This document shows positions 1 through 64,000 of a stretch of DNA of 64,000 bases, in pieces. This stretch comes from Caldilineae bacterium (lineage in GTDB: Bacteria > Chloroflexota > Anaerolineae > Epilineales > Epilineaceae). The DNA lies in NCBI GenBank assembly GCA_020634625.1, contig JACKBJ010000001.1:217276-281275 (forward strand). The letters are read 5' to 3'. The notes beneath the pieces were generated by a model, which made no database searches, was not told the DNA's origin, and saw nothing but the letters and a program-made list of their open reading frames with translations. The position numbers were made by a program, and so were the translations under genes. Within the stretch, counting starts at the first letter, position 1; every line of letters begins with the position of its first letter.

Positions 1-901
1 GGGCTTCCCGCCCGGCACGATCAACGTGATCACCGGCGCCGGAAGCGCGATCGGCGGCTACCTGGCCGCGCATCCGGGCGTGGACAAGGTCAGCTTCACC
101 GGATCGACCGAGGTCGGGCGCCATATCCTGGACGCCGTGCGCCACGACTTCCGGCGGGTCTCGCTCGAGCTGGGCGGAAAGAGCCCGGCGCTGGTCTTCG
201 CCGACGCGGACCTGGACGCCGCCGTGCCCGGAGCCGTCTGGTCGATCTTCTACAGCGCCGGCCAGAGCTGCGAGGCGCGCAGCCGGATCCTGGTCGAGCG
301 ACCGATCTACGACGACTTCGTCAGCCGCTTCGCCGAACAGACGGCCCGCCTGCGGGTCGGCGACCCGCTCAACCCCAAGACCCAGGTCGGCGCGCTGATC
401 TCGGTGGCGCATCGGGCCTCGGTCGAGGCCTATGTCGCCGACGGTCTGGCCGAGGGCGCGACCCTGGCGGTGGGCGGCAAGCGGCCGGACGACCCTGGCC
501 TGGCCTCGGGCGCCTTCCTGATGCCGACGGCGTTGGCCGACTGCAGCAACGGCATGCGGGTGGCGCGTGAGGAGATCTTTGGGCCGGTGGCCTGTATCCT
601 GCCCTTCGAGGGCGAGAAGGAGGCGATCGCGGTCGCCAACGACAGCATCTACGGTCTGGCCGCCAGCCTCTGGACCACCGACGTGGCGCGCGCGCATCGG
701 GTCGCCGGCGCGATCAAGAGCGGCGTGGTGACCATCAACCAGCCCTTTACCGTGTTCCCCGGCACGCCCTTCGGCGGCTTCAAGCAGTCCGGCTGGGGCC
801 GCGAGGTCTCGCTGGACGCGCTTGACGACTTCACCGAGCTCAAGAGCGTGCTGGTCTACGCCGGCGCGCGGCCGATGGACCCCTTCGGCCTCAACGGCTG
901 A
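1..901 (+). CDS. Aldehyde dehydrogenase family protein, C-terminal ~300 aa (5' end outside window)
   Basis: Frame of ORF 26..901 is open to the window edge. ALDH hallmarks FTGSTEVG, ELGGKSP (Glu box), GQSCEA (Cys box) and EEIFGPV. Confidence 0.9.
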   Translation, partial: GFPPGTINVITGAGSAIGGYLAAHPGVDKVSFTGSTEVGRHILDAVRHDFRRVSLELGGKSPALVFADADLDAAVPGAVWSIFYSAGQSCEARSRILVERPIYDDFVSRFAEQTARLRVGDPLNPKTQVGALISVAHRASVEAYVADGLAEGATLAVGGKRPDDPGLASGAFLMPTALADCSNGMRVAREEIFGPVACILPFEGEKEAIAVANDSIYGLAASLWTTDVARAHRVAGAIKSGVVTINQPFTVFPGTPFGGFKQSGWGREVSLDALDDFTELKSVLVYAGARPMDPFGLNG

Positions 902-933
902 CCCACCCGACGCAGCTCGAGGACGTTCACGCG

Positions 934-2463
934 ATGCGCCAGATCGTCGAATGCATCCCCAACTTCTCCGAAGGCCGGCGTCAGCCGGTGGTCGACGCGA
1001 TCGTCGCCGCCGTCCGCGAGGCCGGTGCCACCCTGCTCGACGTCCAGGCCGATGCCGAGCAGAACCGCTCGGTCGTGCGCTTCGCCGGGACCCCCACCGT
1101 GGTCGAGCGCGCCGCGCTCGCCGCGGCGGCCGTGGCCGTCGAGCGCATCGACATGCGCGAGCACGTGGGAGCCCACCCGCGGGTCGGTGCCGTCGACGTG
1201 ATGCCCTTCGTGCCGATCGCCGGCATCGACCTGGATGCCTGCATCGAGATCGCCCAGCGGGTCGGATCGCGACTGGCGCGGGAGCATGGCCTGCCGGTCT
1301 ACCTCTACGGCGAGGCCTCGCGCGATGGCCGCGAGCTCGGTCCACTGCGCGAAGGGCAGTACGAGGGCCTGCACGAGCGGATCGGCAGCGATCCCGAGCG
1401 CGCGCCCGACTTCGGGCCGCGAAGGCTCGGCCCGGCCGGCGCGGCATTGGTGGGCGCTCGACACCCCAAGGTCGTCGTGCTGGCCGACCTGGCGCAGGCC
1501 GACGCGGAGCGGGCCGAGCAGCTGGCGCGCTGCCTGGACGCCGCCAGCGGCGGGTTGGCGCATCTGGAGGCACGCGCGATCGGCGTGGCGGGCGAGGGCC
1601 TTGGCCTCGCGCTGACGCTGACGCGGATCGACCTCTGTCCGCTGCATCGGGTGGCGCGGCTGCTCGAAGCCGAGGCGGACGCGCTCGGCGTCACGGTGAG
1701 CGGGCTCCGTCCGGTCGGCCCGGTGCCGCAGCGGCTGCTCGAGGATGCCGCCGGCTGGCATCTCAAGCTGCGCGGCTGGCGTGCCGAGCAGGTCATCGAG
1801 TCGCGCGTGGCGGCCGAGGAGGGCGGCGAGGCCGCGCTGCGCGCGCCGCGCGCCTTCGTCGAGTCGGTCGCCGCCGCCAGCGCGACGCCGGGCGGCGGGA
1901 CGGTGGCCGCGCTGGCCGGCGCCCTCGGCGCCGCCCTGGCCGGCATGGTCGCGCAGCTGACGGCCGGCCGGCCGAAGTACGCCGAGGTGGACGCGAGCAT
2001 GCAGGCGGTGGCCGGCGAAGCCGAGGCGCTGCGCGACCGCCTGCTCGAGCTGATGGATGCGGACGCCGACGCCTTCGAGACCGTCATGCAAGCCTATCGG
2101 CTGCCCCGCGAACGGGGCGAGGAGGCCGAGGCACGCCGCGAGGCGATTCAAGCCGCGTTGCGCGGCGCCACCGCGGTGCCCTTGGAGGTCATGCGGGGCG
2201 CTTGCCAGGTGCTAGGACTGGCGGAGCAGGTGGCGGCCGACGGCAATGCCAGCGCCGTCAGCGACGCCGGCGTCGCCGGCCTGATGGCGCAAGCGTCCGC
2301 CCGTGCGGCAGCCCTCAACGTCGAGATCAACGTCATGGGCCTGCGCGACCTCGAGGAAGGCGATCGGCTGCGCGCCGAGTGCGCGGCGCTCCTGCAACGC
2401 GCCGACCAGCTGGCCGGCGCGATCGACCGCCTGGTGCGTGCGCGCATCAACCGGAACCCTTGA
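934..2463 (+). CDS. ftcD: Bifunctional glutamate formimidoyltransferase / formimidoyl-tetrahydrofolate cyclodeaminase
   Basis: 509 aa. N-terminal CIPNFSEGR and HPRVGAVDV motifs of the formimidoyltransferase. C-terminal ~190 aa helical domain with TPGGGTVAALAGALGAAL, typical of the cyclodeaminase. Confidence 0.85.
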   Translation: MRQIVECIPNFSEGRRQPVVDAIVAAVREAGATLLDVQADAEQNRSVVRFAGTPTVVERAALAAAAVAVERIDMREHVGAHPRVGAVDVMPFVPIAGIDLDACIEIAQRVGSRLAREHGLPVYLYGEASRDGRELGPLREGQYEGLHERIGSDPERAPDFGPRRLGPAGAALVGARHPKVVVLADLAQADAERAEQLARCLDAASGGLAHLEARAIGVAGEGLGLALTLTRIDLCPLHRVARLLEAEADALGVTVSGLRPVGPVPQRLLEDAAGWHLKLRGWRAEQVIESRVAAEEGGEAALRAPRAFVESVAAASATPGGGTVAALAGALGAALAGMVAQLTAGRPKYAEVDASMQAVAGEAEALRDRLLELMDADADAFETVMQAYRLPRERGEEAEARREAIQAALRGATAVPLEVMRGACQVLGLAEQVAADGNASAVSDAGVAGLMAQASARAAALNVEINVMGLRDLEEGDRLRAECAALLQRADQLAGAIDRLVRARINRNP

Positions 2464-2470
2464 GGCAGCC

Positions 2471-3064
2471 ATGAGCACCTCCCCCTCGATCCCGGGTCCG
2501 GACGCCGAGGGCCTGCCTCCGGTCGAAGCGGCTCGGCTCGCACGCGAGCGGTCTCGGATCGGCCAGGAGAAGCTGGAGCGGCGCAAGCAGCTCCAACGTC
2601 AGGCCAGCTTTCAGCTGATCGCCGCCGGCCTCATCTTCGCCGGGCTGACCATCCTGGCCGCCTGGCTGATCGTGGTGCCCAGGGGCAAGCTCACCGCCAA
2701 GGCGGTGCAGCCGGTGCTGGAAGCCTACCTGACCGCGGGTGCGAACAATGCCCCGTTCGCCGCCCATCGCCTGTATTCGCGGGCCGGCCTGGCCGCCATC
2801 AGCCCGGAGGACGTGATGCGCGCCTTCGAGGATCGCGCCGCCTTCGACGGCTATGCCGCCTTGACCCTGACCGGCTTCGAGGTCGTCCCGCTGCCGGCCG
2901 GAGAGGTCGACTATCAGGCCAACGTCACCGGCACGGTGACCTATGCGGGCCGCGACGCGCGGGGCAAGCTCGTCGCGCAGCTCGAGCTCGAGGGCGACAC
3001 CTGGCGGATCCGCGACATCTTCGTGTACGGGACCGCGGCCGATGCCGGGTCGGTGGCGCCATGA
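2471..3064 (+). CDS. Hypothetical single-pass membrane protein
   Basis: ATG 2471 (in frame within ORF 2303..3064), 8 nt after the ftcD stop. One hydrophobic helix, FQLIAAGLIFAGLTILAAWLIVV. GC-rich third codon positions. Stop overlaps the next start (ATGA). No family recognised. Confidence 0.6.
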   Translation: MSTSPSIPGPDAEGLPPVEAARLARERSRIGQEKLERRKQLQRQASFQLIAAGLIFAGLTILAAWLIVVPRGKLTAKAVQPVLEAYLTAGANNAPFAAHRLYSRAGLAAISPEDVMRAFEDRAAFDGYAALTLTGFEVVPLPAGEVDYQANVTGTVTYAGRDARGKLVAQLELEGDTWRIRDIFVYGTAADAGSVAP

Positions 3065-3447
3065 GCCCGCATTCGCTGGTCGGCGGCTTGCCCGAAGGCA
3101 TCGATCCCGGGCTCAACCTCTACATCCTGGGGGTCGGCGGCCCCGAGGACGCGGCGGGAATCGGTCGGACCGAGCGCTTCGTCTGGCGCTTCTGCGTGCT
3201 CGAAGAGCCGGATGGGCCGCCGGTGGCCATCGCATTCAGAAGCATGCCGGCGCTGATGCGATTCACCCGCGCGGTCAACGGCCGCCAGCCCTTCAGCGTG
3301 CCGACCGAAGCGCATCGCGTGCCGGCCCGGCGCCTGGTTGCCGGCGCGCCGGCAGCGCTGCTGCTCGACCCCAGCCCCGAGGCCTTCGAAGGCTTCTGCG
3401 CCGGCCGCGGCCTGGTGGAACGCCAGATTCCGGAGCTGGCGCGATGA
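3061..3447 (+). CDS. Hypothetical protein (128 aa)
   Basis: ATGA overlap with the upstream gene. Consistently GC-rich third positions up to its stop. No family recognised. Confidence 0.55.
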   Translation: MSPHSLVGGLPEGIDPGLNLYILGVGGPEDAAGIGRTERFVWRFCVLEEPDGPPVAIAFRSMPALMRFTRAVNGRQPFSVPTEAHRVPARRLVAGAPAALLLDPSPEAFEGFCAGRGLVERQIPELAR

Positions 3448-3499
3448 TCGGCATCCCGACTCGGGAGCCCGGGCGGTCCGCTGCCGGGCAGCCGTCGCC

Positions 3500-4582
3500 G
3501 TGAGCGTCCAGAAGTCCTCCGGCGACGCGGCCGACGCCCTGGCCGCTGGCGATCGGGTCGAGGCTGCGGGCCGGCGACCGCGACACGCCCGCCAGCGCCG
3601 CTTCCCCGCGGTGGGCGATGCCGGCCAGGCGCGGCTCGCGGCCGCTCGGGTCCTGATCGTGGGGCTCGGCGCGACCGGCGGCGCCGTGGCGGACCTGCTC
3701 GCGCGCGCCGGGATCGGCTTGACGCTGGTGGATCGTGATTATGTCGAGATCACCAATCTACAGCGTCAGACCCTCTTCGCGATGGCCGACCTCGACCAGC
3801 CCAAGGCCGAGGCGGCGCGCCGGCGGCTCGCCGCGATCGATCCGGAGCTGCCGCTCGAGGTCCGCATCGCCGACCTGCATGCCGGCAACGCGGTGGCCCT
3901 GGGCCGGGGGCACGACCTGATCGTCGACGGAACCGACAACTTCGCTGCCCGCTTCGTCATCAACGACGCGGCGCTGTCCCTCGGCATCCCTTGGGTCTAC
4001 TGCGGCGCGGTCGGAGCCAGCGGCGCGGCGATGGCGTTCGGCGCCCAGGGACGGCCCTGCCTGCGCTGCCTGCATCCGGACCCGCCGGAGCCGGGAAGCC
4101 ACGATACCTGCGAGACGGCCGGCGTCCTGCAGCCGGCGGTGGCGATGGTGGCCGGTCTGGCGGCGATGGAGGCGCTGCGCATCCTGCTGGGTGAAGCCCT
4201 GCCGCCGGCGGCGCTTCAGTACGTCGACGCCTGGGCGCGCGCCTATCCGCGGCTGGCGGTCGCCGCGCGAGCCGACTGCCCCAGCTGCGCCCTCGGCCTT
4301 CTGCCAGCCTTGCAGCCAGAGGGTGAAGGCGACGCGTTGGCGACGGTCCTCTGTGGCCGCGATGCCGTCCAGGTCCGCCCGCCGAGCGCCGCGCTGGACC
4401 TGGCGGCCCTCGCGGAGCGTTTGGAGCCCGCCTGCGAGGTCGAGCTGGCCAACGGCTTCATCGTGCGCTTCCGGGCCGACGGCCTGGTCACGACGGTCTT
4501 CGCGGATGGCCGCGCGATCATTCAGGGCCTCGACGACGGCGGTCGGGCACGGGGACACTACGCTCGCTGGATCGGCCTCTAG
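3500..4582 (+). CDS. ThiF/MoeB/HesA-family E1-like adenylyltransferase
   Basis: GTG 3500 in frame within ORF 3338..4582; the part upstream of 3447 overlaps the well-coded end of 3061..3447. Rossmann GLGATGG, DRDYVEITNLQRQ, two CxxC pairs (CLRC, CPSC) and a TCETAGVL active-site region. C-terminal ~95-aa extension as recalled for Bacillus-type ThiF. Start uncertain. Confidence 0.8.
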   Translation: MSVQKSSGDAADALAAGDRVEAAGRRPRHARQRRFPAVGDAGQARLAAARVLIVGLGATGGAVADLLARAGIGLTLVDRDYVEITNLQRQTLFAMADLDQPKAEAARRRLAAIDPELPLEVRIADLHAGNAVALGRGHDLIVDGTDNFAARFVINDAALSLGIPWVYCGAVGASGAAMAFGAQGRPCLRCLHPDPPEPGSHDTCETAGVLQPAVAMVAGLAAMEALRILLGEALPPAALQYVDAWARAYPRLAVAARADCPSCALGLLPALQPEGEGDALATVLCGRDAVQVRPPSAALDLAALAERLEPACEVELANGFIVRFRADGLVTTVFADGRAIIQGLDDGGRARGHYARWIGL

Positions 4583-4716
4583 CGCCGCTGGGGAAGCCGT
4601 TCCGCTACGAACCTGGCGCATCGCAGGCGGCTGGGTTCCGGCGCGCCCGCGTGATGCCCTGGCCAGCCGCTATCATAGAGACTCGACCCAGCCTCAGCGC
4701 CGAGCCAGGAGACCCG

Positions 4717-5505
4717 ATGCACGACGACCACCCGGCGATCGAGATCCAAGCCCTGGTCAAGCGCTTCGGCGACTTCACCGCGGTCGACCAGCTCAGCCTC
4801 CGCGTGTCGCGCGGCCAGCTCTTCGGGTTTCTGGGTCCCAATGGCGCCGGCAAGACCACCACGCTCAAGATGCTGACCGGGCTGATGCAGCCCAGCGCCG
4901 GGCGCGCCCGGGTCGCGGGCCACGATGTGGTGGCCGAACCGCTGCAGGTCAAGTCCCGCATCGGCGTCGTGCCCGAATCGCTCGGCCTCTACGAACGGCT
5001 GAGCCCGCGCGAGCACCTCGAGCTGACCGGTCGCCTGCACGGGCTCGACGCCGGAACGATCGCCCGACGCAGCGGCCGGCTGCTCGAGCATCTTGGGCTG
5101 ACCGAGCGCGCCGACAGCCTGGTGGTGGACTTCTCGACCGGCATGAAGAAGAAGACCGCGCTCGCCGCCGCGCTGCTGCCCGGGCCAGAGGTGTTGTTCC
5201 TGGACGAGCCCTTCGAAGGCGTCGACGTGGTGTCGTCGCGGGTCATCAAGGACATGTTGCGGGCACTGGTGGACCAGCGCGGCGTGACGGTCTTCTTCTC
5301 GACCCACATCATGGAGCTGGTCGAGCGGCTCTGCGACGAGGTGGCGGTGATCCACCAGGGACGGCTGATCGCGCAGGGCGATCTGGCCGATCTGCGGCGC
5401 GCCACCGAGACCGGTGCCGAAGCATCGCTCGAGGAGGTGTTCCTGAGCCTGGTCGATGCCCGGCCGACCGGCGTCGACCGCCTCGACTGGCTCGAAACGC
5501 CGTGA
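4717..5505 (+). CDS. ABC transporter ATP-binding protein (ABC-2/DrrA-like)
   Basis: ATG 4717. Walker A GPNGAGKTT, signature-like STGMKKK, Walker B VLFLDEPFEGVD. Stop overlaps the next start (GTGA). Confidence 0.9.
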   Translation: MHDDHPAIEIQALVKRFGDFTAVDQLSLRVSRGQLFGFLGPNGAGKTTTLKMLTGLMQPSAGRARVAGHDVVAEPLQVKSRIGVVPESLGLYERLSPREHLELTGRLHGLDAGTIARRSGRLLEHLGLTERADSLVVDFSTGMKKKTALAAALLPGPEVLFLDEPFEGVDVVSSRVIKDMLRALVDQRGVTVFFSTHIMELVERLCDEVAVIHQGRLIAQGDLADLRRATETGAEASLEEVFLSLVDARPTGVDRLDWLETP

Positions 5506-7169
5506 CGCGCTCCACGCCGATCGAGCATCGCTGGCCGCGACCCTTGCGGAGCGAGCTGGCGGACCTGTTCTGGCTGCAAAGGCGGCTCCTGGCCGCCTCG
5601 TTGCGTCGCGGCGACAGCCGGTCGCGGGCGCGGGTCTTGACGGTCCTGATCCTGCTGATCAGCTTCCTACCCAGTGCCGCCATGCTCTCGATCGGCCTGC
5701 TGATCACGCTGCGTGGCACCGAGCCGCAGCTATCCGCCCGGGTCGTGTCGGTCGGTTTCGGATTCCTGTTTCTGATCTGGGCGGCCGCGCCGCTCACGGC
5801 CCAGCCCCTGCTCGAGGGTCTGAACCTGCCGCGCCTGCTGACGCAGCCGATCAGCCTGCGGGGTCTGGCGCTCGGCAGCCTGGTCGGCAGCGCCTTCGGG
5901 CTCCTGGGGCTGATCAGCCTGCCCTTCATGGCCTCCGCGGTGGCCGGCGCCGCGCGCGGTCCCGTCTCGGGGCTAGCGGCGATCGCGGCATCCGGGCTGC
6001 TGCTTGCCCTGATGGTAGTCGTGAAGTCGGTGTCGACCCTGCTCTTCGACCTGCTCGCCGAGGACCGACGCTTGCGAGGGCTCGTCTCCGCGCTGACCGT
6101 CGGCCTGCCGCTTCTGGTATACCTCGAACAGGCCGGCCTCACCCGTCCGGGCGTCGAAGGCATGCCCTTCTTCGCGGCGGAGGCTCTGACCACCCGCCTT
6201 GCGACCTGGCTGCCGGGAGGCTGGTACGCCCGCGCGCTGCGGGCGGGGATCGAGGCCGATCCAGGGTCCTGGACACGGTCGTTGCTGCCCTTTGGTGTCG
6301 CCCTGCCGGCCGGTCTGATCGTACACCAGTGGTTGTTGTGGCGGCTGCACCAGGGCGAGCTGCCCCAGTCCCGGGCGCGGGCCAACCGGTCACCGGTCGA
6401 CGACCGGTCCAGCCTCGTGTCGGGGCGTCTCGACGGCGCACGCTGGCGGGTGCTCCGCGGGCTGCTGCGCAAGGACATCCTGTCGACGCGACGAAGCCCG
6501 CTGAGCCTGCGCCTGGCCTTTCTGCCACCGCTCTTCGCGGTGCTGGGCTTCTTCGTGTCGCGCAGCGGAGAGATGCCGACCACGCCGGCGATCCTGGGCC
6601 TTGGCGTCGGCGGCTTCTGCGCCTTCACCGTGGCATCGATCGGCACCAACAGCTTCGGCCTGATCGATCACCTGGGCGTGGCGAGCCTGTTGCTCTCCCC
6701 GGCTCCGCGCCGCAGCATCCTGCTCTCGCACGGCATCGTGCTCCTGGCGCTGGCCCTGGCGCTGGCGGTCTTCGGCGGCGCCGGCACGGCGCTCGGCACG
6801 GGCGACCCGAAGGCCCTGGTCGCAGCCCTGGCCGCCGCCCTGGGCGTGGGTCTGGTCCTGACCGGCATCGCGCATGTGGCCAGCGTGCTCTTCCCGGTGT
6901 ACATGGACCTCGAGCGGGGCCAGAACCAGGCCAACCAACGCAGCTTCGCGGCCAGCTTCCTGATGCTGCTCGGCGGTCCGGTCGCCCTGGCCGCGCCGAT
7001 CGGGCTGCCGCTCGCGACGGTCTTCCTGGCGCCGGCCTGGCTTCCGGGCGCGCTCGCCGCAGCGGCGCTGTACTGCCTGGTCGCCTATGGCCTGCTGCTC
7101 GAGCTGGCCACTCGCCTCCTTCCGGCGCGCGAGGAGCGAATCCTCCGCATCATCGTCGAGGATCGATGA
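5502..7169 (+). CDS. Polytopic membrane protein, putative permease partner of the ABC ATPase
   Basis: GTG 5502 overlaps the ATPase stop. 555 aa with roughly 10-12 hydrophobic helices. No family recognised. The first 1.3 kb of track ORF 4191..7169 is a spurious extension. Confidence 0.65.
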
Positions 7170-8578
7170 GCCCCGAGGACCGCGCGGGACTGCCGGCTCG
7201 CCAGGCGGCCCTGGCCGCCCTGCTGCGGATCGAGCAGTCCGGCGCCTGGGTCACGCGGCTCGATCCGAGCGCCGCGGGCGCGCTGGACCCGCGTCAGCGA
7301 CGCCAGGCGACGGACTACGTGGCCGGGATCACGCGCCAGCACCGCTGGTTCGACTTTCTGATCGGCTGCTTCTACCACGGCCAGGCGCAGGACCTCGAGC
7401 CCGAAGTGCGCCAGGTCCTGCGCCTGGCGCTCTACGATCTGCTCATCGCGGGACGCCCGGCGCATGCCGCGGTCAGCCAGGCGGTCGAGCTGGTGCGCCT
7501 GTCCCGACCGCGGGCAGCCGGCCTGGTCAACGCCATCCTGCGCGCCACCCTGCGCGCTCTGGCCGATGGGCTTCCCGAACCCGGCTCGGGCGACCTGGCG
7601 GCCGATCTGGCCATTCGACAATCGCACCCCGACTGGCTGGTCCGTCGCTGGCTGGCGCGCTTTGGCGAGCTCGAGACGCGGGCCCTGTTGGACTGGAACA
7701 ACGCCCGCCCGCTCCAGACGCTCCGCGTGAACCCCTTGCGCGCCGACCGGGACATGATCGGCGCCGAGCTGGATCGCCTCGGGCTGCCCTGGCAGCCTGG
7801 GCGCTGGCTGGACGACGCCTTGCGGCTGCGGCGACTCCAGGGCGCCCTGGCCAGCGGGCTGGTCTCCCGCGGCTGGTGCGCGGTTCAGGACGAGGCGGCC
7901 GCCCTGGTGGTGCGCGTCCTCGACCCGCAGCCCGGCGAGCGGATCATCGACGGTTGCGCCGCACCGGGCGGCAAGGCTCTGTACGCTGCCGGCCTGATGG
8001 GCGATCGTGGCACGGTGCTGGCCGTCGACCGGCACCCCAAGCGCCTGGCCCTGCTCGAGGCCGCCGCCGAACGCCAAGGCATCCATTGCGTCCGTACCTG
8101 GGCCGGCGACCTGCGCGCCCTCTCGACGGCGCGGGATGCCGACGGCCGACCGCTGGACGAGCCCGCGGATCGGGTGCTGCTCGACGCACCCTGCTCGGGC
8201 ACCGGGGTGCTGGCCAAGCGGGCCGACCTGCGCTGGCAGCGCAGCCCGGAGAGCCTCGCGCAGCTAACCGCGCTGCAGGATTCGCTCCTCGACGCGGCCG
8301 CCGAGCGGCTGCGCCCGGGTGGTCTGTTGGTCTACGCCACCTGCAGCCTCGAGCCCGAGGAGAACGGGCACCGGGTCGCCGCCTTCCTCGAGCGACGCCG
8401 CGACTTCCGGCTCGAGCCGCTCGGCGCTCTGCTATCATTCGAGCTTCAGGATGCTGCCGGATGCTTCGAATCGCTCCCCCAACGGCAGGGCATGGACGGT
8501 GCCTTCGCGGCCCGTCTGAGGCGCTCCGATGCACCGCCCGCCGCCCTTCTCACCGCCAACCCAAAGGACCCGACCTGA
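7166..8578 (+). CDS. rsmB: 16S rRNA (cytosine967-C5)-methyltransferase
   Basis: ATG 7166 overlaps the permease stop (ATGA). NusB-like N-terminus, SAM site CAAPGGK, and catalytic Cys motifs DAPCSGTG and YATCSL. Confidence 0.9.
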
Positions 8579-9051
8579 TGCAATACGCTTCCGCGCCCGA
8601 CATGACCATCGACCCGAAGGCCAGCTACACCGCCAAGCTGGTGACGAACAAGGGTGACATCGAGATCGAGCTCCACGCCGGCCAGGCCCCGCGCACGGTG
8701 AACAACTTCGTCTTTCTGGCTCGCGAAGGCTACTACGACGGGGTCAGCTTTCACCGCGTCATCGCCGACTTCATGGTACAGACCGGCGACCCGACCGGAA
8801 CCGGCCGCGGCGGCCCCGGCTACACCTTCGCCGATGAGATCGCTCGCGAGCTGCGCCACGATGGTCCCGGCGTGCTGAGCATGGCCAACGCTGGCCCCAA
8901 CACCAACGGCAGCCAGTTCTTCATCACGCACGTGGCGACGCCTTGGCTCGACGGCAAGCACGCCGTGTTCGGTCGCGTGTCCAAGGGCATGGACGTGGTC
9001 AACGCGATCGCGCAGGGTGACCGGATCGAGCGGATCGAGGTCCTCGGCTAG
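8578..9051 (+). CDS. ppiB: Peptidyl-prolyl cis-trans isomerase, cyclophilin type
   Basis: ATG 8578 shares one base with the rsmB stop. Cyclophilin motifs [15 protein letters not shown] and [12 protein letters not shown]. No signal peptide. Confidence 0.95.
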
Positions 9052-9131
9052 CCGTTCGGTCCGGCGCGTCCGCGACCCTCGCCCTGCTGGCCGGCCCTTC
9101 GGACCGATGCGCCCTGGCGAGGCGGTCGGCG

Positions 9132-9839
9132 CTAGCGGTCCTCGACGAGTCGACCCGCCTCGAGCCGTAGCCGACGCGGGCATAGCGCGTCGGCCTCGTC
9201 GCGATCGTGCGTCACGAGGATCACGCCCAGCTCGGCAAGGGTCGCGGCCCGGTCGATGACCGACCGCAGCCGTTCGGCGAGCGGCGGATCCAGGTTGACC
9301 AGCGGCTCGTCGAGGAGCAGCCAGCGCGGCTCGGTGGCCAAGGCGCGTGCGAGGCCAACCCGTCGCTGCTCGCCACCCGAGAGCTGGTCGGGATAGCGCG
9401 CTTCCAGGCCTCCGAGCTCGCAGGCGGCCAGGGCCGCGGCAACGCGACCCTCGCGCTCGGCGCGCGGCAGGCGCCCCGCGGCGAACCGCAGGTGCTGGCT
9501 GACGCTCATGTGCGGCCAGAGGGCACCCGACTGGAACACCAGGCCCATGCGGCGCCGGTGCGGCGGTATTCGGATCCGACCGGCCTCGCTGGCCAGCCGC
9601 GCGTCGATGCGGATGCTGCCCGTGTCTGGCGCCTCCAGCCCGGCGATGAGCCGCAGCAAGGTCGTCTTGCCGGCACCGCTGGGCCCGACGATCGCCAACC
9701 GTTCGCCCGCGGCCAGGCTCAGGTCGAGATCGCTCAAGATCGGACGACCCGCTCGAGCCAGGCTCACGCCGATCAGCTCGATGGCCTTGGGCGCACGATC
9801 GTCGATCGCCGAGCCCGCCTCCCCGGGTAGCGCGTTCAC
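9132..9839 (-). CDS. ABC importer ATP-binding protein (iron(III)/spermidine-type, short form)
   Basis: GTG at 9839 overlaps the permease stop (GTGA). Walker A GPSGAGKTT, LSGGEQRR, Walker B LLLDEPLVNLD. 235 aa. Confidence 0.85.
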   Translation of the reverse strand: MNALPGEAGSAIDDRAPKAIELIGVSLARAGRPILSDLDLSLAAGERLAIVGPSGAGKTTLLRLIAGLEAPDTGSIRIDARLASEAGRIRIPPHRRRMGLVFQSGALWPHMSVSQHLRFAAGRLPRAEREGRVAAALAACELGGLEARYPDQLSGGEQRRVGLARALATEPRWLLLDEPLVNLDPPLAERLRSVIDRAATLAELGVILVTHDRDEADALCPRRLRLEAGRLVEDR

Positions 9840-11434
9840 GAGAGCCCCTCGCTGCCACGGGCCATGCCTTGGCCGGCAGCGAAGGCCTGGAGCACGACCG
9901 TGGCGACCAGAACCGTCGCCAGGGCCAAGACCAGGCAAGCACCCGCGACGGCCTCGGAGGCCCCATAGTGCAGGTAGTTGAAGGTGCGTGCCGTCAGCGT
10001 GGACCGGCCAGGCGGCAGCACCATGAGCGTCGCGCCCAGCTCGCCGAGCGCCAGGGTGAAGACCAGCCCGGCGGCCGCAAGGAGCCCCGGGCCCAGCAAG
10101 GGCAGTCCCACCTGCCACCAGCCCTGGAGAACGCCGGCCTGATGCATCCGCGCCGCATCGACCAGGCTCGGGTCGCGCCGCAGGAGCTGGGCGGTGAGCA
10201 GCACGGCCGCCAGGGGTGCGAAGCGGCCCGCCGAGGCCAGCACCGGTAGCGTTGCAGCGCTGAGCGGGAGCAGGGCCGCCAGTGGTCCGCCGCGCCAGAG
10301 CGCGATCAGGCCGATCCCGAAGAGCGGCGCGGGCACCGCCAGGGGCAGGAGCGTGGCCAGCCAGAGCAGCGTTCGCCGCATGCCTCGGCCCTCGCCAGCG
10401 GCCAGCCTTCCGGCCAGCGCCAAGGCCGGGCCCAGCGCCAGCAGCGAGGCGCCGAGGGCTACGCTCAAGGAGTAGATCAGGTCGCCACGCGCCGGCAGCA
10501 GCGCGGCGAGGATGCGCGCCGGGCTTCCCGCGGCGACGAACAAGCCGGCGCACAAGGCCGCCGCTTGAAGCAGCACCAGCGCCATGGCCAGGCCGGACAG
10601 GCCGCGCAGGCCTCGGGGCAGAAGCGCGATCCAGGTCGGATGGCCGTCGCCGCGCGGCTGGCTCAGCGCCGCGCGGCGCCATCCGGCGACCAGCGCCAGA
10701 CAGGCACCGGCCGCGAGCACCACCAGCGGCATCGCCATGGCCAGCGCCCGCGCGGCATCGCCGCTGGCGCTGTAGTCGGCGAAGACACCCAAGGCCAGCA
10801 CGTTGACCTGGAACAAGGCGGGCACGCCGTAGTCGAGCAGCGAGAGCAGAAAGGCAAGGGCGAGCCCGGCGGCGGCGATCGGTGCGGCCAGCGGGATCGC
10901 GATCCGCAGCAGCACCGCCCGGTCCGAGCGGACGCTGCGGGCGGCCTCGATGGGCGCGTCGGGCAGCAGGCCCAGGGCGATCGCGGCCATGCCGTAGGTC
11001 AGCGGCAGGCGTGACATCGCCATGACCCAGGCGGTGACGCCAGGCCCGGAGCGGGGCAGCTCGATCGCGAGCCCCAACCCGCGCAGGGTCGTCTCGACGC
11101 GGAACAGCACCGTGGACCAGGCCAGCGCGTGGACGTAGGGCGGCACGGCCACCAGAGCGAGCGGCAAGCCACGCAGCAGCCGACCCCGTGGGCGGCTGGA
11201 CAGGGCGGCCAGGAGGCCCAGCAGGCCTGCCATGCCGGTCGCGGCCAGCGAGACCTCCAGACTGGCCCCCAGCAGATCCAGTTGGCGCCCCGATGGCCAG
11301 GCCAGGTCGGCCAGTGCCGTCGCGCCGGCCGGACTGCCGACGAGGCGCGCCACTAGCGGCTGGCACAGGGCCAGGATCGGGAGGTGAACGCAGACCAGGA
11401 AGCCGAGCAGCCCGAGCGCCTCCACGCCGGGCAC
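9836..11434 (-). CDS. Fused two-domain ABC importer permease (FbpB/AfuB-like)
   Basis: 532 aa from GTG 11434 (alternative GTG 11425). Two tandem permease halves, each with an EAA-like loop (EAARSVRSDRAV.. and DAARMHQAGVL..). The part of track ORF 9836..12784 upstream of 11434 runs across the binding-protein gene and is spurious. Confidence 0.8.
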   Translation of the reverse strand: MPGVEALGLLGFLVCVHLPILALCQPLVARLVGSPAGATALADLAWPSGRQLDLLGASLEVSLAATGMAGLLGLLAALSSRPRGRLLRGLPLALVAVPPYVHALAWSTVLFRVETTLRGLGLAIELPRSGPGVTAWVMAMSRLPLTYGMAAIALGLLPDAPIEAARSVRSDRAVLLRIAIPLAAPIAAAGLALAFLLSLLDYGVPALFQVNVLALGVFADYSASGDAARALAMAMPLVVLAAGACLALVAGWRRAALSQPRGDGHPTWIALLPRGLRGLSGLAMALVLLQAAALCAGLFVAAGSPARILAALLPARGDLIYSLSVALGASLLALGPALALAGRLAAGEGRGMRRTLLWLATLLPLAVPAPLFGIGLIALWRGGPLAALLPLSAATLPVLASAGRFAPLAAVLLTAQLLRRDPSLVDAARMHQAGVLQGWWQVGLPLLGPGLLAAAGLVFTLALGELGATLMVLPPGRSTLTARTFNYLHYGASEAVAGACLVLALATVLVATVVLQAFAAGQGMARGSEGLS

Positions 11435-11478
11435 CAGGAGCCGTTCCAGGCTCCCGTCGGGGCGACCTCCGCGCGCGC

Positions 11479-12525
11479 TCAGCGGACGAAGATCTCGGCC
11501 ATGTCGGCCTTGGCGGCGTCGATCTGCTCCGCGGCTTGCGCGGGGCTCACGGCATGGCCTCGAACATCGTCGACCGGGATGCAGGCCGGCGCCGCGACGC
11601 CCGGATGGAGACCGAGCTGGATCCAGCCGTCGTCGATCAGCCGCGCTTCGGTCTCGGGCCGTAGCAGCCAGTCGACGAAGCGCCGCGCCGGGTCCGGGTT
11701 GGGGCCTCCACGAATGAGCCCGACGCTGTTGGGAACGACGAGGGTGCCGATCTCGCCCTGGCGCTGATCGGGAAAGATGATCTCGACCGCCGCGCCGCGC
11801 TCGACGGCACCGCAGGCGTCGTCCGTGTCGGTCAGGCCCCAATCGAGCTGGCCCTCGACGACCAGATCGCGGACCACGCTGTTGCCGTCGACGACCCGGA
11901 TGCCCCGACGCGCCAGGTCGGCGTAGTAGGCCCGGGCCCGCGGCCGCCCCCAGACGGCGTAGAGCGCGGCCGCCTGAGCGGCGGCCGTGCCGAAGACGGG
12001 ATAGGCCAGCCCGATCCGAGCCGCCTCGCGCTCCGGGTCCAGCAGGTCGGAGAGCCCGCTGGGATAGCGATCGGGGGTCAGCGCGGTCGTGTTGACGAGA
12101 AAGACGCGAGCGCGGCCGCCGAATCCGGTCCACCGCGCATCGGCATCGCGGTAGGCGGCCGGAATGCCCTCGGCTGATGGCGAGGCATAGGAATCGAGCA
12201 GGCCCGCCTCGGCCAGTCGAATGGTCTGCGAGAGCTCTCCGTTCCACCAGACGTCGGCCTGGGGCGCGCCGGCCTCGGCGATCAACCGGTTCACGAGGCC
12301 GGTGGTCTTGGCCGCCTCCAGATCGAAGACGGGCAGCACGTCGATGCCGGTCTCGGCTTCGAAGTCGGCGAACACGGGTTCGGAGACGTTCTGATCGACC
12401 GAGGTGTAGACCACCAGCTGGTCGACCGTCGCCGACGGCATGCCACAGCCCGCCAGACCCAACAGCAGGGCGATTGCGACGATGCCGCCTCCGCTCCGAT
12501 GCGTCCGTAACGACACCTGCATCAT
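11479..12525 (-). CDS. Iron(III)-type ABC substrate-binding lipoprotein (FbpA/AfuA-like)
   Basis: ATG 12525 preceded by a GGAGG. Lipobox LLGLAGC. Family-1 solute-binding pattern VVYTS..FE..TGI..ADVWWNGE..GTLVVPNSVG. Confidence 0.85.
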   Translation of the reverse strand: MMQVSLRTHRSGGGIVAIALLLGLAGCGMPSATVDQLVVYTSVDQNVSEPVFADFEAETGIDVLPVFDLEAAKTTGLVNRLIAEAGAPQADVWWNGELSQTIRLAEAGLLDSYASPSAEGIPAAYRDADARWTGFGGRARVFLVNTTALTPDRYPSGLSDLLDPEREAARIGLAYPVFGTAAAQAAALYAVWGRPRARAYYADLARRGIRVVDGNSVVRDLVVEGQLDWGLTDTDDACGAVERGAAVEIIFPDQRQGEIGTLVVPNSVGLIRGGPNPDPARRFVDWLLRPETEARLIDDGWIQLGLHPGVAAPACIPVDDVRGHAVSPAQAAEQIDAAKADMAEIFVR

Positions 12526-12605
12526 CACGCCTCCTCGCTTCGCGTCGATGGATCGAATCCTGCCGCATACCCGGCCGCCTGCCAAGGCACGCCGTCCGGC
12601 CGGGT

Positions 12606-14174
12606 TCAGGGTTGCACGCCGCGGTCCAGTCGCGGCAGCAGGATGCGGCCCGATTGCGCGGGCGGCGTCTCGCCGGGCGGCCGGGTGGTCGGGGCAGGCG
12701 GGGTCGCTTGCGGCGTGCCCGACGGCGCGCTCTCGGGTCCGAGGACCCGTAGCTCGTCCCCCAGCGCGGGGTCGCTTGCCGCAAAGTAGAGCTGCTCGGC
12801 CTGGGCCAGCAGTGCGCTTGGATCCGAACCGAGGGCTCCGGGCCGGAGGTCGGACACCACCCGGGTCTCGGCCGTCGTGCCGTCGGTCACCCAGAGCTCG
12901 CGGCCGAGCCCTTCGCGATCCGCGCTGAAGTAGAGCCGATCGCCCAAGGGGCTGGCCTCGGCCGGAAAGGAGCTGGCGACCTCGCCCGGGTTGACGTCGG
13001 CAAGCAGCCGCGTGCCGGGTTCGGTACCATCCGAGACCCAGGGCTCGATGCCGTAGCTGAAGTGAAACGCTTGAAAGAAGAGCAGGTTGCCGAAGCTGAC
13101 GAAGCCAGCCGGGACCGAGCCGCGACCACGCATGGCGCTGGCGAACACCGCGTGCGTCCCGTCCGGCTCGCCGTCGGTGACCCAGAGCTCGCCGCCACCG
13201 CCATCGTCGCCGCCGAAGTAGAGGCGGCCTGCATGCGGTGCGAACCCCTGATTGAAGCCTCGGCCGCCGGGGTTGAGATCCCGCAGCACGCGGGTTCCCG
13301 CCGCGCTTCCGTCCGAGATCCAGGGCTCCATGTTGGCGCCGCCGGGCGCATCGCTGGCCGCGAAGACCAAGCGGCCGTTGAAGCCCACGAAGCTGTCCGG
13401 CTCCGAGCCGTCCAGACCGGCCGCGATGTCGGCCAGCATCCGAGTTCCTTCCGGACTGCCGTCCGAAAGCCAGGGCTCGATGCCGGCTTCGTCGTTCTCG
13501 GCGGAGAAGGCCAGACCCAGGGGGGTCGACCTGAGGTGCGCCGGCAGCGAGCCGGCGGGCCCATCCACGATGTCGGCAAGCATGCGGGTGCCCTCGGCCG
13601 TCCCATCGCTCACCCACAGCTCCTCGCCGTTCTCCCCGTCATCGCCGGTGAAGAAGAGGCGCCCGTCATGCTCGGTGAGGAACGCTGCCAGGCCCCAGGC
13701 CTCGGGTCCCTCGGTGACGTCGGCCAGCAATCGCGTCCCGGTCGCGCTGCCGTCGCTCGTCCAGATCTCGGGACCGTGCTTGCCGTCGTCGGCCAGAAAG
13801 TAGACCCGGTCGCCCACCCGGGTGAACCGCGTGCGCGCGTCGGCCGGAACCGGGTTGGCCTCGCCCTCGCCACCTGGGCTAGGGTTGGAGCCCTGGGGGC
13901 CGGGCTGGATGTCGGCGAGCATGCGCGTGCCCGCGGCACTGCCGTCGGAGATCCATAGCTCGCGGCCATGCACGCCATCGTCGGCGCTGAAGATCACGCG
14001 GTCGTCGAAGCCCGTCATGAAGCGCGGTTCGGAGGACTCGGGACCCGGCCGCAAGTCCAAGGCGACGATCTCGGCGCCTGACTCGGCTGGCTTGCCCCGC
14101 GTCAGCGCGCCAGTCGGGCCCAGGCAACCGAGGAGCAGCCCACTCAGGATCAGGCATCCGCGCGAAACGTGCAT
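12606..14174 (-). CDS. ELWxxDG(T)-repeat beta-propeller lipoprotein
   Basis: ATG 14174 (residue M22 of the track ORF). Lipobox LLLGC. Eight repeats of the form G.ELW.SDG.. GTR.LADI. PT-rich tail ending ILLPRLDRGVQP. Confidence 0.8.
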   Translation of the reverse strand: MHVSRGCLILSGLLLGCLGPTGALTRGKPAESGAEIVALDLRPGPESSEPRFMTGFDDRVIFSADDGVHGRELWISDGSAAGTRMLADIQPGPQGSNPSPGGEGEANPVPADARTRFTRVGDRVYFLADDGKHGPEIWTSDGSATGTRLLADVTEGPEAWGLAAFLTEHDGRLFFTGDDGENGEELWVSDGTAEGTRMLADIVDGPAGSLPAHLRSTPLGLAFSAENDEAGIEPWLSDGSPEGTRMLADIAAGLDGSEPDSFVGFNGRLVFAASDAPGGANMEPWISDGSAAGTRVLRDLNPGGRGFNQGFAPHAGRLYFGGDDGGGGELWVTDGEPDGTHAVFASAMRGRGSVPAGFVSFGNLLFFQAFHFSYGIEPWVSDGTEPGTRLLADVNPGEVASSFPAEASPLGDRLYFSADREGLGRELWVTDGTTAETRVVSDLRPGALGSDPSALLAQAEQLYFAASDPALGDELRVLGPESAPSGTPQATPPAPTTRPPGETPPAQSGRILLPRLDRGVQP

Positions 14175-14233
14175 CGGGCTCCGACCTCCTGGCCGGCGCA
14201 GGCAGCGCTCGGCATCGTTCGTCTCGGTCCGCA

Positions 14234-16252
14234 TCAAGGCTTCAGGCTCAGGATCTGGAGCCCACCCAGCTCGGCCGCGACATAGAGCCGATCGCCGCGG
14301 CGCAGCAGGCGCTCGGCGGCACCCGGCATCGTCCAGCCCCCGATCTCGATCGGGTCACCGGCGCGCGATGTGCGCAGCTCGCGCAATCCGGCGCTTCCGG
14401 CGGCCACGAAGACCCGCTCGCCTTCCTGGAGCACCCCGATGGCGCGGTCTTCGAACGCCAGCGAGCCAAGCCGCGTCGGATTGCCCGGGTCGGTGACGTC
14501 GAGCAGCAGCACGCCGGTCAGGCCGGCCGCGACCCAGGCGCGATCGCCCGAAACGGTCACATCCAGGATGTCCGCCTCGTTCTCGAAGCGCACCGCCACC
14601 TCGTGTGGGTGCCTGGGGTCGGCAAGGTCGTAGATCCTCAGACCGCCGGGCCGATCGCTTAGGTAGGCATGTCCCTGGCTGACCGTCACGTCCCAGCTGT
14701 TGCCAGGCGAGTCGACGAAGCCCAGCTCGGTCGCGGACCGAGGATCGATCACCCGCAGGCCGCCCGGTCCGTCCGCGACGTAGGCCAGTCCATCGGCCAA
14801 GGCGATGCCCAGGGCCTCGCCCGGCGTGTCGACCACCGCCACCGCGACCGGATCCCGCGCATCGCGGATGTCGAGCACGACCACTCCGGCCTCGCCTGCC
14901 GCCACGAGGGCCAGATCTCCGGCCACCCGGACGTCGTGGGTCGCGCCCGGCATGTCCAGGGAGCCCAGCAGCAACGGCGCGTCGGGCTGGCTGACGTCGA
15001 GCACCAGCACGCCGGCCAGGCCATCCGCCAGGTACAGGATCGCATCCGATTCGGACCGATCGCCGCCCTCGATCAAGCTCGGGCTGAAGTACATTCCGCT
15101 GCGCACCAAGCCGCCTTCATCGATCCGGGCCAGGTGCAAGCCGGCCAGGTCGGCGGCCACCTTCGGCGCGCCCTCGACCCCCCAGACGTGCATCCGGGCC
15201 CAGAGATCGGCGCGCGAATCGACCGCCGGTGCGACCTGGGTTCCGACGTCGGCGAAGTAGATCGTGTCCGCGTCGATCGCCACGTCCAGCACCACCGTGG
15301 CGCCCTCGAGGCTCCCGAGAAGCCGCGGCCGACCGGGGCTGCCGACGTCGACCACCAGCGCACCGCCCTCCTGCGCCGCCACGAACGCCCGGTCGCCACG
15401 GACCGCCACCCGCTCGACGATGCCCGGCAAACCGAGCGCGCCGAGATCCCGGGGGTGCTCGGGATCCGCCACGTCGACCAGCCGCAAGCCCTCGTCGCGA
15501 TCGGCCACGAGCAGCAGCCCTTCGGAGACGGCCACGCTCGCCGCGACGCCGGGCGTGTCGATCCAGGCCAGCTCCTCCGGCCGGCTCGGATCGGTGGCGT
15601 CGATGATCCGCACTCCGGTGCCCCAGTCCGCCACGAAGACCAGCGTCCGCGCGTCCGCGGCATCGGCGGTCCGATGCTGCACGGCGATGCCCAGCGCATC
15701 GCCAGGCGTGTCCCATCGCCCCAGATCGCGCGGACGGGTCGGATCGCCGACGTCGACGATCCGCAGGCCCCGAATGCCCTCGGCCAGGTAGGCCAGATCG
15801 CCGTCGATCGCGACCTGATTCACGGCCCAGCTGGTCGCGATGGTGGCGATGCGATGCGGCCGCTCGGGGTTGGCGCCGTCGAAGACGACCAGCCCGCTCA
15901 ATCCGGCCGCGACGTAGACCCGGTCTCCGGCGACCGCAAGGGCGCGGATCGCCTCGGGCAGGGCGTCGCTCTGTCCCAGCGCCCGCGGCCGGCGCGGATC
16001 GCCCACCTGCACCGACTGCAGACGATCGCCGGTTCCCAACCACGCCACGTCGCCGGCGACGGCGACGGCGCTGACCGAACCGCCAAACTGTCGGTCCGGC
16101 AGCTGGTCGACCGGTGCGTCCGAAGGCTCGACGCGTCCGAGCAGCCAGATGGCGCCCGCCGCGCCCAGTCCGAGCAGGATCGGCGGGCCAAGGATGCCCA
16201 GACCTCGGCGACGCGCCGATGCCTTCACGGCCGGGATCCGCGGACCGGCCAT
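14234..16252 (-). CDS. LVIVD-repeat beta-propeller protein with N-terminal membrane anchor
   Basis: Repeated G(L/V)(R/L)(I/L/V)VDV.DP..P units (GLRIVDVGDPTRP, GLRLVDVADPEHP, GVLVLDVSQPDAP and others). N-terminal hydrophobic segment GILGPPILLGLGAAGAIWLLG. Confidence 0.8.
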   Translation of the reverse strand: MAGPRIPAVKASARRRGLGILGPPILLGLGAAGAIWLLGRVEPSDAPVDQLPDRQFGGSVSAVAVAGDVAWLGTGDRLQSVQVGDPRRPRALGQSDALPEAIRALAVAGDRVYVAAGLSGLVVFDGANPERPHRIATIATSWAVNQVAIDGDLAYLAEGIRGLRIVDVGDPTRPRDLGRWDTPGDALGIAVQHRTADAADARTLVFVADWGTGVRIIDATDPSRPEELAWIDTPGVAASVAVSEGLLLVADRDEGLRLVDVADPEHPRDLGALGLPGIVERVAVRGDRAFVAAQEGGALVVDVGSPGRPRLLGSLEGATVVLDVAIDADTIYFADVGTQVAPAVDSRADLWARMHVWGVEGAPKVAADLAGLHLARIDEGGLVRSGMYFSPSLIEGGDRSESDAILYLADGLAGVLVLDVSQPDAPLLLGSLDMPGATHDVRVAGDLALVAAGEAGVVVLDIRDARDPVAVAVVDTPGEALGIALADGLAYVADGPGGLRVIDPRSATELGFVDSPGNSWDVTVSQGHAYLSDRPGGLRIYDLADPRHPHEVAVRFENEADILDVTVSGDRAWVAAGLTGVLLLDVTDPGNPTRLGSLAFEDRAIGVLQEGERVFVAAGSAGLRELRTSRAGDPIEIGGWTMPGAAERLLRRGDRLYVAAELGGLQILSLKP

Positions 16253-16283
16253 CGCGGCCGCCCTTCGCCCCGGCGCGACCCGC

Positions 16284-18611
16284 CTAGCGCCGGCCCCAGA
16301 AGACCTCCGGCGCGCAGGGGATCAAGCGCGCGATCGCCTCGTATATGGCGGCCAGGTCGGCGCTGTTCGGCGACAGGCGCAAACGGGTCCGATCGCCGGC
16401 GAGCGCCTCGAGATAGTCGAGGTCGAGGTCCTGGCCGAGGCCGACGATGTACAGCGCGACCCCCGACTCTCGGATCGCTCGAGCCAGCGCCTGCGGCGGC
16501 TCGGGATCGCCTACCTGAATCCCGTCGGTCAACAGCACGATCATCGGCGAGTTGTCGGGCTTGCGCTCGGGTCCCTCGAGGACGCGCCGTGCCGCCGCGA
16601 GGCCGCGATCGATCCGCGTCCCGTAGGCCACGTCGATTCCGCGGATGGCCGCCTCGAGCGTCGGCCCGTCACCGCTGAGCGGGCTGATGACCTGCGCCTC
16701 CTCGCTGAAGACCACCAACCCGATCTGGTCGCTGCCCAGCTCGACGGCGCGCAGGAAAGCCAGCGCCGCCTGCCGCGCCGCGTCGATCTTCTCGCCGGCC
16801 ATGCTCGACGAGTTGTCGAAGACGAGCACGGTGTCGGCGTTGGCCCACTCGGGCGCGCAGTGCTCGCGCAGCAGGATCGGAAGATAGGCCGGACGCAAGA
16901 CCCGCGGCGTCGCCGAGGGCTGCTCGGTCGACATCGGGCTGGGTGTGCGGGTCGGCGTGCGGGTCGGCGTGTCGGTGGCCGTCGCGGTCGCGACCGGGGT
17001 GTCGGAGGCGGTCGGGGTGTTCGAGGGCAAAGGCTCGCTCGGTGTCGGCGCCTGGGGCTGGTAGATGCACAGCACCTCCGTGTCGCCCAGGCTGCCGATG
17101 TCGCTGAGGAAGTTCCAGATGTATAGCGTATCGACCCAGGGCCCGTGCGCCCAGGCCCGTAACGGGCCACCGCCCGTGACGTCGTAGGGCTCCGTGAAGC
17201 CGGGCGCGCCAACGGTCTCTTCACTGACCTGATTTCCGCCGGCCAGCTCGTACCAGTAGACCCCCTCGTAGGCCAGCGTATCCTTGGCCGCTCGCTTCAC
17301 CCCATAGCTGGTCGCGACGACTCGATCCGTGTCCGGAATCCAGGCCACGCCGCCCGTGGCCGACTCGTCGTGCGACAGGGCGTTGGTGTCGTCAAAGTGC
17401 TCAGGGCGCGGCACGAACTTGTAGGTTCCGTCGGACAGGGTCCCGTGGATGATGTCGCCGAATCCCAGACCCTCCTCCGACATCAGCGTGTCGCCGGGCT
17501 TGGTGAAGGGCGTCGGCGTCGGGGCGCCGCCGTGCGTGCTGGTCGCATAGCGCTCGTCGTCGCGGATCCACTGCAGCGAGATGTCCCAGTGCCGGTCCCG
17601 CAGGCCGACCACCATCACGCCGGTGTTGGTGATGGCCAGATCGGTCAACATCGGCTGGGGCCGATGCATCTCGGGCCGTTGCTGCGCGTTCAGCTTCCGA
17701 TCGATCTCGTCGGACCAGGGCGACCAGCTGGTCTGGCTGCCGACCACGTTGCGCAGGCGAACGCCGTCCCGGGGATACCGCATGTTGATGACCGCGACCT
17801 GCTGCATGTCGGAGCCATCGGGACGCGAGCTGTAGACGATGCTGACCATGTTGGCGGCCGAGCCGCGGCTGTTGACGACGCCGTGGTAGAGCCGTCCGGA
17901 GTACCAGGCCAAACCGAATGGCCGCCCGCCGACCGGGCCCCAGTCCTCCGACATCGCCCCCATGTCGAACTCGCTCAGGATGGCCTTGGTCGCGAGATCG
18001 AAGCGGATGATCTTGCGATTGTTGAGGTTGACGGCAAACAGCTCGGTGCCGGCGTCGTTGACCTCGAGGTCGCCCAGCGCCACCTTGCCGACCTCGCGCG
18101 CCGCGCCATCGTCCTGGTCGCGCTCGCCATCGGCCATGCGGCCGCCGATCTGCGTGCCGGCATCCGGGACCTGGGTCCAGAGCTCGGTCACGCCCGTGTC
18201 GAGGTCGGTCCGGTAGATCCCGCCCGCGCCACCCGGTCCGTAGGGCAGCCCCCGCTTGCGATAGGCCCCGGAGTAGATCGCCGGCTCGCCGCGGCTATAC
18301 GCCAGGCCGAAGACCGACCCGGTGTCGGCGAAGCTGGCGAGCTCGAACTGTGGGTTGTCGCTCGGCGTATCCCGGAAGAGGATGACCGAAGGCGCGGCCG
18401 TGTCCGGGCGACGACCGCGACCCGATTGGGCGCGAAAGGCCGAGGCGACATAGTAGGGGTCGCCGTCGACACAGGCCTGGTCGAAGTCGGGCGCGCCAGC
18501 CGTCAGGCGATCCAGGTTGACGATGCCCAGCGCGATGGCGAGCACGAAGACGAAGGTCAGGATCCGCAGCCCACGATGGGCGGCTCCGGTCGAGGGCGTG
18601 GCGACGGTCAT
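16284..18611 (-). CDS. Secreted protein: unknown ~560-aa N-terminal domain, PT linker, C-terminal vWA cassette
   Basis: ATG 18611 (M88 of the track ORF). N-terminal anchor LRILTFVFVLAIALGIV. MIDAS FDNSSSM plus LLTDG. Terminal IPCAPEVFWGRR. Confidence 0.8.
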   Translation of the reverse strand: MTVATPSTGAAHRGLRILTFVFVLAIALGIVNLDRLTAGAPDFDQACVDGDPYYVASAFRAQSGRGRRPDTAAPSVILFRDTPSDNPQFELASFADTGSVFGLAYSRGEPAIYSGAYRKRGLPYGPGGAGGIYRTDLDTGVTELWTQVPDAGTQIGGRMADGERDQDDGAAREVGKVALGDLEVNDAGTELFAVNLNNRKIIRFDLATKAILSEFDMGAMSEDWGPVGGRPFGLAWYSGRLYHGVVNSRGSAANMVSIVYSSRPDGSDMQQVAVINMRYPRDGVRLRNVVGSQTSWSPWSDEIDRKLNAQQRPEMHRPQPMLTDLAITNTGVMVVGLRDRHWDISLQWIRDDERYATSTHGGAPTPTPFTKPGDTLMSEEGLGFGDIIHGTLSDGTYKFVPRPEHFDDTNALSHDESATGGVAWIPDTDRVVATSYGVKRAAKDTLAYEGVYWYELAGGNQVSEETVGAPGFTEPYDVTGGGPLRAWAHGPWVDTLYIWNFLSDIGSLGDTEVLCIYQPQAPTPSEPLPSNTPTASDTPVATATATDTPTRTPTRTPSPMSTEQPSATPRVLRPAYLPILLREHCAPEWANADTVLVFDNSSSMAGEKIDAARQAALAFLRAVELGSDQIGLVVFSEEAQVISPLSGDGPTLEAAIRGIDVAYGTRIDRGLAAARRVLEGPERKPDNSPMIVLLTDGIQVGDPEPPQALARAIRESGVALYIVGLGQDLDLDYLEALAGDRTRLRLSPNSADLAAIYEAIARLIPCAPEVFWGRR

Positions 18612-19041
18612 GGCGTGCTCCGCTGGCGTTCGGGCCGCCACGCCGGACGAGGGCGGGACGGCGCTGCAACCCGGTTGTCGATGTGCGTGCTGCCAGAGCG
18701 GTTGCATCCGACCCGTACGTCCTCTGAAGCGGCTGGCCGTCCTGGCCTGGCCAACACGCTGCAACCGTGAGTCGCCTCCGCGGCCCGCCCCTTGAATAGC
18801 CGAGGTCTTGCGAGCGGTCAAATGCGGGGCTCCCCGGCGCCGCGATGGATGGTGCCATGCGAACGCTCGCATCGCATCGCAAGTGGCTCGGGTCTGGCCG
18901 AGATCTCACCACCTCCAGGACACGAGGGCCGAAGGGGCTGCGGCCCGACACCCCGGGATCGGAACTTTCATCCACCCTGCGGTGTATGGATGGTCGAGAC
19001 CACCATTCAGCACGCGTCTGCATGACCAGGGAGCGACCGCG

Positions 19042-19458
19042 ATGCGATCCTACTGGCGGGCATTGAACCGTTTCGACGACTTCGAAGGTCGGTCGACGCT
19101 TGTCGAGTACTGGGCGTTCGTCTTCACGAGCAGCCTCGTCCTGGTTGCGATCATCGTCTTCGAGGCCCAGGCCACGGGAGGTTCGGGCCACGTGTTCAGC
19201 ATGATCTACCAACTCCTGATGGTGATTCCCGCGCTCGCCGTCAAGGTCCGTCGCCTTCACGACACCGGGCACTCCGGCTGGTGGGTCCCGATCGGCTACG
19301 TCCCCTTCATTGGCTTGCTACCGTTCTACTGGCTGATCCGGTCGGGCGACCGGGGCGTCAACGCCTACGGACCCGATCCCAAGCAGCCCGCGCCGCCTGT
19401 CCATTCGGTACCCGGCCATCGTCTCGATGCCTCAGGGCATCGTATCGCCGGCACCTGA
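19042..19458 (+). CDS. DUF805 (YhaH/YhaI-like) inner membrane protein
   Basis: ATG 19042 with AGGGAG 8 nt upstream. Hallmark RRLHDTGHSGWW and a GxNxYGPDP tail. 3' end overlaps the trmD 3' end by 27 nt (convergent). Confidence 0.75.
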   Translation: MRSYWRALNRFDDFEGRSTLVEYWAFVFTSSLVLVAIIVFEAQATGGSGHVFSMIYQLLMVIPALAVKVRRLHDTGHSGWWVPIGYVPFIGLLPFYWLIRSGDRGVNAYGPDPKQPAPPVHSVPGHRLDASGHRIAGT

Positions 19459-20220
19459 CGCTTCGGCCAACCAGGTGTCGAGCCAGGCACGCTGCTCCGC
19501 GTCGAGCCGGGCGGTTTCGAGCAGATCGGGTCGGCGCTCCAGGGTTCGTCGCAGGGCTTCTTGTCGGCGCCAGCGGTCCACCGCGCCATGGTTGCCCCCG
19601 GTGAGCAGCTCGGGCACGGTCCAGCCTCGGAAGTCGGCCGGCCGCGTAAAGTGCGGGTGCTCGAGCAGTCCCGTGGCAAACGAGTCCGTCTGGGTCGCGC
19701 CTTCCAGGCCGACCACGCCGGGACGCAGGCGCGCCACGGCGTCGGTGACCACCATGGCCGGAATCTCGCCACCGGTCATGACGAAGTCTCCGACCGACAC
19801 TTCGTGCGTGGCCAGGTGCTCGCGGATTCGCTCGTCGAAGCCCTCGTAGTGGCCGCAGAGGATCACCAGGCGCGACTCGGCCGCCAGAGAGCGGGCCATG
19901 GCGTCGTCGAATCGCCGGCCCTGCGGGGTCATCATCAGGACCGGGCAGGGGGCCCGACGGGGCTCGCTCGCGTGGGTCGGTGGAAGGTCGAGCAGCGCCT
20001 CGACCGCCTCGAAGACCGGCTCCGGCTTCATGACCATGCCGCCGCCGCCGCCATAGGCATAGTCGTCCGTCGTGCGATGCCGATCGTGGGCCCAGTCCCG
20101 CAAGTCGTGCACGCGGATGTCGACCAGCCCGGCGTCGCGCGCACGCCGGAGGATGCTGACGTCGAAGGGCCCGACGAACATCTCGGGCAGCACGGTCAGG
20201 ATGTCGATGCGCAGGGCCAC
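19432..20220 (-). CDS. trmD: tRNA (guanine37-N1)-methyltransferase
   Basis: IDILTVLPEMF, YAYGGGGGMVM, LCGHYEGFDERI and SVGDFVMTGGE motifs. Start set to GTG 20220, which gives the canonical N-terminus. Alternative ATG 20286 adds 22 non-conserved residues and would overlap the divergent M23 start. Confidence 0.9.
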   Translation of the reverse strand: MALRIDILTVLPEMFVGPFDVSILRRARDAGLVDIRVHDLRDWAHDRHRTTDDYAYGGGGGMVMKPEPVFEAVEALLDLPPTHASEPRRAPCPVLMMTPQGRRFDDAMARSLAAESRLVILCGHYEGFDERIREHLATHEVSVGDFVMTGGEIPAMVVTDAVARLRPGVVGLEGATQTDSFATGLLEHPHFTRPADFRGWTVPELLTGGNHGAVDRWRRQEALRRTLERRPDLLETARLDAEQRAWLDTWLAEASGAGDTMP

Positions 20221-20248
20221 GCCCTTGCCGCCGCTGGCCTGCGCTGGC

Positions 20249-20276
20249 TTGGCGCTGCTCGCCGGCGCCGTATACT
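20249..20276 (+). promoter_or_regulatory. Putative sigma70-like promoter (TTGGCG-16 nt-TATACT), 8 nt upstream of the M23 peptidase ATG (leaderless-like)
   Basis: Hexamers read directly from the sequence. There is no Shine-Dalgarno between the -10 element and ATG 20285. Confidence 0.3.
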
Positions 20277-20284
20277 CATCGCCC

Positions 20285-21643
20285 ATGCCCTTCTCCCTGT
20301 ATCGACACCGCGAGCAGGCTCGCCTGCGTCGGCGGATCGGATTGTCCCTGGTTCTGGTGGCGCTGCTCGCCGTCGCGGTCCTGCTGTTGCAGGATCCCGG
20401 CCGCCTGCCGCGCTTGCTCGATCCGCTCGGAATTCGACTGCGCGTTGCCGGAACGCCGACGGCCATGGCGCAGTCCCGACCGACAGACCCGGGGACCAGC
20501 GCTCCGAGCAAGGCTCCGTCGAGCCTACGAACCCCCGCCGCCCGGCCGGGAACCAGCCCCTCGGCATCGTCCGCCGCCGGCCGATCCGCGCCTCAGCGAC
20601 CCGGGTCCGCGCAGCGCCGGTCCCACGCGGCCTCCGCCGAGGTCACGCCGGCGCCGCTGCGGACCTCCCGCTCGGCCAGGCCGGCGACCGCGACCCGATC
20701 CACCGACGCCACGCTCGCGACGGAGACCCAACCCGCGCGCGATTCGCGTTCCGCACAGGACACCGAGTCGGAAGCCCTGCCACCGATCCGGGACCCGGAG
20801 GCGACCCGTCTCCCCGCAGCGGCCAGGCCGGACCAGCTGGCCCGCGCCGCGGGTCGGCCCTTCGCGTTGGATCCACCGCTCCTGACCTTCGGCCGTGCGG
20901 CCGCCGACGGCCTCGAACAGCGCGGCTCGGCGTTCTACCCCTATGGTACCACCGCCGCCGGCCAGTATCTGCTCCACCACGGCATCGACATCTCCAACCC
21001 GCTGGGAACACCGATCCTGGCGGTCGCGGGCGGCGAGGTCATCTACGCCGGCGAGGATGTGGCCATGCAGGCCTACGGTCCAGCCGACGAGCCCTATCCG
21101 AAGGGCTTCTATGGCCGTCTGGTGCTCCTGCGCCACGACCCGACCCTGGACGACGCGGCCATCTACAGCCTCTACGGTCACCTGTCCCAGACCGCCGTCG
21201 TCCAACGCCAGCGGGTCGCGGCCGGCCAGCCGATCGGTTATGTCGGCTCCGCCGGCATCGCCCTTGGTCCCCATCTGCACCTCGAGTTCCGCGTTTCGGG
21301 CAACGACTACCTGGCGACCGTCAACCCGGACCTGATGCTCCGCCCCTTGGCGGGCCTCGGCGTGATCGTCGGTCGCGTGGCCGACCCGGCCGGCCGCCCC
21401 CTGCACGGGATCGACGTGGGGCTGTACGCGCTCGACGCGGCGGGGGGCGAACGCTGGCTGCGGCAGACCACGACCTATCCGGCCGAGCGCATCAACCCGA
21501 TACCCGGCCTGGGCGAGAACTTCGTCTTTGGCGATGTCGAGCCCGGCCGCTACGTGGTGGCCGCCACGCCGGGCGGCGGCCGACTGGATGCCGAAGTGCG
21601 GGTCGAAGCCGGCCGGGCCAGCGGCATCCTGCTGAAGCGCTGA
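20285..21643 (+). CDS. M23 family metallopeptidase with N-terminal anchor and a long S/P/T/R-rich region
   Basis: HHGIDIS, LYGHLS and GPHLHLEFR motifs. TM segment IGLSLVLVALLAVAVLLL. C-terminal carboxypeptidase-regulatory-like beta domain. Confidence 0.85.
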   Translation: MPFSLYRHREQARLRRRIGLSLVLVALLAVAVLLLQDPGRLPRLLDPLGIRLRVAGTPTAMAQSRPTDPGTSAPSKAPSSLRTPAARPGTSPSASSAAGRSAPQRPGSAQRRSHAASAEVTPAPLRTSRSARPATATRSTDATLATETQPARDSRSAQDTESEALPPIRDPEATRLPAAARPDQLARAAGRPFALDPPLLTFGRAAADGLEQRGSAFYPYGTTAAGQYLLHHGIDISNPLGTPILAVAGGEVIYAGEDVAMQAYGPADEPYPKGFYGRLVLLRHDPTLDDAAIYSLYGHLSQTAVVQRQRVAAGQPIGYVGSAGIALGPHLHLEFRVSGNDYLATVNPDLMLRPLAGLGVIVGRVADPAGRPLHGIDVGLYALDAAGGERWLRQTTTYPAERINPIPGLGENFVFGDVEPGRYVVAATPGGGRLDAEVRVEAGRASGILLKR

Positions 21644-21653
21644 GGCGCCGGAA

Positions 21654-22988
21654 TCAGGCTTCGCCGGCGATCCGGCTCCAGCGCGCGCGCACCTCGGCTC
21701 GAATGGCCGCCTCGTCCTCGACCCGCCCATCTTCCATCAGCACCTGGCCGTCGCAGATCGTGCTGCGAACGGCACGCCCCTGGGCGCTGTAGACGAGGTC
21801 GGCCGGCAGGCCGTGCCCGGGAAACATCATCGGATGCTCGAGGTCGACCAGAATCAGGTCGGCCAGGCGGCCGGGCTCGATCCGGCCGCAGTCCAGTCCG
21901 AAGGCATCCGCGGCCTGGCGTGTTGCCAGGTCGAGGGCTTCGGCGGCCGGCAGCCGGGTGGGATCCCCGCAGGCATGTTTGGCCAGCAGGGCCGCGAACT
22001 TCAGCTCCTCGAGCAGATCGAGGTTGTTGTTCGAGGCACAGCCGTCGGTGCCGATGGTCACGCGCAGGCCGAGCTCACGCATCGCGGCATACCGCATCGG
22101 ACCGCCCGAGGCCAGCTTGAGGTTGGAGATCGGATTGTGGATCGCCGTCACCCCGCGCTCGGCCAGCAGCTGCAGCTCGGCGTCGTCCAAGTGAACGCAA
22201 TGGGCGGCCAGCGTTCGCGGACCGAGCAGGCCCAGCCGATCGAGCCAGGCCGGCGGCCGCATGCCATGCGCGTCGACGCAGGCGGCGACCTCGCCGACGG
22301 TCTCGGACACGTGAATGTGAATCGGCAGGTCCCGGGACTGCGCCAGATCGGCAACCCAGGCGAGCGACGCGGCGCCGACGGTGTAGACCGCGTGGGGCCC
22401 CAGGGCGAAGCCGACACGTGAGCCGTAGGTCGACACGGACTCGAGCTGCTCGAGCACGGCCTCGTGCTGACGCTCGGTGCCCGCCGGATCTCCCGCGTCG
22501 ATCAGCACGCCGGCCACCTGGGCCCGCATGCCGCTGTCTCGCGCCGCGCGCGCCGTGCCGTGAAAGTGCCAGTACATGTCGTTGAAGAAGGTCGTGCCGC
22601 TGCGGATCATCTCGAGGCAGGCGAGCCGGGTTCCCCAATACACGTCCGCCTCGGTGAGCCGCGCCTCCAGTGGCCAGATCTTCTCCGTCAGCCAGGGCAT
22701 CAGCGGCATGTCGTCGGCGTAGCTCCGCAGGATCGCCATCGCCGAATGCGTATGCGCGTTCATCAAGCCCGGCAGGACCGCGCAGCGTCGGCCTTCGACC
22801 CGTCGGGCACCGGGCGGAGTCGGGCGATCGGGTCGATGGGGCTCGATGGCCGCGATCCGGTTGCCGGCGACGAACAGGTCCACCGGCCGACCCTCGAGCT
22901 CGGCGCCGGCGATCCACAGGCTGGTCGCCGGCGCGCCGGCACCGCCGGCGGCCGGCGCGTCGGCCAGGCCCTGCGAGTGCTCGGACAC
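21654..22988 (-). CDS. mtaD: Amidohydrolase, 5-methylthioadenosine/S-adenosylhomocysteine deaminase-like
   Basis: GTG 22988, 4 nt after the proS stop. LPGLMNAHTHSAM, PLMPWLTEKIWPLE and HVSET metal-site motifs. Confidence 0.8.
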   Translation of the reverse strand: MSEHSQGLADAPAAGGAGAPATSLWIAGAELEGRPVDLFVAGNRIAAIEPHRPDRPTPPGARRVEGRRCAVLPGLMNAHTHSAMAILRSYADDMPLMPWLTEKIWPLEARLTEADVYWGTRLACLEMIRSGTTFFNDMYWHFHGTARAARDSGMRAQVAGVLIDAGDPAGTERQHEAVLEQLESVSTYGSRVGFALGPHAVYTVGAASLAWVADLAQSRDLPIHIHVSETVGEVAACVDAHGMRPPAWLDRLGLLGPRTLAAHCVHLDDAELQLLAERGVTAIHNPISNLKLASGGPMRYAAMRELGLRVTIGTDGCASNNNLDLLEELKFAALLAKHACGDPTRLPAAEALDLATRQAADAFGLDCGRIEPGRLADLILVDLEHPMMFPGHGLPADLVYSAQGRAVRSTICDGQVLMEDGRVEDEAAIRAEVRARWSRIAGEA

Positions 22989-22992
22989 CGCC

Positions 22993-24777
22993 CTAACCGA
23001 GCGGTATGGTGCGCAGGCGGGCGCGAACGCGGTCCCACTCGGCATCCAGCAGCGCGCGCAGGCCATCGGACAAGCCCTCCAAGGGCAGCTCGCCGACGGC
23101 GCCGCTCGCGCGCAGCTTGTACTCGACGATGCCTTGATCCAGCCCGCGCTTGCCGATGGTCAGCCGCACCGGAAGGCCGAGCAGGTCGGCGTCGTTGAAC
23201 TTGACCCCGGCCCGCTCGTCGCGATCGTCGTACAGCAGCTCGAAACCCTCGGCCAGCAGGCGCTCGTAGATGGCGTCGGCCGCCTCGGCCAGCTCGGGCG
23301 TGCGGGCGTTGGCCAGGCTGATCAGAGCCACCTCGTAGGGCGCGACCGAGATCGGCCAGATGATGCCGGCCTCGTCGTGCTGCTGTTCGATCAGGCTGGC
23401 GATGAGTCGGCCGGTGCCGATGCCGTAGCAGCCCATGACGGCCGGCACCGACTCGCCGGCCTCGTCGTGGAAGGTGGCGCCCATGGCCGTCGAATACTTG
23501 GTGCCGAGCTTGAAGATGTTGCCGACCTCCACCCCGCGACTGGCGTGGAGCGGCGACCTGCAGGTCGGGCAGGCATGCCCTTCGGCAGCGGCCACCAGAT
23601 CGGCCACCTGATCGGCCTGCCAATCACGCCCGTGGTTGGTGTTGCGCAGGTGGTAGCCGGCCTTGTTGGCTCCGGCCACCAGGTTGGCACTGCCGGCAAC
23701 CAGGTCGTCGGCCACCACCAGCACGCCCTCGCGTCGGATGCCGATGGGCGAGGCGTAGCCGGGCACGGCGCCGATCGCCGTGATCTCCTCGTCCTGGGCC
23801 GGCCGAAGCGAAAGGGCCTTGACGGCATTGGCCAGCTTGGTCTCGTTGAGCTCCATGTCGCCGCGGAGCACGGCGAAGATCAACCGCTGCGCGTGCGGGG
23901 CGTCATCACGCTCCCCCTCGAACTCGCCGACCAGGAAGACCGCCTTGGCCGTCGCCGATGCGTCGATGTCAAGCAGCGCGGCCAGGCTGGCGATGGTGGT
24001 GGTGTCGGGCGTCGCCACCTCCTCGATCGGCAGGGCCGGGCCCGCGCTGGGCGCGGGCTTGGCGATCTGGGCGATCTGACGGTTGGCGCGGTAGCCGCAG
24101 GCATCGCAGAGCAGCAGGGTGTCCTCGCCCACCGGCGTGAGCGCCATGTACTCGTGCGCCATCGTGCCGCCCATCATGCCGGTGTCGCTCTCGACCGCGA
24201 TGGCGTCGAGCCCGCAGCGGTCGAAGATGTTGAAGTAGGCCTGATAGACCGACGGGTAGTAGGCGTCCAGGTCGGCGACGTCGGCGTGGAAGGAGTATCC
24301 GTCCTTCATCGTGAACTCGCGTACTCGGATCATGCCGCCCCGCGGACGCGGCTCGTCACGGAACTTGGTCTGGATCTGATACAGCATGCAGGGCAGCTGC
24401 TTGTAGCTGGCGATCACGTCGGCCGCCAGGTCGGTGACCACTTCCTCGTGGGTCATGCCGAGGCACATGTCGCGGCCGCCGGCGTCCTTGAGCCGCGCCA
24501 TGTCGCTGCCGATGGCATACCAGCGCCCGCTGCGCTGCCAGAGCTCGGCCGGCTGCACCACCGGCATCGACAGCTCCTGGCCGCCGATGGCGTCCATCTC
24601 CTGGCGCATGATCGCTTCGACCTTGCGCTTGACCCGGTGCCCCAGCGGCAGGTAGTCGAAGATGCCGGCCGCGACCTGGTGCACCAGGCTGGCCCGGAGC
24701 ATCAGCTGATGGCTGGCGATCTCGGCGTCGGCCGGCGTCTCGCGCAGCGTCTTCATGAACAGCCTGGACATTCGCAT
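22993..24777 (-). CDS. proS: Prolyl-tRNA synthetase (bacterial type with editing domain)
   Basis: 594 aa. N-terminus MRMSRLFMKTLRE, class II motifs (FRDE.RPR, GCYGIG) and an INS editing insertion. Confidence 0.95.
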   Translation of the reverse strand: MRMSRLFMKTLRETPADAEIASHQLMLRASLVHQVAAGIFDYLPLGHRVKRKVEAIMRQEMDAIGGQELSMPVVQPAELWQRSGRWYAIGSDMARLKDAGGRDMCLGMTHEEVVTDLAADVIASYKQLPCMLYQIQTKFRDEPRPRGGMIRVREFTMKDGYSFHADVADLDAYYPSVYQAYFNIFDRCGLDAIAVESDTGMMGGTMAHEYMALTPVGEDTLLLCDACGYRANRQIAQIAKPAPSAGPALPIEEVATPDTTTIASLAALLDIDASATAKAVFLVGEFEGERDDAPHAQRLIFAVLRGDMELNETKLANAVKALSLRPAQDEEITAIGAVPGYASPIGIRREGVLVVADDLVAGSANLVAGANKAGYHLRNTNHGRDWQADQVADLVAAAEGHACPTCRSPLHASRGVEVGNIFKLGTKYSTAMGATFHDEAGESVPAVMGCYGIGTGRLIASLIEQQHDEAGIIWPISVAPYEVALISLANARTPELAEAADAIYERLLAEGFELLYDDRDERAGVKFNDADLLGLPVRLTIGKRGLDQGIVEYKLRASGAVGELPLEGLSDGLRALLDAEWDRVRARLRTIPLG

Positions 24778-25038
24778 GGGCTTCCCCCGGCGCCTGGACC
24801 GCCCGATCTCGAGCCCGGCCTGGATCGCAGCGGCACGAAGCTGCTACTCTACCAGAGCGGTCCAGGCAGCGCCAAACATCCGAGCGCCATGGCCGGCGCC
24901 CGGATCGGCCGCAACGCCAGGCGACCGATCAACGTCAGACCTTGCGTGCACCGGCCCGGCGAGGGCCGCTCGATCATGCCAGTCCGCGCCATGCGCCACG
25001 TCGCCGCGATGGATCGGTCAGCCCAGAGGGACAACGTC

Positions 25039-27594
25039 ATGCCGAAGCTCGTCACGGTTTGGAAGACCCGCGCTCGCCGTTGGATCCCGCTCCTGGTGCT
25101 GGCCGGTCTGTCCCGCTCGGCGGTGCAGGTCGCGGCCTTGCCGCTCGCGGCACCACCGGCCGAGCCGGTCTGGCCTTCGCCGGTGCTGGTGGCCGAGATC
25201 CGCGACCTGCTGACGCAATACTACGATCAAGAGGCCCTGGCCGGTGGCCCGATCAGCGCGCTGGCGCCGCGAACCGAGGCCGAGAAGGCCAGCTCGGCCA
25301 AGGATCCGGATACGCTCTGGGAGCAGGCGGTGAGCGGGGCGGCCTGTCACGCTGCGACCAGCCGCGCCGGCTTCGAGAGCTGCGCCGGCAAGCGCCTGGC
25401 GGCCACCTTCGGCCGTGGCGACTACGCGGGCGGGCTGACGCTCTTCGATGCCAGCCGCGGCTACTACGCCAACGACGCCTATGCCCGGATGGCCAACTTC
25501 TATGCCCTGTACCATGCCTTCGTCCACGACTACGATGCCGCGCGGCCGGCGGGCTCGGGCTTCGACGCCAGCAACGCCCGCGACAGCCAGGACTATCACC
25601 GTGCCATGGTGCGCGCCTACGAGGCGCAGGCCCGCGAGGTCTACCTGCGCATCTTCCGGGATGCGCGCGGGGATGGCGGCTTCCAGACCAGCTTGACGCG
25701 CGCCGCTGGCCTGTTCGAGACCGGCTACCTGCCGGTGGTCGAGTTCCTCGAGAGCCACGACGCCTGGGGCAGCCCGCGTGACCGACGCAACGCCTTCGCC
25801 ATCGTCAACGCCTTGAACCAGCGCATCTTCTGGGAGTGGGTGTGGACTCAGACCAACGGTCCAGCCACGGCCGGCTTCGTCAACCTGGGCAGCCAGGCCA
25901 CCTATGATCTGGGTCGTCCCGGATCGGGCGTCCTCGACGGCACCGACCGCTTCCGCTACGAGTTTGAGGACGGCGCCGAGGACATCTCCAGCCTCCGAAC
26001 CGCCGCCCAGGACGACCCGCTGCAGGGCGGAACGAACGGCTTCTGGTTCGATGCCGACTACCCCATCCCCGGCGAATGGTGGTGCTACGGCACCTACGGC
26101 CTCGTCGCCAGCGACGCGTTGAACAAGTGTCTCGGCCAGGCGGCCAAGGCCGGCAAGGCCGGCGGACAGTCGGCGCCGGGGCCCTTCAGCCCCTACACCC
26201 AGTACTACGGGGATCCGGGCGTCGGCAATCCCTGCGACGGCCGCGCCTATGCCGACTCGGGCATCTCCTGCGGCGACACCAGCCTGGGCTCCATCGGCGA
26301 GGAGTGGCTGTGGAACTTCGCTGGGTTGCGGGCCGGACTGTATCTGATCCAGAGCCTCTCGGTTCGGGGCGATCCGGATCTGCCGGCGCGTGCGCTGGGG
26401 ACGGTCGCGCAGAAGTTCACCCTGGGCCAGAGCCCCAACCAGACGGCCTACTCGCACGTCACCGAGCGCATGGGCTACGGGGTCGCCGGCTTCCACGGCG
26501 GCAGCGGCTTCAACGACGACCTCGAATGGCTGTGGAGCGGCGACGGCGCCGTCCGGGCGGTCCGCACCTTCTCGGCGGCGACGCACGACGGCGAGCCGCA
26601 GAACGGTCGCTACAGCGTCGGCGAGAACGACGTGCCGGCCGGCGCGAACCCGGCCGACAAGCTCGGCAGCACCTGGGGCAAGCCGGGCCTGGGCTACCAG
26701 GAGTATCCCGGCGGGATGGAGAACCACAGCGCCGGACCGAGCTCGCTCTATGGCACGACGGTGCTCGGCCTGGTCCTGGCCGACAAGCTCGGCGATCGCT
26801 CCGGCTCGCAGTCGGGACTGGCCGGCTCGCTCTTCGACGCCAGCCACCGCAACAACGTCGAGGAGTTCCGCAGCTGGCTCTGGCTGGCCGCCGGCAGCTA
26901 CCATCGCTGCCCGCCGAGCCTGCCCGGCGAGGACCCGGCGGCGGATGCCTGCATCGCCGCGGCCAGCGCGCGCCGGGTGTCGCTCTATGCGCCGCCCAAC
27001 CCGGCCTCGCCCAGCCTGCGCTTCGACTACCTGTGGCGCGACAAGGGGCCGGCCGCCCAGACCTTGATCGAGGCCAGCGCCATCGCCAGCTCGGAGACCA
27101 GCTGCACCGGCCGGCCGGGCGTGCCCTGGCGCTTCGTACGCAACCGGGACGCGGGCAGCGATGGGGCGCCGCTGCCGCCTCGGCTGCACGACGAGGGCGG
27201 CTTCGGCGCCTACAACGAGCTGTTCCAGGGCTACGGCGGCCTGATGCGCCTGATCGCCGAGCGCTGGCCGCTGCAGGCCGCCGACCCGGCCTTCGCCCAG
27301 GAACGCGCGCAGCTCCTCAAGCCCTGGTACGACACGGCGCACCAGACGGTCGAGGGCGTCGTCGGGCTCTACGGCAACCAGCTGGGCTATGTGCCCGACA
27401 TCGAGAACTCGTCCTGCATGGGCACCAATCCAGACCCGGGCGATCCATCGCCGGCCATGATCAGTTGGCAGCAGGGCACCGGCGCATCGGTCGAATCCAC
27501 CGTCATCCGCCGAGCGATGTGGTACTCGGTGGCCACGCAGTGGCATTGGTGGTACGCGGCCGACTGGCTCGATCTGGCGCCGGCGGACTGGTAA
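25039..27594 (+). CDS. Hypothetical secreted protein (851 aa), no family recognised
   Basis: ATG 25039 followed by signal-like KTRARRWIPLLVLAGLSRSAVQVAALPLAAP. Balanced W/Y/F/N-rich composition, unlike the antisense ORF 25018..27912. Only the 3' third of track ORF 22846..27594 is believed. Confidence 0.65.
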   Translation: MPKLVTVWKTRARRWIPLLVLAGLSRSAVQVAALPLAAPPAEPVWPSPVLVAEIRDLLTQYYDQEALAGGPISALAPRTEAEKASSAKDPDTLWEQAVSGAACHAATSRAGFESCAGKRLAATFGRGDYAGGLTLFDASRGYYANDAYARMANFYALYHAFVHDYDAARPAGSGFDASNARDSQDYHRAMVRAYEAQAREVYLRIFRDARGDGGFQTSLTRAAGLFETGYLPVVEFLESHDAWGSPRDRRNAFAIVNALNQRIFWEWVWTQTNGPATAGFVNLGSQATYDLGRPGSGVLDGTDRFRYEFEDGAEDISSLRTAAQDDPLQGGTNGFWFDADYPIPGEWWCYGTYGLVASDALNKCLGQAAKAGKAGGQSAPGPFSPYTQYYGDPGVGNPCDGRAYADSGISCGDTSLGSIGEEWLWNFAGLRAGLYLIQSLSVRGDPDLPARALGTVAQKFTLGQSPNQTAYSHVTERMGYGVAGFHGGSGFNDDLEWLWSGDGAVRAVRTFSAATHDGEPQNGRYSVGENDVPAGANPADKLGSTWGKPGLGYQEYPGGMENHSAGPSSLYGTTVLGLVLADKLGDRSGSQSGLAGSLFDASHRNNVEEFRSWLWLAAGSYHRCPPSLPGEDPAADACIAAASARRVSLYAPPNPASPSLRFDYLWRDKGPAAQTLIEASAIASSETSCTGRPGVPWRFVRNRDAGSDGAPLPPRLHDEGGFGAYNELFQGYGGLMRLIAERWPLQAADPAFAQERAQLLKPWYDTAHQTVEGVVGLYGNQLGYVPDIENSSCMGTNPDPGDPSPAMISWQQGTGASVESTVIRRAMWYSVATQWHWWYAADWLDLAPADW

Positions 27595-27637
27595 CCGATC
27601 TGACGCGCGCTTCGATCGACGCGGCAGCCGGGCGAGC

Positions 27638-29002
27638 CTAGCGACCCCGGAGCAGCAGCGGCAGCTGCAGCAGGATGCGTTCCGGCGGCGGTCCGTAGTA
27701 CCAGACGCCGGCGTCGCTGACCAGCCAGAGCCGGCCATCGGCGCCGGCGGCCAGGTCGAGGATGCGGGCGTCGGCCGGCAGGCCGATGGTGCCGCGGTCG
27801 TGAACCGACTCCCAGCCGCCGTCCAAGCGGCGGAGCGCGACCCCGCCCTCCGTCGAGGCGCACCACAACCCGTCGGCCTCGGGTCGCCACTCGGCCGCCA
27901 CCAGCCGCACATGGGCCGGGTCGTCCGCCGTCAAGGGCCCGTCGCCCAGGTCCTCGAGCAAGGCCCAGGTGGCGGCCCGGTCGTCCCAGACTGCCGAGAC
28001 GGTGCGCCAGGTCACCCCGTCGGGCAGCTGTTCCTCGACCCAGACAAGGGCCTGGGGGGCTCCGTCCGGCCGCTGGGTGGCCGTGCTCAGAAAGCCCGCG
28101 TTGCGCAGGCCGCCCGGTTCGGCGGGCGGTCCGAGAAGGGGATAGTCCTCGGCGCCGGGGCGCTCGGAGCGGCGGTGCAGCTGGGACCGCGCCAGGGCGA
28201 CCGCCGCCGAGGCCGTTCCGCGCGCATCGGGCAGGTAGATCGCCCGCAAGCCGAGCGCTTCGGCTTCCGGAACGTCGGCCAGGGCGACCGATCGACCCGC
28301 CACCGGGCCATCCGAGTCGAAAGCCTGCAGGCCGATGTCGACGCAGGTTCCCTGCTCGGCACAGCTCCGCTCGCTGCGAAACGGCACCCAGACGGCCTCG
28401 CCGTCGGCATCGAGCCCGGAGACCTCCGACCAGGTCAGCCGAAAGCCCTGGCCGTCGCGGTCCTGCGCCAGGACGCGCCAGGCGCTCCCGTCGTAGACCC
28501 GTGGTCCCAGCCAGATCCGCCCGCCCGCATCGACGGTCCAGATCTCGGCCAGACTGCCCGCCGCTCGGATCTCTCGGGCGCCGGCGGCGATCAGGTCCTG
28601 ACTGGCCCGGCTCAGCAGCGGTCGACCGTCCGGCGAGAAGGCCTGCAACCAGTCGAGGTTTCCGGAGCGCGAGCGCAGCCAGATCCGACCGTCGGCCGCC
28701 CGAGCCGCGTAGCGGGTGCCGATCGGGCTGCTCAGCCTCCGCCACGCGTAGGATCCTTCGGTCTGTGTCGTCCGAGCTGGCCCTGCTACCGTCGCGGACT
28801 GGCCGTGACCGAACACGATCCGGCTCTCGGCGGGGCCGGGACGCTCGCGCAGGCGATGCGGCTCGTCGGGTCGCGCGAGGATCGGGCGCGGGCCACTGAC
28901 CGCGCCGATGGCGATGGCGATGGCCAGGGCCACCGCGAACGCAACCCGCTTCGGCCATCCCGAAGCGCGGCCAGCCGAAGGGACCGCGCCGGGCCGGCGC
29001 AT
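27638..29002 (-). CDS. Secreted propeller-like repeat protein, paralogue of the C-terminal half of the upstream gene
   Basis: ATG 29002 overlaps the upstream stop (ATGA). Anchor VAFAVALAIAIAIGAV. G(R)(I/L)W(L/I)G-type repeats. Ends LQLPLLLRGR. Confidence 0.7.
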   Translation of the reverse strand: MRRPGAVPSAGRASGWPKRVAFAVALAIAIAIGAVSGPRPILARPDEPHRLRERPGPAESRIVFGHGQSATVAGPARTTQTEGSYAWRRLSSPIGTRYAARAADGRIWLRSRSGNLDWLQAFSPDGRPLLSRASQDLIAAGAREIRAAGSLAEIWTVDAGGRIWLGPRVYDGSAWRVLAQDRDGQGFRLTWSEVSGLDADGEAVWVPFRSERSCAEQGTCVDIGLQAFDSDGPVAGRSVALADVPEAEALGLRAIYLPDARGTASAAVALARSQLHRRSERPGAEDYPLLGPPAEPGGLRNAGFLSTATQRPDGAPQALVWVEEQLPDGVTWRTVSAVWDDRAATWALLEDLGDGPLTADDPAHVRLVAAEWRPEADGLWCASTEGGVALRRLDGGWESVHDRGTIGLPADARILDLAAGADGRLWLVSDAGVWYYGPPPERILLQLPLLLRGR

Positions 29003-31812
29003 CACCGACGCCGCTGGACCAGGAAGGGCAGCGTGATCTCGAATCCGGGCTCGATCGCCCCGCCGACATAGCGATACAGCCCATCGACGGTCGCGATCAG
29101 CAGCTCGTTGGCCGCGGTGCAGGCCAGGGCCCCCACGGGCGCCGCCGGCAGCGGCGTCAAGCCGGGTCGCAGCCGCTCGCCGAAGGCCTGGCCATCCCAG
29201 CGCGCGACGATGCCGCGCTCGGTGCCCAGCCAGAGCCCACCGTCCGGGCACCAGGCCGCCGCGCGAATCTGATCCAGCGATGGATCGAGCGGGCTGCCGG
29301 GCAGACCGGGTCCCGCCAGAGCTTGAGGAGGCAGCCAGTCGCCGCTGGCCGGGACCCAGGTGTTCATCCGCAGCTCCGGCACCACCCGGTCGCCGGCACG
29401 CGACTGGATCTCGAGCCAGGTGAAGGCCACCGGTCGACCGAACGCGTCACGCCCCGCCGCCGTCGCATAGCCCGCGTTGCGCAGCTGGGTCGGATCGGCC
29501 GGCTGGCCGAGGCCGGGGTAGTCAATCGGCCGGGGGTCTGGCAGCGCGTAGAGGGCGTTGGCATCGATCACGAAGGCGTCCGGATTGCCCTGCGCGGGCG
29601 AATCCGGCCGCCCACCACTGGTCTCGGCGCCCGGCGTGTCCAGGACGACGCTCGGGCCGCCGCCTGGCGAGCCGAGCAGGGCCGCGTCCCGAAGCGCCCC
29701 GCGGCCCTCCGGCCTCGCCGGCGCCAGATCGATTCCCAGCCCGAGCCGGCCTCGCTCGTCGAAGGCGATCAGGCTGGTCATGGCGCAAGCGCCGGGCCGG
29801 CCGCAGTCCACCTCGGCCCGTCGCGGGACCCAGGCGCGTCCGGCGCGGTCCAGGAGGACCCGGTCCAGCAGCTGCATGCCGCCGTCCGGCGCGGCCTGGT
29901 CGCGTGCGAGCACGCGCAATCCGGTCGCCTCGAGATACCGCGCGCCGATCCAGAGCCGGCCGGCCGGATCGATCGACCAGAGCCCGGGCAAGGACCCGGC
30001 GCGGCGCGCGAGGGCGGCCGCGCGCTCGAACAGGTCGGCCAGCCCTTCGAAGGCCTGCGTGGATCCGTCCGGAGCGATCCGGACGATGCGTTCGCGGCCC
30101 GCGCGTCCCCGCAGGCGCAGCCAGATGGTGCCGTCCGTCCCCTGTCCGAGGGCCAGGACCTGCACGTCCGGACCAACACCGCGCGCGTCGAAGGGTCGCG
30201 TGAAGCCCCCGGATGGGTCGAAGATCGAGTCCGTGGCGGTCGGGCTGGGCCGCGGGGGCGGCAAGGGTTCGTCGGTCGCAGCTGGCTCGGGCGTGGCGGG
30301 CTGACGGCTGTCCGGGAGGCCCGAGAAGATCAGGGCCGCGTGGAGGACCTCGGCCAGGGCGGTCGTCGGCGCCGCTGAATAGGCGGCGATGGCCGGGCTG
30401 CCGCTCGTGCCATCGGCCAGGAAGCCGAGCGTCGCGACCGGGCCATTGGCGCGGATGCGCATCCAGCCCGTGAACCCCTCGCCGGCAGACGCGAATTGGT
30501 CATCCTCGAGATCGATCGCGACGAAGCCACGGGCCGCCACACGGGTTTGCAGGCTGGCGATCGGCTTCTCGCCACCGCCGGCGGCAAAGAGCTCGAGCGA
30601 GACGCTCGCCAGCGCTCCGCCGCCTTGGATCGTCAGCCAGCTGGCGCGACCGGGTTGGCCGCGCCAGACGATCGGCAGCACCGCGTCCTGGGCCGGCTCG
30701 ACCGCGGCATAGGCGGCGCCGGCCTTGACCTGCGGCCAGCGCAGCGCGACCAGCGCGGCTAGCGTGTCGGTCGCCCCTGCGACGCCGGCATGCGCGCCCT
30801 GACCGAGGTCGGTCAGATCGTCCAGGTCGAGGCGGACCGCGCGCCCGGCCTCCAGATCGCCCAGCGCAGCCTGGGACGCCGGCTGCCCGTCGGCATCGAA
30901 CAGGCTCAGCTGCAGCCGCTTGGCCGATGCGGCGCTGGCCTGAAGCATCAGAGCCGCCGTGCCGGGACCGATGACCCGCCGCAGCGCGACCGGCGCCGTC
31001 AGCGCCTGCTTGGGCAGCTCGGGCAGCATCGCCGCCGCTGCGCCGCCGCCAAGGCCGGCCGATCCGGGGTAGAGCAACGGGCCGTAGCCCGAGCCGTCCA
31101 GACCCGCTCGCGAGAAGGCCACCGAGAGCAGGCGGCCCTCGGACTCGATCCATGCCGAGCCCCGCTGTCCCGGGGCGAGGCCCGGCAGGGTCTCCAGGCG
31201 CCAGAGCGTGGTCTGACCCGGCGAGAGCCTGCGGCTGCAGGCCTCGCCACAGCCGCGCAGCTCCTGGCCCTGCTCGTCGAACAGGCGCAGCTGGAGCCGG
31301 GCCGGCGCGTCGCCGAGAAGGCGCGCCAGGATGCGGCTCGCGTCGGCGTCGCTTCGCGGCAGGGTCCAGGCCGGCAAGAGGCTCGACGCGGAGGCCGCGG
31401 CCTCGGGCTGCGCCAGCAGCGTCGCCGGGTGCCCCGAGCCGTCCCAGTCGCTCAGCGCGAGCGCCGCCACCGGTCCACCGCTGGCCTGCACCGTCGCCGA
31501 TAGCGCGCAGTCCGAGGGTAGCCCGGAGCTGCCACCAGGTCCGGTGTCGAAAAATCCGATGGCGCCGGGCTCGAGCACTCGGCCGTCACGCCAGGCCGGG
31601 ATCCGCGGATCGCATGCGCCAACGACCGGCGAGAAGCTCACGGCGACGTCCACCGGCGCCGCGTTCGGGTTGGTCACGACCAAGAACGCTTGCGGCGCGG
31701 TCTGGTCGGGCCCGGCGCTCGGCGCGCGCAGTCCGCCCTGGCGCATCAGGGCGGCCAGGACCAGCACAGCGATCAGCGCCAACGCGGCAAGCAGCGATCT
31801 CGAGCCGGACAT
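29002..31812 (-). CDS. Secreted protein: four ~100-aa beta-sandwich-like repeats, P-rich linker, propeller-like C-terminal half
   Basis: ATG 31812, 6 nt after an AGGAGG; ATG 31818 lies too close to that element. Signal LLAALALIAVLVLAAL. Ends ITLPFLVQRRR. Confidence 0.7.
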   Translation of the reverse strand: MSGSRSLLAALALIAVLVLAALMRQGGLRAPSAGPDQTAPQAFLVVTNPNAAPVDVAVSFSPVVGACDPRIPAWRDGRVLEPGAIGFFDTGPGGSSGLPSDCALSATVQASGGPVAALALSDWDGSGHPATLLAQPEAAASASSLLPAWTLPRSDADASRILARLLGDAPARLQLRLFDEQGQELRGCGEACSRRLSPGQTTLWRLETLPGLAPGQRGSAWIESEGRLLSVAFSRAGLDGSGYGPLLYPGSAGLGGGAAAAMLPELPKQALTAPVALRRVIGPGTAALMLQASAASAKRLQLSLFDADGQPASQAALGDLEAGRAVRLDLDDLTDLGQGAHAGVAGATDTLAALVALRWPQVKAGAAYAAVEPAQDAVLPIVWRGQPGRASWLTIQGGGALASVSLELFAAGGGEKPIASLQTRVAARGFVAIDLEDDQFASAGEGFTGWMRIRANGPVATLGFLADGTSGSPAIAAYSAAPTTALAEVLHAALIFSGLPDSRQPATPEPAATDEPLPPPRPSPTATDSIFDPSGGFTRPFDARGVGPDVQVLALGQGTDGTIWLRLRGRAGRERIVRIAPDGSTQAFEGLADLFERAAALARRAGSLPGLWSIDPAGRLWIGARYLEATGLRVLARDQAAPDGGMQLLDRVLLDRAGRAWVPRRAEVDCGRPGACAMTSLIAFDERGRLGLGIDLAPARPEGRGALRDAALLGSPGGGPSVVLDTPGAETSGGRPDSPAQGNPDAFVIDANALYALPDPRPIDYPGLGQPADPTQLRNAGYATAAGRDAFGRPVAFTWLEIQSRAGDRVVPELRMNTWVPASGDWLPPQALAGPGLPGSPLDPSLDQIRAAAWCPDGGLWLGTERGIVARWDGQAFGERLRPGLTPLPAAPVGALACTAANELLIATVDGLYRYVGGAIEPGFEITLPFLVQRRR

Positions 31813-31961
31813 GCCCATCCTCCTACGCCGATCGGCTTTCGCGACCGGCACGCGCATTGCGGGGCCCGAAGCCCTCGCTTGAGAACGCCAGCAGGCGCTC
31901 GCCGTTACGGCTGGCAACGCGCGCGACCCGGAACCGAGCGCGAGCCCCTGCCAAGCCCACG

Positions 31962-31990
31962 TTGACCTTGGCTTGCGGCCAGCATATGCT
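31962..31990 (+). promoter_or_regulatory. Putative sigma70-like promoter TTGACC-17 nt-TATGCT upstream of the solA-like gene
   Basis: Hexamers and spacing read directly. GGGAG Shine-Dalgarno 4-5 nt before ATG 32041. Confidence 0.5.
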
Positions 31991-32040
31991 CAGCCGTCGC
32001 CGTTCGCAAACCCGGCGACGCCTGTCCACCCGGGAGCCCC

Positions 32041-33207
32041 ATGGTCATGTCCAGCCGCCGACCGATCATCGACCAGGCCGAGGTGATCGTCATCGGCCTG
32101 GGCGGCGTCGGTGCGTTCGCCTTGCGTGCGTTGAGCCAGATCGGCGTCGATGCCCTGGGGCTCGAGCGCTTCGCGCCCGGCCATGACCGTGGATCGAGTC
32201 ACGGCGGCACGCGCGTCTTTCGCCATGCCTACTTCGAACACCCCGACTACGTGCCCCTGTTGCGCTTCTCGAGCGACGATTTCGGGCACCTGGAGGCTTC
32301 GCGTGGGACTGCCCTGCTGCAGCGCTGCGGTTGCCTCCTGCTCGGACCGCACGACGGCGCGATGATCGAAGGCGCGGCGGATGCCGCATCCCAGCATGGG
32401 CTGGCGGTGGAGCGGCTCGGCGTCGAGATGCTGCGCCGGCGCTACCCACAGTTTGCGCTGCCGCGGGGCTGGGCGGGGCTTCACGAGGCCGACGCCGGTT
32501 TCGTCAGACCCGAGGCGGCAATCCGGGCTGCGTTGGACGAAGCGGTCGACCGAGGCGCGCGACTTCGCATCGAGCAATCGGCAGCCGCCTGGCGCGAGAC
32601 CGAAGGGGGGGTCGAGGTGGAAACCGCGGCCGGCCTGCTGCGCTGCGACCGGCTGGTCGTGGCGGCGGGCGCGTGGACCGGCGCGCTGCTGCCGGCGCTC
32701 CGAGCGCAGCTGCGGGTGACGCGCCAGATCCAGACTTGGGTCGAGGCGGACGATCCCGAGTCGATCGATTGTCGGGACTTGCCGGCCTGGGTGCTGGCCC
32801 GCGAAGAGGGACCGGCGCTCTACGGGATTCCGGCCGATCCGCTCGCGCCGGGGAAGCCGCGCATGAAGCTCGGCCTGCACGGTCGGGACGATCCGGTCGA
32901 TCCGGATCGGGTGCCTCGATCGGTCGGTCGGGCCGAGCTGGAGGAGCTGGAGTCCCTGCGCGCCCGGTGGCTGCCCCGGCTCTCCGGTCCCATCCGCGCG
33001 GCCAAGGTCTGCCTCTACACCAGCAGCCCAGACGCCCAGCTGATCGTCGACCGCCTTCCGGGCTCGCGGCGTGTCGTTCTCGGGGCCGGCCTGTCGGGAC
33101 ACGGATTCAAGCTCTGCCCCGCCCTCGGCCGGATCCTGGCCGAGCTCGCGATCCGGGGCAGGAGCCCGCTGCCCGCGGACTTTCTCGGCCTGTCTCGCTT
33201 CGGCTAG
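32041..33207 (+). CDS. solA: FAD-dependent N-methyl-L-tryptophan / sarcosine oxidase (monomeric MSOX/MTOX family)
   Basis: VIVIGLGGVG dinucleotide fold, GSSHGGTRVFRHAY, covalent-FAD Cys context VCLYTSSPD, GLSGHGFK. Confidence 0.85.
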   Translation: MVMSSRRPIIDQAEVIVIGLGGVGAFALRALSQIGVDALGLERFAPGHDRGSSHGGTRVFRHAYFEHPDYVPLLRFSSDDFGHLEASRGTALLQRCGCLLLGPHDGAMIEGAADAASQHGLAVERLGVEMLRRRYPQFALPRGWAGLHEADAGFVRPEAAIRAALDEAVDRGARLRIEQSAAAWRETEGGVEVETAAGLLRCDRLVVAAGAWTGALLPALRAQLRVTRQIQTWVEADDPESIDCRDLPAWVLAREEGPALYGIPADPLAPGKPRMKLGLHGRDDPVDPDRVPRSVGRAELEELESLRARWLPRLSGPIRAAKVCLYTSSPDAQLIVDRLPGSRRVVLGAGLSGHGFKLCPALGRILAELAIRGRSPLPADFLGLSRFG

Positions 33208-33275
33208 CCGCGGGCAGGCGAGGCCCGCGCGCCCGGTAGGCGGGCGGGGCCGCGAGACTCCGTCGATGGGCAGTC

Positions 33276-33281
33276 TATAAT
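33276..33281 (+). promoter_or_regulatory. Perfect TATAAT -10 hexamer 70 nt upstream of the GT2 gene
   Basis: A TATAAT in an otherwise very GC-rich intergenic region. No convincing -35 element. Confidence 0.3.
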
Positions 33282-33350
33282 GGGTCGGTCGTCGGCAAGC
33301 GCGGCGCCGATACCGGTCGCCATCCCGCACCAACCCAACTCGAGCGTGTC

Positions 33351-34397
33351 ATGTCAGCCAACCCGCAGCTGTCGGTCGTCGTGCCGATGTACAACGAGTC
33401 GGAGAACGTCGAGACCTTCTACGCACGCACGCGCGCCGTGCTCGACGCGCTCGGTCTGAGCTGGGAGATCGTTTGCGTCGACGACGGGAGCCGCGACGAC
33501 ACCTTGACCCGGCTGATCGCGCTGCAGCGGGCCGATCCGCGCATCAAGGTGCTCGAGCTCTCGCGCAACTTCGGCAAGGAGATCGCGCTGACGGCCGGCA
33601 TCGACGCGGCGATCGGCGACGCCGTCGTCCCGATCGACGCCGACCTTCAGGATCCTCCGGAGCTGATCGGCGAGATGGTGGCGCGCTGGCGCGAGGGCTA
33701 CGACATCGTCTACGCCACCCGCATCGAGCGTGAAGGCGAGTCCTGGCTGAAGCGCACCACCGCCACGGGCTTCTATCAGCTGATGACGCGGCTGGCCGAC
33801 GTGGACATGCCGGCCAACACCGGCGACTTCCGGCTCATGTCGCGCCAGACCGTCGACGCGCTCAAGTTGCTTCGCGAGCGCAACCGCTTCATGAAGGGCA
33901 TCTTCGCCTGGGTCGGCTACCGCCAGTACCGGCTGGAGTATCGCCGGGAGCCTCGCCATGCCGGCAGCAGCAAGTGGAGCTGGTGGCGGTTGCTGCGCCT
34001 CGCGATCGAAGGCTTCACCTCGTTCAGCACCGCGCCGCTGCAGCTGGCGACCTGGCTGGGTCTGGCGGTCAGCGCCATGGCCTTTGCGTATGCCGTGCAC
34101 CGCATCGTCTACACCCTGGTCACCGGCATCGACGTGCCCGGCTACGCTTCGCTCCTGGTCACGATCCTGTTTCTGGGCGGTGTCCAGCTGATCACGCTGG
34201 GCATCATCGGCGAGTACGTCGGGCGCATCTACCAAGAGGTCAAGCAGCGGCCGCTGTACCTCGTGCGCGCCGTGCACGAGGGAGCGACCCGACCGACGGA
34301 CGGCGCCGCGGAGCCCGCCTCGGATAGCGCACGGGCATCGGAGCCCCGCCCCGCGAGCGCCGACACCGCGGCGACGCGCCGCTCCGCCCTGGATTGA
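33351..34397 (+). CDS. GT2 polyprenyl-phosphate glycosyltransferase (GtrB/ArnC/DPM1-like) with two C-terminal TM helices
   Basis: LSVVVPMYNE, VCVDDGSRD, DADLQDPPE and RNRFMKG motifs. Hydrophobic helices near the C-terminus. Confidence 0.9.
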   Translation: MSANPQLSVVVPMYNESENVETFYARTRAVLDALGLSWEIVCVDDGSRDDTLTRLIALQRADPRIKVLELSRNFGKEIALTAGIDAAIGDAVVPIDADLQDPPELIGEMVARWREGYDIVYATRIEREGESWLKRTTATGFYQLMTRLADVDMPANTGDFRLMSRQTVDALKLLRERNRFMKGIFAWVGYRQYRLEYRREPRHAGSSKWSWWRLLRLAIEGFTSFSTAPLQLATWLGLAVSAMAFAYAVHRIVYTLVTGIDVPGYASLLVTILFLGGVQLITLGIIGEYVGRIYQEVKQRPLYLVRAVHEGATRPTDGAAEPASDSARASEPRPASADTAATRRSALD

Positions 34398-34401
34398 GGC
34401 G

Positions 34402-34869
34402 ATGCGGATCCACCTGCTGGCGATCGGAACGGGCATGCCGGCATGGCTGCGCGAAGGCTACGCGGACTATGCCGGACGGCTGCGCGCCGGCGCTCGGCTC
34501 GAGCTGATCGAGATCCCCGCCGAACGCCGCGCCAAGGGGGCGGACCTGTCCCGGATCCGCGAGATCGAAGGACAGCGCCTGCTGCAGGCCGTGCCCGCCG
34601 GCAGCCGCATCGTTGCCTTGGACGCCGCCGGGCGACAGTGGAGCACGGAAGCGCTGGCAGAGGCGATGGCCGGTTGGCTGCAGGACGGCCGCGACCTGGC
34701 GCTCCTGATCGGCGGACCCGAAGGCCTGTCGACGGCCTGCCTCGCGGCGGCCGAATGGCGCTGGTCCCTATCGAAGCTGACCTTCCCTCACCCGCTGGTG
34801 CGGCTCCTGGTCGCCGAGCAGCTGTACCGCGGCTGGTCCATTCTGCAGGCCCATCCCTATCATCGCTAG
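34402..34869 (+). CDS. rlmH: 23S rRNA (pseudouridine1915-N3)-methyltransferase
   Basis: 155 aa SPOUT protein. LLIGGPEGL and HPLVRLLVAEQLYRGWSI..HPYHR terminus. Confidence 0.95.
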   Translation: MRIHLLAIGTGMPAWLREGYADYAGRLRAGARLELIEIPAERRAKGADLSRIREIEGQRLLQAVPAGSRIVALDAAGRQWSTEALAEAMAGWLQDGRDLALLIGGPEGLSTACLAAAEWRWSLSKLTFPHPLVRLLVAEQLYRGWSILQAHPYHR

Positions 34870-34917
34870 GCGCCGAGCCCGTTTGCAGGCCGACTGAAGG
34901 GCGGGCTGGGATACCGG

Positions 34918-34955
34918 CACGGCGTGCCCCGAGCCGGGGCTCGGGGCACGCCGTG
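34918..34955. terminator. Perfect 18-bp-stem hairpin between convergent rlmH and the beta-helix gene
   Basis: CACGGCGTGCCCCGAGCC-GG-GGCTCGGGGCACGCCGTG. No U-tract on either strand. Confidence 0.5.
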
Positions 34956-35004
34956 TGCGCGTCTCCGTGTTGGCGCGTCAAGGCCTCGCGACGCCGCCTC
35001 TGGG

Positions 35005-38000
35005 CTATTCGCCCCGCCGCAGCATGGGCAGGTAGACCGTCGGCTGCGACTCCCGAATGCGCAGCTCGAAGGCGCCGATGTCGCAGCGAGGCGTGCCGTC
35101 GCCATCGCCGTCGACGCTGCGGGCGATGCCCCGCTGGTCGGTCTCGAGGACCGCGGCGCCGTCGGCGCCGCGACAGCCGCTCGGGTCGCCCGCATCGACG
35201 GCCGGGCTGCCGGTCAGCAGGGCCATGGTCCGGCTGGCGCCGCCGTTGGCCTGCAGCTCGGACAGGCCCGGGTCCTGATCGGGCCGATCGCCGGAGGAGC
35301 GCAGCCCACAGCTGTTGTCGCCATCGAGGTTGTAGCCGGCCGACGTGATCTGCCCCAGGCAGTCCGCGCCGTTCGCGTTGAGGGCCACGATGCTGTCGCG
35401 CAGCTCCACGCGTCCGGCCGCGCCGACGCGCTGGATGCCGGCGGCGCCGCCGGTCTCGCCCTCGTTGGCGACGACCCGGTTGTGCGCCAAGGTCACGCTG
35501 GCCAGCGCCACGTCGCCCCCGCCGCTGTAGATGGCGCCCCCGAACAGCGCCTGGTTGTCGGTCAGCGTGCTGTTCTCGAGGCGCAGCGTGCCGCTGATCG
35601 CCAGCGCGCCGCCCTGCAGCGCGCTGTTCGAGGCCAGGAGGCTGCGCTCGATCGAGGCGGACCCGCCGACGGCCACCGACAGCGCGCCGCCCTGGCTGTC
35701 GCCCCCCTCGACCTGGTTGCGCTCCAGCGTGACCTCGGAGAGCGTGGCGACGTTCTCGACCCGCAGGCCGCCGCCATGACGACCAGCGGCATTGCCGGCC
35801 AGGGTGACCCGCTCGAAGCGGACGCTGCCGTTGTCGCCGGTGTGCGCGGCGCCGCCATCGCGAACCGCCGAGTTCGGCCCGACCCGACCGCCGACGACCG
35901 TGACGCTCGCGCCGTCGGCGTGGATGGCGCCGCCGTCCAGGGTCGCCGTGTTCTGCTGGACGGTGCAATCGGTGAGCGTCGCCTGCCCGCTCCGGCCATA
36001 CACCGCGCCGCCGAAATTGGCGCTGTTGAGCGCCAGCTCGACGCCACGAACCTGCAGATCGGCGCCATCGCGGTAGAAGTACAGCGCACCGCCGAAGTTG
36101 CCCCGATTCTCCCGCAACCGACCGCCCTGGATCGTGACCCGCGCGCCGTTCGAGATCAAGCCGCCGCCGGTGCCATAGTCGCCTTCGGCGATGTTCTCGA
36201 TGATCGCGACGTCGGTCAGGCTGCCGGTACCCGGCACCGTGTCGCTGGAGCCGACATAGACCCCGCCGGCGACATCGGCGCGATTGCCCTGAACGGTGCC
36301 GCCCTGCATCGTCAACGACCCGCCCAGCAGGAAGACGCCCGCCCCGTACTCGGCGCGGTTGCCGACGAAGCTGCTGTTGCTCAGGTTGACCGCCGCGCCG
36401 CGCGCCGAGATGCCGCCGCCGTAGCGCCCGCCGTTACCCGTGATCACGCTGTCCTCGACCGTCAAGGAGCCGGCCGCGTAGATGCCGCCGCCGTCCACGG
36501 CGCTGGTGTTGGCGCTGAGGCGGCTGCGCCGCACGACGGCGATGCCGCCTTCGTCCACCAGGATGCCGCCCCCGCGCGTCAAGCTCACGTTGGAGTCGAT
36601 GTCGCAGTCCTCGACCGTCAGACGGGCGGCCGTGTAGACGCCGCCGGCACGGGGATCGGAGTTGAAGCTGATGCGCGAGGAACGCAGCGTGAGGTCGGCA
36701 TCGGGCGCATAGACGCCCGCACCGCGCGTCAAGCTGAGCCCGCGGACGGTCACCGCGACCGCTCCGCGGATCGTGAGCACGGGCCCCTTGCGGTTGCCGT
36801 CGATGACGCTGAAGGGTGCACCCGCGCCCGCCAGCGTCAAGGCCTTGCCGTCGATCACCACGTTCTCGACGTAGGTGCCGGCCTGGATCGCGATGGTGGC
36901 CCCGGAGCGCGCCGCGTCGACGGCGGCTTGGATCCGGCTGTGGTCGCATCCGTTTTCGCAGACCGTCAGCTCCCCCGCCACCGGATCCGGTCGCTGTGCC
37001 GTCGGCGTGGCCGATACCCGTTCGTCGAAGTACTCGAAGGATCCGATGTCGCAGATCGATCGCCCATCGCCCTTGCCGTCGACCGGACGCGGCTGACCGC
37101 GCTGGTCGGTGGTCAACAGCGTATCGTCCGGCGCGGTGCAGCCTTCCGGATCGCCCGCGTCGATCGCCGGGCTCGCGGCGGTCAAGGCGATGGTCCGCGT
37201 CAACCCGCCGTATTCGCCCATCGGGAGGGTGCGCGGGTTGGTGTTCGTCATGTCGCCGACCTCGTCGAAGCTGCAGGTGTTGCCGCTATCGAGGTTGTGT
37301 CCGGCCGAGGTGACGGTGCCGAAGCAGCTGGAAGGCGCGTTGTTGCCCACCAGCGAGTTGCGCAGCTGGATCACGTCGTTGGAGAAGATCGCGCCGAAGC
37401 CGCCCGAGTTGTCGGCGACGGTGACGTTGGTCATGAGCCCCGAGCCGGCGTTGATGTACATGCCGCTGCCGCCGAAGTCGGCCACGTTGCCCGACATCGT
37501 GCTGTTGGACAGAATCGTCGTGTCGACGTACTGGTAGATCGCGCCGCCGTTCTCGCCCGACCGATTGCCGCTGAGCGTGCTGCGGCCGATGTTGACGAAG
37601 CCGGTGTTGTAGATGCCGCCGCCGCGCGGCGTGGGCCCGCCCTCCACCACGTTGTCGGAGAGATCGACGGTGTCGACGCCGAGCCGGGCGGTGTAGCCAT
37701 TGAAGATGCCCGCCCCGAACTGTCGGGCGCGATTGCCGGTGATCGCTCCGCGTGCGATGGTCATGCCGCCGTAGCTGTTGAGGACGCCGCCACCGAGCTC
37801 GGCCTCGTTGTCGCGGACCACGACGTCGGTCAAGGTCATCGTGCCGCCGTAGTTGAAGATCCCGCCGCCGTAACCGGTATCGGGGTTGCCAGTGGCGTTG
37901 CCTTCGACGACGCAGTTGGTCACGAAGGCCGAACCTTCGTTGTAGATGCCAGCCCCCGAGTCGGCCCGGCCCCCGGTGATGGTGAAGCCGGCGATCGTGA

Positions 38001-38403
38001 CGCCCACGCCCCGCTTGATGTGGAGCACCGGTCCGGCGCCGCCGCCGTCGATCAGGGTCACCGAGGGGTCCACCCCACGCAGCTCGATCGAGGTGTTGAC
38101 GACCAGCTGCTCGGTGTAGGTGCCGCTGCCGACGAAGATGGCATCACCGGTCTGCGCCCGATCGAGCGCCGCCTGAATCGTGGCGTGATCGCAGCCGGCC
38201 GGGCAGACGGTGATGGCCGCGTCCGGAGCATCCTGCCGGCTCGGCCGAGCCGAGCGCTGCGCCAGGCTGGGCGGACCGACCTGGGTGGCCGGTACGGGCG
38301 ACGCAGCTGCTGGCGACGCGGTGCCGAGCCAGACCGGAAGGAGCGTGACGAAGAGCGAGAGGATCGGCGCCGCGAAGCGGCGGCGCAGCATGGCGTGGCG
38401 CAT
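35005..38403 (-). CDS. Secreted parallel beta-helix protein (PMP/PbH1-type repeats), two tandem units each ending in a DQRG..CDIG.FE motif (choice-of-anchor-Q-like)
   Basis: ATG 38403 with GGAGG 9 nt upstream. Signal FAAPILSLFVTLLPVWLGTASPAAA. Dozens of GGG(I/V)(Y/F)N / GGA(I/L)Y turns. CDIGSFE mid-protein and CDIGAFE near the end. Ends VYLPMLRRGE. Confidence 0.85.
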   Translation of the reverse strand: MRHAMLRRRFAAPILSLFVTLLPVWLGTASPAAASPVPATQVGPPSLAQRSARPSRQDAPDAAITVCPAGCDHATIQAALDRAQTGDAIFVGSGTYTEQLVVNTSIELRGVDPSVTLIDGGGAGPVLHIKRGVGVTIAGFTITGGRADSGAGIYNEGSAFVTNCVVEGNATGNPDTGYGGGIFNYGGTMTLTDVVVRDNEAELGGGVLNSYGGMTIARGAITGNRARQFGAGIFNGYTARLGVDTVDLSDNVVEGGPTPRGGGIYNTGFVNIGRSTLSGNRSGENGGAIYQYVDTTILSNSTMSGNVADFGGSGMYINAGSGLMTNVTVADNSGGFGAIFSNDVIQLRNSLVGNNAPSSCFGTVTSAGHNLDSGNTCSFDEVGDMTNTNPRTLPMGEYGGLTRTIALTAASPAIDAGDPEGCTAPDDTLLTTDQRGQPRPVDGKGDGRSICDIGSFEYFDERVSATPTAQRPDPVAGELTVCENGCDHSRIQAAVDAARSGATIAIQAGTYVENVVIDGKALTLAGAGAPFSVIDGNRKGPVLTIRGAVAVTVRGLSLTRGAGVYAPDADLTLRSSRISFNSDPRAGGVYTAARLTVEDCDIDSNVSLTRGGGILVDEGGIAVVRRSRLSANTSAVDGGGIYAAGSLTVEDSVITGNGGRYGGGISARGAAVNLSNSSFVGNRAEYGAGVFLLGGSLTMQGGTVQGNRADVAGGVYVGSSDTVPGTGSLTDVAIIENIAEGDYGTGGGLISNGARVTIQGGRLRENRGNFGGALYFYRDGADLQVRGVELALNSANFGGAVYGRSGQATLTDCTVQQNTATLDGGAIHADGASVTVVGGRVGPNSAVRDGGAAHTGDNGSVRFERVTLAGNAAGRHGGGLRVENVATLSEVTLERNQVEGGDSQGGALSVAVGGSASIERSLLASNSALQGGALAISGTLRLENSTLTDNQALFGGAIYSGGGDVALASVTLAHNRVVANEGETGGAAGIQRVGAAGRVELRDSIVALNANGADCLGQITSAGYNLDGDNSCGLRSSGDRPDQDPGLSELQANGGASRTMALLTGSPAVDAGDPSGCRGADGAAVLETDQRGIARSVDGDGDGTPRCDIGAFELRIRESQPTVYLPMLRRGE

Positions 38404-38605
38404 CGGATACGGCCTCCTCGAGCGATACGAAGCGGGCGAGTCGGAAGGTCGGGAGCTGCGGCTGGAGCGGGCAGGACGATACGATTCGCACCCGGCGAAT
38501 GCAAGTGTCGCGGCTCCCGGACGGACCGGACTGACGAATCCCTGACACATCGCTGACGAAGGGTCAATTGGGGAAATCGGGTGGGCCAATTTTGCGCAAA
38601 CCCGG

Positions 38606-38614
38606 TGTTATGAT
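38606..38614 (+). promoter_or_regulatory. Extended -10 element TGtTATGAT upstream of the vWA gene
   Basis: Read directly, in a locally AT-richer divergent intergenic region. Poor -35 element. About 100 nt upstream of ATG 38717. Confidence 0.3.
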
Positions 38615-38716
38615 GGTCGATGTCGGAAGCGCGTGCGGCGCCAACCGCCGAATGGGGTTGAACTCCGAACCGCGATCCGCCGGACTGAACTCAACGTTAC
38701 GGAGGGGATTCCAACC

Positions 38717-40201
38717 ATGAAGTTGCGCCGATTCAGCCTGCTGGCCATGCCGATCCTGGCTTTCGCCGGCGCCGTGTCGCTCTTGTCGCTGCCCACGCTG
38801 CACGCGCAGCAGGCGCCGGCTTCGCCCAGCACCTGCGTCACCGGGCTCTCGAAGACTGTGGAGCCGGGCCGCGTGCAGCGCGGCGACACCGCGCGGGTCA
38901 CGATGATCATGACGCACACCTGTCCGGCCGAGCGCAAGCCGGTCGACCTGGTGTTCCTGGTCGACGTCTCGAACTCGATGACCCGGGGCAAGAACAGCCC
39001 GAACACCGGCACGGATCCGGTGAATCCGGATCCCGGGCTCGCGACGCCCGAGCCGAAGCCCGAGCCGCCGAAGCCCTTGGCGTTCCTGGGCTGGCCGGCC
39101 TCCGGCGTCGCCGTGTCCGCGCCCGACCAGGGTGACCCGGTTCCGCCCGATCCGGGCGACCCGGGCCTGGTCCCGGCCCCCGGCCGGCCCGGCAGCGAGC
39201 CTTCCGGCTGCGAGGGCAACGATGCGGTCGCACCGCCGGTCATCCCGCCCATCGGCATCCTGACGCCGACCCCGCCCGGCCCGCAGCCGCCGCCCGGCAT
39301 CGGCGACCCGCCGCCCGGCACGCCCGATCCGGGCATCGGCGATCCCGGCATCGGTGACCCCGGCACGGGCGGTAGCAGCGGCGAGCTGGCGGGCGACGAC
39401 GACCTCATCCGCGACACGCAGCGGTGGCTGCGCCGGTTCCTCGACGAGCCGACGGTTCAACAGGACATGGCCAACGGCAAGCTGCGCATCGGCATGGTCG
39501 CCTTCAACGCGCGCGGCCGCCGCATCCTCAGCCTCTCGGACGACACGCGCCGCGTCATCTCGCGCATCGGCCTGCTGCGTGGGCAGGACAAGACGCGCAT
39601 CGACATCGGCCTGCGCTCGGCGGAAGGCGCCTTCCGCGAGCAGACCCGCGGCGGGATCATCCGCCGCGACGACGATCGGGTGAAGGTGATCGTCCTGATC
39701 TCCGACGGCCAGTTCTGCTCGCGCGACGTCTCGCGGGCCAAGGTCGACCGCGAGATCAAGGTCGTCGCGATCGCCGCCGGTCGTGGCGCCAACCAGCGCA
39801 AGCTGCGCGAGGTCGCGACCGAGAAGCAGAACGTGCTCATCCTGCGCGATACCGACATCAAGTCCTTGATCAACCTGATGAGCGACCCGCGCAACCCGGA
39901 CGCCATCCGCCAGTTCATCCCGGTCGAGATGAGCAGCGTCACGGTGCGCGACTCCTTGACCGACACCATCGAGCTGGTGGCCGGCTCGGTCAACCCGGCA
40001 CCGGCCTCGATCAACGGTCGGACGATCGAGTGGGTCTTCCCGAAGCCGAGCTCGGCGATCACGCTCGAGTTCGACGTCAAGCCGCTGGCTCCCGGCATCC
40101 GATCGATCAGCGACGTCTCGTTCATCGAGTGGGCCGACAGCCTGGGCCGGGTCGGCACGGCGCACTTCCCAACCGCGACGCTCGAGCTCGTCGCTCCGTA
40201 G
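38717..40201 (+). CDS. Secreted vWA-domain protein with a large proline-rich insertion and a C-terminal beta-sandwich
   Basis: GGAGGGG 9 nt before ATG 38717. Signal peptide ending LHAQQ. MIDAS VDVSNSM and later LISDGQ. About 140 aa of P/G/D-rich sequence lie between them. Confidence 0.8.
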   Translation: MKLRRFSLLAMPILAFAGAVSLLSLPTLHAQQAPASPSTCVTGLSKTVEPGRVQRGDTARVTMIMTHTCPAERKPVDLVFLVDVSNSMTRGKNSPNTGTDPVNPDPGLATPEPKPEPPKPLAFLGWPASGVAVSAPDQGDPVPPDPGDPGLVPAPGRPGSEPSGCEGNDAVAPPVIPPIGILTPTPPGPQPPPGIGDPPPGTPDPGIGDPGIGDPGTGGSSGELAGDDDLIRDTQRWLRRFLDEPTVQQDMANGKLRIGMVAFNARGRRILSLSDDTRRVISRIGLLRGQDKTRIDIGLRSAEGAFREQTRGGIIRRDDDRVKVIVLISDGQFCSRDVSRAKVDREIKVVAIAAGRGANQRKLREVATEKQNVLILRDTDIKSLINLMSDPRNPDAIRQFIPVEMSSVTVRDSLTDTIELVAGSVNPAPASINGRTIEWVFPKPSSAITLEFDVKPLAPGIRSISDVSFIEWADSLGRVGTAHFPTATLELVAP

Positions 40202-40207
40202 TCGTGT

Positions 40208-40237
40208 GAGGCCCCGGCGCGACCGCGTCGGGGCCTC
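40208..40237 (+). terminator. GC-rich hairpin 7 nt after the vWA gene stop (a second 13-bp-stem hairpin at 40260..40302)
   Basis: GAGGCCCCG-12 nt-CGGGGCCTC, then GACGGCCGGCAGG-17 nt-CCTGCCGGCCGTC. Confidence 0.45.
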
Positions 40238-40373
40238 GTCGCCTCGATCTGCTTGGCACGACGGCCGGCAGGCGCTTCGTGAGCAGCGCCCTGCCGGCCG
40301 TCCTGCGTACCAGCCCCGCCGGATCCATGGTCGGTACTGGGTCACGGCCCCCTTCCACGAGGACTGCACCCGT

Positions 40374-42170
40374 ATGAAGCGAGCCATGCATCTCGCCCTC
40401 ACCGCCCTCGCGCTCGGGATCGCGCTGACCGCCCTGGCGCCGGCCAGGCCTGCCCTGGCCCAGGCGGTGGTTTATGTCAATACGACCGAGGACAGCCGCA
40501 TCGACACCTTCGAGCCCTGTGTGCCCGGCGGCCGATGTGGGCTGCGCAGCGCCATCCGCACCGCCCAGCTCGAGGTGGCCGGCGCCATCGTGCGGGCCTG
40601 CTTCGATCCGGCCGAGGTGCCGGGCGCGCGGGCCTGCCCGCCCGGCGCGGTCCCGATCCGCAAGTCGGATCCCGGCTACGACCCGCGCATCGACCGCTGG
40701 GTGATCAAGCTGGCCGATCCCAACCCGATCGAGATGAACGTGCGGCAGACCTTCGTCGACCTGCGCCAGGGCCTCGACTGGAAGAGCCCCGCCGACAACA
40801 AGTTCGTCATCGATGCCTCGGGCCTCGACATCGACCACGTCTTCGCCATGGAAAGCGATCGGAACATCCTGGCCGGCTTCGAGATTCGAGGCAGCTTCAC
40901 CCGCTCGGCAATCCTCATCCGCGGCGGTCGAACCCGCGACGAGTCCCGATTCAACCAGGTCGGCCCCGGCGTGATCTTCGCCAACATGCCGGCGGGATCG
41001 GGCGTCCACATCGTCTCGAAGGACACCAACCAGAATCGCATCATCGGCAACTGGTGCGGCATCACGGGCGATGGAACCCAGGTGAGCCCGCTGACGGACG
41101 ACTGCGTCTATCTGGAGCAGGGCACGACCAAGAACGTCATCGGCGACGCCTCCCCCGGCGGGCGCAACATCTTCGCCGCGACCAGCGAAGGTGCCGGCGT
41201 GCGCATCGAGGACAGCGAGTTCGTCGGGCTGGACGTGCGCACCCGCGACAACGTCATCGAGTACAACTGGTTCGGTCTGGATGCCGCCGGCGAGGCGACC
41301 GAGGGTCTCGATTCCGGGCTGGTCCTGGTCTGGTCGCCCAACAACAAGGTCAGCCACAACGTCATCTCCAACAGCCGCAACGCCGGCGTGGCGGTCTTCA
41401 ACGTCCTGACCGGAACCCTGATCAGCGACAACATCATCGGCGGTGGCCCCGACGGATCGACCTGTCGTGGCAACAAGGGCGACGGCGTCTTCATGATCTC
41501 GGGTCCGAGCCTCTCGCGCATCGAGCGCAATCGCGTGGTCTGCAATGCCGGCAACGGCGTCACCCTGCAGGGACCGAACACGGTCGACAACGTCATCAGC
41601 GAGAACTCGATCCGCTCGGTCGGCGGCAAGCCCATCAGCCTGCTCTCGGATGCCAACCGGAAGATCAAGCCGCCGACCCTGGGCGACGTGTCGGAGACCT
41701 CGCTGACCGGCACCGCCTGCGCCGGCTGCACGGTCGAGGTCTTCAGCGACAACGATCGGCAGGCCCAGTACTTCGAAGGCCGCGTCGTCGCCGACGCGTC
41801 GGGAGCCTTCGTGCTGGACAAGCCCGAAGGCTGGCAGGGTCGCTACGTCACGGCATCCCAGTCCCGCGACGGCAACGGTTCGGAGCTGGCGACCGCCAAG
41901 CTGGTCGGCAACATCGGGCGTCGAACGCCGACCCCCACGGGTGCCGTGCCCACCTGGACGCCGGCGGTCAGCGAGACGCCGGGTCCTTCGGCCAGCCCGA
42001 GCCCGACGCCGCGTCCGCAGCTGACCTTCACGCATCGCATCCACCTGCCGATCCTCGCCCGGGGCCAGGCGGACCTCGGCCGGGCCGGCGTCGCGGTCCC
42101 ATCGGCGCGGCAGGGCGCCGACCGGTCCTTCGAGCTCCTACGGCTGGCCAGGGCTCTGTTCCTGCGCTGA
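40374..42170 (+). CDS. Secreted right-handed beta-helix (NosD/PbH1-like) protein
   Basis: ATG 40374. Signal LALTALALGIALTALAPARPALAQA. Repeats N.I..N.. (NRIIGNWCG, NVIEYNWFG, NVISNSRNAGVAVF, NRVVCNAGNGVTL). PT linker, then IHLPILARGQ plus a 33-aa tail. Confidence 0.8.
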   Translation: MKRAMHLALTALALGIALTALAPARPALAQAVVYVNTTEDSRIDTFEPCVPGGRCGLRSAIRTAQLEVAGAIVRACFDPAEVPGARACPPGAVPIRKSDPGYDPRIDRWVIKLADPNPIEMNVRQTFVDLRQGLDWKSPADNKFVIDASGLDIDHVFAMESDRNILAGFEIRGSFTRSAILIRGGRTRDESRFNQVGPGVIFANMPAGSGVHIVSKDTNQNRIIGNWCGITGDGTQVSPLTDDCVYLEQGTTKNVIGDASPGGRNIFAATSEGAGVRIEDSEFVGLDVRTRDNVIEYNWFGLDAAGEATEGLDSGLVLVWSPNNKVSHNVISNSRNAGVAVFNVLTGTLISDNIIGGGPDGSTCRGNKGDGVFMISGPSLSRIERNRVVCNAGNGVTLQGPNTVDNVISENSIRSVGGKPISLLSDANRKIKPPTLGDVSETSLTGTACAGCTVEVFSDNDRQAQYFEGRVVADASGAFVLDKPEGWQGRYVTASQSRDGNGSELATAKLVGNIGRRTPTPTGAVPTWTPAVSETPGPSASPSPTPRPQLTFTHRIHLPILARGQADLGRAGVAVPSARQGADRSFELLRLARALFLR

Positions 42171-42222
42171 CGTCGGTCGGATCGCGGCCCGATCGACTCA
42201 CGACGGGCCGCGGCAGCGATGA

Positions 42223-42252
42223 GGCCGCGAATCCGGAACCGGATTCGCGGCC
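42223..42252 (+). terminator. Perfect 14-bp-stem hairpin after the beta-helix gene
   Basis: GGCCGCGAATCCGG-AA-CCGGATTCGCGGCC followed by CGCTTCGTTG. Confidence 0.5.
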
Positions 42253-42437
42253 CGCTTCGTTGCATGGCAGATCACATCGATGAATGGCCCATCGACACGG
42301 GATGCTCGGCGCCACTGGCGGTGGACCTTCGGCACCGACCATGCTATTGCATTGTGGGGGATCGGGAAGCGATGCGTCGGCCCGATCCCGTTGCATGGCG
42401 TTCCCAGCCCCCGACGCTCTGCCGCCAGGAGATCCCC

Positions 42438-44318
42438 ATGCGCCCGTGGAAGCGCGCCGCGATCGTCGCGATCGGTCTTTTCATGGCGGCTGCCGTTGGC
42501 CTCGGCGCGCTTCCGCGGCACGAAGCCGTCCGGGCGCAAGGCCAGCCGGGGGAGCCACCGAGCGCCTGCGGGGTTCGGATCACCGAGACCGCCCAGTCCC
42601 CCGCGTGGATCTGCGCGCCGCTGGGCGTGACCGTCACGCTGCAGGTCACGCGTCCCCAGGCGCTGCCCCTGCACGTCGTCTTCGTCGTGGCGAAACACCT
42701 GTTGATGTACGATCACCTGGACGAGGCCAAGGCGGCCGCCCGAGACGCGGCCAATGCGCTGAGCTTTGGTCCTGGCACCCGCGTCGGTCTGGTGACGCTC
42801 AGCGTTCAGGGCAGGACCGAGCTCGAGCTGAGCGACGACAAGAGCAAGGTGCTGTCGGCCATCAACCGCATCAAGCTCGACCAGGTTCGGCCCGAAGCCC
42901 GCTACTATGACTGGCTCGGCGACGCCGAGGACCTGCTGGCCGAAGCGCGGACGACGGCCCTGTCCCCGGTGGAGGTCATCGTCCTGATCTCGACCGGCTG
43001 CCCGAATGGGTACGAGAGCTACTGTCAGCGGCAGAAGGCGAGCGCCAGCCGGGTTCAGGGCAAGGGCATCACGGTCGTCGGCATCTGCAATCCCAACGCC
43101 ACCATCCCGCCGCCGGCCCTGCCGGCGGGCCACTGCAACGACATCCGCGGCCTGGCGAGCAGCGGCAGCTACTACGACCTGCGCCAGGCAGCCCGGGCGG
43201 CGGCCCGGCTTCAGGAGCTGGAGCGCGAGGGCGCGGCCATCGAGCCCCGCGCGCTCGCGCTGACCGAGCTCCTCGCGCCCGGCTTCGCCTACGTCCCCGG
43301 ATCCGGAAGGCCCGAGCCCAAGGTGAACCCTTCGCGGCTGCTGTTCGAATGGTCGGGCCTGTCGGCCGATCAGGTGGTGAGCGCGACCTATCGGCTGCAG
43401 CCGGACGCCGAGGGCCTTCGATCCCTGCGCCTGTCGGGCTCGAGCGCCATCGTCCTCGACAGCCTGCAGCGCGCTTCCGCCTCCGTCCGCGTGCCGACCC
43501 GCACCCTCGACATCCGTCCTTGCCTCGTCGCCAGCGCGACGCCCACGACGCCTCCGACCCCCACGCCAGCGCCCAGCCCGACGACCCGCATGTCGCCGAC
43601 CGCGAGCCCGACGGCGCGCCCGTCGGCGCGCCCGACGCCGAGCCCCGAGCCTCAGGCCAGCCCGACGCCGGAGCCCCGCGCGCTCTACCTGCCCATCCTG
43701 ACGCGTCGGCTGTGCAAGCCCGCACGGGCTCACTCGGACATCGTGCTGCTGATCGACACAAGCTCCAGCATGGCCCAGCCGGCCGGCAGCTTCGGGAGCC
43801 GGCTGGATGCCGCACGCGACGCGGCGCGACGCTTCATCGACTTGCTCGCGCTGGATGGGGCCGGGGACCAGGTCGCGCTGGGCGGCTTCAACGCCGAACC
43901 CACCCTCGGCCCGCTCAGCGATCGCCGGGACGCGGCGCTCCGCAGCCTCGATTCCGAGATCCGTCTCGGTTCGGGCACGCGCATCGACCGGGCGCTGGAG
44001 GCCGCGCGGTCCGAGCTGTCGAGCGCGCGCGCACGCGCGGGCAGCGCTCCGGTGATCGTCCTGCTCACCGATGGACAGCCGGAAGGTGGCAGCGAGTCGG
44101 CCACGCTCGCTTCGGCGCGCGAAGCTCGACGGGCGGGCATCGACATCTTCGCCGTCGGCTTCGGCGACGCGGTCAACGGCGACTTCCTCCGACAGCTGGC
44201 CTCGCGGCCCGACGCCTATCTGCACGCGCCCGACGCCGAGGCGCTGCGCGGAGTCTACGAGTCGATCGCCGGCCAGCTGCCCTGCCCGGGCGGCCTCGTA
44301 TGGGAGCTGGGGCGATGA
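42438..44318 (+). CDS. Secreted double-vWA protein (MIDAS-less N-terminal vWA + beta-sandwich + PT linker + terminal vWA cassette)
   Basis: ATG 42438. Anchor AAIVAIGLFMAAAVGLGAL. First vWA has VVFVVAKHLLM instead of DxSxS. Second has IDTSSSM and LLTDG. Ends [13 protein letters not shown]. Confidence 0.8.
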   Translation: MRPWKRAAIVAIGLFMAAAVGLGALPRHEAVRAQGQPGEPPSACGVRITETAQSPAWICAPLGVTVTLQVTRPQALPLHVVFVVAKHLLMYDHLDEAKAAARDAANALSFGPGTRVGLVTLSVQGRTELELSDDKSKVLSAINRIKLDQVRPEARYYDWLGDAEDLLAEARTTALSPVEVIVLISTGCPNGYESYCQRQKASASRVQGKGITVVGICNPNATIPPPALPAGHCNDIRGLASSGSYYDLRQAARAAARLQELEREGAAIEPRALALTELLAPGFAYVPGSGRPEPKVNPSRLLFEWSGLSADQVVSATYRLQPDAEGLRSLRLSGSSAIVLDSLQRASASVRVPTRTLDIRPCLVASATPTTPPTPTPAPSPTTRMSPTASPTARPSARPTPSPEPQASPTPEPRALYLPILTRRLCKPARAHSDIVLLIDTSSSMAQPAGSFGSRLDAARDAARRFIDLLALDGAGDQVALGGFNAEPTLGPLSDRRDAALRSLDSEIRLGSGTRIDRALEAARSELSSARARAGSAPVIVLLTDGQPEGGSESATLASAREARRAGIDIFAVGFGDAVNGDFLRQLASRPDAYLHAPDAEALRGVYESIAGQLPCPGGLVWELGR

Positions 44319-44776
44319 GTCGCTCCGAGGCGCCGCGAGGCGACCGCTCGATCCATGTGCCGCCCGGCGGTCCGCCGCGCATCGAGCGACCCGACCCGGA
44401 GATCTACGCGGCGATGGGCGAAGCGGCCGTCTTCGAGATGCTCGCGGACGTCTATCGGGAGCTCGAGCGCTCGAGCATCCGACACCTCTTTCCGGACGAC
44501 ATGCAGGCCGCCTCGGAGCGGTCGGCGGCCTTCTTCGTCGGCCTGCTGGGTGGCCCGCCGCTGTATCAAGAACGCTACGGGCCACCGATGATGCGAGCCC
44601 GGCATCTGCCGTTCGCGATCGACGCGAGCGGACAACGTACCTGGCTGGCCTGCTTCGACGCGGTGCTGGCGCGAGCACCGGAGCGCTATGGTTTTCCGGC
44701 CGAGCACTTGGACGGCTTCCGGGCCTTTCTGGAGGCCTTCTCGGCCTGGATGATCAACACGGCGAGCGAGGCATGA
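44315..44776 (+). CDS. glbO: Group II truncated hemoglobin-like globin
   Basis: ATG 44315 overlaps the upstream stop (ATGA). 153 aa. [26 protein letters not shown] pattern of 2-on-2 globins. Confidence 0.75.
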
Positions 44777-44855
44777 TGCTATCATCTGCTTCAGCAATCA
44801 GGGCCGCGCGCCAGGACCGATCGGCGCCTGCCCGGCCAACCCCTCGGAGGACGCG

Positions 44856-46079
44856 ATGAGCGCCGCAGTATCGGCAGGTAGCGCGGCGGGCACGGCGCCG
44901 GCCGCCCGCAAGCCCCGATTCAGGTGGGAGGATGCCTTGCTCCTGGATCAGCAGCTCGACGACGACGAGCGCATGGTCCGGGACATGGCGCACGACTACT
45001 GCCAGGAGCGACTGATGCCGCGCATCCTGGAGGCCAATCGCGCCGAGCGCTTCGATCGCGCCATCTTCGACGAGATGGGCGGCCTCGGGCTCCTCGGCTC
45101 GACCATCGAGGGCTACGGCTGCGCGGGCGTCAACCACGTCACCTATGGGCTCATCGCGCGCGAGGTCGAGCGGGTGGACTCCGGCTACCGCTCGGCGATG
45201 AGCGTCCAGTCGAGCCTGGTCATGCATCCGATCGACAGCTTTGGCAGCGCCGAGCAGAAGGAGCGCTTCCTGCCCCGGCTGGCCAAGGGCGAGCTCGTCG
45301 GCTGCTTTGGCTTGACCGAGCCCGACCACGGCAGCGACCCGGGCTCGATGGTCAGCCGGGCGCGTGCCGTCGAGGGCGGCTATCGCCTCAGCGGCGCCAA
45401 GACCTGGATCACCAACTCCCCGATCGCCGACGTCTTCGTGGTCTGGGCCAAGGACGATGCCGGTGAGATTCGCGGCTTCCTGCTCGAGCGCGGGATGGAG
45501 GGCCTGTCGTCGCCCAAGCTGGAAGGCAAGTTCTCACTGCGCGCCTCGGCCACCGGCATGATCGTGATGGACGAGGTCTTCGTTCCGGAAGCCAACGCCT
45601 TCCCCGAGATCCGTGGGCTCAAGGGACCGTTCAGCTGCCTGAACAAGGCCCGTTACGGCATCGCGTGGGGCGCCCTCGGAGCGGCCGAGTTCTGCTGGCA
45701 CGCCGCCCGCCAATACACGCTGGACCGAAACCAGTTCGGGCGACCGCTGGCGGCGACGCAGCTGATCCAGAAGAAGCTGGCCGACATGCAGACCGAGATC
45801 TCCATCGGCCTACAGGCCTGCCTGCGAGTCGGTCGCCTCATGGACGCCGGTCAGGCCACGCCCGAAATGGTCTCGTTGATCAAGCGCAACTCCTGTGGCA
45901 AGGCGCTCGACATCGCTCGGATGGCGCGTGACATGCACGGCGGCAACGGCATCTCGGACGAATACCATGTGATCCGTCACGTGATGAACCTCGAGTCCGT
46001 CAATACCTACGAAGGCACGCACGACATCCACGCGCTCATCCTGGGTCGAGCACAGACCGGAATCCAGGCCTTCAATTAG
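44856..46079 (+). CDS. gcdH: Glutaryl-CoA dehydrogenase
   Basis: GGAGG 5 nt before the ATG. Acyl-CoA dehydrogenase motifs [27 protein letters not shown] and [14 protein letters not shown]. Confidence 0.9.
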
Positions 46080-46118
46080 ACCACGGCCCCGCTCGGGGCG
46101 ATCTCGGAGCAGTGCATC

Positions 46119-47717
46119 ATGGCCAACATCGCGCCGGGCACGGCGCGCGGGATGCGCGACCTGCTGCCCGCGGACATGCGCCGGCAGCTGTACGTCTGCG
46201 GCGTCCTGACCGAGGTCTTCGAGGCCTTCGGCTTCGAGCCGCTGTCGACGCCCGCCATCGAGCGGGCCGAGACGCTGCTAGGCAAGTACGGTCCCGATGC
46301 GGAGCGGCTGATCTACCGGGCATCGCTCGGGCGCGAGCAGTCGCTCGCGCTGCGCTACGACCACACCGTCTCGACCGCGCGCGTCGCGGCGACCTACGAC
46401 GCGTTGCCACGACCCTTCAAGCGCTATCAGATCGGACCGGTCTGGCGCGGCGAGCGGCCGCAGCGCGGTCGCTTCCGCGAGTTCACCCAGGCCGACGTGG
46501 ACATCATCGGCGAAGCCTCGGTGCTGGCCGACGCCGAGATCGTCGCCATCGTCATCACCGCCCTCGATCGTCTGGGCTTCCCGGCCAGCCTGACCAAGCT
46601 CAACAACCGCAAGCTGCTCAACGGCATCGGCCGCTTCGCCGGCGTGCCGGATGGGCAGCTGGCGGGCCTCTACCGCGCCATCGACAAGCTCGACAAGATC
46701 GGCATGGACGGCGTGCGTCGCGAGCTGCGCAGCGTCGGGCTGCCTGGCGATCTGCTCAATCGCGAGCGCCAGGCGGTCGACCGCTGGCTGCGCGGAACCG
46801 CCGACCGCGCCCGACTGCGCGAGGATCTCGGGCTGGCCCAGGACGCGGCCGGCGCGCCCATCGGCGCCAACCCGGGCATCGAGGCCTTCCTGGACGCTCT
46901 GGCCGACTTCCCGGAGGGCGCCGGCACGACGCCGGCGCTGCTCGAACGGGCCAGCGCGGTTGCCCTGGATGCCAGCATCGCCGTGCTGCGCCAGCTCGCG
47001 CCGCGAGACGATCTGGTGCCCGACGGGGTCACCGAGCGGCTGCTGGAGCTCTTGCAGCTGAGCGGCGCGCCGCGCCCGCTGCTGGACGCGCTGGGCGCAC
47101 GGCTGGACGATCCGGGCGCGCGGGAGGGCATCGCGGAGCTGGTCCGCGTCATGGACGCGCTCGACGCCGCCGGCATCGATCCCGAGCGCTACGCCGTCGA
47201 CTTCGCCATGGTCCGAGGACTGGACTACTACACCGGCACCATCTTCGAGACCCTGGTCGAGGAGCCTCCGATCGGCTCGATCACCGGTGGCGGTCGCTAC
47301 GACACGCTCATCGGGCTCTTCGGCACCGACCTGCCCGCCGTGGGGAGCAGCTTCGGCATCGACCGACTGGTCGATGTCATGGACACGCTCGATCTCTTTC
47401 CCGCCTCCCTGGCGCAGCCCACGACCCGGGTGCTGGTGGCGCTGTTCGACGATGCCACGGCCATGGCCTCGGTGGAAGCCGCCAGCCGGCTGCGGCGGGC
47501 CGGCATCCCGACCGAGCTTGCCTTCCGCGCCGAAGGCATCGGCGAGCAGATCCGGACCGCGCTCAAACGCGAGATCCCGGTGCTGGTCATCCTCGGGCCG
47601 GACGAGATCGCGGCGGGTCAGGCGACCCTCAGAGACCTTCGGCGGCGGGTCCAGCGCAGCGTTCCACTCGACGATCTGGTCGAGGTCACCCAGGCGATCT
47701 TGAGCGAGGCCGAATGA
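46119..47717 (+). CDS. hisS: Histidyl-tRNA synthetase with an enlarged insertion domain
   Basis: GMRDLLP, RYDHTV, FREFTQADVDIIG (motif 2) and VRGLDYYTG. 532 aa versus the usual ~420. Confidence 0.9.
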   Translation: MANIAPGTARGMRDLLPADMRRQLYVCGVLTEVFEAFGFEPLSTPAIERAETLLGKYGPDAERLIYRASLGREQSLALRYDHTVSTARVAATYDALPRPFKRYQIGPVWRGERPQRGRFREFTQADVDIIGEASVLADAEIVAIVITALDRLGFPASLTKLNNRKLLNGIGRFAGVPDGQLAGLYRAIDKLDKIGMDGVRRELRSVGLPGDLLNRERQAVDRWLRGTADRARLREDLGLAQDAAGAPIGANPGIEAFLDALADFPEGAGTTPALLERASAVALDASIAVLRQLAPRDDLVPDGVTERLLELLQLSGAPRPLLDALGARLDDPGAREGIAELVRVMDALDAAGIDPERYAVDFAMVRGLDYYTGTIFETLVEEPPIGSITGGGRYDTLIGLFGTDLPAVGSSFGIDRLVDVMDTLDLFPASLAQPTTRVLVALFDDATAMASVEAASRLRRAGIPTELAFRAEGIGEQIRTALKREIPVLVILGPDEIAAGQATLRDLRRRVQRSVPLDDLVEVTQAILSEAE

Positions 47718-49519
47718 ACCAGCCCGTGCCGTCCAAGCCACCGACGTCACGAAGCAGGGCCGGGCGCTGGATCCTGCTCGCGATCGCCGCGTTGCTGGTG
47801 TCGATCCCGGCACTCTACCGGATCGGCTATGGCGACGCGATCTATCCGGGCGTTCGCGTGGCCGGGATCGACCTGGGGGGCCTCAACGCGCCGGCCGCGG
47901 TCGACCGTCTGCGCGAGGCGGGCTTCGACCCCGATGCCGCCGTCTCGCTGGGCGTCGACGACATGAGCTGGCAGCTCGAGCCGGGCGAGAGCGGCCTCGC
48001 CTTCGACATCAATGCGACCGCCACGGCCGCCTGGCAGGTCGGTCGCGGCCGAGGCCCATCGGCGCTGATCGACATGCTGGCGGCGCGCCTGGTCGGGCGC
48101 GACCTGCGGCCGATCGTCCGCTTCGACGAGGCCCAGGCGATGCGCGCTCTGGCGGAGCTGGCCGACGCCTTCGACCGCGAGGCGGTCAACGCACACGTCC
48201 GGCTCGAGGGCACGCTGGTCCAACCCGCACCGGCCGTCACCGGTCGCTTCTTGAACATGCGCGCGGCGCGTGACACCCTCGAAGCCGCGGCGCGGGCCGG
48301 CGCCTGGCCGATCCGCGACCTCCCGCTGGACTTCAGCCGCGTCGAGCCGGAGGTGACCGATGCCAGCGAGGCCATCGCGACCGCCCAGAGCCTCCTCGCC
48401 CAGCCCTTGACCCTGCGCGCCGAAGGCGAGACCTGGACCCTGGCACCCGAGATGCTCGCGCCGATGCTCACCACGACCGATGTCGACGGCGCGGTCCAGC
48501 TCGACCTCGATCGGAGCCGCTTCAACGCCTGGCTGCAGCCGATCACCGAGACCATCTCGCGCACCGCCGCCCTGCCTCGATTCCGCTTCGACCCCGAGGC
48601 CGGCAACCTGACCCTTCTCGAGAGCGGCGTCGACGGACGGAGGCTCAACCTCGAGGCGACCGCCGAACGCGTGCTCGAGGCCGGTCGCTTGGGATCGCGG
48701 CTGGTGCGCATGGCGCTGGAGATCGAACCGCCGGCCGTGGCCGATACCGTCACCGCCGCCGAGCTGGGCATCCGCGAGGTGGTCGGCGAGTCGACCAGCC
48801 GCTACGCGGGCTCGGCGCCGGGCCGCGTCCACAACGTCGCCCTGGCGACCTCGAAGTACGACGGCCTGCTGATCCCCCCGGATGCGGTGTTCTCGTTCAA
48901 CGAGCATCTGGGCGACGTCTCGGAAGAGGAAGGCTACGAGAAGACGCTGATCATCCTGGACGGCGCCACCGCCGACGGCGTCGGTGGCGGCGTCTGCCAG
49001 GTCTCGACCACGCTGTTCCGCGCTGCCTTCTGGGCCGGGTTGCCGATCGTCGAGCGGCATGCCCATGGCTATCGCGTGGGCTACTACGAGCAGGGCGAGC
49101 CGCCCGGCTTCGACGCCACCATCTACAGTCCGATCGTCGACCTGAAGCTGCGCAACGATACCGGCGCCTGGCTGCTGATCGATGCCAGCACCAATCAGCC
49201 AGCGCGAACGGCCCGCTTCATCCTCTACGGCAGCCGGCCCGACCGCGAGGTCGAGCTGGCCGAAGTCGTCCGTAGCAAGCCGGTGCCGCCGCCCGCTCCC
49301 CGGATCGAGATCGATCCCGAGCTGGCGCCCGGCACCTCGGAGGTGGTCGAGCTCGCACGGGATGGGCTTTCGGTCAGCTTGACCCGCGTCATCCGCGAGG
49401 CGGGCGAGGAACGTCGCGATGTGTTCCACTCGACCTACCGTCCGACCGGTCAGCTGACGGCCGTCGGGCCGAGCCTCGAAGCCTCGAGCGGCTCGGATCT
49501 CGACACCGGCAGCCCCTAG
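47714..49519 (+). CDS. VanW-family protein with N-terminal anchor
   Basis: ATG 47714 overlaps the hisS stop (ATGA). TM WILLAIAALLVSIPAL. VanW core GGGVCQVSTTLFRAAFWAGLPIVERHAHGYRVGYY. Confidence 0.85.
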   Translation: MNQPVPSKPPTSRSRAGRWILLAIAALLVSIPALYRIGYGDAIYPGVRVAGIDLGGLNAPAAVDRLREAGFDPDAAVSLGVDDMSWQLEPGESGLAFDINATATAAWQVGRGRGPSALIDMLAARLVGRDLRPIVRFDEAQAMRALAELADAFDREAVNAHVRLEGTLVQPAPAVTGRFLNMRAARDTLEAAARAGAWPIRDLPLDFSRVEPEVTDASEAIATAQSLLAQPLTLRAEGETWTLAPEMLAPMLTTTDVDGAVQLDLDRSRFNAWLQPITETISRTAALPRFRFDPEAGNLTLLESGVDGRRLNLEATAERVLEAGRLGSRLVRMALEIEPPAVADTVTAAELGIREVVGESTSRYAGSAPGRVHNVALATSKYDGLLIPPDAVFSFNEHLGDVSEEEGYEKTLIILDGATADGVGGGVCQVSTTLFRAAFWAGLPIVERHAHGYRVGYYEQGEPPGFDATIYSPIVDLKLRNDTGAWLLIDASTNQPARTARFILYGSRPDREVELAEVVRSKPVPPPAPRIEIDPELAPGTSEVVELARDGLSVSLTRVIREAGEERRDVFHSTYRPTGQLTAVGPSLEASSGSDLDTGSP

Positions 49520-49542
49520 GCACCGGTCCGGGAGACCCAGCC

Positions 49543-50580
49543 TTGACCGAGGCGAGCGGCGTCGCCGCCAGACGCCGTTCGAGCGTAGAGCCGGCGATGG
49601 TCGACCCGCTCTGGCAACGCGAGGCTCTGGGCCATCAGCGGTCCTTGCGGGTCCTCGGTCGCCGGCTCGAGCTGCGATCGACCGAGGCCGAGGGACTGGC
49701 GCTGGCCAGCGCACGCTTCGGACGCTTCGAAAGCCTCGCCGTCGGCAGCGCGGCGATACACATGGACCTCGTGCTGCCGCCCGGCGGATGGACGGCGGAG
49801 GACGCATCGGCAGCGGCAGCGCAGCCGGCCGACGGCGCCTGCCTGACACGGCACCGCGAGCGGGAGAGCCGCTACGTCGCCAGCGCGGGCCCGAGCCTGG
49901 TGCTGGCCGACCTGGAGCGACGCGAGATCTGCGCATTCGTCGAGCCCTCGACGCCGCAGACGCTCGTGGGCGAGGTCATCCTGGCATCGCCGGTGTGGCG
50001 ATGCCTGGCTTGGGAGGGACTGGTCGCGCTGCACGCGGCCACGATCCGTCTCCGGGGTCGAACGCTGGTGCTGATCGGCGGATCCGGTGCCGGCAAGTCC
50101 ACTCTTGCGCTGGCGGCTGCGCTGGCCGGCGCCCAGGTGCTGTGCGAAGAGGTCACCTGGCTGGACGCTGCGGTCGGCGAGCCGGTGTTGCGTGGCGAGC
50201 CCTGGCATGTCGGCATCGATGCAAGGCGCATCGATCGGCATTTCGAGCGATTCCGCCTGGGCACGATGCGGCCAGATGCGAGCCCGGAGAAGACCGTGAT
50301 CGAGCTCGCGTCGCTCGCGCCCGATGCCGGCATCGAAGTGTGTCCGATCGGCCCGATCGTGTTCTTGGACCGGCAGTCGCGTGACGGGCCGGCCGACCTG
50401 GTACCCCTGCCCGTCGCCGTAGCCCGGCATCGTTTCGAGTCCGGTCTCGGCGCCGGCGAACGCAGCCAGCGCGCTTCGCGCCTGTCAGCGGCCTTCGATC
50501 GCTTGGCGCAGCAGGGCGCGCACCGGCTCCGCTTCCGGAACCCGTCCGAGGCGTTGGACCTGCTCGAGCGGCTGACCTGA
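49543..50580 (+). CDS. HPr kinase C-terminal-domain-like P-loop protein
   Basis: LHAATIRLRGRTLVLIGGSGAGKSTLALAAALAG matches the HprK-like nucleotide-binding core. The track start is a non-ATG codon (TTG as read from the sequence); alternative ATG at 49597. Confidence 0.55.
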   Translation: MTEASGVAARRRSSVEPAMVDPLWQREALGHQRSLRVLGRRLELRSTEAEGLALASARFGRFESLAVGSAAIHMDLVLPPGGWTAEDASAAAAQPADGACLTRHRERESRYVASAGPSLVLADLERREICAFVEPSTPQTLVGEVILASPVWRCLAWEGLVALHAATIRLRGRTLVLIGGSGAGKSTLALAAALAGAQVLCEEVTWLDAAVGEPVLRGEPWHVGIDARRIDRHFERFRLGTMRPDASPEKTVIELASLAPDAGIEVCPIGPIVFLDRQSRDGPADLVPLPVAVARHRFESGLGAGERSQRASRLSAAFDRLAQQGAHRLRFRNPSEALDLLERLT

Positions 50581-50610
50581 CCTTCGCAGGACCTGCATGG
50601 GAGAGCCAAG

Positions 50611-51414
50611 ATGGATCGCTATCGAATCAAGCCGGGCAGCCAGGTCGACCTGAGCCGTCACGATCCGGACGACCGCAGCGCCTTCGATGGCGACAAAGCG
50701 GCGGGCAAGGCCGAGACGGCCGCGCTCAACGGCCGGCTGGAAGCGCTGCAGGAGCTCCTGTATGCCGAGGGGCGGCACAAGGTCCTGGTCGTGCTGCAGG
50801 CGATGGACGCGGGCGGCAAGGACGGGACCATCCGCAGCGTGTTCGAGGGCGTCAACCCGCAGGGCGTCAAGGTCGCCAGCTTCAAGCGGCCGACACCGCC
50901 CGAGCAGGCCCACGACTACCTCTGGCGCGTCCATGGCCAGACGCCCGGCAGCGGCGAGATCGTCATCTTCAACCGCAGCCACTACGAGGACGTGCTGGTG
51001 GTACGCGTGCACGAGCTCGTGCCGGAGTCGCGCTGGCGCAAGCGGTTCGCGCACATCCGCGCGTTCGAATCGATGCTCGGCGACGAGGGCACGCGGATCG
51101 TCAAGTTCTTTCTGCACGTCTCCAAGGACGAGCAGCGCGAGCGCCTTCAAGAACGGATCGACGATCCGAGGAAGCGCTGGAAGGCCAACCCGGCCGACCT
51201 GGAAGAACGCAAGCGCTGGGACGACTACCAGGCCGCCTACGAGGAGGCGCTGGCCGAGACGAGCACGGAACAGGCACCCTGGTACGTGATCCCAGCCAAC
51301 GCCAACTGGTATCGCAACCTCGTCATCAGCCGGATCCTGGTCGACTTGCTCGAAGGGCTGTCCATGCGCTACCCGGAGCCGGCCGAAGGGATCCCCGACA
51401 TGCGGGTCGTCTGA
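50611..51414 (+). CDS. ppk2: Polyphosphate kinase 2 (single-domain)
   Basis: GGGAGAG 5 nt before the ATG. LQAMDAGGKDGTI Walker A, FNRSHYEDVLVVRVH, ERKRWDDYQAAYE, PWYVIPANANWYRN. Confidence 0.9.
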   Translation: MDRYRIKPGSQVDLSRHDPDDRSAFDGDKAAGKAETAALNGRLEALQELLYAEGRHKVLVVLQAMDAGGKDGTIRSVFEGVNPQGVKVASFKRPTPPEQAHDYLWRVHGQTPGSGEIVIFNRSHYEDVLVVRVHELVPESRWRKRFAHIRAFESMLGDEGTRIVKFFLHVSKDEQRERLQERIDDPRKRWKANPADLEERKRWDDYQAAYEEALAETSTEQAPWYVIPANANWYRNLVISRILVDLLEGLSMRYPEPAEGIPDMRVV

Positions 51415-51495
51415 CCTCGGGCAACGCAGGATCGCGGACGGCCGGAATGGACGTCCCGACGAACGAACGGGCGGCCGGGACGGACTGTCGCGGCG

Positions 51496-52161
51496 TCAAG
51501 GGATGGCGGCGGGCGTGCTCGCGGCGGGATCGTAGCCGGCGTGCAGGACCAGCCGCTTGTCGTAGCTGCCGGCCCTCTTGTCCCAGACGCCGTCGCAGGT
51601 GATCAGGCTCAGGCCGGGCACCGCCGAGGGACCGAAGACGTCCTCCCAGACGGCCGCGTCCACCGCGTCGGCATCGAGCAGGCGGCTGTCCTCGACCCGA
51701 AAGGCATAGCGTTCCCCGCCCGGGTAATCCACGTAGACCGGGTCGCCCGGCGCCAGCTCCCGGAGACGGTAGAAGACGGCTGCCGCGCCCCGGTCATCGT
51801 CGAAGTGGCCCGAGATGATGGCGTTGCCCGGCTCGCCCGGACGGAAGCCGGCATCGTACCAACCGGCGTTTCCCCAGGCATTCGGCACGTCGATCGCCTG
51901 ATCCGGCGTCAGACCAAGCCGCTCGAGCGGGGCGTCGATGTCGACGGCCGGAATCGCGATTCGGGCCGGAGCGCCAAGCCCTGCCCAGGGATCCGGCGTC
52001 GCCGTCGGCGCGCTCGTCGCGCTGACCGGAGCTTCGTCCACGGTCGAGGCCGGGTCCACGCGATCGGCTCGGCAGGCGGCGATCGAGGCGCCGGCCGCCA
52101 GGGCCGTCAAGGCTGCGATCGCGGCCAACGCGCCTGGCGCCCAGCCAGGTCTCGAGGTCAT
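51496..52161 (-). CDS. Class F sortase
   Basis: N-terminal anchor. IAIPAVDIDAPL, AGWY..PGEPGNAIISGHFD (His), LSLITCDG (Cys) and YDKRLVLHA (Arg). Confidence 0.8.
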   Translation of the reverse strand: MTSRPGWAPGALAAIAALTALAAGASIAACRADRVDPASTVDEAPVSATSAPTATPDPWAGLGAPARIAIPAVDIDAPLERLGLTPDQAIDVPNAWGNAGWYDAGFRPGEPGNAIISGHFDDDRGAAAVFYRLRELAPGDPVYVDYPGGERYAFRVEDSRLLDADAVDAAVWEDVFGPSAVPGLSLITCDGVWDKRAGSYDKRLVLHAGYDPAASTPAAIP

Positions 52162-52393
52162 GGTCTGTCCTTTGGCCAGTGGCCATCGCGCGTCCGTTCA
52201 TAGGATACCGCCTGCCGGTGATCGGAGACAAGCAGCTGCCCTTCGATCGGCCCCGCCGCCCGTCGTCTTGTCGCCGCTCGAGCCATCGGATAGCATTGCG
52301 AGATGGCGGCCGTGCCCGCACCTGGACCGCGGGCGGTAAGCCATGCCTTCGTGCCCGGCACACCCGCCTGGCAGGCCCCACGAGGAGCCGTCG

Positions 52394-53968
52394 ATGCCCG
52401 CTTCGAAGCCGCTTCCGTCGCCCGATGGCCAGGCTATCGACCCACCCGCGGGCCGATCGCGTCGATCGTCGGACGATCGGGCGCCCGCGAAGCCCACCGA
52501 CGGGGCCTTGGAGGCCGGATTCGTCCCCTTCGGCGCCGGCGACCACACCCGGGCCACGGCGATCGTCGACGACGCGGTCATCGACCGTCTGATCGCCGAG
52601 TGCCTTTCCCGACCGCGGGCCTGGGCGGCCCTCGGTGAGCTCTGCGATGGGCTCGGCGGTCGTGTCAGCGGCACGGCCTCGGGTGCAGCCGGCGAGGAGT
52701 GGGGCCTGGGTCGATTTCGCGAGTGGGGCTTCGATTCGGCGGACTTCGAGCCCTTGCGCGTGCCCGTGTGGGAGCGCGGAGCACTGCGGGCCGAGGTGAT
52801 CGTGCCGGCCGCCTGGAGCCTGACCGCGGTGGCACACGGCTTCGCGCCGATCGCGGTCGATCTGCAGGCCGAGCTGGTCGACCTGGGCTTCGCGGAGGCG
52901 GAGGACTTTGTGCGCGTTGGAGCCGGCGTCCAGGGACGTCTGGTGCTCTGCGACGAAGGCGTCCGGCCCGGCCGACGCGCGCTGCACCGCAGCGAGAAGC
53001 TGGGACTGGCCGCCGCCCATGGCGCCGCGGGTCTGTTGATCCTCAGCTCGGCCGCAGGCGGCCTGGCGCGCACGGGCGTGTGCCACGCCGATCTGGCGCC
53101 CATCCCGAGCCTGGGCATCTCGCGCGAGGACGGGCTGCGATTGCGTCGCCTGGCGGCCGCTCCGAATGCGATTCCGCCGACACTCCGAATCCACATGCGC
53201 AACCGCTATGGCAGCGGCCAGGCGCGCAACGTGCTCGCCGAGCTCCCAGGCCGTGATCCCGACGCCGGGCTGGTGCTGGCCGGCGCGCACCTGGACAGCT
53301 GGGACCTGGCCCAGGGCGCCACGGACAACGGGCTCGGAGCGGCGATCGTGCTGGAGATGGCGCGCGCCCTGGCCGCGCTGCCGGCGTCGCTGCGACCCAG
53401 ACGACGCATGCGCTTCGCGCTCTGGGCGGCCGAGGAGACCGGGCTCCGGGGCTCCAAGGCCTACGTCGCGGCCCATGCCGGCGAGCTGGGCCACCATGCG
53501 GCCGTGATGAACTTCGACATGACCGGCGATCCCTACGGCTATTGGGCGCCCGGGCGGGCGGACGCCACGACCCTGCTCGTCTGGCTCGCGCACCGCCTGG
53601 CGCCGCTCGGCATGCGCCAGGACCTGCGACACGAAGCCGGACTGCACAGCGACCACCAGCCCTTCATGCTGGCCGGCGTGCCCGTCGTCGCCTTGCTCGG
53701 CGAGCTGGGCGAGCAGGGCGGGCGCTACTACCACAGCGTAGGCGACACTTTCGAGAAGGTCTCGCTGCCCGCGCTGTGTCGGGCTGCCGCGGTCGGCGCG
53801 ATCACCCTCTGGGCGCTGGCGGACGCGGACGACGCGCTCGCCCTGCCCCACTTCGGCGCCGCCGAGGTGCGCGGGATGATCGATGCAGCGGACCTGACCG
53901 AGGCCTTGCGCGCCGAAGGGTACGACGGACCACCGATGCAGATCGATCCGACGGGGGTGTCCCGATGA
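52394..53968 (+). CDS. M28 family aminopeptidase with PA-like domain
   Basis: GAGGAG 6 nt before ATG 52394. GAHLDSWD, ATDNGLGAAIVLE, WAAEETGLRGS and SDHQPF zinc-site motifs. No obvious signal peptide. Confidence 0.8.
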   Translation: MPASKPLPSPDGQAIDPPAGRSRRSSDDRAPAKPTDGALEAGFVPFGAGDHTRATAIVDDAVIDRLIAECLSRPRAWAALGELCDGLGGRVSGTASGAAGEEWGLGRFREWGFDSADFEPLRVPVWERGALRAEVIVPAAWSLTAVAHGFAPIAVDLQAELVDLGFAEAEDFVRVGAGVQGRLVLCDEGVRPGRRALHRSEKLGLAAAHGAAGLLILSSAAGGLARTGVCHADLAPIPSLGISREDGLRLRRLAAAPNAIPPTLRIHMRNRYGSGQARNVLAELPGRDPDAGLVLAGAHLDSWDLAQGATDNGLGAAIVLEMARALAALPASLRPRRRMRFALWAAEETGLRGSKAYVAAHAGELGHHAAVMNFDMTGDPYGYWAPGRADATTLLVWLAHRLAPLGMRQDLRHEAGLHSDHQPFMLAGVPVVALLGELGEQGGRYYHSVGDTFEKVSLPALCRAAAVGAITLWALADADDALALPHFGAAEVRGMIDAADLTEALRAEGYDGPPMQIDPTGVSR

Positions 53969-56088
53969 GCGCGGGCCTTCGAGTCCGGCGCCGGCTAGGC
54001 CGTCTGGGCCTGGTGCCCATCCTGATCGCTGGCGCCCTGGGGTTGAGCAACGGGCTCGGAGCGACGCCGAGCCTGAGGGCCGAGGCCGGGCGTCTGGATC
54101 CCGTCAGCCAGCTGGGCGGACCCACCAACGCGGTCGACTGGCAGGATGGCCGCGTCTACACCAGCGTCGGGCCGCGGGTGCTCATGCTCGACGGATGCGA
54201 TCCGGCCTGGCCGATCGAGCTCGCGCAGAGCCGCCCCTTGGGCGGCGTCGTGCAGCATCTCGCAGTGCGCGACGGTCTGGTCTACGTTGCGGCGGGCCGG
54301 GGCGGCCTGGTGGTGTTGGACGCGCGCGCCGATCTGCGCCAGATCGGCCAGCTGGCCCTCGAGGGCGTGGCGGCCAAGGTGGTGCTCCAGGATCGTTACG
54401 CCTACGTCGCGGCCGGAGCGGCCGGCATGTCGGTGATCGACGTCCAGGATCCGGCAGGGCCACGGCTGATCGGGCGCTTCGTCGATGCGCGCGGCGACGC
54501 CGTGATCGCGACCGATCTCGCCATCGCCGGCAGCTTCGCCTATGTCGTCTCGCGCAACCTCATGCAGGTCGACCTTCGCGACCCGGCCAAGCCCGAGCTC
54601 GCGCGCAAGATCGAGGACTGGGCCGACGCCGTCGCCACCGAGGGCGACCGGCTCTACGTCGCCACCTCCGAGCAACGCGCGGGCGGCGAGCGCTTCGGCC
54701 ACCTCCGGGTCTACGACCTGAGCGTGGACCAGCGTCCGCCGCGGCTGTTGGCGAGCGTCGAGGTGGGCGACCGCGCACGCCGACTGGCCGTCGCCGACGG
54801 CCTGGCCTTCCACCAAGGCACCTCGCGCGTGATCGCCTGGCGCTTCAGCGAGCCTCGAGGGCTCGAGCGCCTGGGTGCCGTGGCCAGCCCGGACAGCGTG
54901 CTGAACCTGGATCCGGGCGATCGCTGGCTTTGGCTGGCGGCGGGTCCTTCCGGCCTGCGCGCGGCCCGATTCTATCCCTGGGACCGCATCGAAGGCCAGG
55001 CGCTGCGCGAGGTGTGGACCAGCCTGCCGGCCCCGGAGCGGGTGATCGTCGACGACCGCGATCCCGCTCGCATCTACGTGGCCGACGCGGGGGTCGAAGG
55101 GGGCTGGGGCCCCCCACCGCGGATCCTCGTCCTCACGATTCCAGCCCCGACCGAGGGCTCCGCACCGGGCTCCTCTGGCCCGCCGGACGCACCCCGGATC
55201 CTGGGGAGCATCCCGGCCGAGCTGGACAAGGGCGGGTTCGCCGTCCATCGAGGCTTCCTGTTCCTCGGCGCGCCCGGTGAGATCCTTCGGGTGATCGACG
55301 TGCGGGAGCCCGCCTCGGCCCGCGAAGTGGCCAGGCTGGCCATGCCCCCGGACCCGGTCTCGGGGCGCCGGGCACCGGTCTGGCGCATCGCGATCGAGGA
55401 CGATCTGGCCTACCTGGCCAACGACGAGTGGGTGCGCGTCCTGGATGTCTCCGACCCGACGGCACCGCGCCAGGTCTCGGCGTGGCGCTCGAGCGGGGGC
55501 GCGACCGATCTGGCGGTTCGCGATCGACGCGCCTATGTCCTGGGGCCGGCCACGGGCATCCGCACCAATCAGCCCAGCCTTCAGATCGTCGACTTCTTCG
55601 AGCTGGGTTCGCCGCTGGCCTTCGCCAGCCTGGGCACGATCGGCTTTCGAGCCGGGATCCAGGCGGAGCCTGGCCAGGTCTTCATCGACGGACTCCAGGT
55701 CGTCGACGTCAGCGATCCGGACGCGCCGGTCGAGACGGCGCTGGTCCAGCTCGATGGGCGCACCCGCGACATCGATCAGGCGGGAGGCTTCGTCTACCTG
55801 GCCCGAGCGAAGCCCGACGGCACCGGCGAAGTGCGCGCATTCGACCTGCGCATGCCGGGTCGCCCCATCGAAACGGCCCGGCTGGACCTGGTCGACGAGG
55901 CGCGTGACGTCGCCTTGGGGGCGGACCTGGCCTTTGTGGCGGCGCAAGGCTCGGGCCTGGTGATCGCCGCTTCGGGTCTCGACCCGGCGCCGACCCTGCC
56001 GATCCCGACGCCGACCGTTCGGACGCCCCTTCCCCAGCGCGCGTTCCTGCCGATCGTCGCGCGCGGCGGCCTAGGCCGCTGCCCCTAG
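53965..56088 (+). CDS. LVIVD-repeat beta-propeller protein, secreted
   Basis: ATG 53965 overlaps the M28 stop (ATGA). Signal LGLVPILIAGALGLS. GLVVLDARADL, GMSVIDVQDPAGP, VRVLDVSDPTAP and LQVVDVSDPDAP repeats. PT linker. Ends AFLPIVARGGLGRCP. Confidence 0.8.
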   Translation: MSAGLRVRRRLGRLGLVPILIAGALGLSNGLGATPSLRAEAGRLDPVSQLGGPTNAVDWQDGRVYTSVGPRVLMLDGCDPAWPIELAQSRPLGGVVQHLAVRDGLVYVAAGRGGLVVLDARADLRQIGQLALEGVAAKVVLQDRYAYVAAGAAGMSVIDVQDPAGPRLIGRFVDARGDAVIATDLAIAGSFAYVVSRNLMQVDLRDPAKPELARKIEDWADAVATEGDRLYVATSEQRAGGERFGHLRVYDLSVDQRPPRLLASVEVGDRARRLAVADGLAFHQGTSRVIAWRFSEPRGLERLGAVASPDSVLNLDPGDRWLWLAAGPSGLRAARFYPWDRIEGQALREVWTSLPAPERVIVDDRDPARIYVADAGVEGGWGPPPRILVLTIPAPTEGSAPGSSGPPDAPRILGSIPAELDKGGFAVHRGFLFLGAPGEILRVIDVREPASAREVARLAMPPDPVSGRRAPVWRIAIEDDLAYLANDEWVRVLDVSDPTAPRQVSAWRSSGGATDLAVRDRRAYVLGPATGIRTNQPSLQIVDFFELGSPLAFASLGTIGFRAGIQAEPGQVFIDGLQVVDVSDPDAPVETALVQLDGRTRDIDQAGGFVYLARAKPDGTGEVRAFDLRMPGRPIETARLDLVDEARDVALGADLAFVAAQGSGLVIAASGLDPAPTLPIPTPTVRTPLPQRAFLPIVARGGLGRCP

Positions 56089-56216
56089 GGTCATCCGCCC
56101 CTGAAATGATGGGGCAGGCTTCCCTGTTGCGCGCAGAACGGATTGACTATTCTAGGTCCATCGAGGAGCACTTCTGTCGCGCGATTGGGCGCAACCCACG
56201 TTGGAAGGAGCAGACG

Positions 56217-56795
56217 ATGAGCAAGGAAGTCACGACGGTCCGAGGGCAGATCATCGACGAGCCGAGCTGGGTCCACTCGCTGTTCAACGACGTGCGCGCC
56301 GGCTGGCTTTGGCTGGTGCTGCGAATCTGGCTCGGCTGGGAATGGATCCAGGCGGCACAGCACAAGATCACCGAGCCGGGCTGGACCAAGACCGGCGAGT
56401 CCATCCGCAGCTACTGGGAGAACGCCGTCGTGATTCCCGAACAGGGCCGGCCGAGCATCTCCTTCGACTGGTATCGATCCTTCATCCAGGCCCTGCTGGA
56501 CGCCAACGCCCAGACCTGGTTCGGCCCGTTGGTGGCCTATGGCGAGCTCCTGGTCGGCATCGGCCTGATCTTGGGCGCCTTCACCGGCATCGCGGCCTTC
56601 TTCGGCGCGCTCATGAACTGGAGCTTCATGATGGCCGGCTCGGCCAGCAGCAACCCGATGCTCTTCCTGATCGCGGTGGGCCTGATCCTGGCGTGGAAGG
56701 TCGCGGGCTACTACGGCGCCGACTACTTCCTGCTTCGCCGGCTTGGGACGCCGTGGCACCCGGCACTCGCTTCCAAGTCGGGTCGCAAGACCTGA
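56217..56795 (+). CDS. DoxX/DoxD-like membrane protein
   Basis: GGAAGGAG before ATG 56217. Four hydrophobic helices. WLWLVLRIWLGWEWI start typical of actinobacterial-type DoxX proteins (family call from memory). Confidence 0.55.
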   Translation: MSKEVTTVRGQIIDEPSWVHSLFNDVRAGWLWLVLRIWLGWEWIQAAQHKITEPGWTKTGESIRSYWENAVVIPEQGRPSISFDWYRSFIQALLDANAQTWFGPLVAYGELLVGIGLILGAFTGIAAFFGALMNWSFMMAGSASSNPMLFLIAVGLILAWKVAGYYGADYFLLRRLGTPWHPALASKSGRKT

Positions 56796-56821
56796 CCTGA
56801 CGCGACCCGGAACGATCGGAA

Positions 56822-56854
56822 CGAAGACACGCGGGCCAAGCCCGCGTGTCTTCG
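56822..56854. terminator. Bidirectional intrinsic terminator hairpin (15-bp stem, 3-nt loop) between convergent genes
   Basis: CGAAGACACGCGGGC-CAA-GCCCGCGTGTCTTCG followed by TTTG. Confidence 0.65.
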
Positions 56855-56958
56855 TTTGGCGTAGGGGGCCAAGCTCGCACTCGGAGGTCTGGGTTCCGAG
56901 CCGCGCAACACGAGCGCGCGCACCGAAGCGGCGCTTGGCGCAGCCGACCGTGCCGGCG

Positions 56959-57615
56959 CTAGGATTCTGCCACGAAGGCGTCGATGTCGTTGCGCACCGC
57001 GAAGGTGGCGGCCTCGATGCGGTTCCCGAGCTCGAGCTTGGCCAGGATGGTGCTGACATGATGACCGACGGTCTTGACGCTGAGCGTCAGGACGTCCGCG
57101 ATCTCGGCATTGGTCATCCCGCGGGACACCAGCTGCAAGATCTGCATCTCGCGATCGCTGAGATCGACGAAGGCGCTGGCATGGGCGGCGTGTTCGGCAT
57201 CCCGCAGCCGCTTGAGGACGCGCCGCGTGACCGACGCATCCAGGACGGCATCGCCCCGCGCCACGGCGCGAACCGCCGAGAGCAGCTCGGCTGTGTCGAG
57301 CTGCTTCAGCGCATAGCCGGATGCTCCGGCTTGGATCGCCGCCATGACCATCTCATCGTCTGAGTACGAGGTCAGGATCAAGACCTGGACCTTCGGCCAG
57401 CGATGGTGGATCTGTCGGCAGACTTCGATGCCGCTCTGATCGGGCAATCGCAGATCGAGCAGCACGACGTCCGGGGCGAGCGACTCGATCTGGCGGAGCG
57501 CCGATGCCGCCGTCTCGGCCTTCCCGACCACCGACAGGTCCGGTTCGGCGCCGAAGAGAGCCTCCAGCCCGAGCAGCACCAAGGCGTGGTCGTCGACCAA
57601 GAACAGCCGTGTCAT
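56959..57615 (-). CDS. NarL/FixJ-family response regulator (REC + LuxR HTH)
   Basis: ATG 57615 overlaps the kinase stop (ATGA). LVDDH, DVVLLDLRLPD, and HTH MTNAEIADVLTLSVKTVGHHVSTILAKL. Confidence 0.9.
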   Translation of the reverse strand: MTRLFLVDDHALVLLGLEALFGAEPDLSVVGKAETAASALRQIESLAPDVVLLDLRLPDQSGIEVCRQIHHRWPKVQVLILTSYSDDEMVMAAIQAGASGYALKQLDTAELLSAVRAVARGDAVLDASVTRRVLKRLRDAEHAAHASAFVDLSDREMQILQLVSRGMTNAEIADVLTLSVKTVGHHVSTILAKLELGNRIEAATFAVRNDIDAFVAES

Positions 57616-59054
57616 GAGCTCCCCCGATCGCTCCATGGTACGCGCAGCCGCACCAGCGTCCCGCCTCTCTCCGCGGCAAGCAGCTCCAGCGTGCCGCCGA
57701 GTATGCGCGCCCGTTCGTGCATGTTGCCCAGGCCGTTGCCCGAGTCGCCGTCCCGTTCGATGCCGCTCCCATCATCCCGCACTTCGAGCAACAGCCAGCC
57801 GTCGTCGACGCGCAAGGTGACGGTGGCGTGCCGGGCCGCCGAATGACGCGCGACGTTGCTGAGCGCCTCGTTGGCGATCGAGAGCACATGGTGCGTCGCG
57901 CGCGGACCGAGCGGGTTGGGTGCGTCGGGCAGATCGGTCACCACTTCGAAGTCGACCAGGGCGTGCAGCAGCTGCGCCGACGCCAGGTCGCGCAAGGCCG
58001 ACTCGAGCTCGCGGGTCTCATCCGGTGGACGAAGGTGTCCGATATAGCGTCGGATGTCGCTCACCGATTGATCCAGCAGACCGATGCTCTGCGAGAGGTG
58101 CTTCCGCGCCGCCCCGCCGGTATCGAGCCCGGGCTCGACGGCGCGCAGCAGCAGGCCGGCGGCGTAGATGGCCTGCAGGGTCCCATCATGGAGCTCCCGG
58201 CCGAGCTGCTCGCGCTCGGCCATGCGCAGCTTCTCCTCTTCCAGCATGTCCATCCGTCGCGCTACCTCCCGACGGAAAGCCTCGATCGCGCGGACCATGG
58301 CCAGGAGCAAGGCCAGTCCGACCACGCCTCTGAGGAGCGGCACCGGAAGGCCCGTCCGCAACTCGAAGATCTCGGCGTTGAGTCGGTTCGAAGGCCAGAA
58401 ACGAGCCCGCGGCAGGAGCAGGCAGCCGATCGGCGCGAAGGCGACCACCGACAGTCCGGCACCGCGCAGCACGCTCCAGATTCCCGGCAAGGCCAGCGGC
58501 GCGACGAGCGAGCGTGCATGCAGGCGCAATCCGTAGGCGGACAAGGCGACCGCCGGCAAGCCCAGCCCGTAGCCGGCCAACACCAGGGTCGAGCGGCTCC
58601 AATCCTCGAAGTCCAGCGTCAGGTTGAGGCTCGGCCCCACCGCCCAGAAGATCCACAGCGCGGCCAAGAGCCCCCCGATGCTGCTGCTGACGCGTGCAGC
58701 CACCACCGAGTCGCGTGCCAATGTCCGCGCGCCGAACTGATGCAGGAGTGCGAAGGCGGCCGCCAACGAGGCTGCCTGCGCGAGCAGGAGCGGTGGCCGC
58801 CAGAAGCTGCCGGATCGAACCACGTGGAGCGCAACCGATGACCACTCGAAGGCCGCCATGTTCAGCCCGAAGCCCGCCATCCACCAAAGGCCGCGCGCCA
58901 GGGCAAGGCGGCTCCCCTGTCCGGTCTGCCCGGCGAGCAGCAGGCCGAGCGCGAAGAAGACCTGACCGCTCAGGAAGTGGAATAGCGCGTGATTGGCCAG
59001 CGGCGAGTCGGAGATGTCGATCGCCCCTGTCTCATGTGCCGGCGAGGTGACGAC
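57612..59054 (-). CDS. Sensor histidine kinase (HisKA_3/NarX-DesK type) with ~7-TM N-terminal sensor
   Basis: H-box ELHDGTLQ, N-box NEALSNVARH, DDGSGI and GNGLGNM. Start GTG 59054 is a guess; it must lie below the flavodoxin stop at 59105. Confidence 0.8.
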   Translation of the reverse strand, partial: VVTSPAHETGAIDISDSPLANHALFHFLSGQVFFALGLLLAGQTGQGSRLALARGLWWMAGFGLNMAAFEWSSVALHVVRSGSFWRPPLLLAQAASLAAAFALLHQFGARTLARDSVVAARVSSSIGGLLAALWIFWAVGPSLNLTLDFEDWSRSTLVLAGYGLGLPAVALSAYGLRLHARSLVAPLALPGIWSVLRGAGLSVVAFAPIGCLLLPRARFWPSNRLNAEIFELRTGLPVPLLRGVVGLALLLAMVRAIEAFRREVARRMDMLEEEKLRMAEREQLGRELHDGTLQAIYAAGLLLRAVEPGLDTGGAARKHLSQSIGLLDQSVSDIRRYIGHLRPPDETRELESALRDLASAQLLHALVDFEVVTDLPDAPNPLGPRATHHVLSIANEALSNVARHSAARHATVTLRVDDGWLLLEVRDDGSGIERDGDSGNGLGNMHERARILGGTLELLAAERGGTLVRLRVPWSDRGSS

Positions 59055-59104
59055 GCTAGCGAGGCCGCACCGACGCGGCCCGCGCCGTGCCTCCGAACCC
59101 GCAG

Positions 59105-59620
59105 CTAGATGCCCAGCTCGGCCCGGAGCTGCCGCGACCAGGCCTCGATGCGGGCCTGGGTCTGATCGGGCTGGTTGTCGTCGTCGAGCGCCAGACCCAG
59201 GAAGTGCTGGTCGATCACGCCCTCGGACTGAACGAAGTCGTAGCCTTCGGTCGACCAGAAACCGTAGACCTCGGCGCCCTTCGCCACCGCGACGTTGCCC
59301 AGGATCCCGAGCGCGTCCTGGAAGTTGTTCAGATAGCCGACCTGATCGCCACAGCCGAAGAAGGCCAGCTTGCGACCGCTGAAGTCCATGCCCTGCAGGC
59401 CGGGAAACTGGGCCGCCCAATCCTCCTGCAGCTCGCCGACGTTCCAGGTGGGGCAGCCGATGATCGTCAGGTCGAAGCCCTTGATGGCATCGAGGTCCGC
59501 CGTCTTGACGTTGAGGATCTCGCAGCTGCTGCCTTCCGCCTTGTCGAGCTCTGCCTTGAGCGCGTTGGCCGCGGCCTCGGTGTTGCCGGTGGTGCTGCCG
59601 AGGAAGATGCCGATCTTCAC
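59105..59620 (-). CDS. fldA: Long-chain flavodoxin
   Basis: MKIGIFLGSTTGNTE FMN-phosphate loop, GCPTWNVGELQ, FFGCGDQVGY. 171 aa. Confidence 0.9.
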   Translation of the reverse strand: MKIGIFLGSTTGNTEAAANALKAELDKAEGSSCEILNVKTADLDAIKGFDLTIIGCPTWNVGELQEDWAAQFPGLQGMDFSGRKLAFFGCGDQVGYLNNFQDALGILGNVAVAKGAEVYGFWSTEGYDFVQSEGVIDQHFLGLALDDDNQPDQTQARIEAWSRQLRAELGI

Positions 59621-59648
59621 GAAATGCTCCTGGTGCTTGCGCTGGAAT

Positions 59649-60305
59649 CTAGGCGTCGCGGGCAGCTCGGGCCGCGGCTCGCGCCACGATCATCGCGCGC
59701 AGCTTGTCCTTGAGGGGATCCGGGATCAAGCTCCCTCCACGCTTCGGACCGCTGGCTCGCTTCGGACCGGCATCCGCCTCGACCACATCGGCGCTGACCA
59801 CGAAGGCCGACTCGTCGCCCTCGATGGCCTCGATCTCGTTGATGACCTCACGAACTCCGGGCACGCTGGCGGCCATCGCCCCGATCCGCTCGCGCAGGGC
59901 ATCGGCCTCGGCTTGGGTCGCGGCGAAGAGCCGTCCCCCGAGCACGACGCTGCCCGACTGCGCCGTCACGGTGACCTTGTCCGTCGTGACCTCGATCTCG
60001 GGATCCAAGGCCATCCGCATGGCGACGTCGCGCTCGATCTCCGGATCGGCGACCAGCCGGTTGACCACCCGAACCACGCCGGGCACGTCCAGGGCCAGGC
60101 GGGTCGCGATCGACTTGATGATCGCGCTGCGGACATTGCCGTCGAGGTGGACCACACCGTCGTCTGCGCTGACATCGATCCGGGTGTTGGTCTGGCGGAT
60201 CGGGTCGTAGCGCCAGAGCGCACCTTCGACCGCCGTGGCCAGGCCGCGCGCCAGGTGCTCGCTTGGATGCTCGATGAGATGCCGCTGGGGCATGACGACG
60301 CTCAT
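59649..60305 (-). CDS. BON-domain protein (two BON domains)
   Basis: ATG 60305. Two units of the form V.V....G.V.L.G.V.......A......VPGV..V.N.I. Confidence 0.75.
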   Translation of the reverse strand: MSVVMPQRHLIEHPSEHLARGLATAVEGALWRYDPIRQTNTRIDVSADDGVVHLDGNVRSAIIKSIATRLALDVPGVVRVVNRLVADPEIERDVAMRMALDPEIEVTTDKVTVTAQSGSVVLGGRLFAATQAEADALRERIGAMAASVPGVREVINEIEAIEGDESAFVVSADVVEADAGPKRASGPKRGGSLIPDPLKDKLRAMIVARAAARAARDA

Positions 60306-60399
60306 GGGGTCGTGTCCTGTCTCGGGGAGCGGCCGGGGCCGCAGGGGCTGCACCAGCTAAGTCGTCGCTCTCCCCCGCGTCGGGGCGAGGACGCGCGAT

Positions 60400-60428
60400 A
60401 GTATAACCCGGTTGTCGGGAACGCTCAA
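60400..60428 (-). promoter_or_regulatory. Putative sigma70-like promoter TTGAGC-17 nt-TATACT for the BON-fldA-kinase-regulator unit
   Basis: Minus-strand hexamers at 60428..60423 and 60405..60400, read directly. About 90 nt upstream of ATG 60305. Confidence 0.4.
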
Positions 60429-60513
60429 GCCCACCGGTCACCACCTTCGACCTTGCCCGGCAGCCGCCGCCATGGGCTGCCACAACGCCGACAGCGGTCG
60501 GCCGGGGTGACGG

Positions 60514-63500
60514 CTAGCGACGGCCCCAGAACAGCCCGGCGTCGCAGGGAATCTCGGCGGCGATGCTCTCGTAGATGCGGCGCAGGTCGCCCACCTGGGG
60601 TGCCAGGAAGGCCATCGCTGGCCGGCAGGCCAGACGCCGCAACAGCTGGAAATCGACGGCCTCGGCGTCACCGAGGCCGATCGCGTACACCTGGACCCCG
60701 GCCTCGCACATCCGCCCACCCAGGTCCAGGATGGCCGACTGGCCATCCGGCTGCTGACCATCCGTGAGCAGGATCAGCGCGGGCGTGGCATCCGGCCGCC
60801 GTCGTGAGGAGCGCAGCTCGTCGTAGGCCGCTGCCAGTCCTTGATCGATGGCGGTGCCCTGTCGGGTGCCCAGGGCGTCGATGGCCGCACGGAGTGCCGT
60901 CAGGTCGGAGCCAAGCGGGCTGGCCAGTCGCGCCTCGTGGTCGAAGGCCACCAGGGCGACCCGATCGCGAGCCGGCTGCATGAGGTCGACGAAGGCCTTG
61001 GCGGCTTCCTTGGCCGCCGTCAGCTTGGCGCCGCGCATGCTGCTCGAGACATCCAGAACGAGCACGGCATCGGTCGATCGCTGCTCGGGCACGCAGATCT
61101 CGTGCAGGAGCAGCGGCAGGTACAGTGCCGCCGGCTCGGGTGTCGGCGTAGCGGTCGGGCTCGGGCTGGGCGTCGGCGTCGGCGCGATCACCTGGACGCG
61201 AGGCACGGGGAAGGTGATCCGATCGGGCTGGCCGAAGCCATCGATCAGGTCGGCGACCGCCTGGACGTTGGTCGGCCAGTCCCCGGTCGCCTGCGGCTCG
61301 ACCGAGAAGCGCAGGTCGAAGCCGGCGAAGGGTACGTCGGCCAGCTGCCACTCCAAGATCCGGCTGCTGGGATCCCAGCTGGCCGCTGGCACGGCGCTGC
61401 CGGGCACGAAGCGCATGTTGGCGGGAATCTCGTCTCTTACGATCGCGCGCTCGAAGAGCCGCGTCGCCGCAACGCGGCGTGCGATGGCATCCAGAACGTC
61501 GAAGAGGAAGGTCGGCTCCTCCGAGACATAGCTGTGGTCGGGCGAGCTGGCGATGGCTTCGATCAGGGCGCGATCCTCGGCCAGCGTGCTGGTGCCGACC
61601 GTGAACAGCTCGACGCCGGCCTGCTTGATCCGATCGGCGGCGGCCAGAGCCGGCGCCGCCTCCGAGCGTCCGTCCGAAAGCAGGATGAAGATCGTCCCGA
61701 CGCCGGGTCGGCGGCTGGCCTGCCAGGTGTCGAAAGCGAGCTCGAGACCGAGGTCGATGCGGGAGGCGCCAAAGGGACGCAGGCCGCGCAGCGAACGCCA
61801 GAGGTCGGACTCGTCGTCGGTCAGCGGGCTGACCAGCTGGGCGGACTGGCTGAAGGACACCAGCCCGACGCGCGAGCGGTTCAGATCCAGGGCCCGGGTG
61901 AAGTCGAGCGCCGCCTGCTGCACCAGCCGGATCCGCTCGCCGGCCATCGAGCCGCTGGCGTCGAGCACCAGCATGACGTCGAGCGCCGGCAGCCGACGCT
62001 GGGCGCACTCGCCCTCGGCCAGAAGTCGGATCTCGACCGGCTGGCCGAGGACGACCGTCTCGGGCAGCGCGAGCTTGTCGTGCGAGTAGACGCACTCCTG
62101 ACCCAGGTCCGGGCGCTCGGGCTGCGCCGTCGGGTCCCAGGCCCAGCGGCTGACGCTGCCGGCCGCTCGGTCGATCACCAACACACTGTCGTCGGACAAG
62201 ACCGCCAGATCGATCGGGCGCGAGCTGGGATCGAGGTCGCGGCGTGAGGCATCGAAGACCCCACGCAGGCTGCCGGTTGCCGCGAAGTGCCAGATCCGAC
62301 CGGAGGCGTCCAGCAGAAGCGGCTCGCCGTCCGGCCGAAGGCCGAGGCGCTGCGCCGCCCGCCCGAGCGCGAGCGTGCGGGTGACGGTGCCGGATTCGGC
62401 ATCGACGATCGTCACCTCACCGCTGCGCCGATCGAGCACCCATGCAAAGCCCGAGGCGTCGACGGCCAGGTCGGACCAGTGGCTGGGCGCATCCGCCGGC
62501 GAGAGCTGGACCGGCGCCGACTCGGCCCCGCTCGCGCTATCGAAGCGCCGCAGCTGGCGACGCCCGATGTCGAGCCCCAGGACCGTTCCGGACGGCGTCA
62601 GCGCGAGGTTGGACAGGAACCCGGCCGCACCGCTCGGCCAACGTGCCCGCTCGGTCAGGTGCAGGCCCGTTCCGGGTGCTGCGAACCGCGCCAGCGACGC
62701 GCCATCGGTACCGTAGATTCGGCCATCCGCCGCGGCGCCGACATCGATCAGGTCGCCGTCCAACCACTGCCCGATCGGCGTTCCGTCCGATCGCAGACGC
62801 TGAACCCTCAGCGTCCGATCGAGCACCAGCAGCGCATCGTCGAGCCCCATCGTGATTCGGTCGGGGCCCCGGTTTAGACCGAGCGGGTGCGGGAGCGCGC
62901 CGACTCGCTCCGGCGTCGCCGTGCGAGCGGTGCGGCTGTCGAAGACGAGGAGCTCGCTCAACGCGGCGCTGAATCCGGTCCAGGCCGCAAAGAGCCGGTC
63001 GCCCGGTCCCAGCGCCACCGCCGAAAGCGTGCCCACCGCGTTCAGCGCGCCGAGGCTCGTGCGCTCCTCGCTGTACATCAGGCCCTGGTTGGTCGCCAAC
63101 CAGAAGGCGCGCAACGAAGGTCGGTTCGGCACGGCCATCACGGCGACATCCAAGAGGCGGGCGCTGCCGGCGAAGCCTTCATGAACGCTGGCGAGCTTGC
63201 CGATAGCGTTGAGCTTCAATAGGCGCGCGGCCCGCGTATCGATCACGTAGACGTTGCCGTCCGCGTCGATGTCCATGCCGCCCAGGAGCGAAGCGCCCGG
63301 CTGGGGGTCGAGCACCTGCCAGGTCTCCAGCACGCCGCCGTCGGCGTCGAAGCGATGGATCTGTCCGCTGGACGCGGAGCTGACGTGCACCGTGCCGTTG
63401 GCTGACACGGCCACGCCCTGTGCGCCGTCGATGCCGATCTGGCTGCGCAACCAGACGCCGGCCATGGTATAGACCAGGAGCGCGTCTCGCGCGCCGTCGA

Positions 63501-63897
63501 CCACGTAGATCCGGTCTCGGCCCGCGTCCGCCGCCAGGTGCTGGGGTGAGCACAGGGCATCGATCGGCGCGCGCGCTGGCTCGCACATCGCCAGACCCTC
63601 GATCAGCACCGAGACGCTGCCGTCGGGGGCGACCCGCGTGATTCGCGGCAGGCTCGGATCGGCATCGGCGATCAGGAGCCCACCGTCCGGCAGGGTCTCG
63701 AGACCCGCCATCCGCGCCCAGGCGTCGGAGGGTCGCCGATCCTCGGGCATGGGCCAGGTCTCGGCCAGGGCATAGGCGCCTTGGCCTTGATCCGGGCTGG
63801 CTTCGACGTGGCTTCCGGCGATCAGGGTCAGCAAGAGAAGCGGCACGAAGGCAAATGCCCGGCGCCTACCGCCTCCGAAACGTCCCAGGTCGCGCAT
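60514..63897 (-). CDS. Secreted NHL-repeat propeller protein with internal vWA + beta-sandwich and terminal vWA cassette
   Basis: ATG 63897 with GGGAGAG 5 nt upstream. Signal FAFVPLLLLTLIAGSHVEA. NHL-like repeats (DRIYVVDGARDALLVY, GNVYVIDTRAARLLKL). MIDAS LDASGSM and LDVSSSM. Ends IPCDAGLFWGRR. Confidence 0.85.
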   Translation of the reverse strand: MRDLGRFGGGRRRAFAFVPLLLLTLIAGSHVEASPDQGQGAYALAETWPMPEDRRPSDAWARMAGLETLPDGGLLIADADPSLPRITRVAPDGSVSVLIEGLAMCEPARAPIDALCSPQHLAADAGRDRIYVVDGARDALLVYTMAGVWLRSQIGIDGAQGVAVSANGTVHVSSASSGQIHRFDADGGVLETWQVLDPQPGASLLGGMDIDADGNVYVIDTRAARLLKLNAIGKLASVHEGFAGSARLLDVAVMAVPNRPSLRAFWLATNQGLMYSEERTSLGALNAVGTLSAVALGPGDRLFAAWTGFSAALSELLVFDSRTARTATPERVGALPHPLGLNRGPDRITMGLDDALLVLDRTLRVQRLRSDGTPIGQWLDGDLIDVGAAADGRIYGTDGASLARFAAPGTGLHLTERARWPSGAAGFLSNLALTPSGTVLGLDIGRRQLRRFDSASGAESAPVQLSPADAPSHWSDLAVDASGFAWVLDRRSGEVTIVDAESGTVTRTLALGRAAQRLGLRPDGEPLLLDASGRIWHFAATGSLRGVFDASRRDLDPSSRPIDLAVLSDDSVLVIDRAAGSVSRWAWDPTAQPERPDLGQECVYSHDKLALPETVVLGQPVEIRLLAEGECAQRRLPALDVMLVLDASGSMAGERIRLVQQAALDFTRALDLNRSRVGLVSFSQSAQLVSPLTDDESDLWRSLRGLRPFGASRIDLGLELAFDTWQASRRPGVGTIFILLSDGRSEAAPALAAADRIKQAGVELFTVGTSTLAEDRALIEAIASSPDHSYVSEEPTFLFDVLDAIARRVAATRLFERAIVRDEIPANMRFVPGSAVPAASWDPSSRILEWQLADVPFAGFDLRFSVEPQATGDWPTNVQAVADLIDGFGQPDRITFPVPRVQVIAPTPTPSPSPTATPTPEPAALYLPLLLHEICVPEQRSTDAVLVLDVSSSMRGAKLTAAKEAAKAFVDLMQPARDRVALVAFDHEARLASPLGSDLTALRAAIDALGTRQGTAIDQGLAAAYDELRSSRRRPDATPALILLTDGQQPDGQSAILDLGGRMCEAGVQVYAIGLGDAEAVDFQLLRRLACRPAMAFLAPQVGDLRRIYESIAAEIPCDAGLFWGRR

Positions 63898-63947
63898 CGC
63901 ATCTCTCCCAGCCGAGGAGCCCGGCGGCATTCGGTCGCATGTCGAGG

Positions 63948-63953
63948 ATTATA
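63948..63953 (-). promoter_or_regulatory. Perfect TATAAT -10 hexamer (minus strand) about 50 nt upstream of the NHL-vWA gene start
   Basis: ATTATA on the plus strand at 63948..63953. Weak -35 element. Confidence 0.35.
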
Positions 63954-64000
63954 TGGCAGAGTGGCCGCTTCGTGCGAGCAGCGTCGAGCCGCGCGGCACG

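Follow-up and report, generated by a model that had tools for sequence, protein, structure and literature searches.

LPXTG-type signals, which are processed by sortases (classes A-F) and measure about 35 residues in total, end surface proteins exported by Sec; they contain an L-P dipeptide and in many cases follow a linker rich in Pro and Thr. The PEP-CTERM/exosortase and MYXO-CTERM/myxosortase systems share one logic, in which a signature motif is followed by a hydrophobic stretch and then by one or more basic residues. T9SS C-terminal domains (Por_Secre_tail) are folded, comprise about 80-100 residues and belong to the diderm Bacteroidota, whereas the YLP-box is a short linear peptide and Chloroflexota are regarded as a monoderm phylum. 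The YLP-box has been described by two NCBIfam models, NF050076.1 (sort_motif_YLP) and NF053834.1 (ultrashort_CTERM), both titled 'YLP-box putative sorting motif-containing protein', and its core x-P-x-Y-L-P-L-V-L-R occupies the very C-terminal end of proteins that are exported. The grading 'putative' is the curators' own, and no relevant paper or experiment on YLP-box, ultrashort C-terminal or Chloroflexi sorting signals was found in the literature searched.

In the window analysed here, which is the whole 64,000-nucleotide stretch of Caldilineae bacterium DNA, nine large exported proteins share a short tail that was put forward, in a sequence-only reading, as an undescribed signal matching no named CTERM domain. 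This claim of novelty is wrong, and a match to a curated sorting domain, which that reading had itself named as one of the outcomes that would count against it, was obtained when NCBIfam was checked: the two models describe exactly this motif. Judged by their sequences, all nine peptides, the eight that hmmscan did not report included, represent the YLP-box, for which NCBI curators have already proposed a role as an ultrashort C-terminal sorting signal; the tag is a rediscovery of a known motif and no new kind of signal. Several window copies are variant compared with the NCBIfam core (Y is replaced by F, H, Q, T or L, and R by H or Q), and three are internal, standing before vWA cassettes. 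When tag fragments were submitted to hmmscan, VYLPMLRRGE passed NF053834.1 (14.9 bits, cut-off 10) and came just under the cut-off of NF050076.1 (14.1 bits, cut-off 15), a model against which the canonical Chloroflexota peptide PIYLPLVLRNR reached 16.0 bits. Only one of the nine window tags was reported in this way, and the undisputed canonical tags PLYLPIVLRAP-stop and PTYLPLLLR-stop likewise went unreported; the silence on the other eight is therefore a sensitivity limit of models with 10-11 positions, and these eight stand as putative members of the two models. The YLP-box models surfaced only with short fragments and E up to 10, while scanning the complete carrier proteins against Pfam and NCBIfam gave no model over the tag and Pfam returned nothing for the tag fragments.

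Genes, named below by their first coordinate, were called from a self-trained codon log-odds map and cross-checked against the NCBI gene calls in L001; GC3/frame plots alone left the genes in this 71% G+C window unresolved. All nine peptides were found where they had been placed, within predicted reading frames. Five of them (genes 12606, 27638, 29002, 35005 and 53965) lie 2-7 residues before the stop. VYLPMLRRGE-stop (35008..35037, minus strand; 9.3 bits with the independent matrix described below) ends a choice-of-anchor-Q/beta-helix exoprotein (gene 35005-38403), 10 residues downstream of the end of the choice_anch_Q domain. The variant LQLPLLLRGR-stop (27641..27670, minus strand; 12.2 bits, rank 4) ends a protein of unknown family (gene 27638-28933), and the degenerate ITLPFLVQRRR-stop (29005..29037, minus strand) ends its tandem paralog (gene 29002-31782). 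An LVIVD-repeat exoprotein (gene 53965-56088) terminates in the variant AFLPIVARGGLGRCP-stop (56041..56085, plus strand; 11.4 bits), and an ELWxxDGT-repeat lipoprotein (gene 12606-14237; TIGR04534, E 1.9e-126) terminates, after a Pro/Thr linker, in the degenerate ILLPRLDRGVQP-stop (12609..12644, minus strand; 3.4 bits). In a NosD/beta-helix exoprotein (gene 40386-42170) the variant IHLPILARGQ (42039..42068, plus strand; 8.9 bits) follows a Pro/Thr/Ser linker and has a tail of 33-35 residues. The remaining three copies lie immediately N-terminal to a C-terminal vWA domain: (A)YLPILLR(EHC) at 16866..16886 on the minus strand, between a Pro/Thr linker and the vWA cassette 16284-16865 (gene 16284-18611; 25.2 bits, rank 1); (L)YLPILTR(RLC) at 43686..43706 on the plus strand (gene 42438-44318; Pfam VWA, E 9.8e-30; 15.8 bits); and (L)YLPLLLH(EIC) at 61102..61122 on the minus strand, before the second, C-terminal vWA cassette (gene 60514-63930; Pfam VWA, E 1.9e-47, in two stretches; 21.2 bits). 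The core reads Y-L-P in four tags, F/H-L-P in two and Q/T/L-L-P in three, and the tags fit the curated pattern, in which [YF]-L-P is followed by 3-4 hydrophobic residues and an R or K close to the C-terminus.

The setting of the tags agreed with the sequence-only reading, since a Pro/Thr/Ser-rich linker was seen upstream of six of them, as claimed, an N-terminal signal, anchor or lipobox was visible in all nine carriers when judged by eye, and no such ending occurred among the remaining predicted proteins, the sole loose-regex match in a cytoplasmic protein being internal (FLPRLAK in an acyl-CoA dehydrogenase). A six-frame match, YLPILRR at 44860-44880 on the minus strand, was considered as an unannotated antisense carrier and dismissed as chance, lying inside a 42-codon open frame.

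The shared tail of the nine exported proteins is real and non-random. A strict regex, [YFH]LP[ILMF][LV].[RH], drawn up post hoc after the data had been seen, should match 0.03 times across the 45 predicted proteins (19,373 residues in all); it matched six times, always in claimed carriers. A fixed-width log-odds matrix was also built independently of the window, from 37 YLP-box instances of other genomes and metagenomes only, and it placed seven of the nine tags at 8.9-25.2 bits, that is, at ranks 1-7 of 19,013 nine-residue windows, with the best background window at 6.9 bits. The tags are encoded by codons that differ at synonymous sites, so that their conservation is at the level of protein, and a DNA repeat as their source was ruled out on the same ground. 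A genome of 71% G+C is rich in Leu, Pro and Arg codons, and the tags might be read as an artefact of chance or composition, as the loose regex also finds one cytoplasmic protein and one non-coding frame; the regex expectation, the matrix ranks, the synonymous differences and the retention of the motif in other classes of the phylum leave this reading with practically no probability, and it was refuted by the first two of these together with the terminal-position comparison between phyla given below.

Two copies, ILLPRLDRG (3.4 bits) and ITLPFLVQRRR, are not separated from the background by matrix score alone. The ortholog of gene 12606 (P0364, 58% identity) carries a PT linker followed by AIYLPMLLDRYPDPAG at its C-terminus, and genes 27638 and 29002 are paralogs (BLASTP, E 2e-26) whose alignment reaches both C-termini and sets LLQLPLLLRGR against EITLPFLVQRR. 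Because the ortholog ends in AIYLPMLLDR... and the tandem paralog is aligned through the tag, ILLPRLDRGVQP and ITLPFLVQRRR are classed, on this comparative ground, as diverged copies of the YLP-box.

The pattern P-x-Y-L-P-[LIM]-[LV]-L-R was then scanned against 185,579 species genomes and at least 119 loci were obtained. Among the matches listed, 18 of 119 loci were from Chloroflexota (Anaerolineae, Caldilineae, Chloroflexia, Roseiflexaceae, Thermoflexia and Limnocylindria) and 101 were chance matches or unrelated conserved proteins such as TatD, HemF, RecF and an ABC permease. When only matches whose ORF had 100 or more open codons upstream were considered, four or fewer residues separated R from the stop in 6 of 16 Chloroflexota cases and in none of the 18 from other phyla (Fisher p = 0.006, among the matches listed); among these matches, terminal copies occurred in Chloroflexota only, from which we infer that the YLP-box is probably restricted to this lineage. 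Additional tags, not used as seeds, were present in the same scanned loci. The consensus is P-x-[YF]-L-P-[LIM]-[VLI]-x-[RK] followed by 0-4 residues, usually placed after a Pro/Thr-rich disordered linker in proteins whose N-terminus is a Sec-type signal, an anchor or a lipobox. In the orthologous neighbourhood L121, the ortholog of gene 53965 has LPQRAFLPIVARGGLGRCP unchanged while its upstream linker has diverged, the ortholog of gene 40386 keeps THRIHLPLLTRGQANLG together with the tail, and that of gene 42438 has SSVFLPILMRQLC at the box. Orthologs thus keep the box, whereas the linker preceding it drifts.

Homologs of the carriers allow the YLP-box to be compared with other sorting signals at the same position. 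When the C-terminal 231 residues of gene 35005 were compared with 93 homologs, at least 13 ended with a YLP-box right after DIGAYE, the end of choice_anch_Q, and others ended with VPEP, a transmembrane segment and RR (PEP-CTERM-like), with LPPTG or PPVTG, a transmembrane segment and basic residues (LPXTG-like), or with nothing. Homologous ELWxxDGT proteins ended with LPATG, a transmembrane segment and RRR, with Cys-rich MYXO-CTERM-like tails, with T9SS-type tails as a further alternative ending, or with the YLP-box; the top matches of this representative search were mostly giant multi-repeat proteins, and information on the tag came only from P0364, P0350 and P0463. That families of the carriers bear PEP-CTERM-like or LPXTG-like signals at this place elsewhere, as had been anticipated, was thus seen for two of them. 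The YLP-box takes the place of the LPATG, LPPTG or PPVTG of these homologs, but it has no Thr-Gly scissile pair, transmembrane helix or multi-residue basic tail and measures 7-11 residues. It likewise shares its position on choice-of-anchor families with the tripartite CTERM signals; unlike PEP-CTERM and MYXO-CTERM, its hydrophobic stretch of 3-4 residues cannot span a membrane and it is not confined to the C-terminus. The earlier view that the tag is not a classical tripartite signal was upheld, there being only 3-5 hydrophobic residues and 0-7 residues after L-P in terminal copies, as against the membrane-spanning helix of about 15-20 residues and the basic cluster of such signals. No C-terminus made up of motif, transmembrane segment and basic residues was found in the window, and no exosortase or CPBP-type candidate was identified within the 64 kb. 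The proposal that the tag serves sorting or processing is the same hypothesis as that of the NCBI curators, and the choice-of-anchor comparison favours it to the extent that positional equivalence with PEP-CTERM and LPXTG signals would, by analogy only, support a role in sorting or retention.

The tag had also been taken as strictly C-terminal, a view that is incomplete, since the motif is flexible in position: as added here, the box also precedes Cys-bracketed vWA cassettes and LTD domains and in one case directly follows a signal peptide. Internal copies before folded cassettes fit poorly with an obligatorily C-terminal signal. In metagenome cassettes homologous to gene 16284, the arrangement PT-linker-[YF]LP[LI]x[LT][RT]E.C-vWA-IPCP..[YF]WG[RG]R is kept. 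An AlphaFold model of the vWA cassette of gene 16284 (m8e4c8e2cccbf; mean pLDDT 88.9) has a coil of pLDDT 58-71 at residues 1-40, which comprise the linker and YLPILLR; the vWA fold sets in at residue 45, with pLDDT above 90. The box as a structural part of the vWA fold was rejected on account of this coil outside the fold, and the YLP-box is, on the model's prediction, a linear motif in a disordered linker outside folded domains. In many lineages vWA cassettes begin with the same box, as do the LTD domains in L110 and L111, and terminal tags resemble internal ones cut 2-3 residues after R (RNY/RDY versus RNF-stop, RAY-stop and RNR-stop), so that the box could be the N-terminal boundary of mobile vWA/LTD cassettes and the terminal copies functionless relics of cassette loss. 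We regard this as highly improbable, given that the modelled box lies outside the vWA fold, that terminal tags occur on many unrelated families and stay identical between orthologs while the adjacent linker changes, that in the choice-of-anchor-Q family terminal copies are more numerous than internal ones, and that the L121 comparison points, qualitatively, to terminal boxes being under the same purifying selection as internal boxes.

A class F sortase gene (51496..52161, minus strand; PF04203; NCBI name 'class F sortase'; lipoprotein-like N-terminus) lies in the window, divergent from the operon of an M28 peptidase and the LVIVD carrier. Its product scores 124.6 bits against NF033748 class_F_sortase, below the cut-off of 166, and has His119 and Cys189 (TLITC) invariant across the homolog alignment. 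The YLP-box could be a non-canonical substrate of this enzyme, cleaved at or after the LP-containing box for transfer to the cell wall, with the downstream vWA/LTD cassette or the tail of 0-4 residues as the leaving group. The position of an enzyme with invariant His and Cys beside a carrier operon, an arrangement kept with a 75%-identical ortholog, speaks for this, as do the L-P dipeptide inside the box, the LPXTG-like signals of carrier homologs in other lineages, and the fact that neither the window nor about 230 kb of Chloroflexota loci yielded a canonical LPXTG-plus-transmembrane substrate, although 230 kb is far too little to call such substrates absent. The box, however, has none of the Thr-Gly, transmembrane segment and basic tail that a classical sortase needs for a membrane-held substrate; LPXTG is also the substrate motif of the one class F sortase that has been characterised (PMC8225981). 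Further against it, the closest named homologs of the window enzyme are the class F sortases of Streptomyces and Micrococcus, terminal YLP tags occur in no non-Chloroflexota locus among the matches listed, and the conservation of the L121 neighbourhood is whole-region synteny, not a specific linkage. The sortase neighbourhood of a more distant homolog, P0170, contains no YLP-box proteins and is uninformative. Sortase processing is accordingly held to be improbable, and the class F sortase is genomic context that nothing ties to the YLP-box.

The best explanation as a whole, which we hold with good confidence, is that the nine tags are copies of the curated YLP-box, acting through a factor of the envelope. 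The carrier would first be exported by Sec, and the box would then act as a miniature tripartite signal, made up of the YLP signature, a hydrophobic run of three or four residues and a single basic residue, read as a linear peptide by a putative envelope factor that would either retain the protein on the surface of the monoderm filament or process it there. No processing enzyme or receptor for the YLP-box was identified. Because the same box precedes vWA/LTD cassettes and once follows a signal peptide, recognition of the peptide itself, by docking or by cleavage at the junction, is more likely than a need for the C-terminus to be free or for the box to insert into the membrane. The box might instead be a site of proteolytic maturation or release, or a recognition motif of a tail-specific protease, marking the point at which a protease of the envelope cuts back the exoprotein or detaches accessory vWA/LTD cassettes. 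Its place is always the junction between linker and domain or the protein end, in a disordered and accessible setting, its internal copies stand before separable cassettes, and genes for secreted M28 and M23 peptidases are nearby; a cut 0-4 residues from the natural C-terminus would nevertheless remove almost nothing from the terminal tags, which are the majority and are conserved, and no protease is specifically linked to the box, so that a purely proteolytic role in place of retention appears unlikely. As a bolder proposal, which we likewise consider rather doubtful, the YLP-box would be no C-terminal anchor but a position-independent docking or cleavage peptide of the Chloroflexota envelope with a dedicated extracytoplasmic enzyme as its reader, possibly the divergent class F sortases of Chloroflexota, and the vWA/LTD cassettes would be leaving groups or pro-domains in a new sorting pathway that dispenses with transmembrane segments.

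The YLP-box is of interest for the envelope biology of Chloroflexota, which is poorly known. It also marks a gap in annotation, as models of 10-11 positions are missed by whole-protein scans and the NCBI names of three carriers (genes 40386, 42438 and 53965) give no hint of the box. The disordered, linear nature of the motif and its conservation while linkers drift provide leads for its mechanism, and in two carrier families the box and PEP-CTERM-like or LPXTG-like signals can stand in for one another, with MYXO-CTERM-like and T9SS-like endings also present among ELWxxDGT proteins. If the position-independent reading were true, a pathway without transmembrane segments would handle about one in five genes of this part of the genome. 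Since nine of about 45 window genes encode box carriers, all of them large exported proteins, the YLP-box probably serves as a major route by which filamentous Chloroflexota handle their surface proteins.

The nine copies of the tag that the sequence-only reading had listed were all found, at the positions it gave, upon translation of the carrier genes, which belong to a map of about 45 genes built for the window (G+C content 71%) from self-trained codon log-odds and consistent with the NCBI gene calls for its right-hand third (L001). Carrier families were assigned with Pfam and NCBIfam. The tag is terminal in a choice-of-anchor-Q/beta-helix protein (35005-38403, -; VYLPMLRRGE-stop), an LVIVD repeat protein (53965-56088, +; AFLPIVARGGLGRCP-stop), an ELWxxDGT repeat protein (12606-14237, -; ILLPRLDRGVQP-stop) and two proteins of unknown family (27638-28933, -, LQLPLLLRGR-stop; 29002-31782, -, ITLPFLVQRRR-stop). 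The latter are adjacent paralogs (32% identity over ~390 residues, E 2e-26) with weak similarity to 'two-component regulator propeller' repeats, and neither received a family-level Pfam or NCBIfam assignment. The tag is near-terminal in a NosD/beta-helix protein (40386-42170, +; IHLPILARGQ plus 33 residues) and precedes the vWA domain in two proteins with a C-terminal vWA (16284-18611, -, AYLPILLREHC; 42438-44318, +, LYLPILTRRLC) and the last vWA domain in a protein with two (60514-63930, -; LYLPLLLHEIC). As had been claimed, all nine carriers possess an N-terminal signal, anchor or lipobox (judged by eye), a Pro/Thr/Ser-rich linker precedes six of the tags, and no other predicted protein of the window ends in this way.

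Chance was weighed as the origin of the box. The strict regular expression [YFH]LP[ILMF][LV].[RH] matched six times against 0.03 expected for a predicted proteome of 19,373 residues, in carriers only, although it was derived from the same data in which it was counted. For this reason an independent nine-column log-odds matrix was built on 37 instances, all of which came from other genomes or metagenomes, and seven of the nine copies occupied ranks 1-7 of 19,013 windows (8.9-25.2 bits; best background window, 6.9 bits). The two low scorers (genes 29002 and 12606) are, judging from sequence comparison, diverged copies of the box: the tandem paralogs align to both C-termini, with LLQLPLLLRGR over EITLPFLVQRR, and a 58%-identical ELWxxDGT ortholog (P0364) ends in a Pro/Thr linker followed by AIYLPMLLDRYPDPAG. 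The tag is thus a real observation, far beyond chance. A repeated DNA element as its source was ruled out, since the codons encoding the box differ at synonymous positions among the carrier genes. A six-frame match at 44860-44880 (-) was discarded as chance, its open frame comprising only 42 codons. An additional internal box-like peptide, AVLPIVWRGQ, at residue ~366 of gene 29002 scored 4.2 bits on the independent matrix, inside the background, and may be a chance match or a decayed junction.

The claim that the tag is undescribed fails. Whole-protein scans of the carriers with Pfam and NCBIfam placed no model over the tag; when short tag fragments were scanned at a permissive E-value, VYLPMLRRGE scored 14.9 bits on NF053834.1 'ultrashort_CTERM', above its curated cut-off of 10, and 14.1 bits on NF050076.1 'sort_motif_YLP', below the cut-off of 15. 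PIYLPLVLRNR, a canonical tag of an Anaerolineae MAG, scored 13.0 bits on the former model and 16.0 bits on the latter. Both models are described as 'YLP-box putative sorting motif-containing protein', so the motif has already been curated; a match to a curated sorting domain had itself been named beforehand among the refuting conditions. None of the other eight window fragments was reported by hmmscan, which was also silent on the undisputed canonical tags PLYLPIVLRAP-stop and PTYLPLLLR-stop, and canonical terminal tags were missed even as fragments of 27-34 residues. We read this silence as a filter or sensitivity limit of models of 10-11 positions and not as counter-evidence on membership. 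The tag is best taken as the NCBIfam YLP-box and not as a novel motif. Pfam holds no model for it, a literature search found no paper on it, and the NCBI names of carriers 40386, 42438 and 53965 do not mention it.

The genomes of 185,579 species, one for each, were searched with a DNA pattern encoding P-x-Y-L-P-[LIM]-[LV]-L-R, which matched at least 119 loci, most of them chance matches or unrelated conserved proteins (TatD, HemF, RecF, ABC permease). Among the matches listed, Chloroflexota, going by the titles of the records, contributed 20 hits at 18 loci from Anaerolineae, Caldilineae, Chloroflexia, Roseiflexaceae, Thermoflexia, Limnocylindria and Ca. Epilinea. When only hits preceded by at least 100 open codons in their ORF were considered, the protein ended within four residues of the Arg in 6 of 16 Chloroflexota hits versus 0 of 18 from other phyla (Fisher p = 0.006, matches listed). 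Chloroflexota loci also hold tags beyond those seeded by the pattern, such as MYVYLPLVLRND-stop and FPAYLPLINR-stop, and a loose regular expression found none within eight residues of a stop in ~504,000 residues of long ORFs at the other-phylum loci among the matches listed.

In seven further Chloroflexota hits the box is followed by a vWA cassette (L002 and L024, two each, and L038) or an LTD domain (L110 and L111). The window's cassettes (16284-16865, -; 43707-44318, +; 60514-61101, -) share with homologs from metagenomes and from Limnocylindrales and Anaerolineae MAGs a module of PT-linker, [YF]LP[LI]x[LT][RT]E.C, vWA and IPCP..[YF]WG[RG]R-stop. In the window, in homologs P0003-P0033 and at L002, L024 and L038, one Cys lies 3-4 residues past the box and a second in the terminal IPCP; the two probably form a disulfide that brackets the domain. 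The short conserved motif [YF]WG[RG]R-stop ends nearly all of these cassettes. In an AlphaFold model of a window cassette (36-sequence alignment, mean pLDDT 88.9), YLPILLR and its linker are coil (pLDDT 58-71) and the vWA fold begins ~10 residues past the box (pLDDT >90); this model makes the box a linear motif with disordered surroundings and rules out that it is a strand of the vWA domain. At L110 (ORF from 3744, +; Anaerolineae MAG) and L111 (ORF from 2, -; Thermoflexia MAG), a proline run and an LTD (lamin-tail)-like domain (SEVF/YINP...EWIELYN) come behind the box PLYLPLVLR[ND]Y, and vWA is therefore not the sole cassette. The tail of ~35 residues behind the box of the NosD carrier (40386-42170, +), in contrast to the vWA and LTD cases, contains no recognisable domain; its ortholog at L121 also has a tail, and the first ~10 residues past the box are alike (RGQADLGRAGV versus RGQANLGGANI). 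At L072 (ORF from 5635, -; Chloroflexales MAG), a small protein carries the box right behind its signal peptide (ASADQVAAVSNPIYLPLVLRIVP...) and before a malectin-like domain, so the motif is not confined to C-terminal regions. That the box is a relic cassette boundary is an improbable rival explanation.

The carrier families had been said to bear PEP-CTERM, LPXTG or similar signals elsewhere, and homologs of two of them bore this out. The final 231 residues of gene 35005 have 93 homologs, whose endings past DIGAYE, where the choice-of-anchor-Q domain stops, were compared. At least 13 end in a YLP-box (e.g. FLPLILR-stop, YLPLILRDT-stop and YLPIILKNQ-stop), one from a Dehalococcoidia MAG, judged by eye, in YLPLALKGQSS-stop, some in VPEP, a hydrophobic helix and RR (PEP-CTERM-like), and some in LPPTG or PPVTG, a helix and a basic tail (LPXTG-like); 22 end within 14 residues of DIGAYE without a recognisable signal, and others continue into further domains. 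ELWxxDGT homologs end in LPATG, a helix and RRR, in a Cys-rich MYXO-CTERM-like or T9SS-type ending, or in a YLP-box. By positional analogy, the YLP-box thus fills the slot of established sorting signals on the same domain families, which is the reasoning behind both the curators' label and the earlier guess. Compared with tripartite signals it looks like a miniature of the plan, in which YLP serves as signature ahead of 3-4 hydrophobic residues and a single basic one, and the hydrophobic run, as previously remarked, cannot span a membrane.

Locus L121 is syntenic with 40.4-56.8 kb of the window and holds three orthologous carriers. There LPQRAFLPIVARGGLGRCP, the tag region of the LVIVD carrier, is unchanged, in contrast to the linker immediately before it; the vWA box is SSVFLPILMRQLC versus RALYLPILTRRLC and the NosD box THRIHLPLLTRGQ versus THRIHLPILARGQ. 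Chloroflexota are regarded as monoderm. In the mechanism we propose, the carrier would first be exported by Sec, and an envelope factor would then read the box as a peptide and retain or process the carrier at the filament surface. Because the box also stands before cassettes and behind a signal peptide, we favour recognition of the peptide itself, by docking or by cleavage at a junction, over dependence on a free C-terminus. A protease maturation site is a less likely rival reading. Among the carrier genes lies a class F sortase gene that the sequence-only reading had not mentioned (51496-52161, -; PF04203; NF033748, 124.6 bits against a cut-off of 166; NCBI name 'class F sortase'), whose product has a lipoprotein-like N-terminus, a TLITC active site and invariant His119 and Cys189. 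It is transcribed divergently from an operon of an M28 peptidase (52394-53968) and the LVIVD carrier (53965-56088), an arrangement kept at L121, where the sortase is 75% identical. This sortase is an improbable candidate enzyme for the box. The box offers neither Thr-Gly nor a segment that would keep the carrier in the membrane, and LPXTG is the signal used by the only class F sortase characterised (PMC8225981); its closest homologs with a name belong to Streptomyces and Micrococcus, phyla without terminal YLP tags among the matches listed, and the kept neighbourhood reflects synteny of the whole region. Canonical LPXTG substrates were not found in the ~230 kb searched. Nearby, between a VanW/PG_binding_4 protein and PPK2, a 345-residue protein (49543-50580, +) weakly resembles HprK-related kinase A (TIGR04352, E 2.7e-7) and gives a faint hit to ScmC of Pfam.

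To read the YLP-box as a signal for sorting or processing is reasonable and in line with curated opinion. What is new is confined to contextual details, namely the internal and N-terminal placements, the Cys-bracketed vWA module, the disorder, the ortholog conservation and the neighbouring sortase; the YLP-box itself is probably widely under-annotated.

What the first reader, a model, noticed from the sequence alone, without database searches (positions are those of the whole stretch)
16284..16889. Conserved ~200-aa terminal vWA cassette framed by YLPxLLxxxC and PCxxxx[FV]W..R-stop, appended to three unrelated proteins
Cassettes at 16284..16889 (-), 43680..44318 (+) and 60514..61128 (-) terminate three proteins with different N-terminal architectures. 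Those architectures are an unknown domain, a MIDAS-less vWA with a sandwich domain, and an NHL propeller with vWA. The geometry is conserved in all three. The Pro of the tag is exactly 21 residues before the first MIDAS Asp (FDNSSSM, IDTSSSM, LDVSSSM). A Cys sits 7 residues after that Pro (CAPE, CKPA, CVPE). A second Cys lies 9-10 residues before the stop ([37 protein letters not shown]). This suggests a disulfide-clamped, self-contained module with its own terminal W-x-x-R motif. Codon-level identity between copies is low, so they are old paralogues rather than a recent duplication. Proteins that end right after the tag look like the same junction without the cassette, so domain shuffling appears to occur at the tag.
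Basis: seen in the sequence. Interest (0 to 1): 0.7.

Follow-up and report, generated by a model that had tools for sequence, protein, structure and literature searches.

The report
Disulfide-stapled vWA end-module behind YLP tag
Three secreted proteins of a Caldilineae (Chloroflexota) bacterium end in the same ~200-residue metal-binding adhesion (vWA) domain, probably stapled by a Cys pair and always preceded by a short "YLPxLLR" motif. In this lineage the same motif also ends many secreted proteins that have no vWA domain, so the domain is an unannotated variant of a known fold and the motif may be a new surface-protein tag.

Summary
Three C-terminal vWA cassettes (16284-16889 -, 43680-44318 +, 60514-61128 -) share 39-44% identity and the claimed geometry: Pro to Cys1 is 7 residues, Pro to the MIDAS Asp is 21, and Cys2 lies 9-10 residues before the stop.

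The geometry holds across the family. Of 123 distant representatives, 103 have Pro-to-Cys1 = 7 and 107 have exactly two Cys. The family is a discrete subfamily (at least 176 bits, against at most 117 for the next vWA group). It occurs in Anaerolineae/Caldilineae MAGs, in several copies per genome, on at least seven N-terminal architectures.

AlphaFold gives a classical vWA fold (pLDDT 92), closest to collagen VI, PTMP1, CMG2 and vWF A3. The two lineages that lost Cys1 gained an extra Cys next to Cys2, which supports a Cys1-Cys2 staple like that of vWF A1/A3.

The FWGRR tail is a subfamily feature. It co-varies with Glu at Pro+5 of the tag.

The tag is autonomous. It ends five other secreted proteins in this window and about a third of choice-of-anchor Q homologues, where sorting signals normally sit, but it has no TM helix. 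No Pfam or NCBIfam model covers it.

Verdict: a new variant of a known domain, plus a possibly new tag.

The parts
16284..16889 (-). Cassette 1: tag AYLPILLRE (16863-16889), Cys1 (16857-16859), MIDAS DNSSS (16803-16817), Cys2 (16314-16316), tail APEVFWGRR plus stop
   Evidence: AF2 gives pLDDT 92.4 and a vWA fold.
16284..18611 (-). Host protein 1. Likely start MTVATPST at 18611, an N-terminal hydrophobic anchor or signal, an N-terminal domain of about 500 aa with no Pfam family, a PT linker, then cassette 1.
   Evidence: Orthologues L001 (70% identical in the cassette) and L002 in Anaerolineae MAGs. The L001 N-terminal part has no Pfam hit.
43680..44318 (+). Cassette 2: tag ALYLPILTR, Cys1 (43713-43715), MIDAS DTSSS (43755-43769), Cys2 (44283-44285), tail [10 protein letters not shown] plus stop
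42438..44318 (+). Host protein 2. Signal peptide (MRPWKRAAIVAIGLF...), a MIDAS-less vWA, a sandwich domain, a PT linker, then cassette 2.
   Evidence: (two VWA stretches).
60514..61128 (-). Cassette 3: tag ALYLPLLLH, Cys1 (61093-61095), MIDAS DVSSS (61039-61053), Cys2 (60544-60546), tail DAGLFWGRR plus stop
   Evidence: The cassette region is 100% identical to P0012 = NCBI MCB9175713.1, a Caldilineae bacterium MAG.
60514..63846 (-). Host protein 3 (1110 aa from the start inferred from the length of the NCBI protein). Signal peptide, NHL propeller, a MIDAS vWA, a DUF11-like sandwich ending FPVPRVQVIAP, a PT linker, then cassette 3. This is the dominant architecture of the family.
35008..35037 (-). 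Tag-only C-terminus VYLPMLRRGE* of a 1194-aa beta-helix protein (35005-38589). It lies 9 residues after its choice-of-anchor Q domain.
   Evidence: (NF041518, 117 bits).
56041..56067 (+). Tag-only C-terminus AFLPIVARG(GLGRCP*) of a secreted LVIVD-repeat protein (about 53965-56088), after a PT linker.
   Evidence: The L010 counterpart ends IWLPLVARGGLGRCPSGPGLGQR*.
42039..42065 (+). Tag IHLPILARG, 42 residues before the stop of a secreted NosD/beta-helix protein (about 40374-42170), after a PT linker.
29005..29037 (-). Tag-like C-terminus ITLPFLVQRRR* of the 971-aa protein 29002-31917.
   Evidence: This is a looser match (T in place of the aromatic residue).
12618..12644 (-). Weak tag-like C-terminus ILLPRLDRG(VQP*) after a PT linker, in protein 12606-14237.
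   Evidence: Weak match, listed for completeness.

Best explanation
The cassettes belong to a discrete, so far unnamed subfamily of extracellular vWA domains. The subfamily is restricted, as far as sampled, to a Caldilineae/Anaerolineae clade of Chloroflexota.

Each cassette is a complete MIDAS-bearing vWA fold. Cys1 lies 14 residues before the MIDAS Asp. Cys2 lies just after the last helix (..IYxxIAxxIPC). The two Cys most likely form a long-range disulfide, as in vWF A1/A3. That bond would make the domain a compact, force-resistant, metal-dependent ligand-binding (adhesion or tethering) head at the far end of secreted multidomain proteins, behind a Pro/Thr-rich stalk.

The [IVA][YF]LP[LIV][LAV]x[RKQ] tag in front of it is a separate short linear motif of this lineage. 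On its own it ends many other secreted proteins, in the position where C-terminal sorting signals usually sit. The tag-plus-vWA unit arose once and was then spread onto different N-terminal passengers.

In one subfamily, which includes all three window copies, a C-terminal PxxxFWGRR tail lies just outside the staple. It co-evolves with Leu(P+3) and Glu(P+5) of the tag. The two flanks therefore probably pack against each other.

Shown: the fold, the MIDAS motif, conservation and geometry, subfamily discreteness, taxonomic range, paralogy, and autonomy of the tag.

Inferred: the disulfide, secretion (signal peptides judged by eye), the adhesive function, tag-tail contact, and any sorting role of the tag.
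For: Fold and MIDAS:
- Pfam VWA hits.
- AF2 gives pLDDT 92.4 and pTM 0.87.
- Foldseek E-values of about 1e-13 to collagen VI, PTMP1, CMG2, TRAP and vWF A3.

Family-wide geometry:
- aromatic-L-P in about 106 of 123 representatives
- Pro to Cys1 = 7 in 103
- Cys1 to Asp = 14 in 90
- exactly two Cys in 107

Discreteness: cassette-type hits score at least 176 bits and the next vWA group scores at most 117 bits. Source names are only generic. No NCBIfam model reaches its cutoff.

Disulfide:
- 189 of 194 cassettes have the tag, Cys1 and Cys2.
- L005 and L011 lack Cys1 (Cys replaced by Val) and have a second Cys in the tail: IGCSGADYWGGRCGDD*.
- vWF A1 has a long-range N-C disulfide that protects the core from force, and it is flanked by O-glycosylated linkers (PMC9084892, found).

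Tag-tail coupling:
- Glu at P+5 occurs in 62 of 65 FWGRR-tailed cassettes against 4 of 81 short-tailed ones (Fisher p = 2e-32).
- A crude core tree infers about 20 tail changes and 18 Glu changes, mostly together.

Lineage and copy number: loci come from Anaerolineae, Ardenticatenales and Ca. Epilinea MAGs, with 5-6 copies per MAG. The window comes from a Caldilineae MAG.

Old paralogy.

Tag autonomy:
- Five further tag-terminated secreted proteins in the window.
- 12 of 266 called genes carry the tag within 45 aa of the stop, against roughly 0.25 expected from my own estimate based on the shuffle rate.
- 11 of 950 ORFs in the cassette clade, against 1 of 598 and 0 of 247 in other loci.
- 41 of 120 choice-of-anchor Q homologues end in the tag, while others end in TM-plus-basic anchors or nothing.
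- L024 has a PT spacer between the tag and Cys1.
Against: - The Cys1-Cys2 distance could not be measured, because no model coordinates were available.
- AF2 leaves the tag and Cys1 segment (residues 1-20) and the tail at pLDDT about 65-71, with no regular structure. Packing of tag against tail is therefore not predicted with confidence.
- Tag-tail covariation could still be largely phylogenetic. The tree was UPGMA on identities.
- No ligand is known and there is no experimental data for any member.
- The tag also occurs near an N-terminus (L001 14832-16430) and in front of a non-vWA module (L012). It is therefore not strictly a C-terminal signal.
- Taxonomic restriction rests on 80 loci chosen through the cassette itself.
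Confidence: 0.7

Rival explanations
1. The tag is a C-terminal sorting or processing signal. A dedicated enzyme cleaves or attaches the protein at the tag. What follows it, whether a 0-40 residue tail or the whole vWA cassette, would then be a removable pro-region or retention module, analogous to the LPXTG, PEP-CTERM or T9SS C-terminal domain.
For: - The tag sits exactly where PEP-CTERM-like TM anchors sit in other choice-of-anchor Q proteins.
- It is strongly enriched at extreme C-termini of signal-peptide proteins.
- It is lineage-restricted and occurs many times per genome. Eight tagged genes lie in this 64-kb window.
- The tag is predicted as coil or low-confidence structure, as expected for a linear motif.
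Against: - No TM helix or basic membrane-retention segment follows the tag. Such a segment is defining for all known sortase, exosortase, archaeosortase, rhombosortase and myxosortase signals.
- No candidate processing enzyme was identified.
- The Pro-to-Cys1 spacing is near-invariant and tag residues co-vary with the vWA tail. That fits a tag that stays attached to the vWA domain.
- The tag also occurs near an N-terminus and internally.
Confidence: 0.2
2. The tag is simply the conserved N-terminal boundary strand of this vWA subfamily. Tag-only C-termini would then be remnants of cassettes lost by deletion or truncation.
For: - The tag is present in 191 of 194 cassettes at near-fixed spacing.
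- One locus (L011 3154-4842) shows a cassette with an internal deletion right after the tag and Cys1.
Against: - Tag-only ends are conserved at the extreme C-terminus (0-6 residue tails) in 41 of 120 distant choice-of-anchor Q homologues.
- Orthologous tails are conserved between genomes..ARGGLGRCP in the window and L010, and ..NWRLGD in L005 and L011. Decay remnants would not be conserved like this.
- There is no room for vWA remnants downstream of the window's tag-only genes. For example, the next gene starts 49 nt after 42170.
- L024 shows that the tag and the vWA domain are separable.
Confidence: 0.07
3. The resemblance is trivial. This would be three ordinary vWA domains whose hydrophobic lead-in and Cys residues coincide by chance or through compositional bias of a 71% GC genome.
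For: - vWA domains are extremely common, with 75,863 representative hits at E<=1e-3.
- PT linkers and Leu/Pro/Arg-rich peptides are favoured at high GC.
Against: - Residue shuffles give 10.5 tag matches against 64 observed.
- The exact spacing recurs in more than 100 representatives at 50% identity or less.
- A clear bit-score gap separates the family from other vWA domains.
Confidence: 0.02

Closest known systems
von Willebrand factor A1 and A3 domains (and the CMG2/ANTXR2 and TEM8 vWA domains)
   Same: - The same fold. vWF A3 matches with TM-score about 0.8 normalised to the target, and CMG2 at about 0.6-0.84.
- Extracellular location.
- A Cys shortly before strand beta-1 and a Cys just after the last helix. 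In vWF A1 these form a long-range disulfide that protects the core against tensile force (PMC9084892).
- Flanking mucin-like Pro/Thr linkers.
- In vWF A1 the N- and C-flanks just outside the disulfide act together as a discontinuous module (PMC8060278). The tag-tail covariation here resembles that.
   Different: - Bacterial origin, and only about 22-24% identity.
- Cys1 lies 14 residues before the MIDAS Asp, against about 11 in vWF A1 (from memory).
- A complete MIDAS is present, whereas vWF A1 and A3 lack a functional one (established knowledge).
- The domain is terminal, so force cannot pass through both ends.
- The YLP tag and FWGRR tail have no counterpart.
- The disulfide is not verified here.
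Bacterial BatA/BatB-type and 'acidobacterial VWFA' (TIGR03436) vWA proteins
   Same: These are the next-best sequence relatives. They are MIDAS vWA domains of envelope proteins.
   Different: - Scores are far below the curated cutoffs: 37-69 bits against 81 for TIGR03436, and 28-66 against 380 for BatA.
- Bat proteins have an N-terminal TM anchor followed by the vWA domain.
- They have no terminal Cys pair, no YLP tag, and are not placed C-terminally behind a PT stalk.
C-terminal protein-sorting signals (LPXTG/sortase, PEP-CTERM/exosortase, MYXO-CTERM/myxosortase)
   Same: - The tag is short, contains Pro, and is followed by a few hydrophobic residues and then basic residues.
- It is lineage-specific and occurs many times per genome.
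- It is found on signal-peptide proteins.
- It occupies the post-'choice-of-anchor' position that these signals occupy.
   Different: - The tag has only 3-4 hydrophobic residues and no TM helix.
- It can be followed by a 200-residue folded domain or lie internally.
- No cognate enzyme is known.
- No Pfam or NCBIfam model matches it.
Mussel PTMP1 and collagen VI vWA domains
   Same: They are the top structural and sequence matches among solved structures. They are extracellular matrix-binding vWA domains with Cys near the N-terminal boundary.
   Different: They are eukaryotic tandem arrays and do not share the tag or tail frame.

Membership tests
vWA domain (Pfam PF00092 / PF13519) | Sequence score above the Pfam gathering threshold | tested here: met
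   Whole-protein scores are 68, 104 and 162 bits against a cutoff of 23.8. The best-matching stretch of each protein lies in the C-terminal cassette.
vWA domain (Pfam PF00092 / PF13519) | Rossmann-like alpha/beta fold with a six-stranded sheet | tested here: met
   AF2 gives pLDDT 92.4 with alternating strand-helix elements. Foldseek probability is 1.00 to many solved vWA domains.
vWA domain (Pfam PF00092 / PF13519) | MIDAS motif DxSxS ... T ... D | tested here: met
   DNSSS/DTSSS/DVSSS, GT(R/A)ID and LLTDG are invariant in all three copies. In the 43-sequence alignment, D32, S34, S36 and D129 are invariant and T98 is at least 90% conserved.
Long-range-disulfide vWA (vWF A1/A3, CMG2 type) | Cys before beta-1 and Cys after the last helix | tested here: met
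   Both are present in 192 of 194 cassettes, and 107 of 123 representatives have exactly two Cys.
Long-range-disulfide vWA (vWF A1/A3, CMG2 type) | The two Cys are actually bonded or within bonding distance | not testable with these tools
   No model coordinates are exposed. Indirect support comes from L005 and L011, which lack Cys1 and have a compensating extra Cys next to Cys2.
BatA/BatB aerotolerance vWA proteins (NF047508 / NF047506) | Score above the curated cutoff, with an N-terminal TM plus vWA architecture | tested here: not met
   Scores are 28-66 bits against cutoffs of 350-380. The architecture differs.
Acidobacterial VWFA domain (TIGR03436) | Score above the curated cutoff of 81.25 | tested here: not met
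   Scores are 37.7, 24.5 and 69.1 bits.
Mg/Co-chelatase ChlD/BchD/CobT (the name given by JGI to homologues) | AAA+ module plus vWA, with a score above cutoff | tested here: not met
   TIGR02442 scores at most 92 bits against 779, and TIGR02031 at most 41 against 500. No AAA+ domain was found in the Pfam scan.
Tripartite C-terminal sorting signals (LPXTG, PEP-CTERM, GlyGly-CTERM, MYXO-CTERM) | Signature motif near the C-terminus of signal-peptide proteins, many per genome | tested here: met
Tripartite C-terminal sorting signals (LPXTG, PEP-CTERM, GlyGly-CTERM, MYXO-CTERM) | A hydrophobic TM helix of about 15-20 residues after the motif, then a basic cluster | tested here: not met
   Only 3-4 hydrophobic residues follow the Pro, then R/K and 0-6 residues, or else a vWA domain.
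Tripartite C-terminal sorting signals (LPXTG, PEP-CTERM, GlyGly-CTERM, MYXO-CTERM) | A co-occurring dedicated processing enzyme | not tested
   This needs whole-genome phylogenetic profiling, and only loci of 21 kb or less were available.
Choice-of-anchor Q domain proteins (NF041518). Applies to the tag-only protein 35005-38589. | Score above the cutoff of 25, with the domain lying just upstream of a C-terminal anchor | tested here: met
   117 bits, residues 1106-1176 of 1194. The tag begins 9 residues later.

The most novel reading that the evidence does not exclude
The [YF]LP[LIV]xx[RK] tag is an undescribed, TM-less surface-display signal of a Caldilineae/Anaerolineae clade. It could be a docking peptide or a processing site. 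The disulfide-stapled vWA cassette would be its dedicated partner module, for example the anchoring or receptor head that tethers tagged proteins, or itself, to the envelope or sheath. Together they would make a new protein-sorting or attachment system. Some tag-only proteins end in ..LRGD*, ..GE* or ..RD*, which would suit MIDAS coordination.
Probability: 0.15. Interest if true: 0.8.

Novelty: new variant of a known kind. Interest (0 to 1): 0.5.

Why it matters
Chloroflexota of the Anaerolineae/Caldilineae type are abundant filamentous bacteria in sludge, sediments and mats. Their envelope and surface-protein biology is almost unknown.

- **vWA subfamily.** A sharply defined, multi-copy, disulfide-stapled MIDAS vWA end-module gives a concrete handle on how these filaments adhere. 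Public annotation calls it only 'VWA domain-containing protein' or 'ChlD'. It is a bacterial parallel to the force-protected vWF A domains.
- **YLP tag.** The tag marks a whole set of secreted proteins. It sits where sorting signals sit yet lacks the TM helix that all known signals have. If it proves to be a sorting or docking signal, it would be a new class. It would also immediately annotate dozens of proteins per genome.

Tried and rejected
- **DNA-level recombination site at the tag.** Rejected. The five window tags differ at synonymous positions, for example TAT CTT CCG ATC against TAC CTG CCC ATC and TAC CTG CCG CTG.
- **Literature searches.** I searched for the peptide strings, for Anaerolineae with vWA, for Chloroflexi sorting signals, and for choice-of-anchor. 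Nothing relevant to the tag or cassette turned up.
- **The search for related loci with the 43-sequence alignment.** The 3-sequence alignment worked.
- **Measuring the Cys-Cys distance.** Model coordinates are not exposed to the sandbox.
- **The look-up of encoding contigs for P0012.** Not on record. The listing of cluster members identified the organism instead.
- **Taxonomy of tag-terminated choice-of-anchor Q proteins.** No organism names were returned.
- **Pfam on the other N-terminal partners and on proteins with internal tags.** Mostly no hits.
- **AF2 of a tag-only C-terminus.** Mean pLDDT was 64.7. The tag appears as a short strand hairpinned to the last AFEL strand at pLDDT about 50-64. 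This is inconclusive.
- **NJ tree with Biopython.** Timed out. It was replaced by UPGMA on core identities.
Full report
**1. The observation**

The three ORFs are 16284-18872(-), 42219-44318(+) and 60514-63930(-). All are genuine coding frames, with GC3 of 0.86-0.88 in a 71% GC window.

Each ends in a Pfam VWA domain. Translation of the exact coordinates gave the following.

| Feature | Cassette 1 | Cassette 2 | Cassette 3 |
|---|---|---|---|
| Tag | AYLPILLRE | ALYLPILTR | ALYLPLLLH |
| Cys1 position | Pro+7 | Pro+7 | Pro+7 |
| First MIDAS Asp | Pro+21 | Pro+21 | Pro+21 |
| Cys2, residues before stop | 9 | 10 | 9 |
| Tail | CAPEVFWGRR* | [11 protein letters not shown] | CDAGLFWGRR* |

The cassettes are 39-44% identical in protein and 55-56% in DNA. 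Only about half of the identical residues use the same codon. The description is therefore accurate.

**2. The cassette is a family, not a coincidence**

A profile of the three cassettes was searched against 1.84 billion representative proteins. It gave 1,454 hits at E<=1e-30.

Of the best 150 hits, 128 carry the domain at the C-terminus with a recognisable MIDAS motif. After removing four multi-vWA proteins and one fragment, 123 were analysed:

- an aromatic-Leu-Pro tag in about 106 (YLP 68, FLP 25, HLP 10)
- Pro to Cys1 = 7 in 103
- Cys1 to Asp = 14 in 90 (12 in 21)
- Pro to Asp = 21 in 74
- exactly two Cys in 107

I pooled these with genomic loci and word-search hits. In that pool, 189 of 194 full cassettes have the tag, Cys1 and Cys2.

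In a profile search of the 5.8-billion-protein set, cassette-type proteins score at least 176 bits. The next group, BatA-like vWA, scores at most 117 bits. Sources name the proteins only 'vWA domain-containing protein', 'Mg-chelatase subunit ChlD' or 'Ca-activated chloride channel homolog'. No NCBIfam model reaches its cutoff.

The C-terminal tail is not uniform:

- 63 of 123 end one residue after Cys2 (IPC[RDEQ]*).
- 28 of 123 have Cys2 nine residues before the stop (IPCPxxxFWG[RG]R*).
- A third class ends PCPxGRHDWxxxWP*.

**3. Where it occurs**

The genome scan found full-length matches only in Chloroflexota MAGs labelled Anaerolineae, Anaerolineales, Ardenticatenales or Ca. Epilinea. The one exception is a MAG labelled only 'bacterium' (UCB3). 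Individual MAGs carry 5-6 copies.

Beyond those loci the hits cover only the generic vWA core (query residues about 20-190). They come from other Chloroflexota, cyanobacteria and other phyla.

The window itself belongs to an NCBI MAG, 'Caldilineae bacterium', on a contig of 351,388 nt. Protein 3 corresponds to MCB9175713.1, annotated 'VWA domain-containing protein'.

**4. Paralogy and partners**

Cassette 1 is 70-75% identical to orthologues in other assemblies (P0001, L001). It is only 39-43% identical to its window paralogues. Cassette 3 behaves similarly. The copies are therefore old paralogues.

N-terminal parts fall into seven similarity clusters. The dominant one is (NHL propeller)-vWA-DUF11-like sandwich. 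Four of the five sampled N-terminal parts from the other clusters, including the type of protein 1, have no Pfam family.

All three window proteins start with a signal-peptide-like or anchor-like hydrophobic segment. This was judged by eye, because no predictor was available.

**5. Structure**

AlphaFold2 with a 43-sequence alignment gives a confident classical vWA fold, with mean pLDDT 92.4 and pTM 0.87.

The first 20 residues (linker, tag and Cys1) and the last 8 (tail) are coil at pLDDT about 65-71.

Foldseek places the model with collagen VI, PTMP1, CMG2/ANTXR2, TRAP and vWF A3, at E-values of about 1e-13 to 1e-12. Sequence profile hits to solved structures agree.

**6. The Cys pair**

Three lines support a Cys1-Cys2 bond.

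- **Conservation.** Both Cys are near-invariant and Cys counts are even, in proteins that look secreted.
- **Compensation.** The only two cassettes without Cys1 are the orthologues L005 and L011, where Cys is replaced by Val. They have an additional Cys 10 residues after Cys2 (IGCSGADYWGGRCGDD*, IGCLDGDYWGRRCGGG*). Cys2 is therefore never left unpaired.
- **Precedent.** In vWF A1 a long-range disulfide links cysteines near the N- and C-termini and protects the core from force-induced unfolding. That domain is flanked by O-glycosylated linkers (PMC9084892, found). Its two flanks form a discontinuous module (PMC8060278).

**7. Tag and tail**

Glu at Pro+5 and Leu at Pro+3 of the tag occur in 62 of 65 and 58 of 65 FWGRR-tailed cassettes. 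In short-tailed ones they occur in 4 of 81 and 13 of 81 (Fisher p = 2e-32 and 6e-20).

On a crude tree of the core domain, the tail changes about 20 times and Glu(P+5) about 18 times, mostly together.

This suggests that the two flanks outside the staple contact each other, for example through a Glu-Arg pair. Phylogenetic inertia is not excluded, and AF2 does not predict the contact with confidence.

**8. The tag is an autonomous motif**

*In this window.* Five further secreted proteins end with the tag and have no vWA domain:

- 35005-38589(-) ends ..TVYLPMLRRGE*
- 53542-56088(+) ends ..AFLPIVARGGLGRCP*
- 40206-42170(+) has ..IHLPILARG followed by 33 residues
- 29002-31917(-) ends ..ITLPFLVQRRR*
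- 12606-14237(-) ends ..ILLPRLDRGVQP* (weak match)

*In the related loci.*

- Among 266 genes called by GC3 in the window plus L001-L039, 12 carry a strict tag within 45 residues of the stop. About 0.25 would be expected by my own estimate from the shuffle rate.
- C-terminal tags were seen in 11 of 950 long ORFs from cassette-clade loci. They were seen in 1 of 598 ORFs from other Chloroflexota loci and 0 of 247 from non-Chloroflexota loci.

*In choice-of-anchor Q proteins.*

- The 35005-38589 protein has an NCBIfam choice-of-anchor Q domain (NF041518, 117 bits) ending 9 residues before the tag.
- Among 120 homologues of that region, a regex screen flags 41 that end in the tag (..IYLPLIMR*, ..FLPLIQR*, ..YLPLALRNN*, ..YLPMIVK*).
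- Others end in TM-plus-basic PEP-CTERM-like anchors, or simply in ..RQSD*.

*Separability and position.*

- In L024 the tag is separated from Cys1 by a short PT spacer.
- In L012 the tag precedes a different, cohesin-like module. In L001 it lies just after a signal peptide.
- Tag codons vary at synonymous sites, so the motif acts at the protein level.
- AF2 of a tag-only C-terminus was low-confidence.

**9. Interpretation**

The best-supported reading is a disulfide-stapled, MIDAS-competent vWA adhesion head. It sits at the tip of a Pro/Thr stalk and is fused once behind a lineage-specific linear motif. The tag-plus-vWA unit was then redistributed among secreted passengers.

The tag behaves like a sorting or docking signal in position, abundance and lineage restriction. 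It fails the defining test of the known tripartite signals because it has no TM helix. I therefore do not file it with them.

The reading that tag-only ends are relics of lost cassettes is contradicted by their conservation.

The most novel reading not excluded is a new tag/vWA surface-display system. It rests on co-occurrence only.

**10. Novelty and score**

The cassette is a new, unnamed variant of a very well-known domain. Its Cys staple has a eukaryotic precedent.

The tag is the more unusual element and deserves a genome-wide census.

Interest is 0.5.

Noticed in passing
window 38633-40201 (+): A secreted vWA protein. Its MIDAS segment (DLVFLVDVSNSM) is separated from the rest of the vWA fold by a Pro/Gly-rich insertion of about 150 aa. 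It ends ..FPTATLELVAP* after a DUF11-like sandwich. That is exactly the junction where proteins 2 and 3 continue with a PT linker, the tag and the cassette. It has neither tag nor cassette.
   Followed up: partly
window 35005-38589 (-), 29002-31917 (-), 12606-14237 (-), 40206-42170 (+), 53542-56088 (+): Five further secreted proteins end in the YLP-type tag without a vWA domain. That makes eight tagged genes in 64 kb.
   Followed up: yes
P0300, P0308, P0327 (homologues of window 35005-38589); window 35008-35037; L027; L005: Several tag-only proteins end in an acidic residue right after the tag: ..YLPL[AVI]LRGD*, ..YLPMLRRGE*, ..YLPVARNGE*, ..LRNWRLGD*. The RGD-like ends suggest a MIDAS ligand, but most tags end simply in R or K.
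   Followed up: no
L024 8765-9406; L011 3154-4842: L024 has the tag (RYFPIAIRNW) separated from Cys1 by a mini PT linker. L011 carries a cassette with an internal deletion, running from the tag and Cys1 straight to ..GLERARGLL..LLLTDG.
   Followed up: partly
L012 1504-5646 (-); L001 14832-16430 (+): The tag occurs in other positions. In L012 a PT linker and LYLPFISQ are followed by a cohesin-like module and another PT linker. In L001 VVYLPLTML lies directly after the signal peptide. Neither protein has any Pfam hit.
   Followed up: partly
P0133, P0150, P0164, P0166 (cassette homologues): A four-Cys variant of the cassette. The MIDAS Thr region reads ..TC[LI]VC[AG]V[DE].. (two extra Cys) instead of GTRID.
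   Followed up: no
window 14234-16252 (-) and 52343-53968 (+): An LVIVD-repeat protein lies immediately downstream of protein 1 in the same orientation, with a 32-nt gap. An M28 peptidase with a PA domain ends where the tagged LVIVD protein 53965-56088 starts.
   Followed up: no
whole window: The window comes from an NCBI MAG 'Caldilineae bacterium' contig of 351,388 nt. HisRS at 46119-47717 corresponds to MCB9175701.1. The MAGs with the closest cassette loci are labelled Anaerolineae or Anaerolineales in their record titles.
   Followed up: yes
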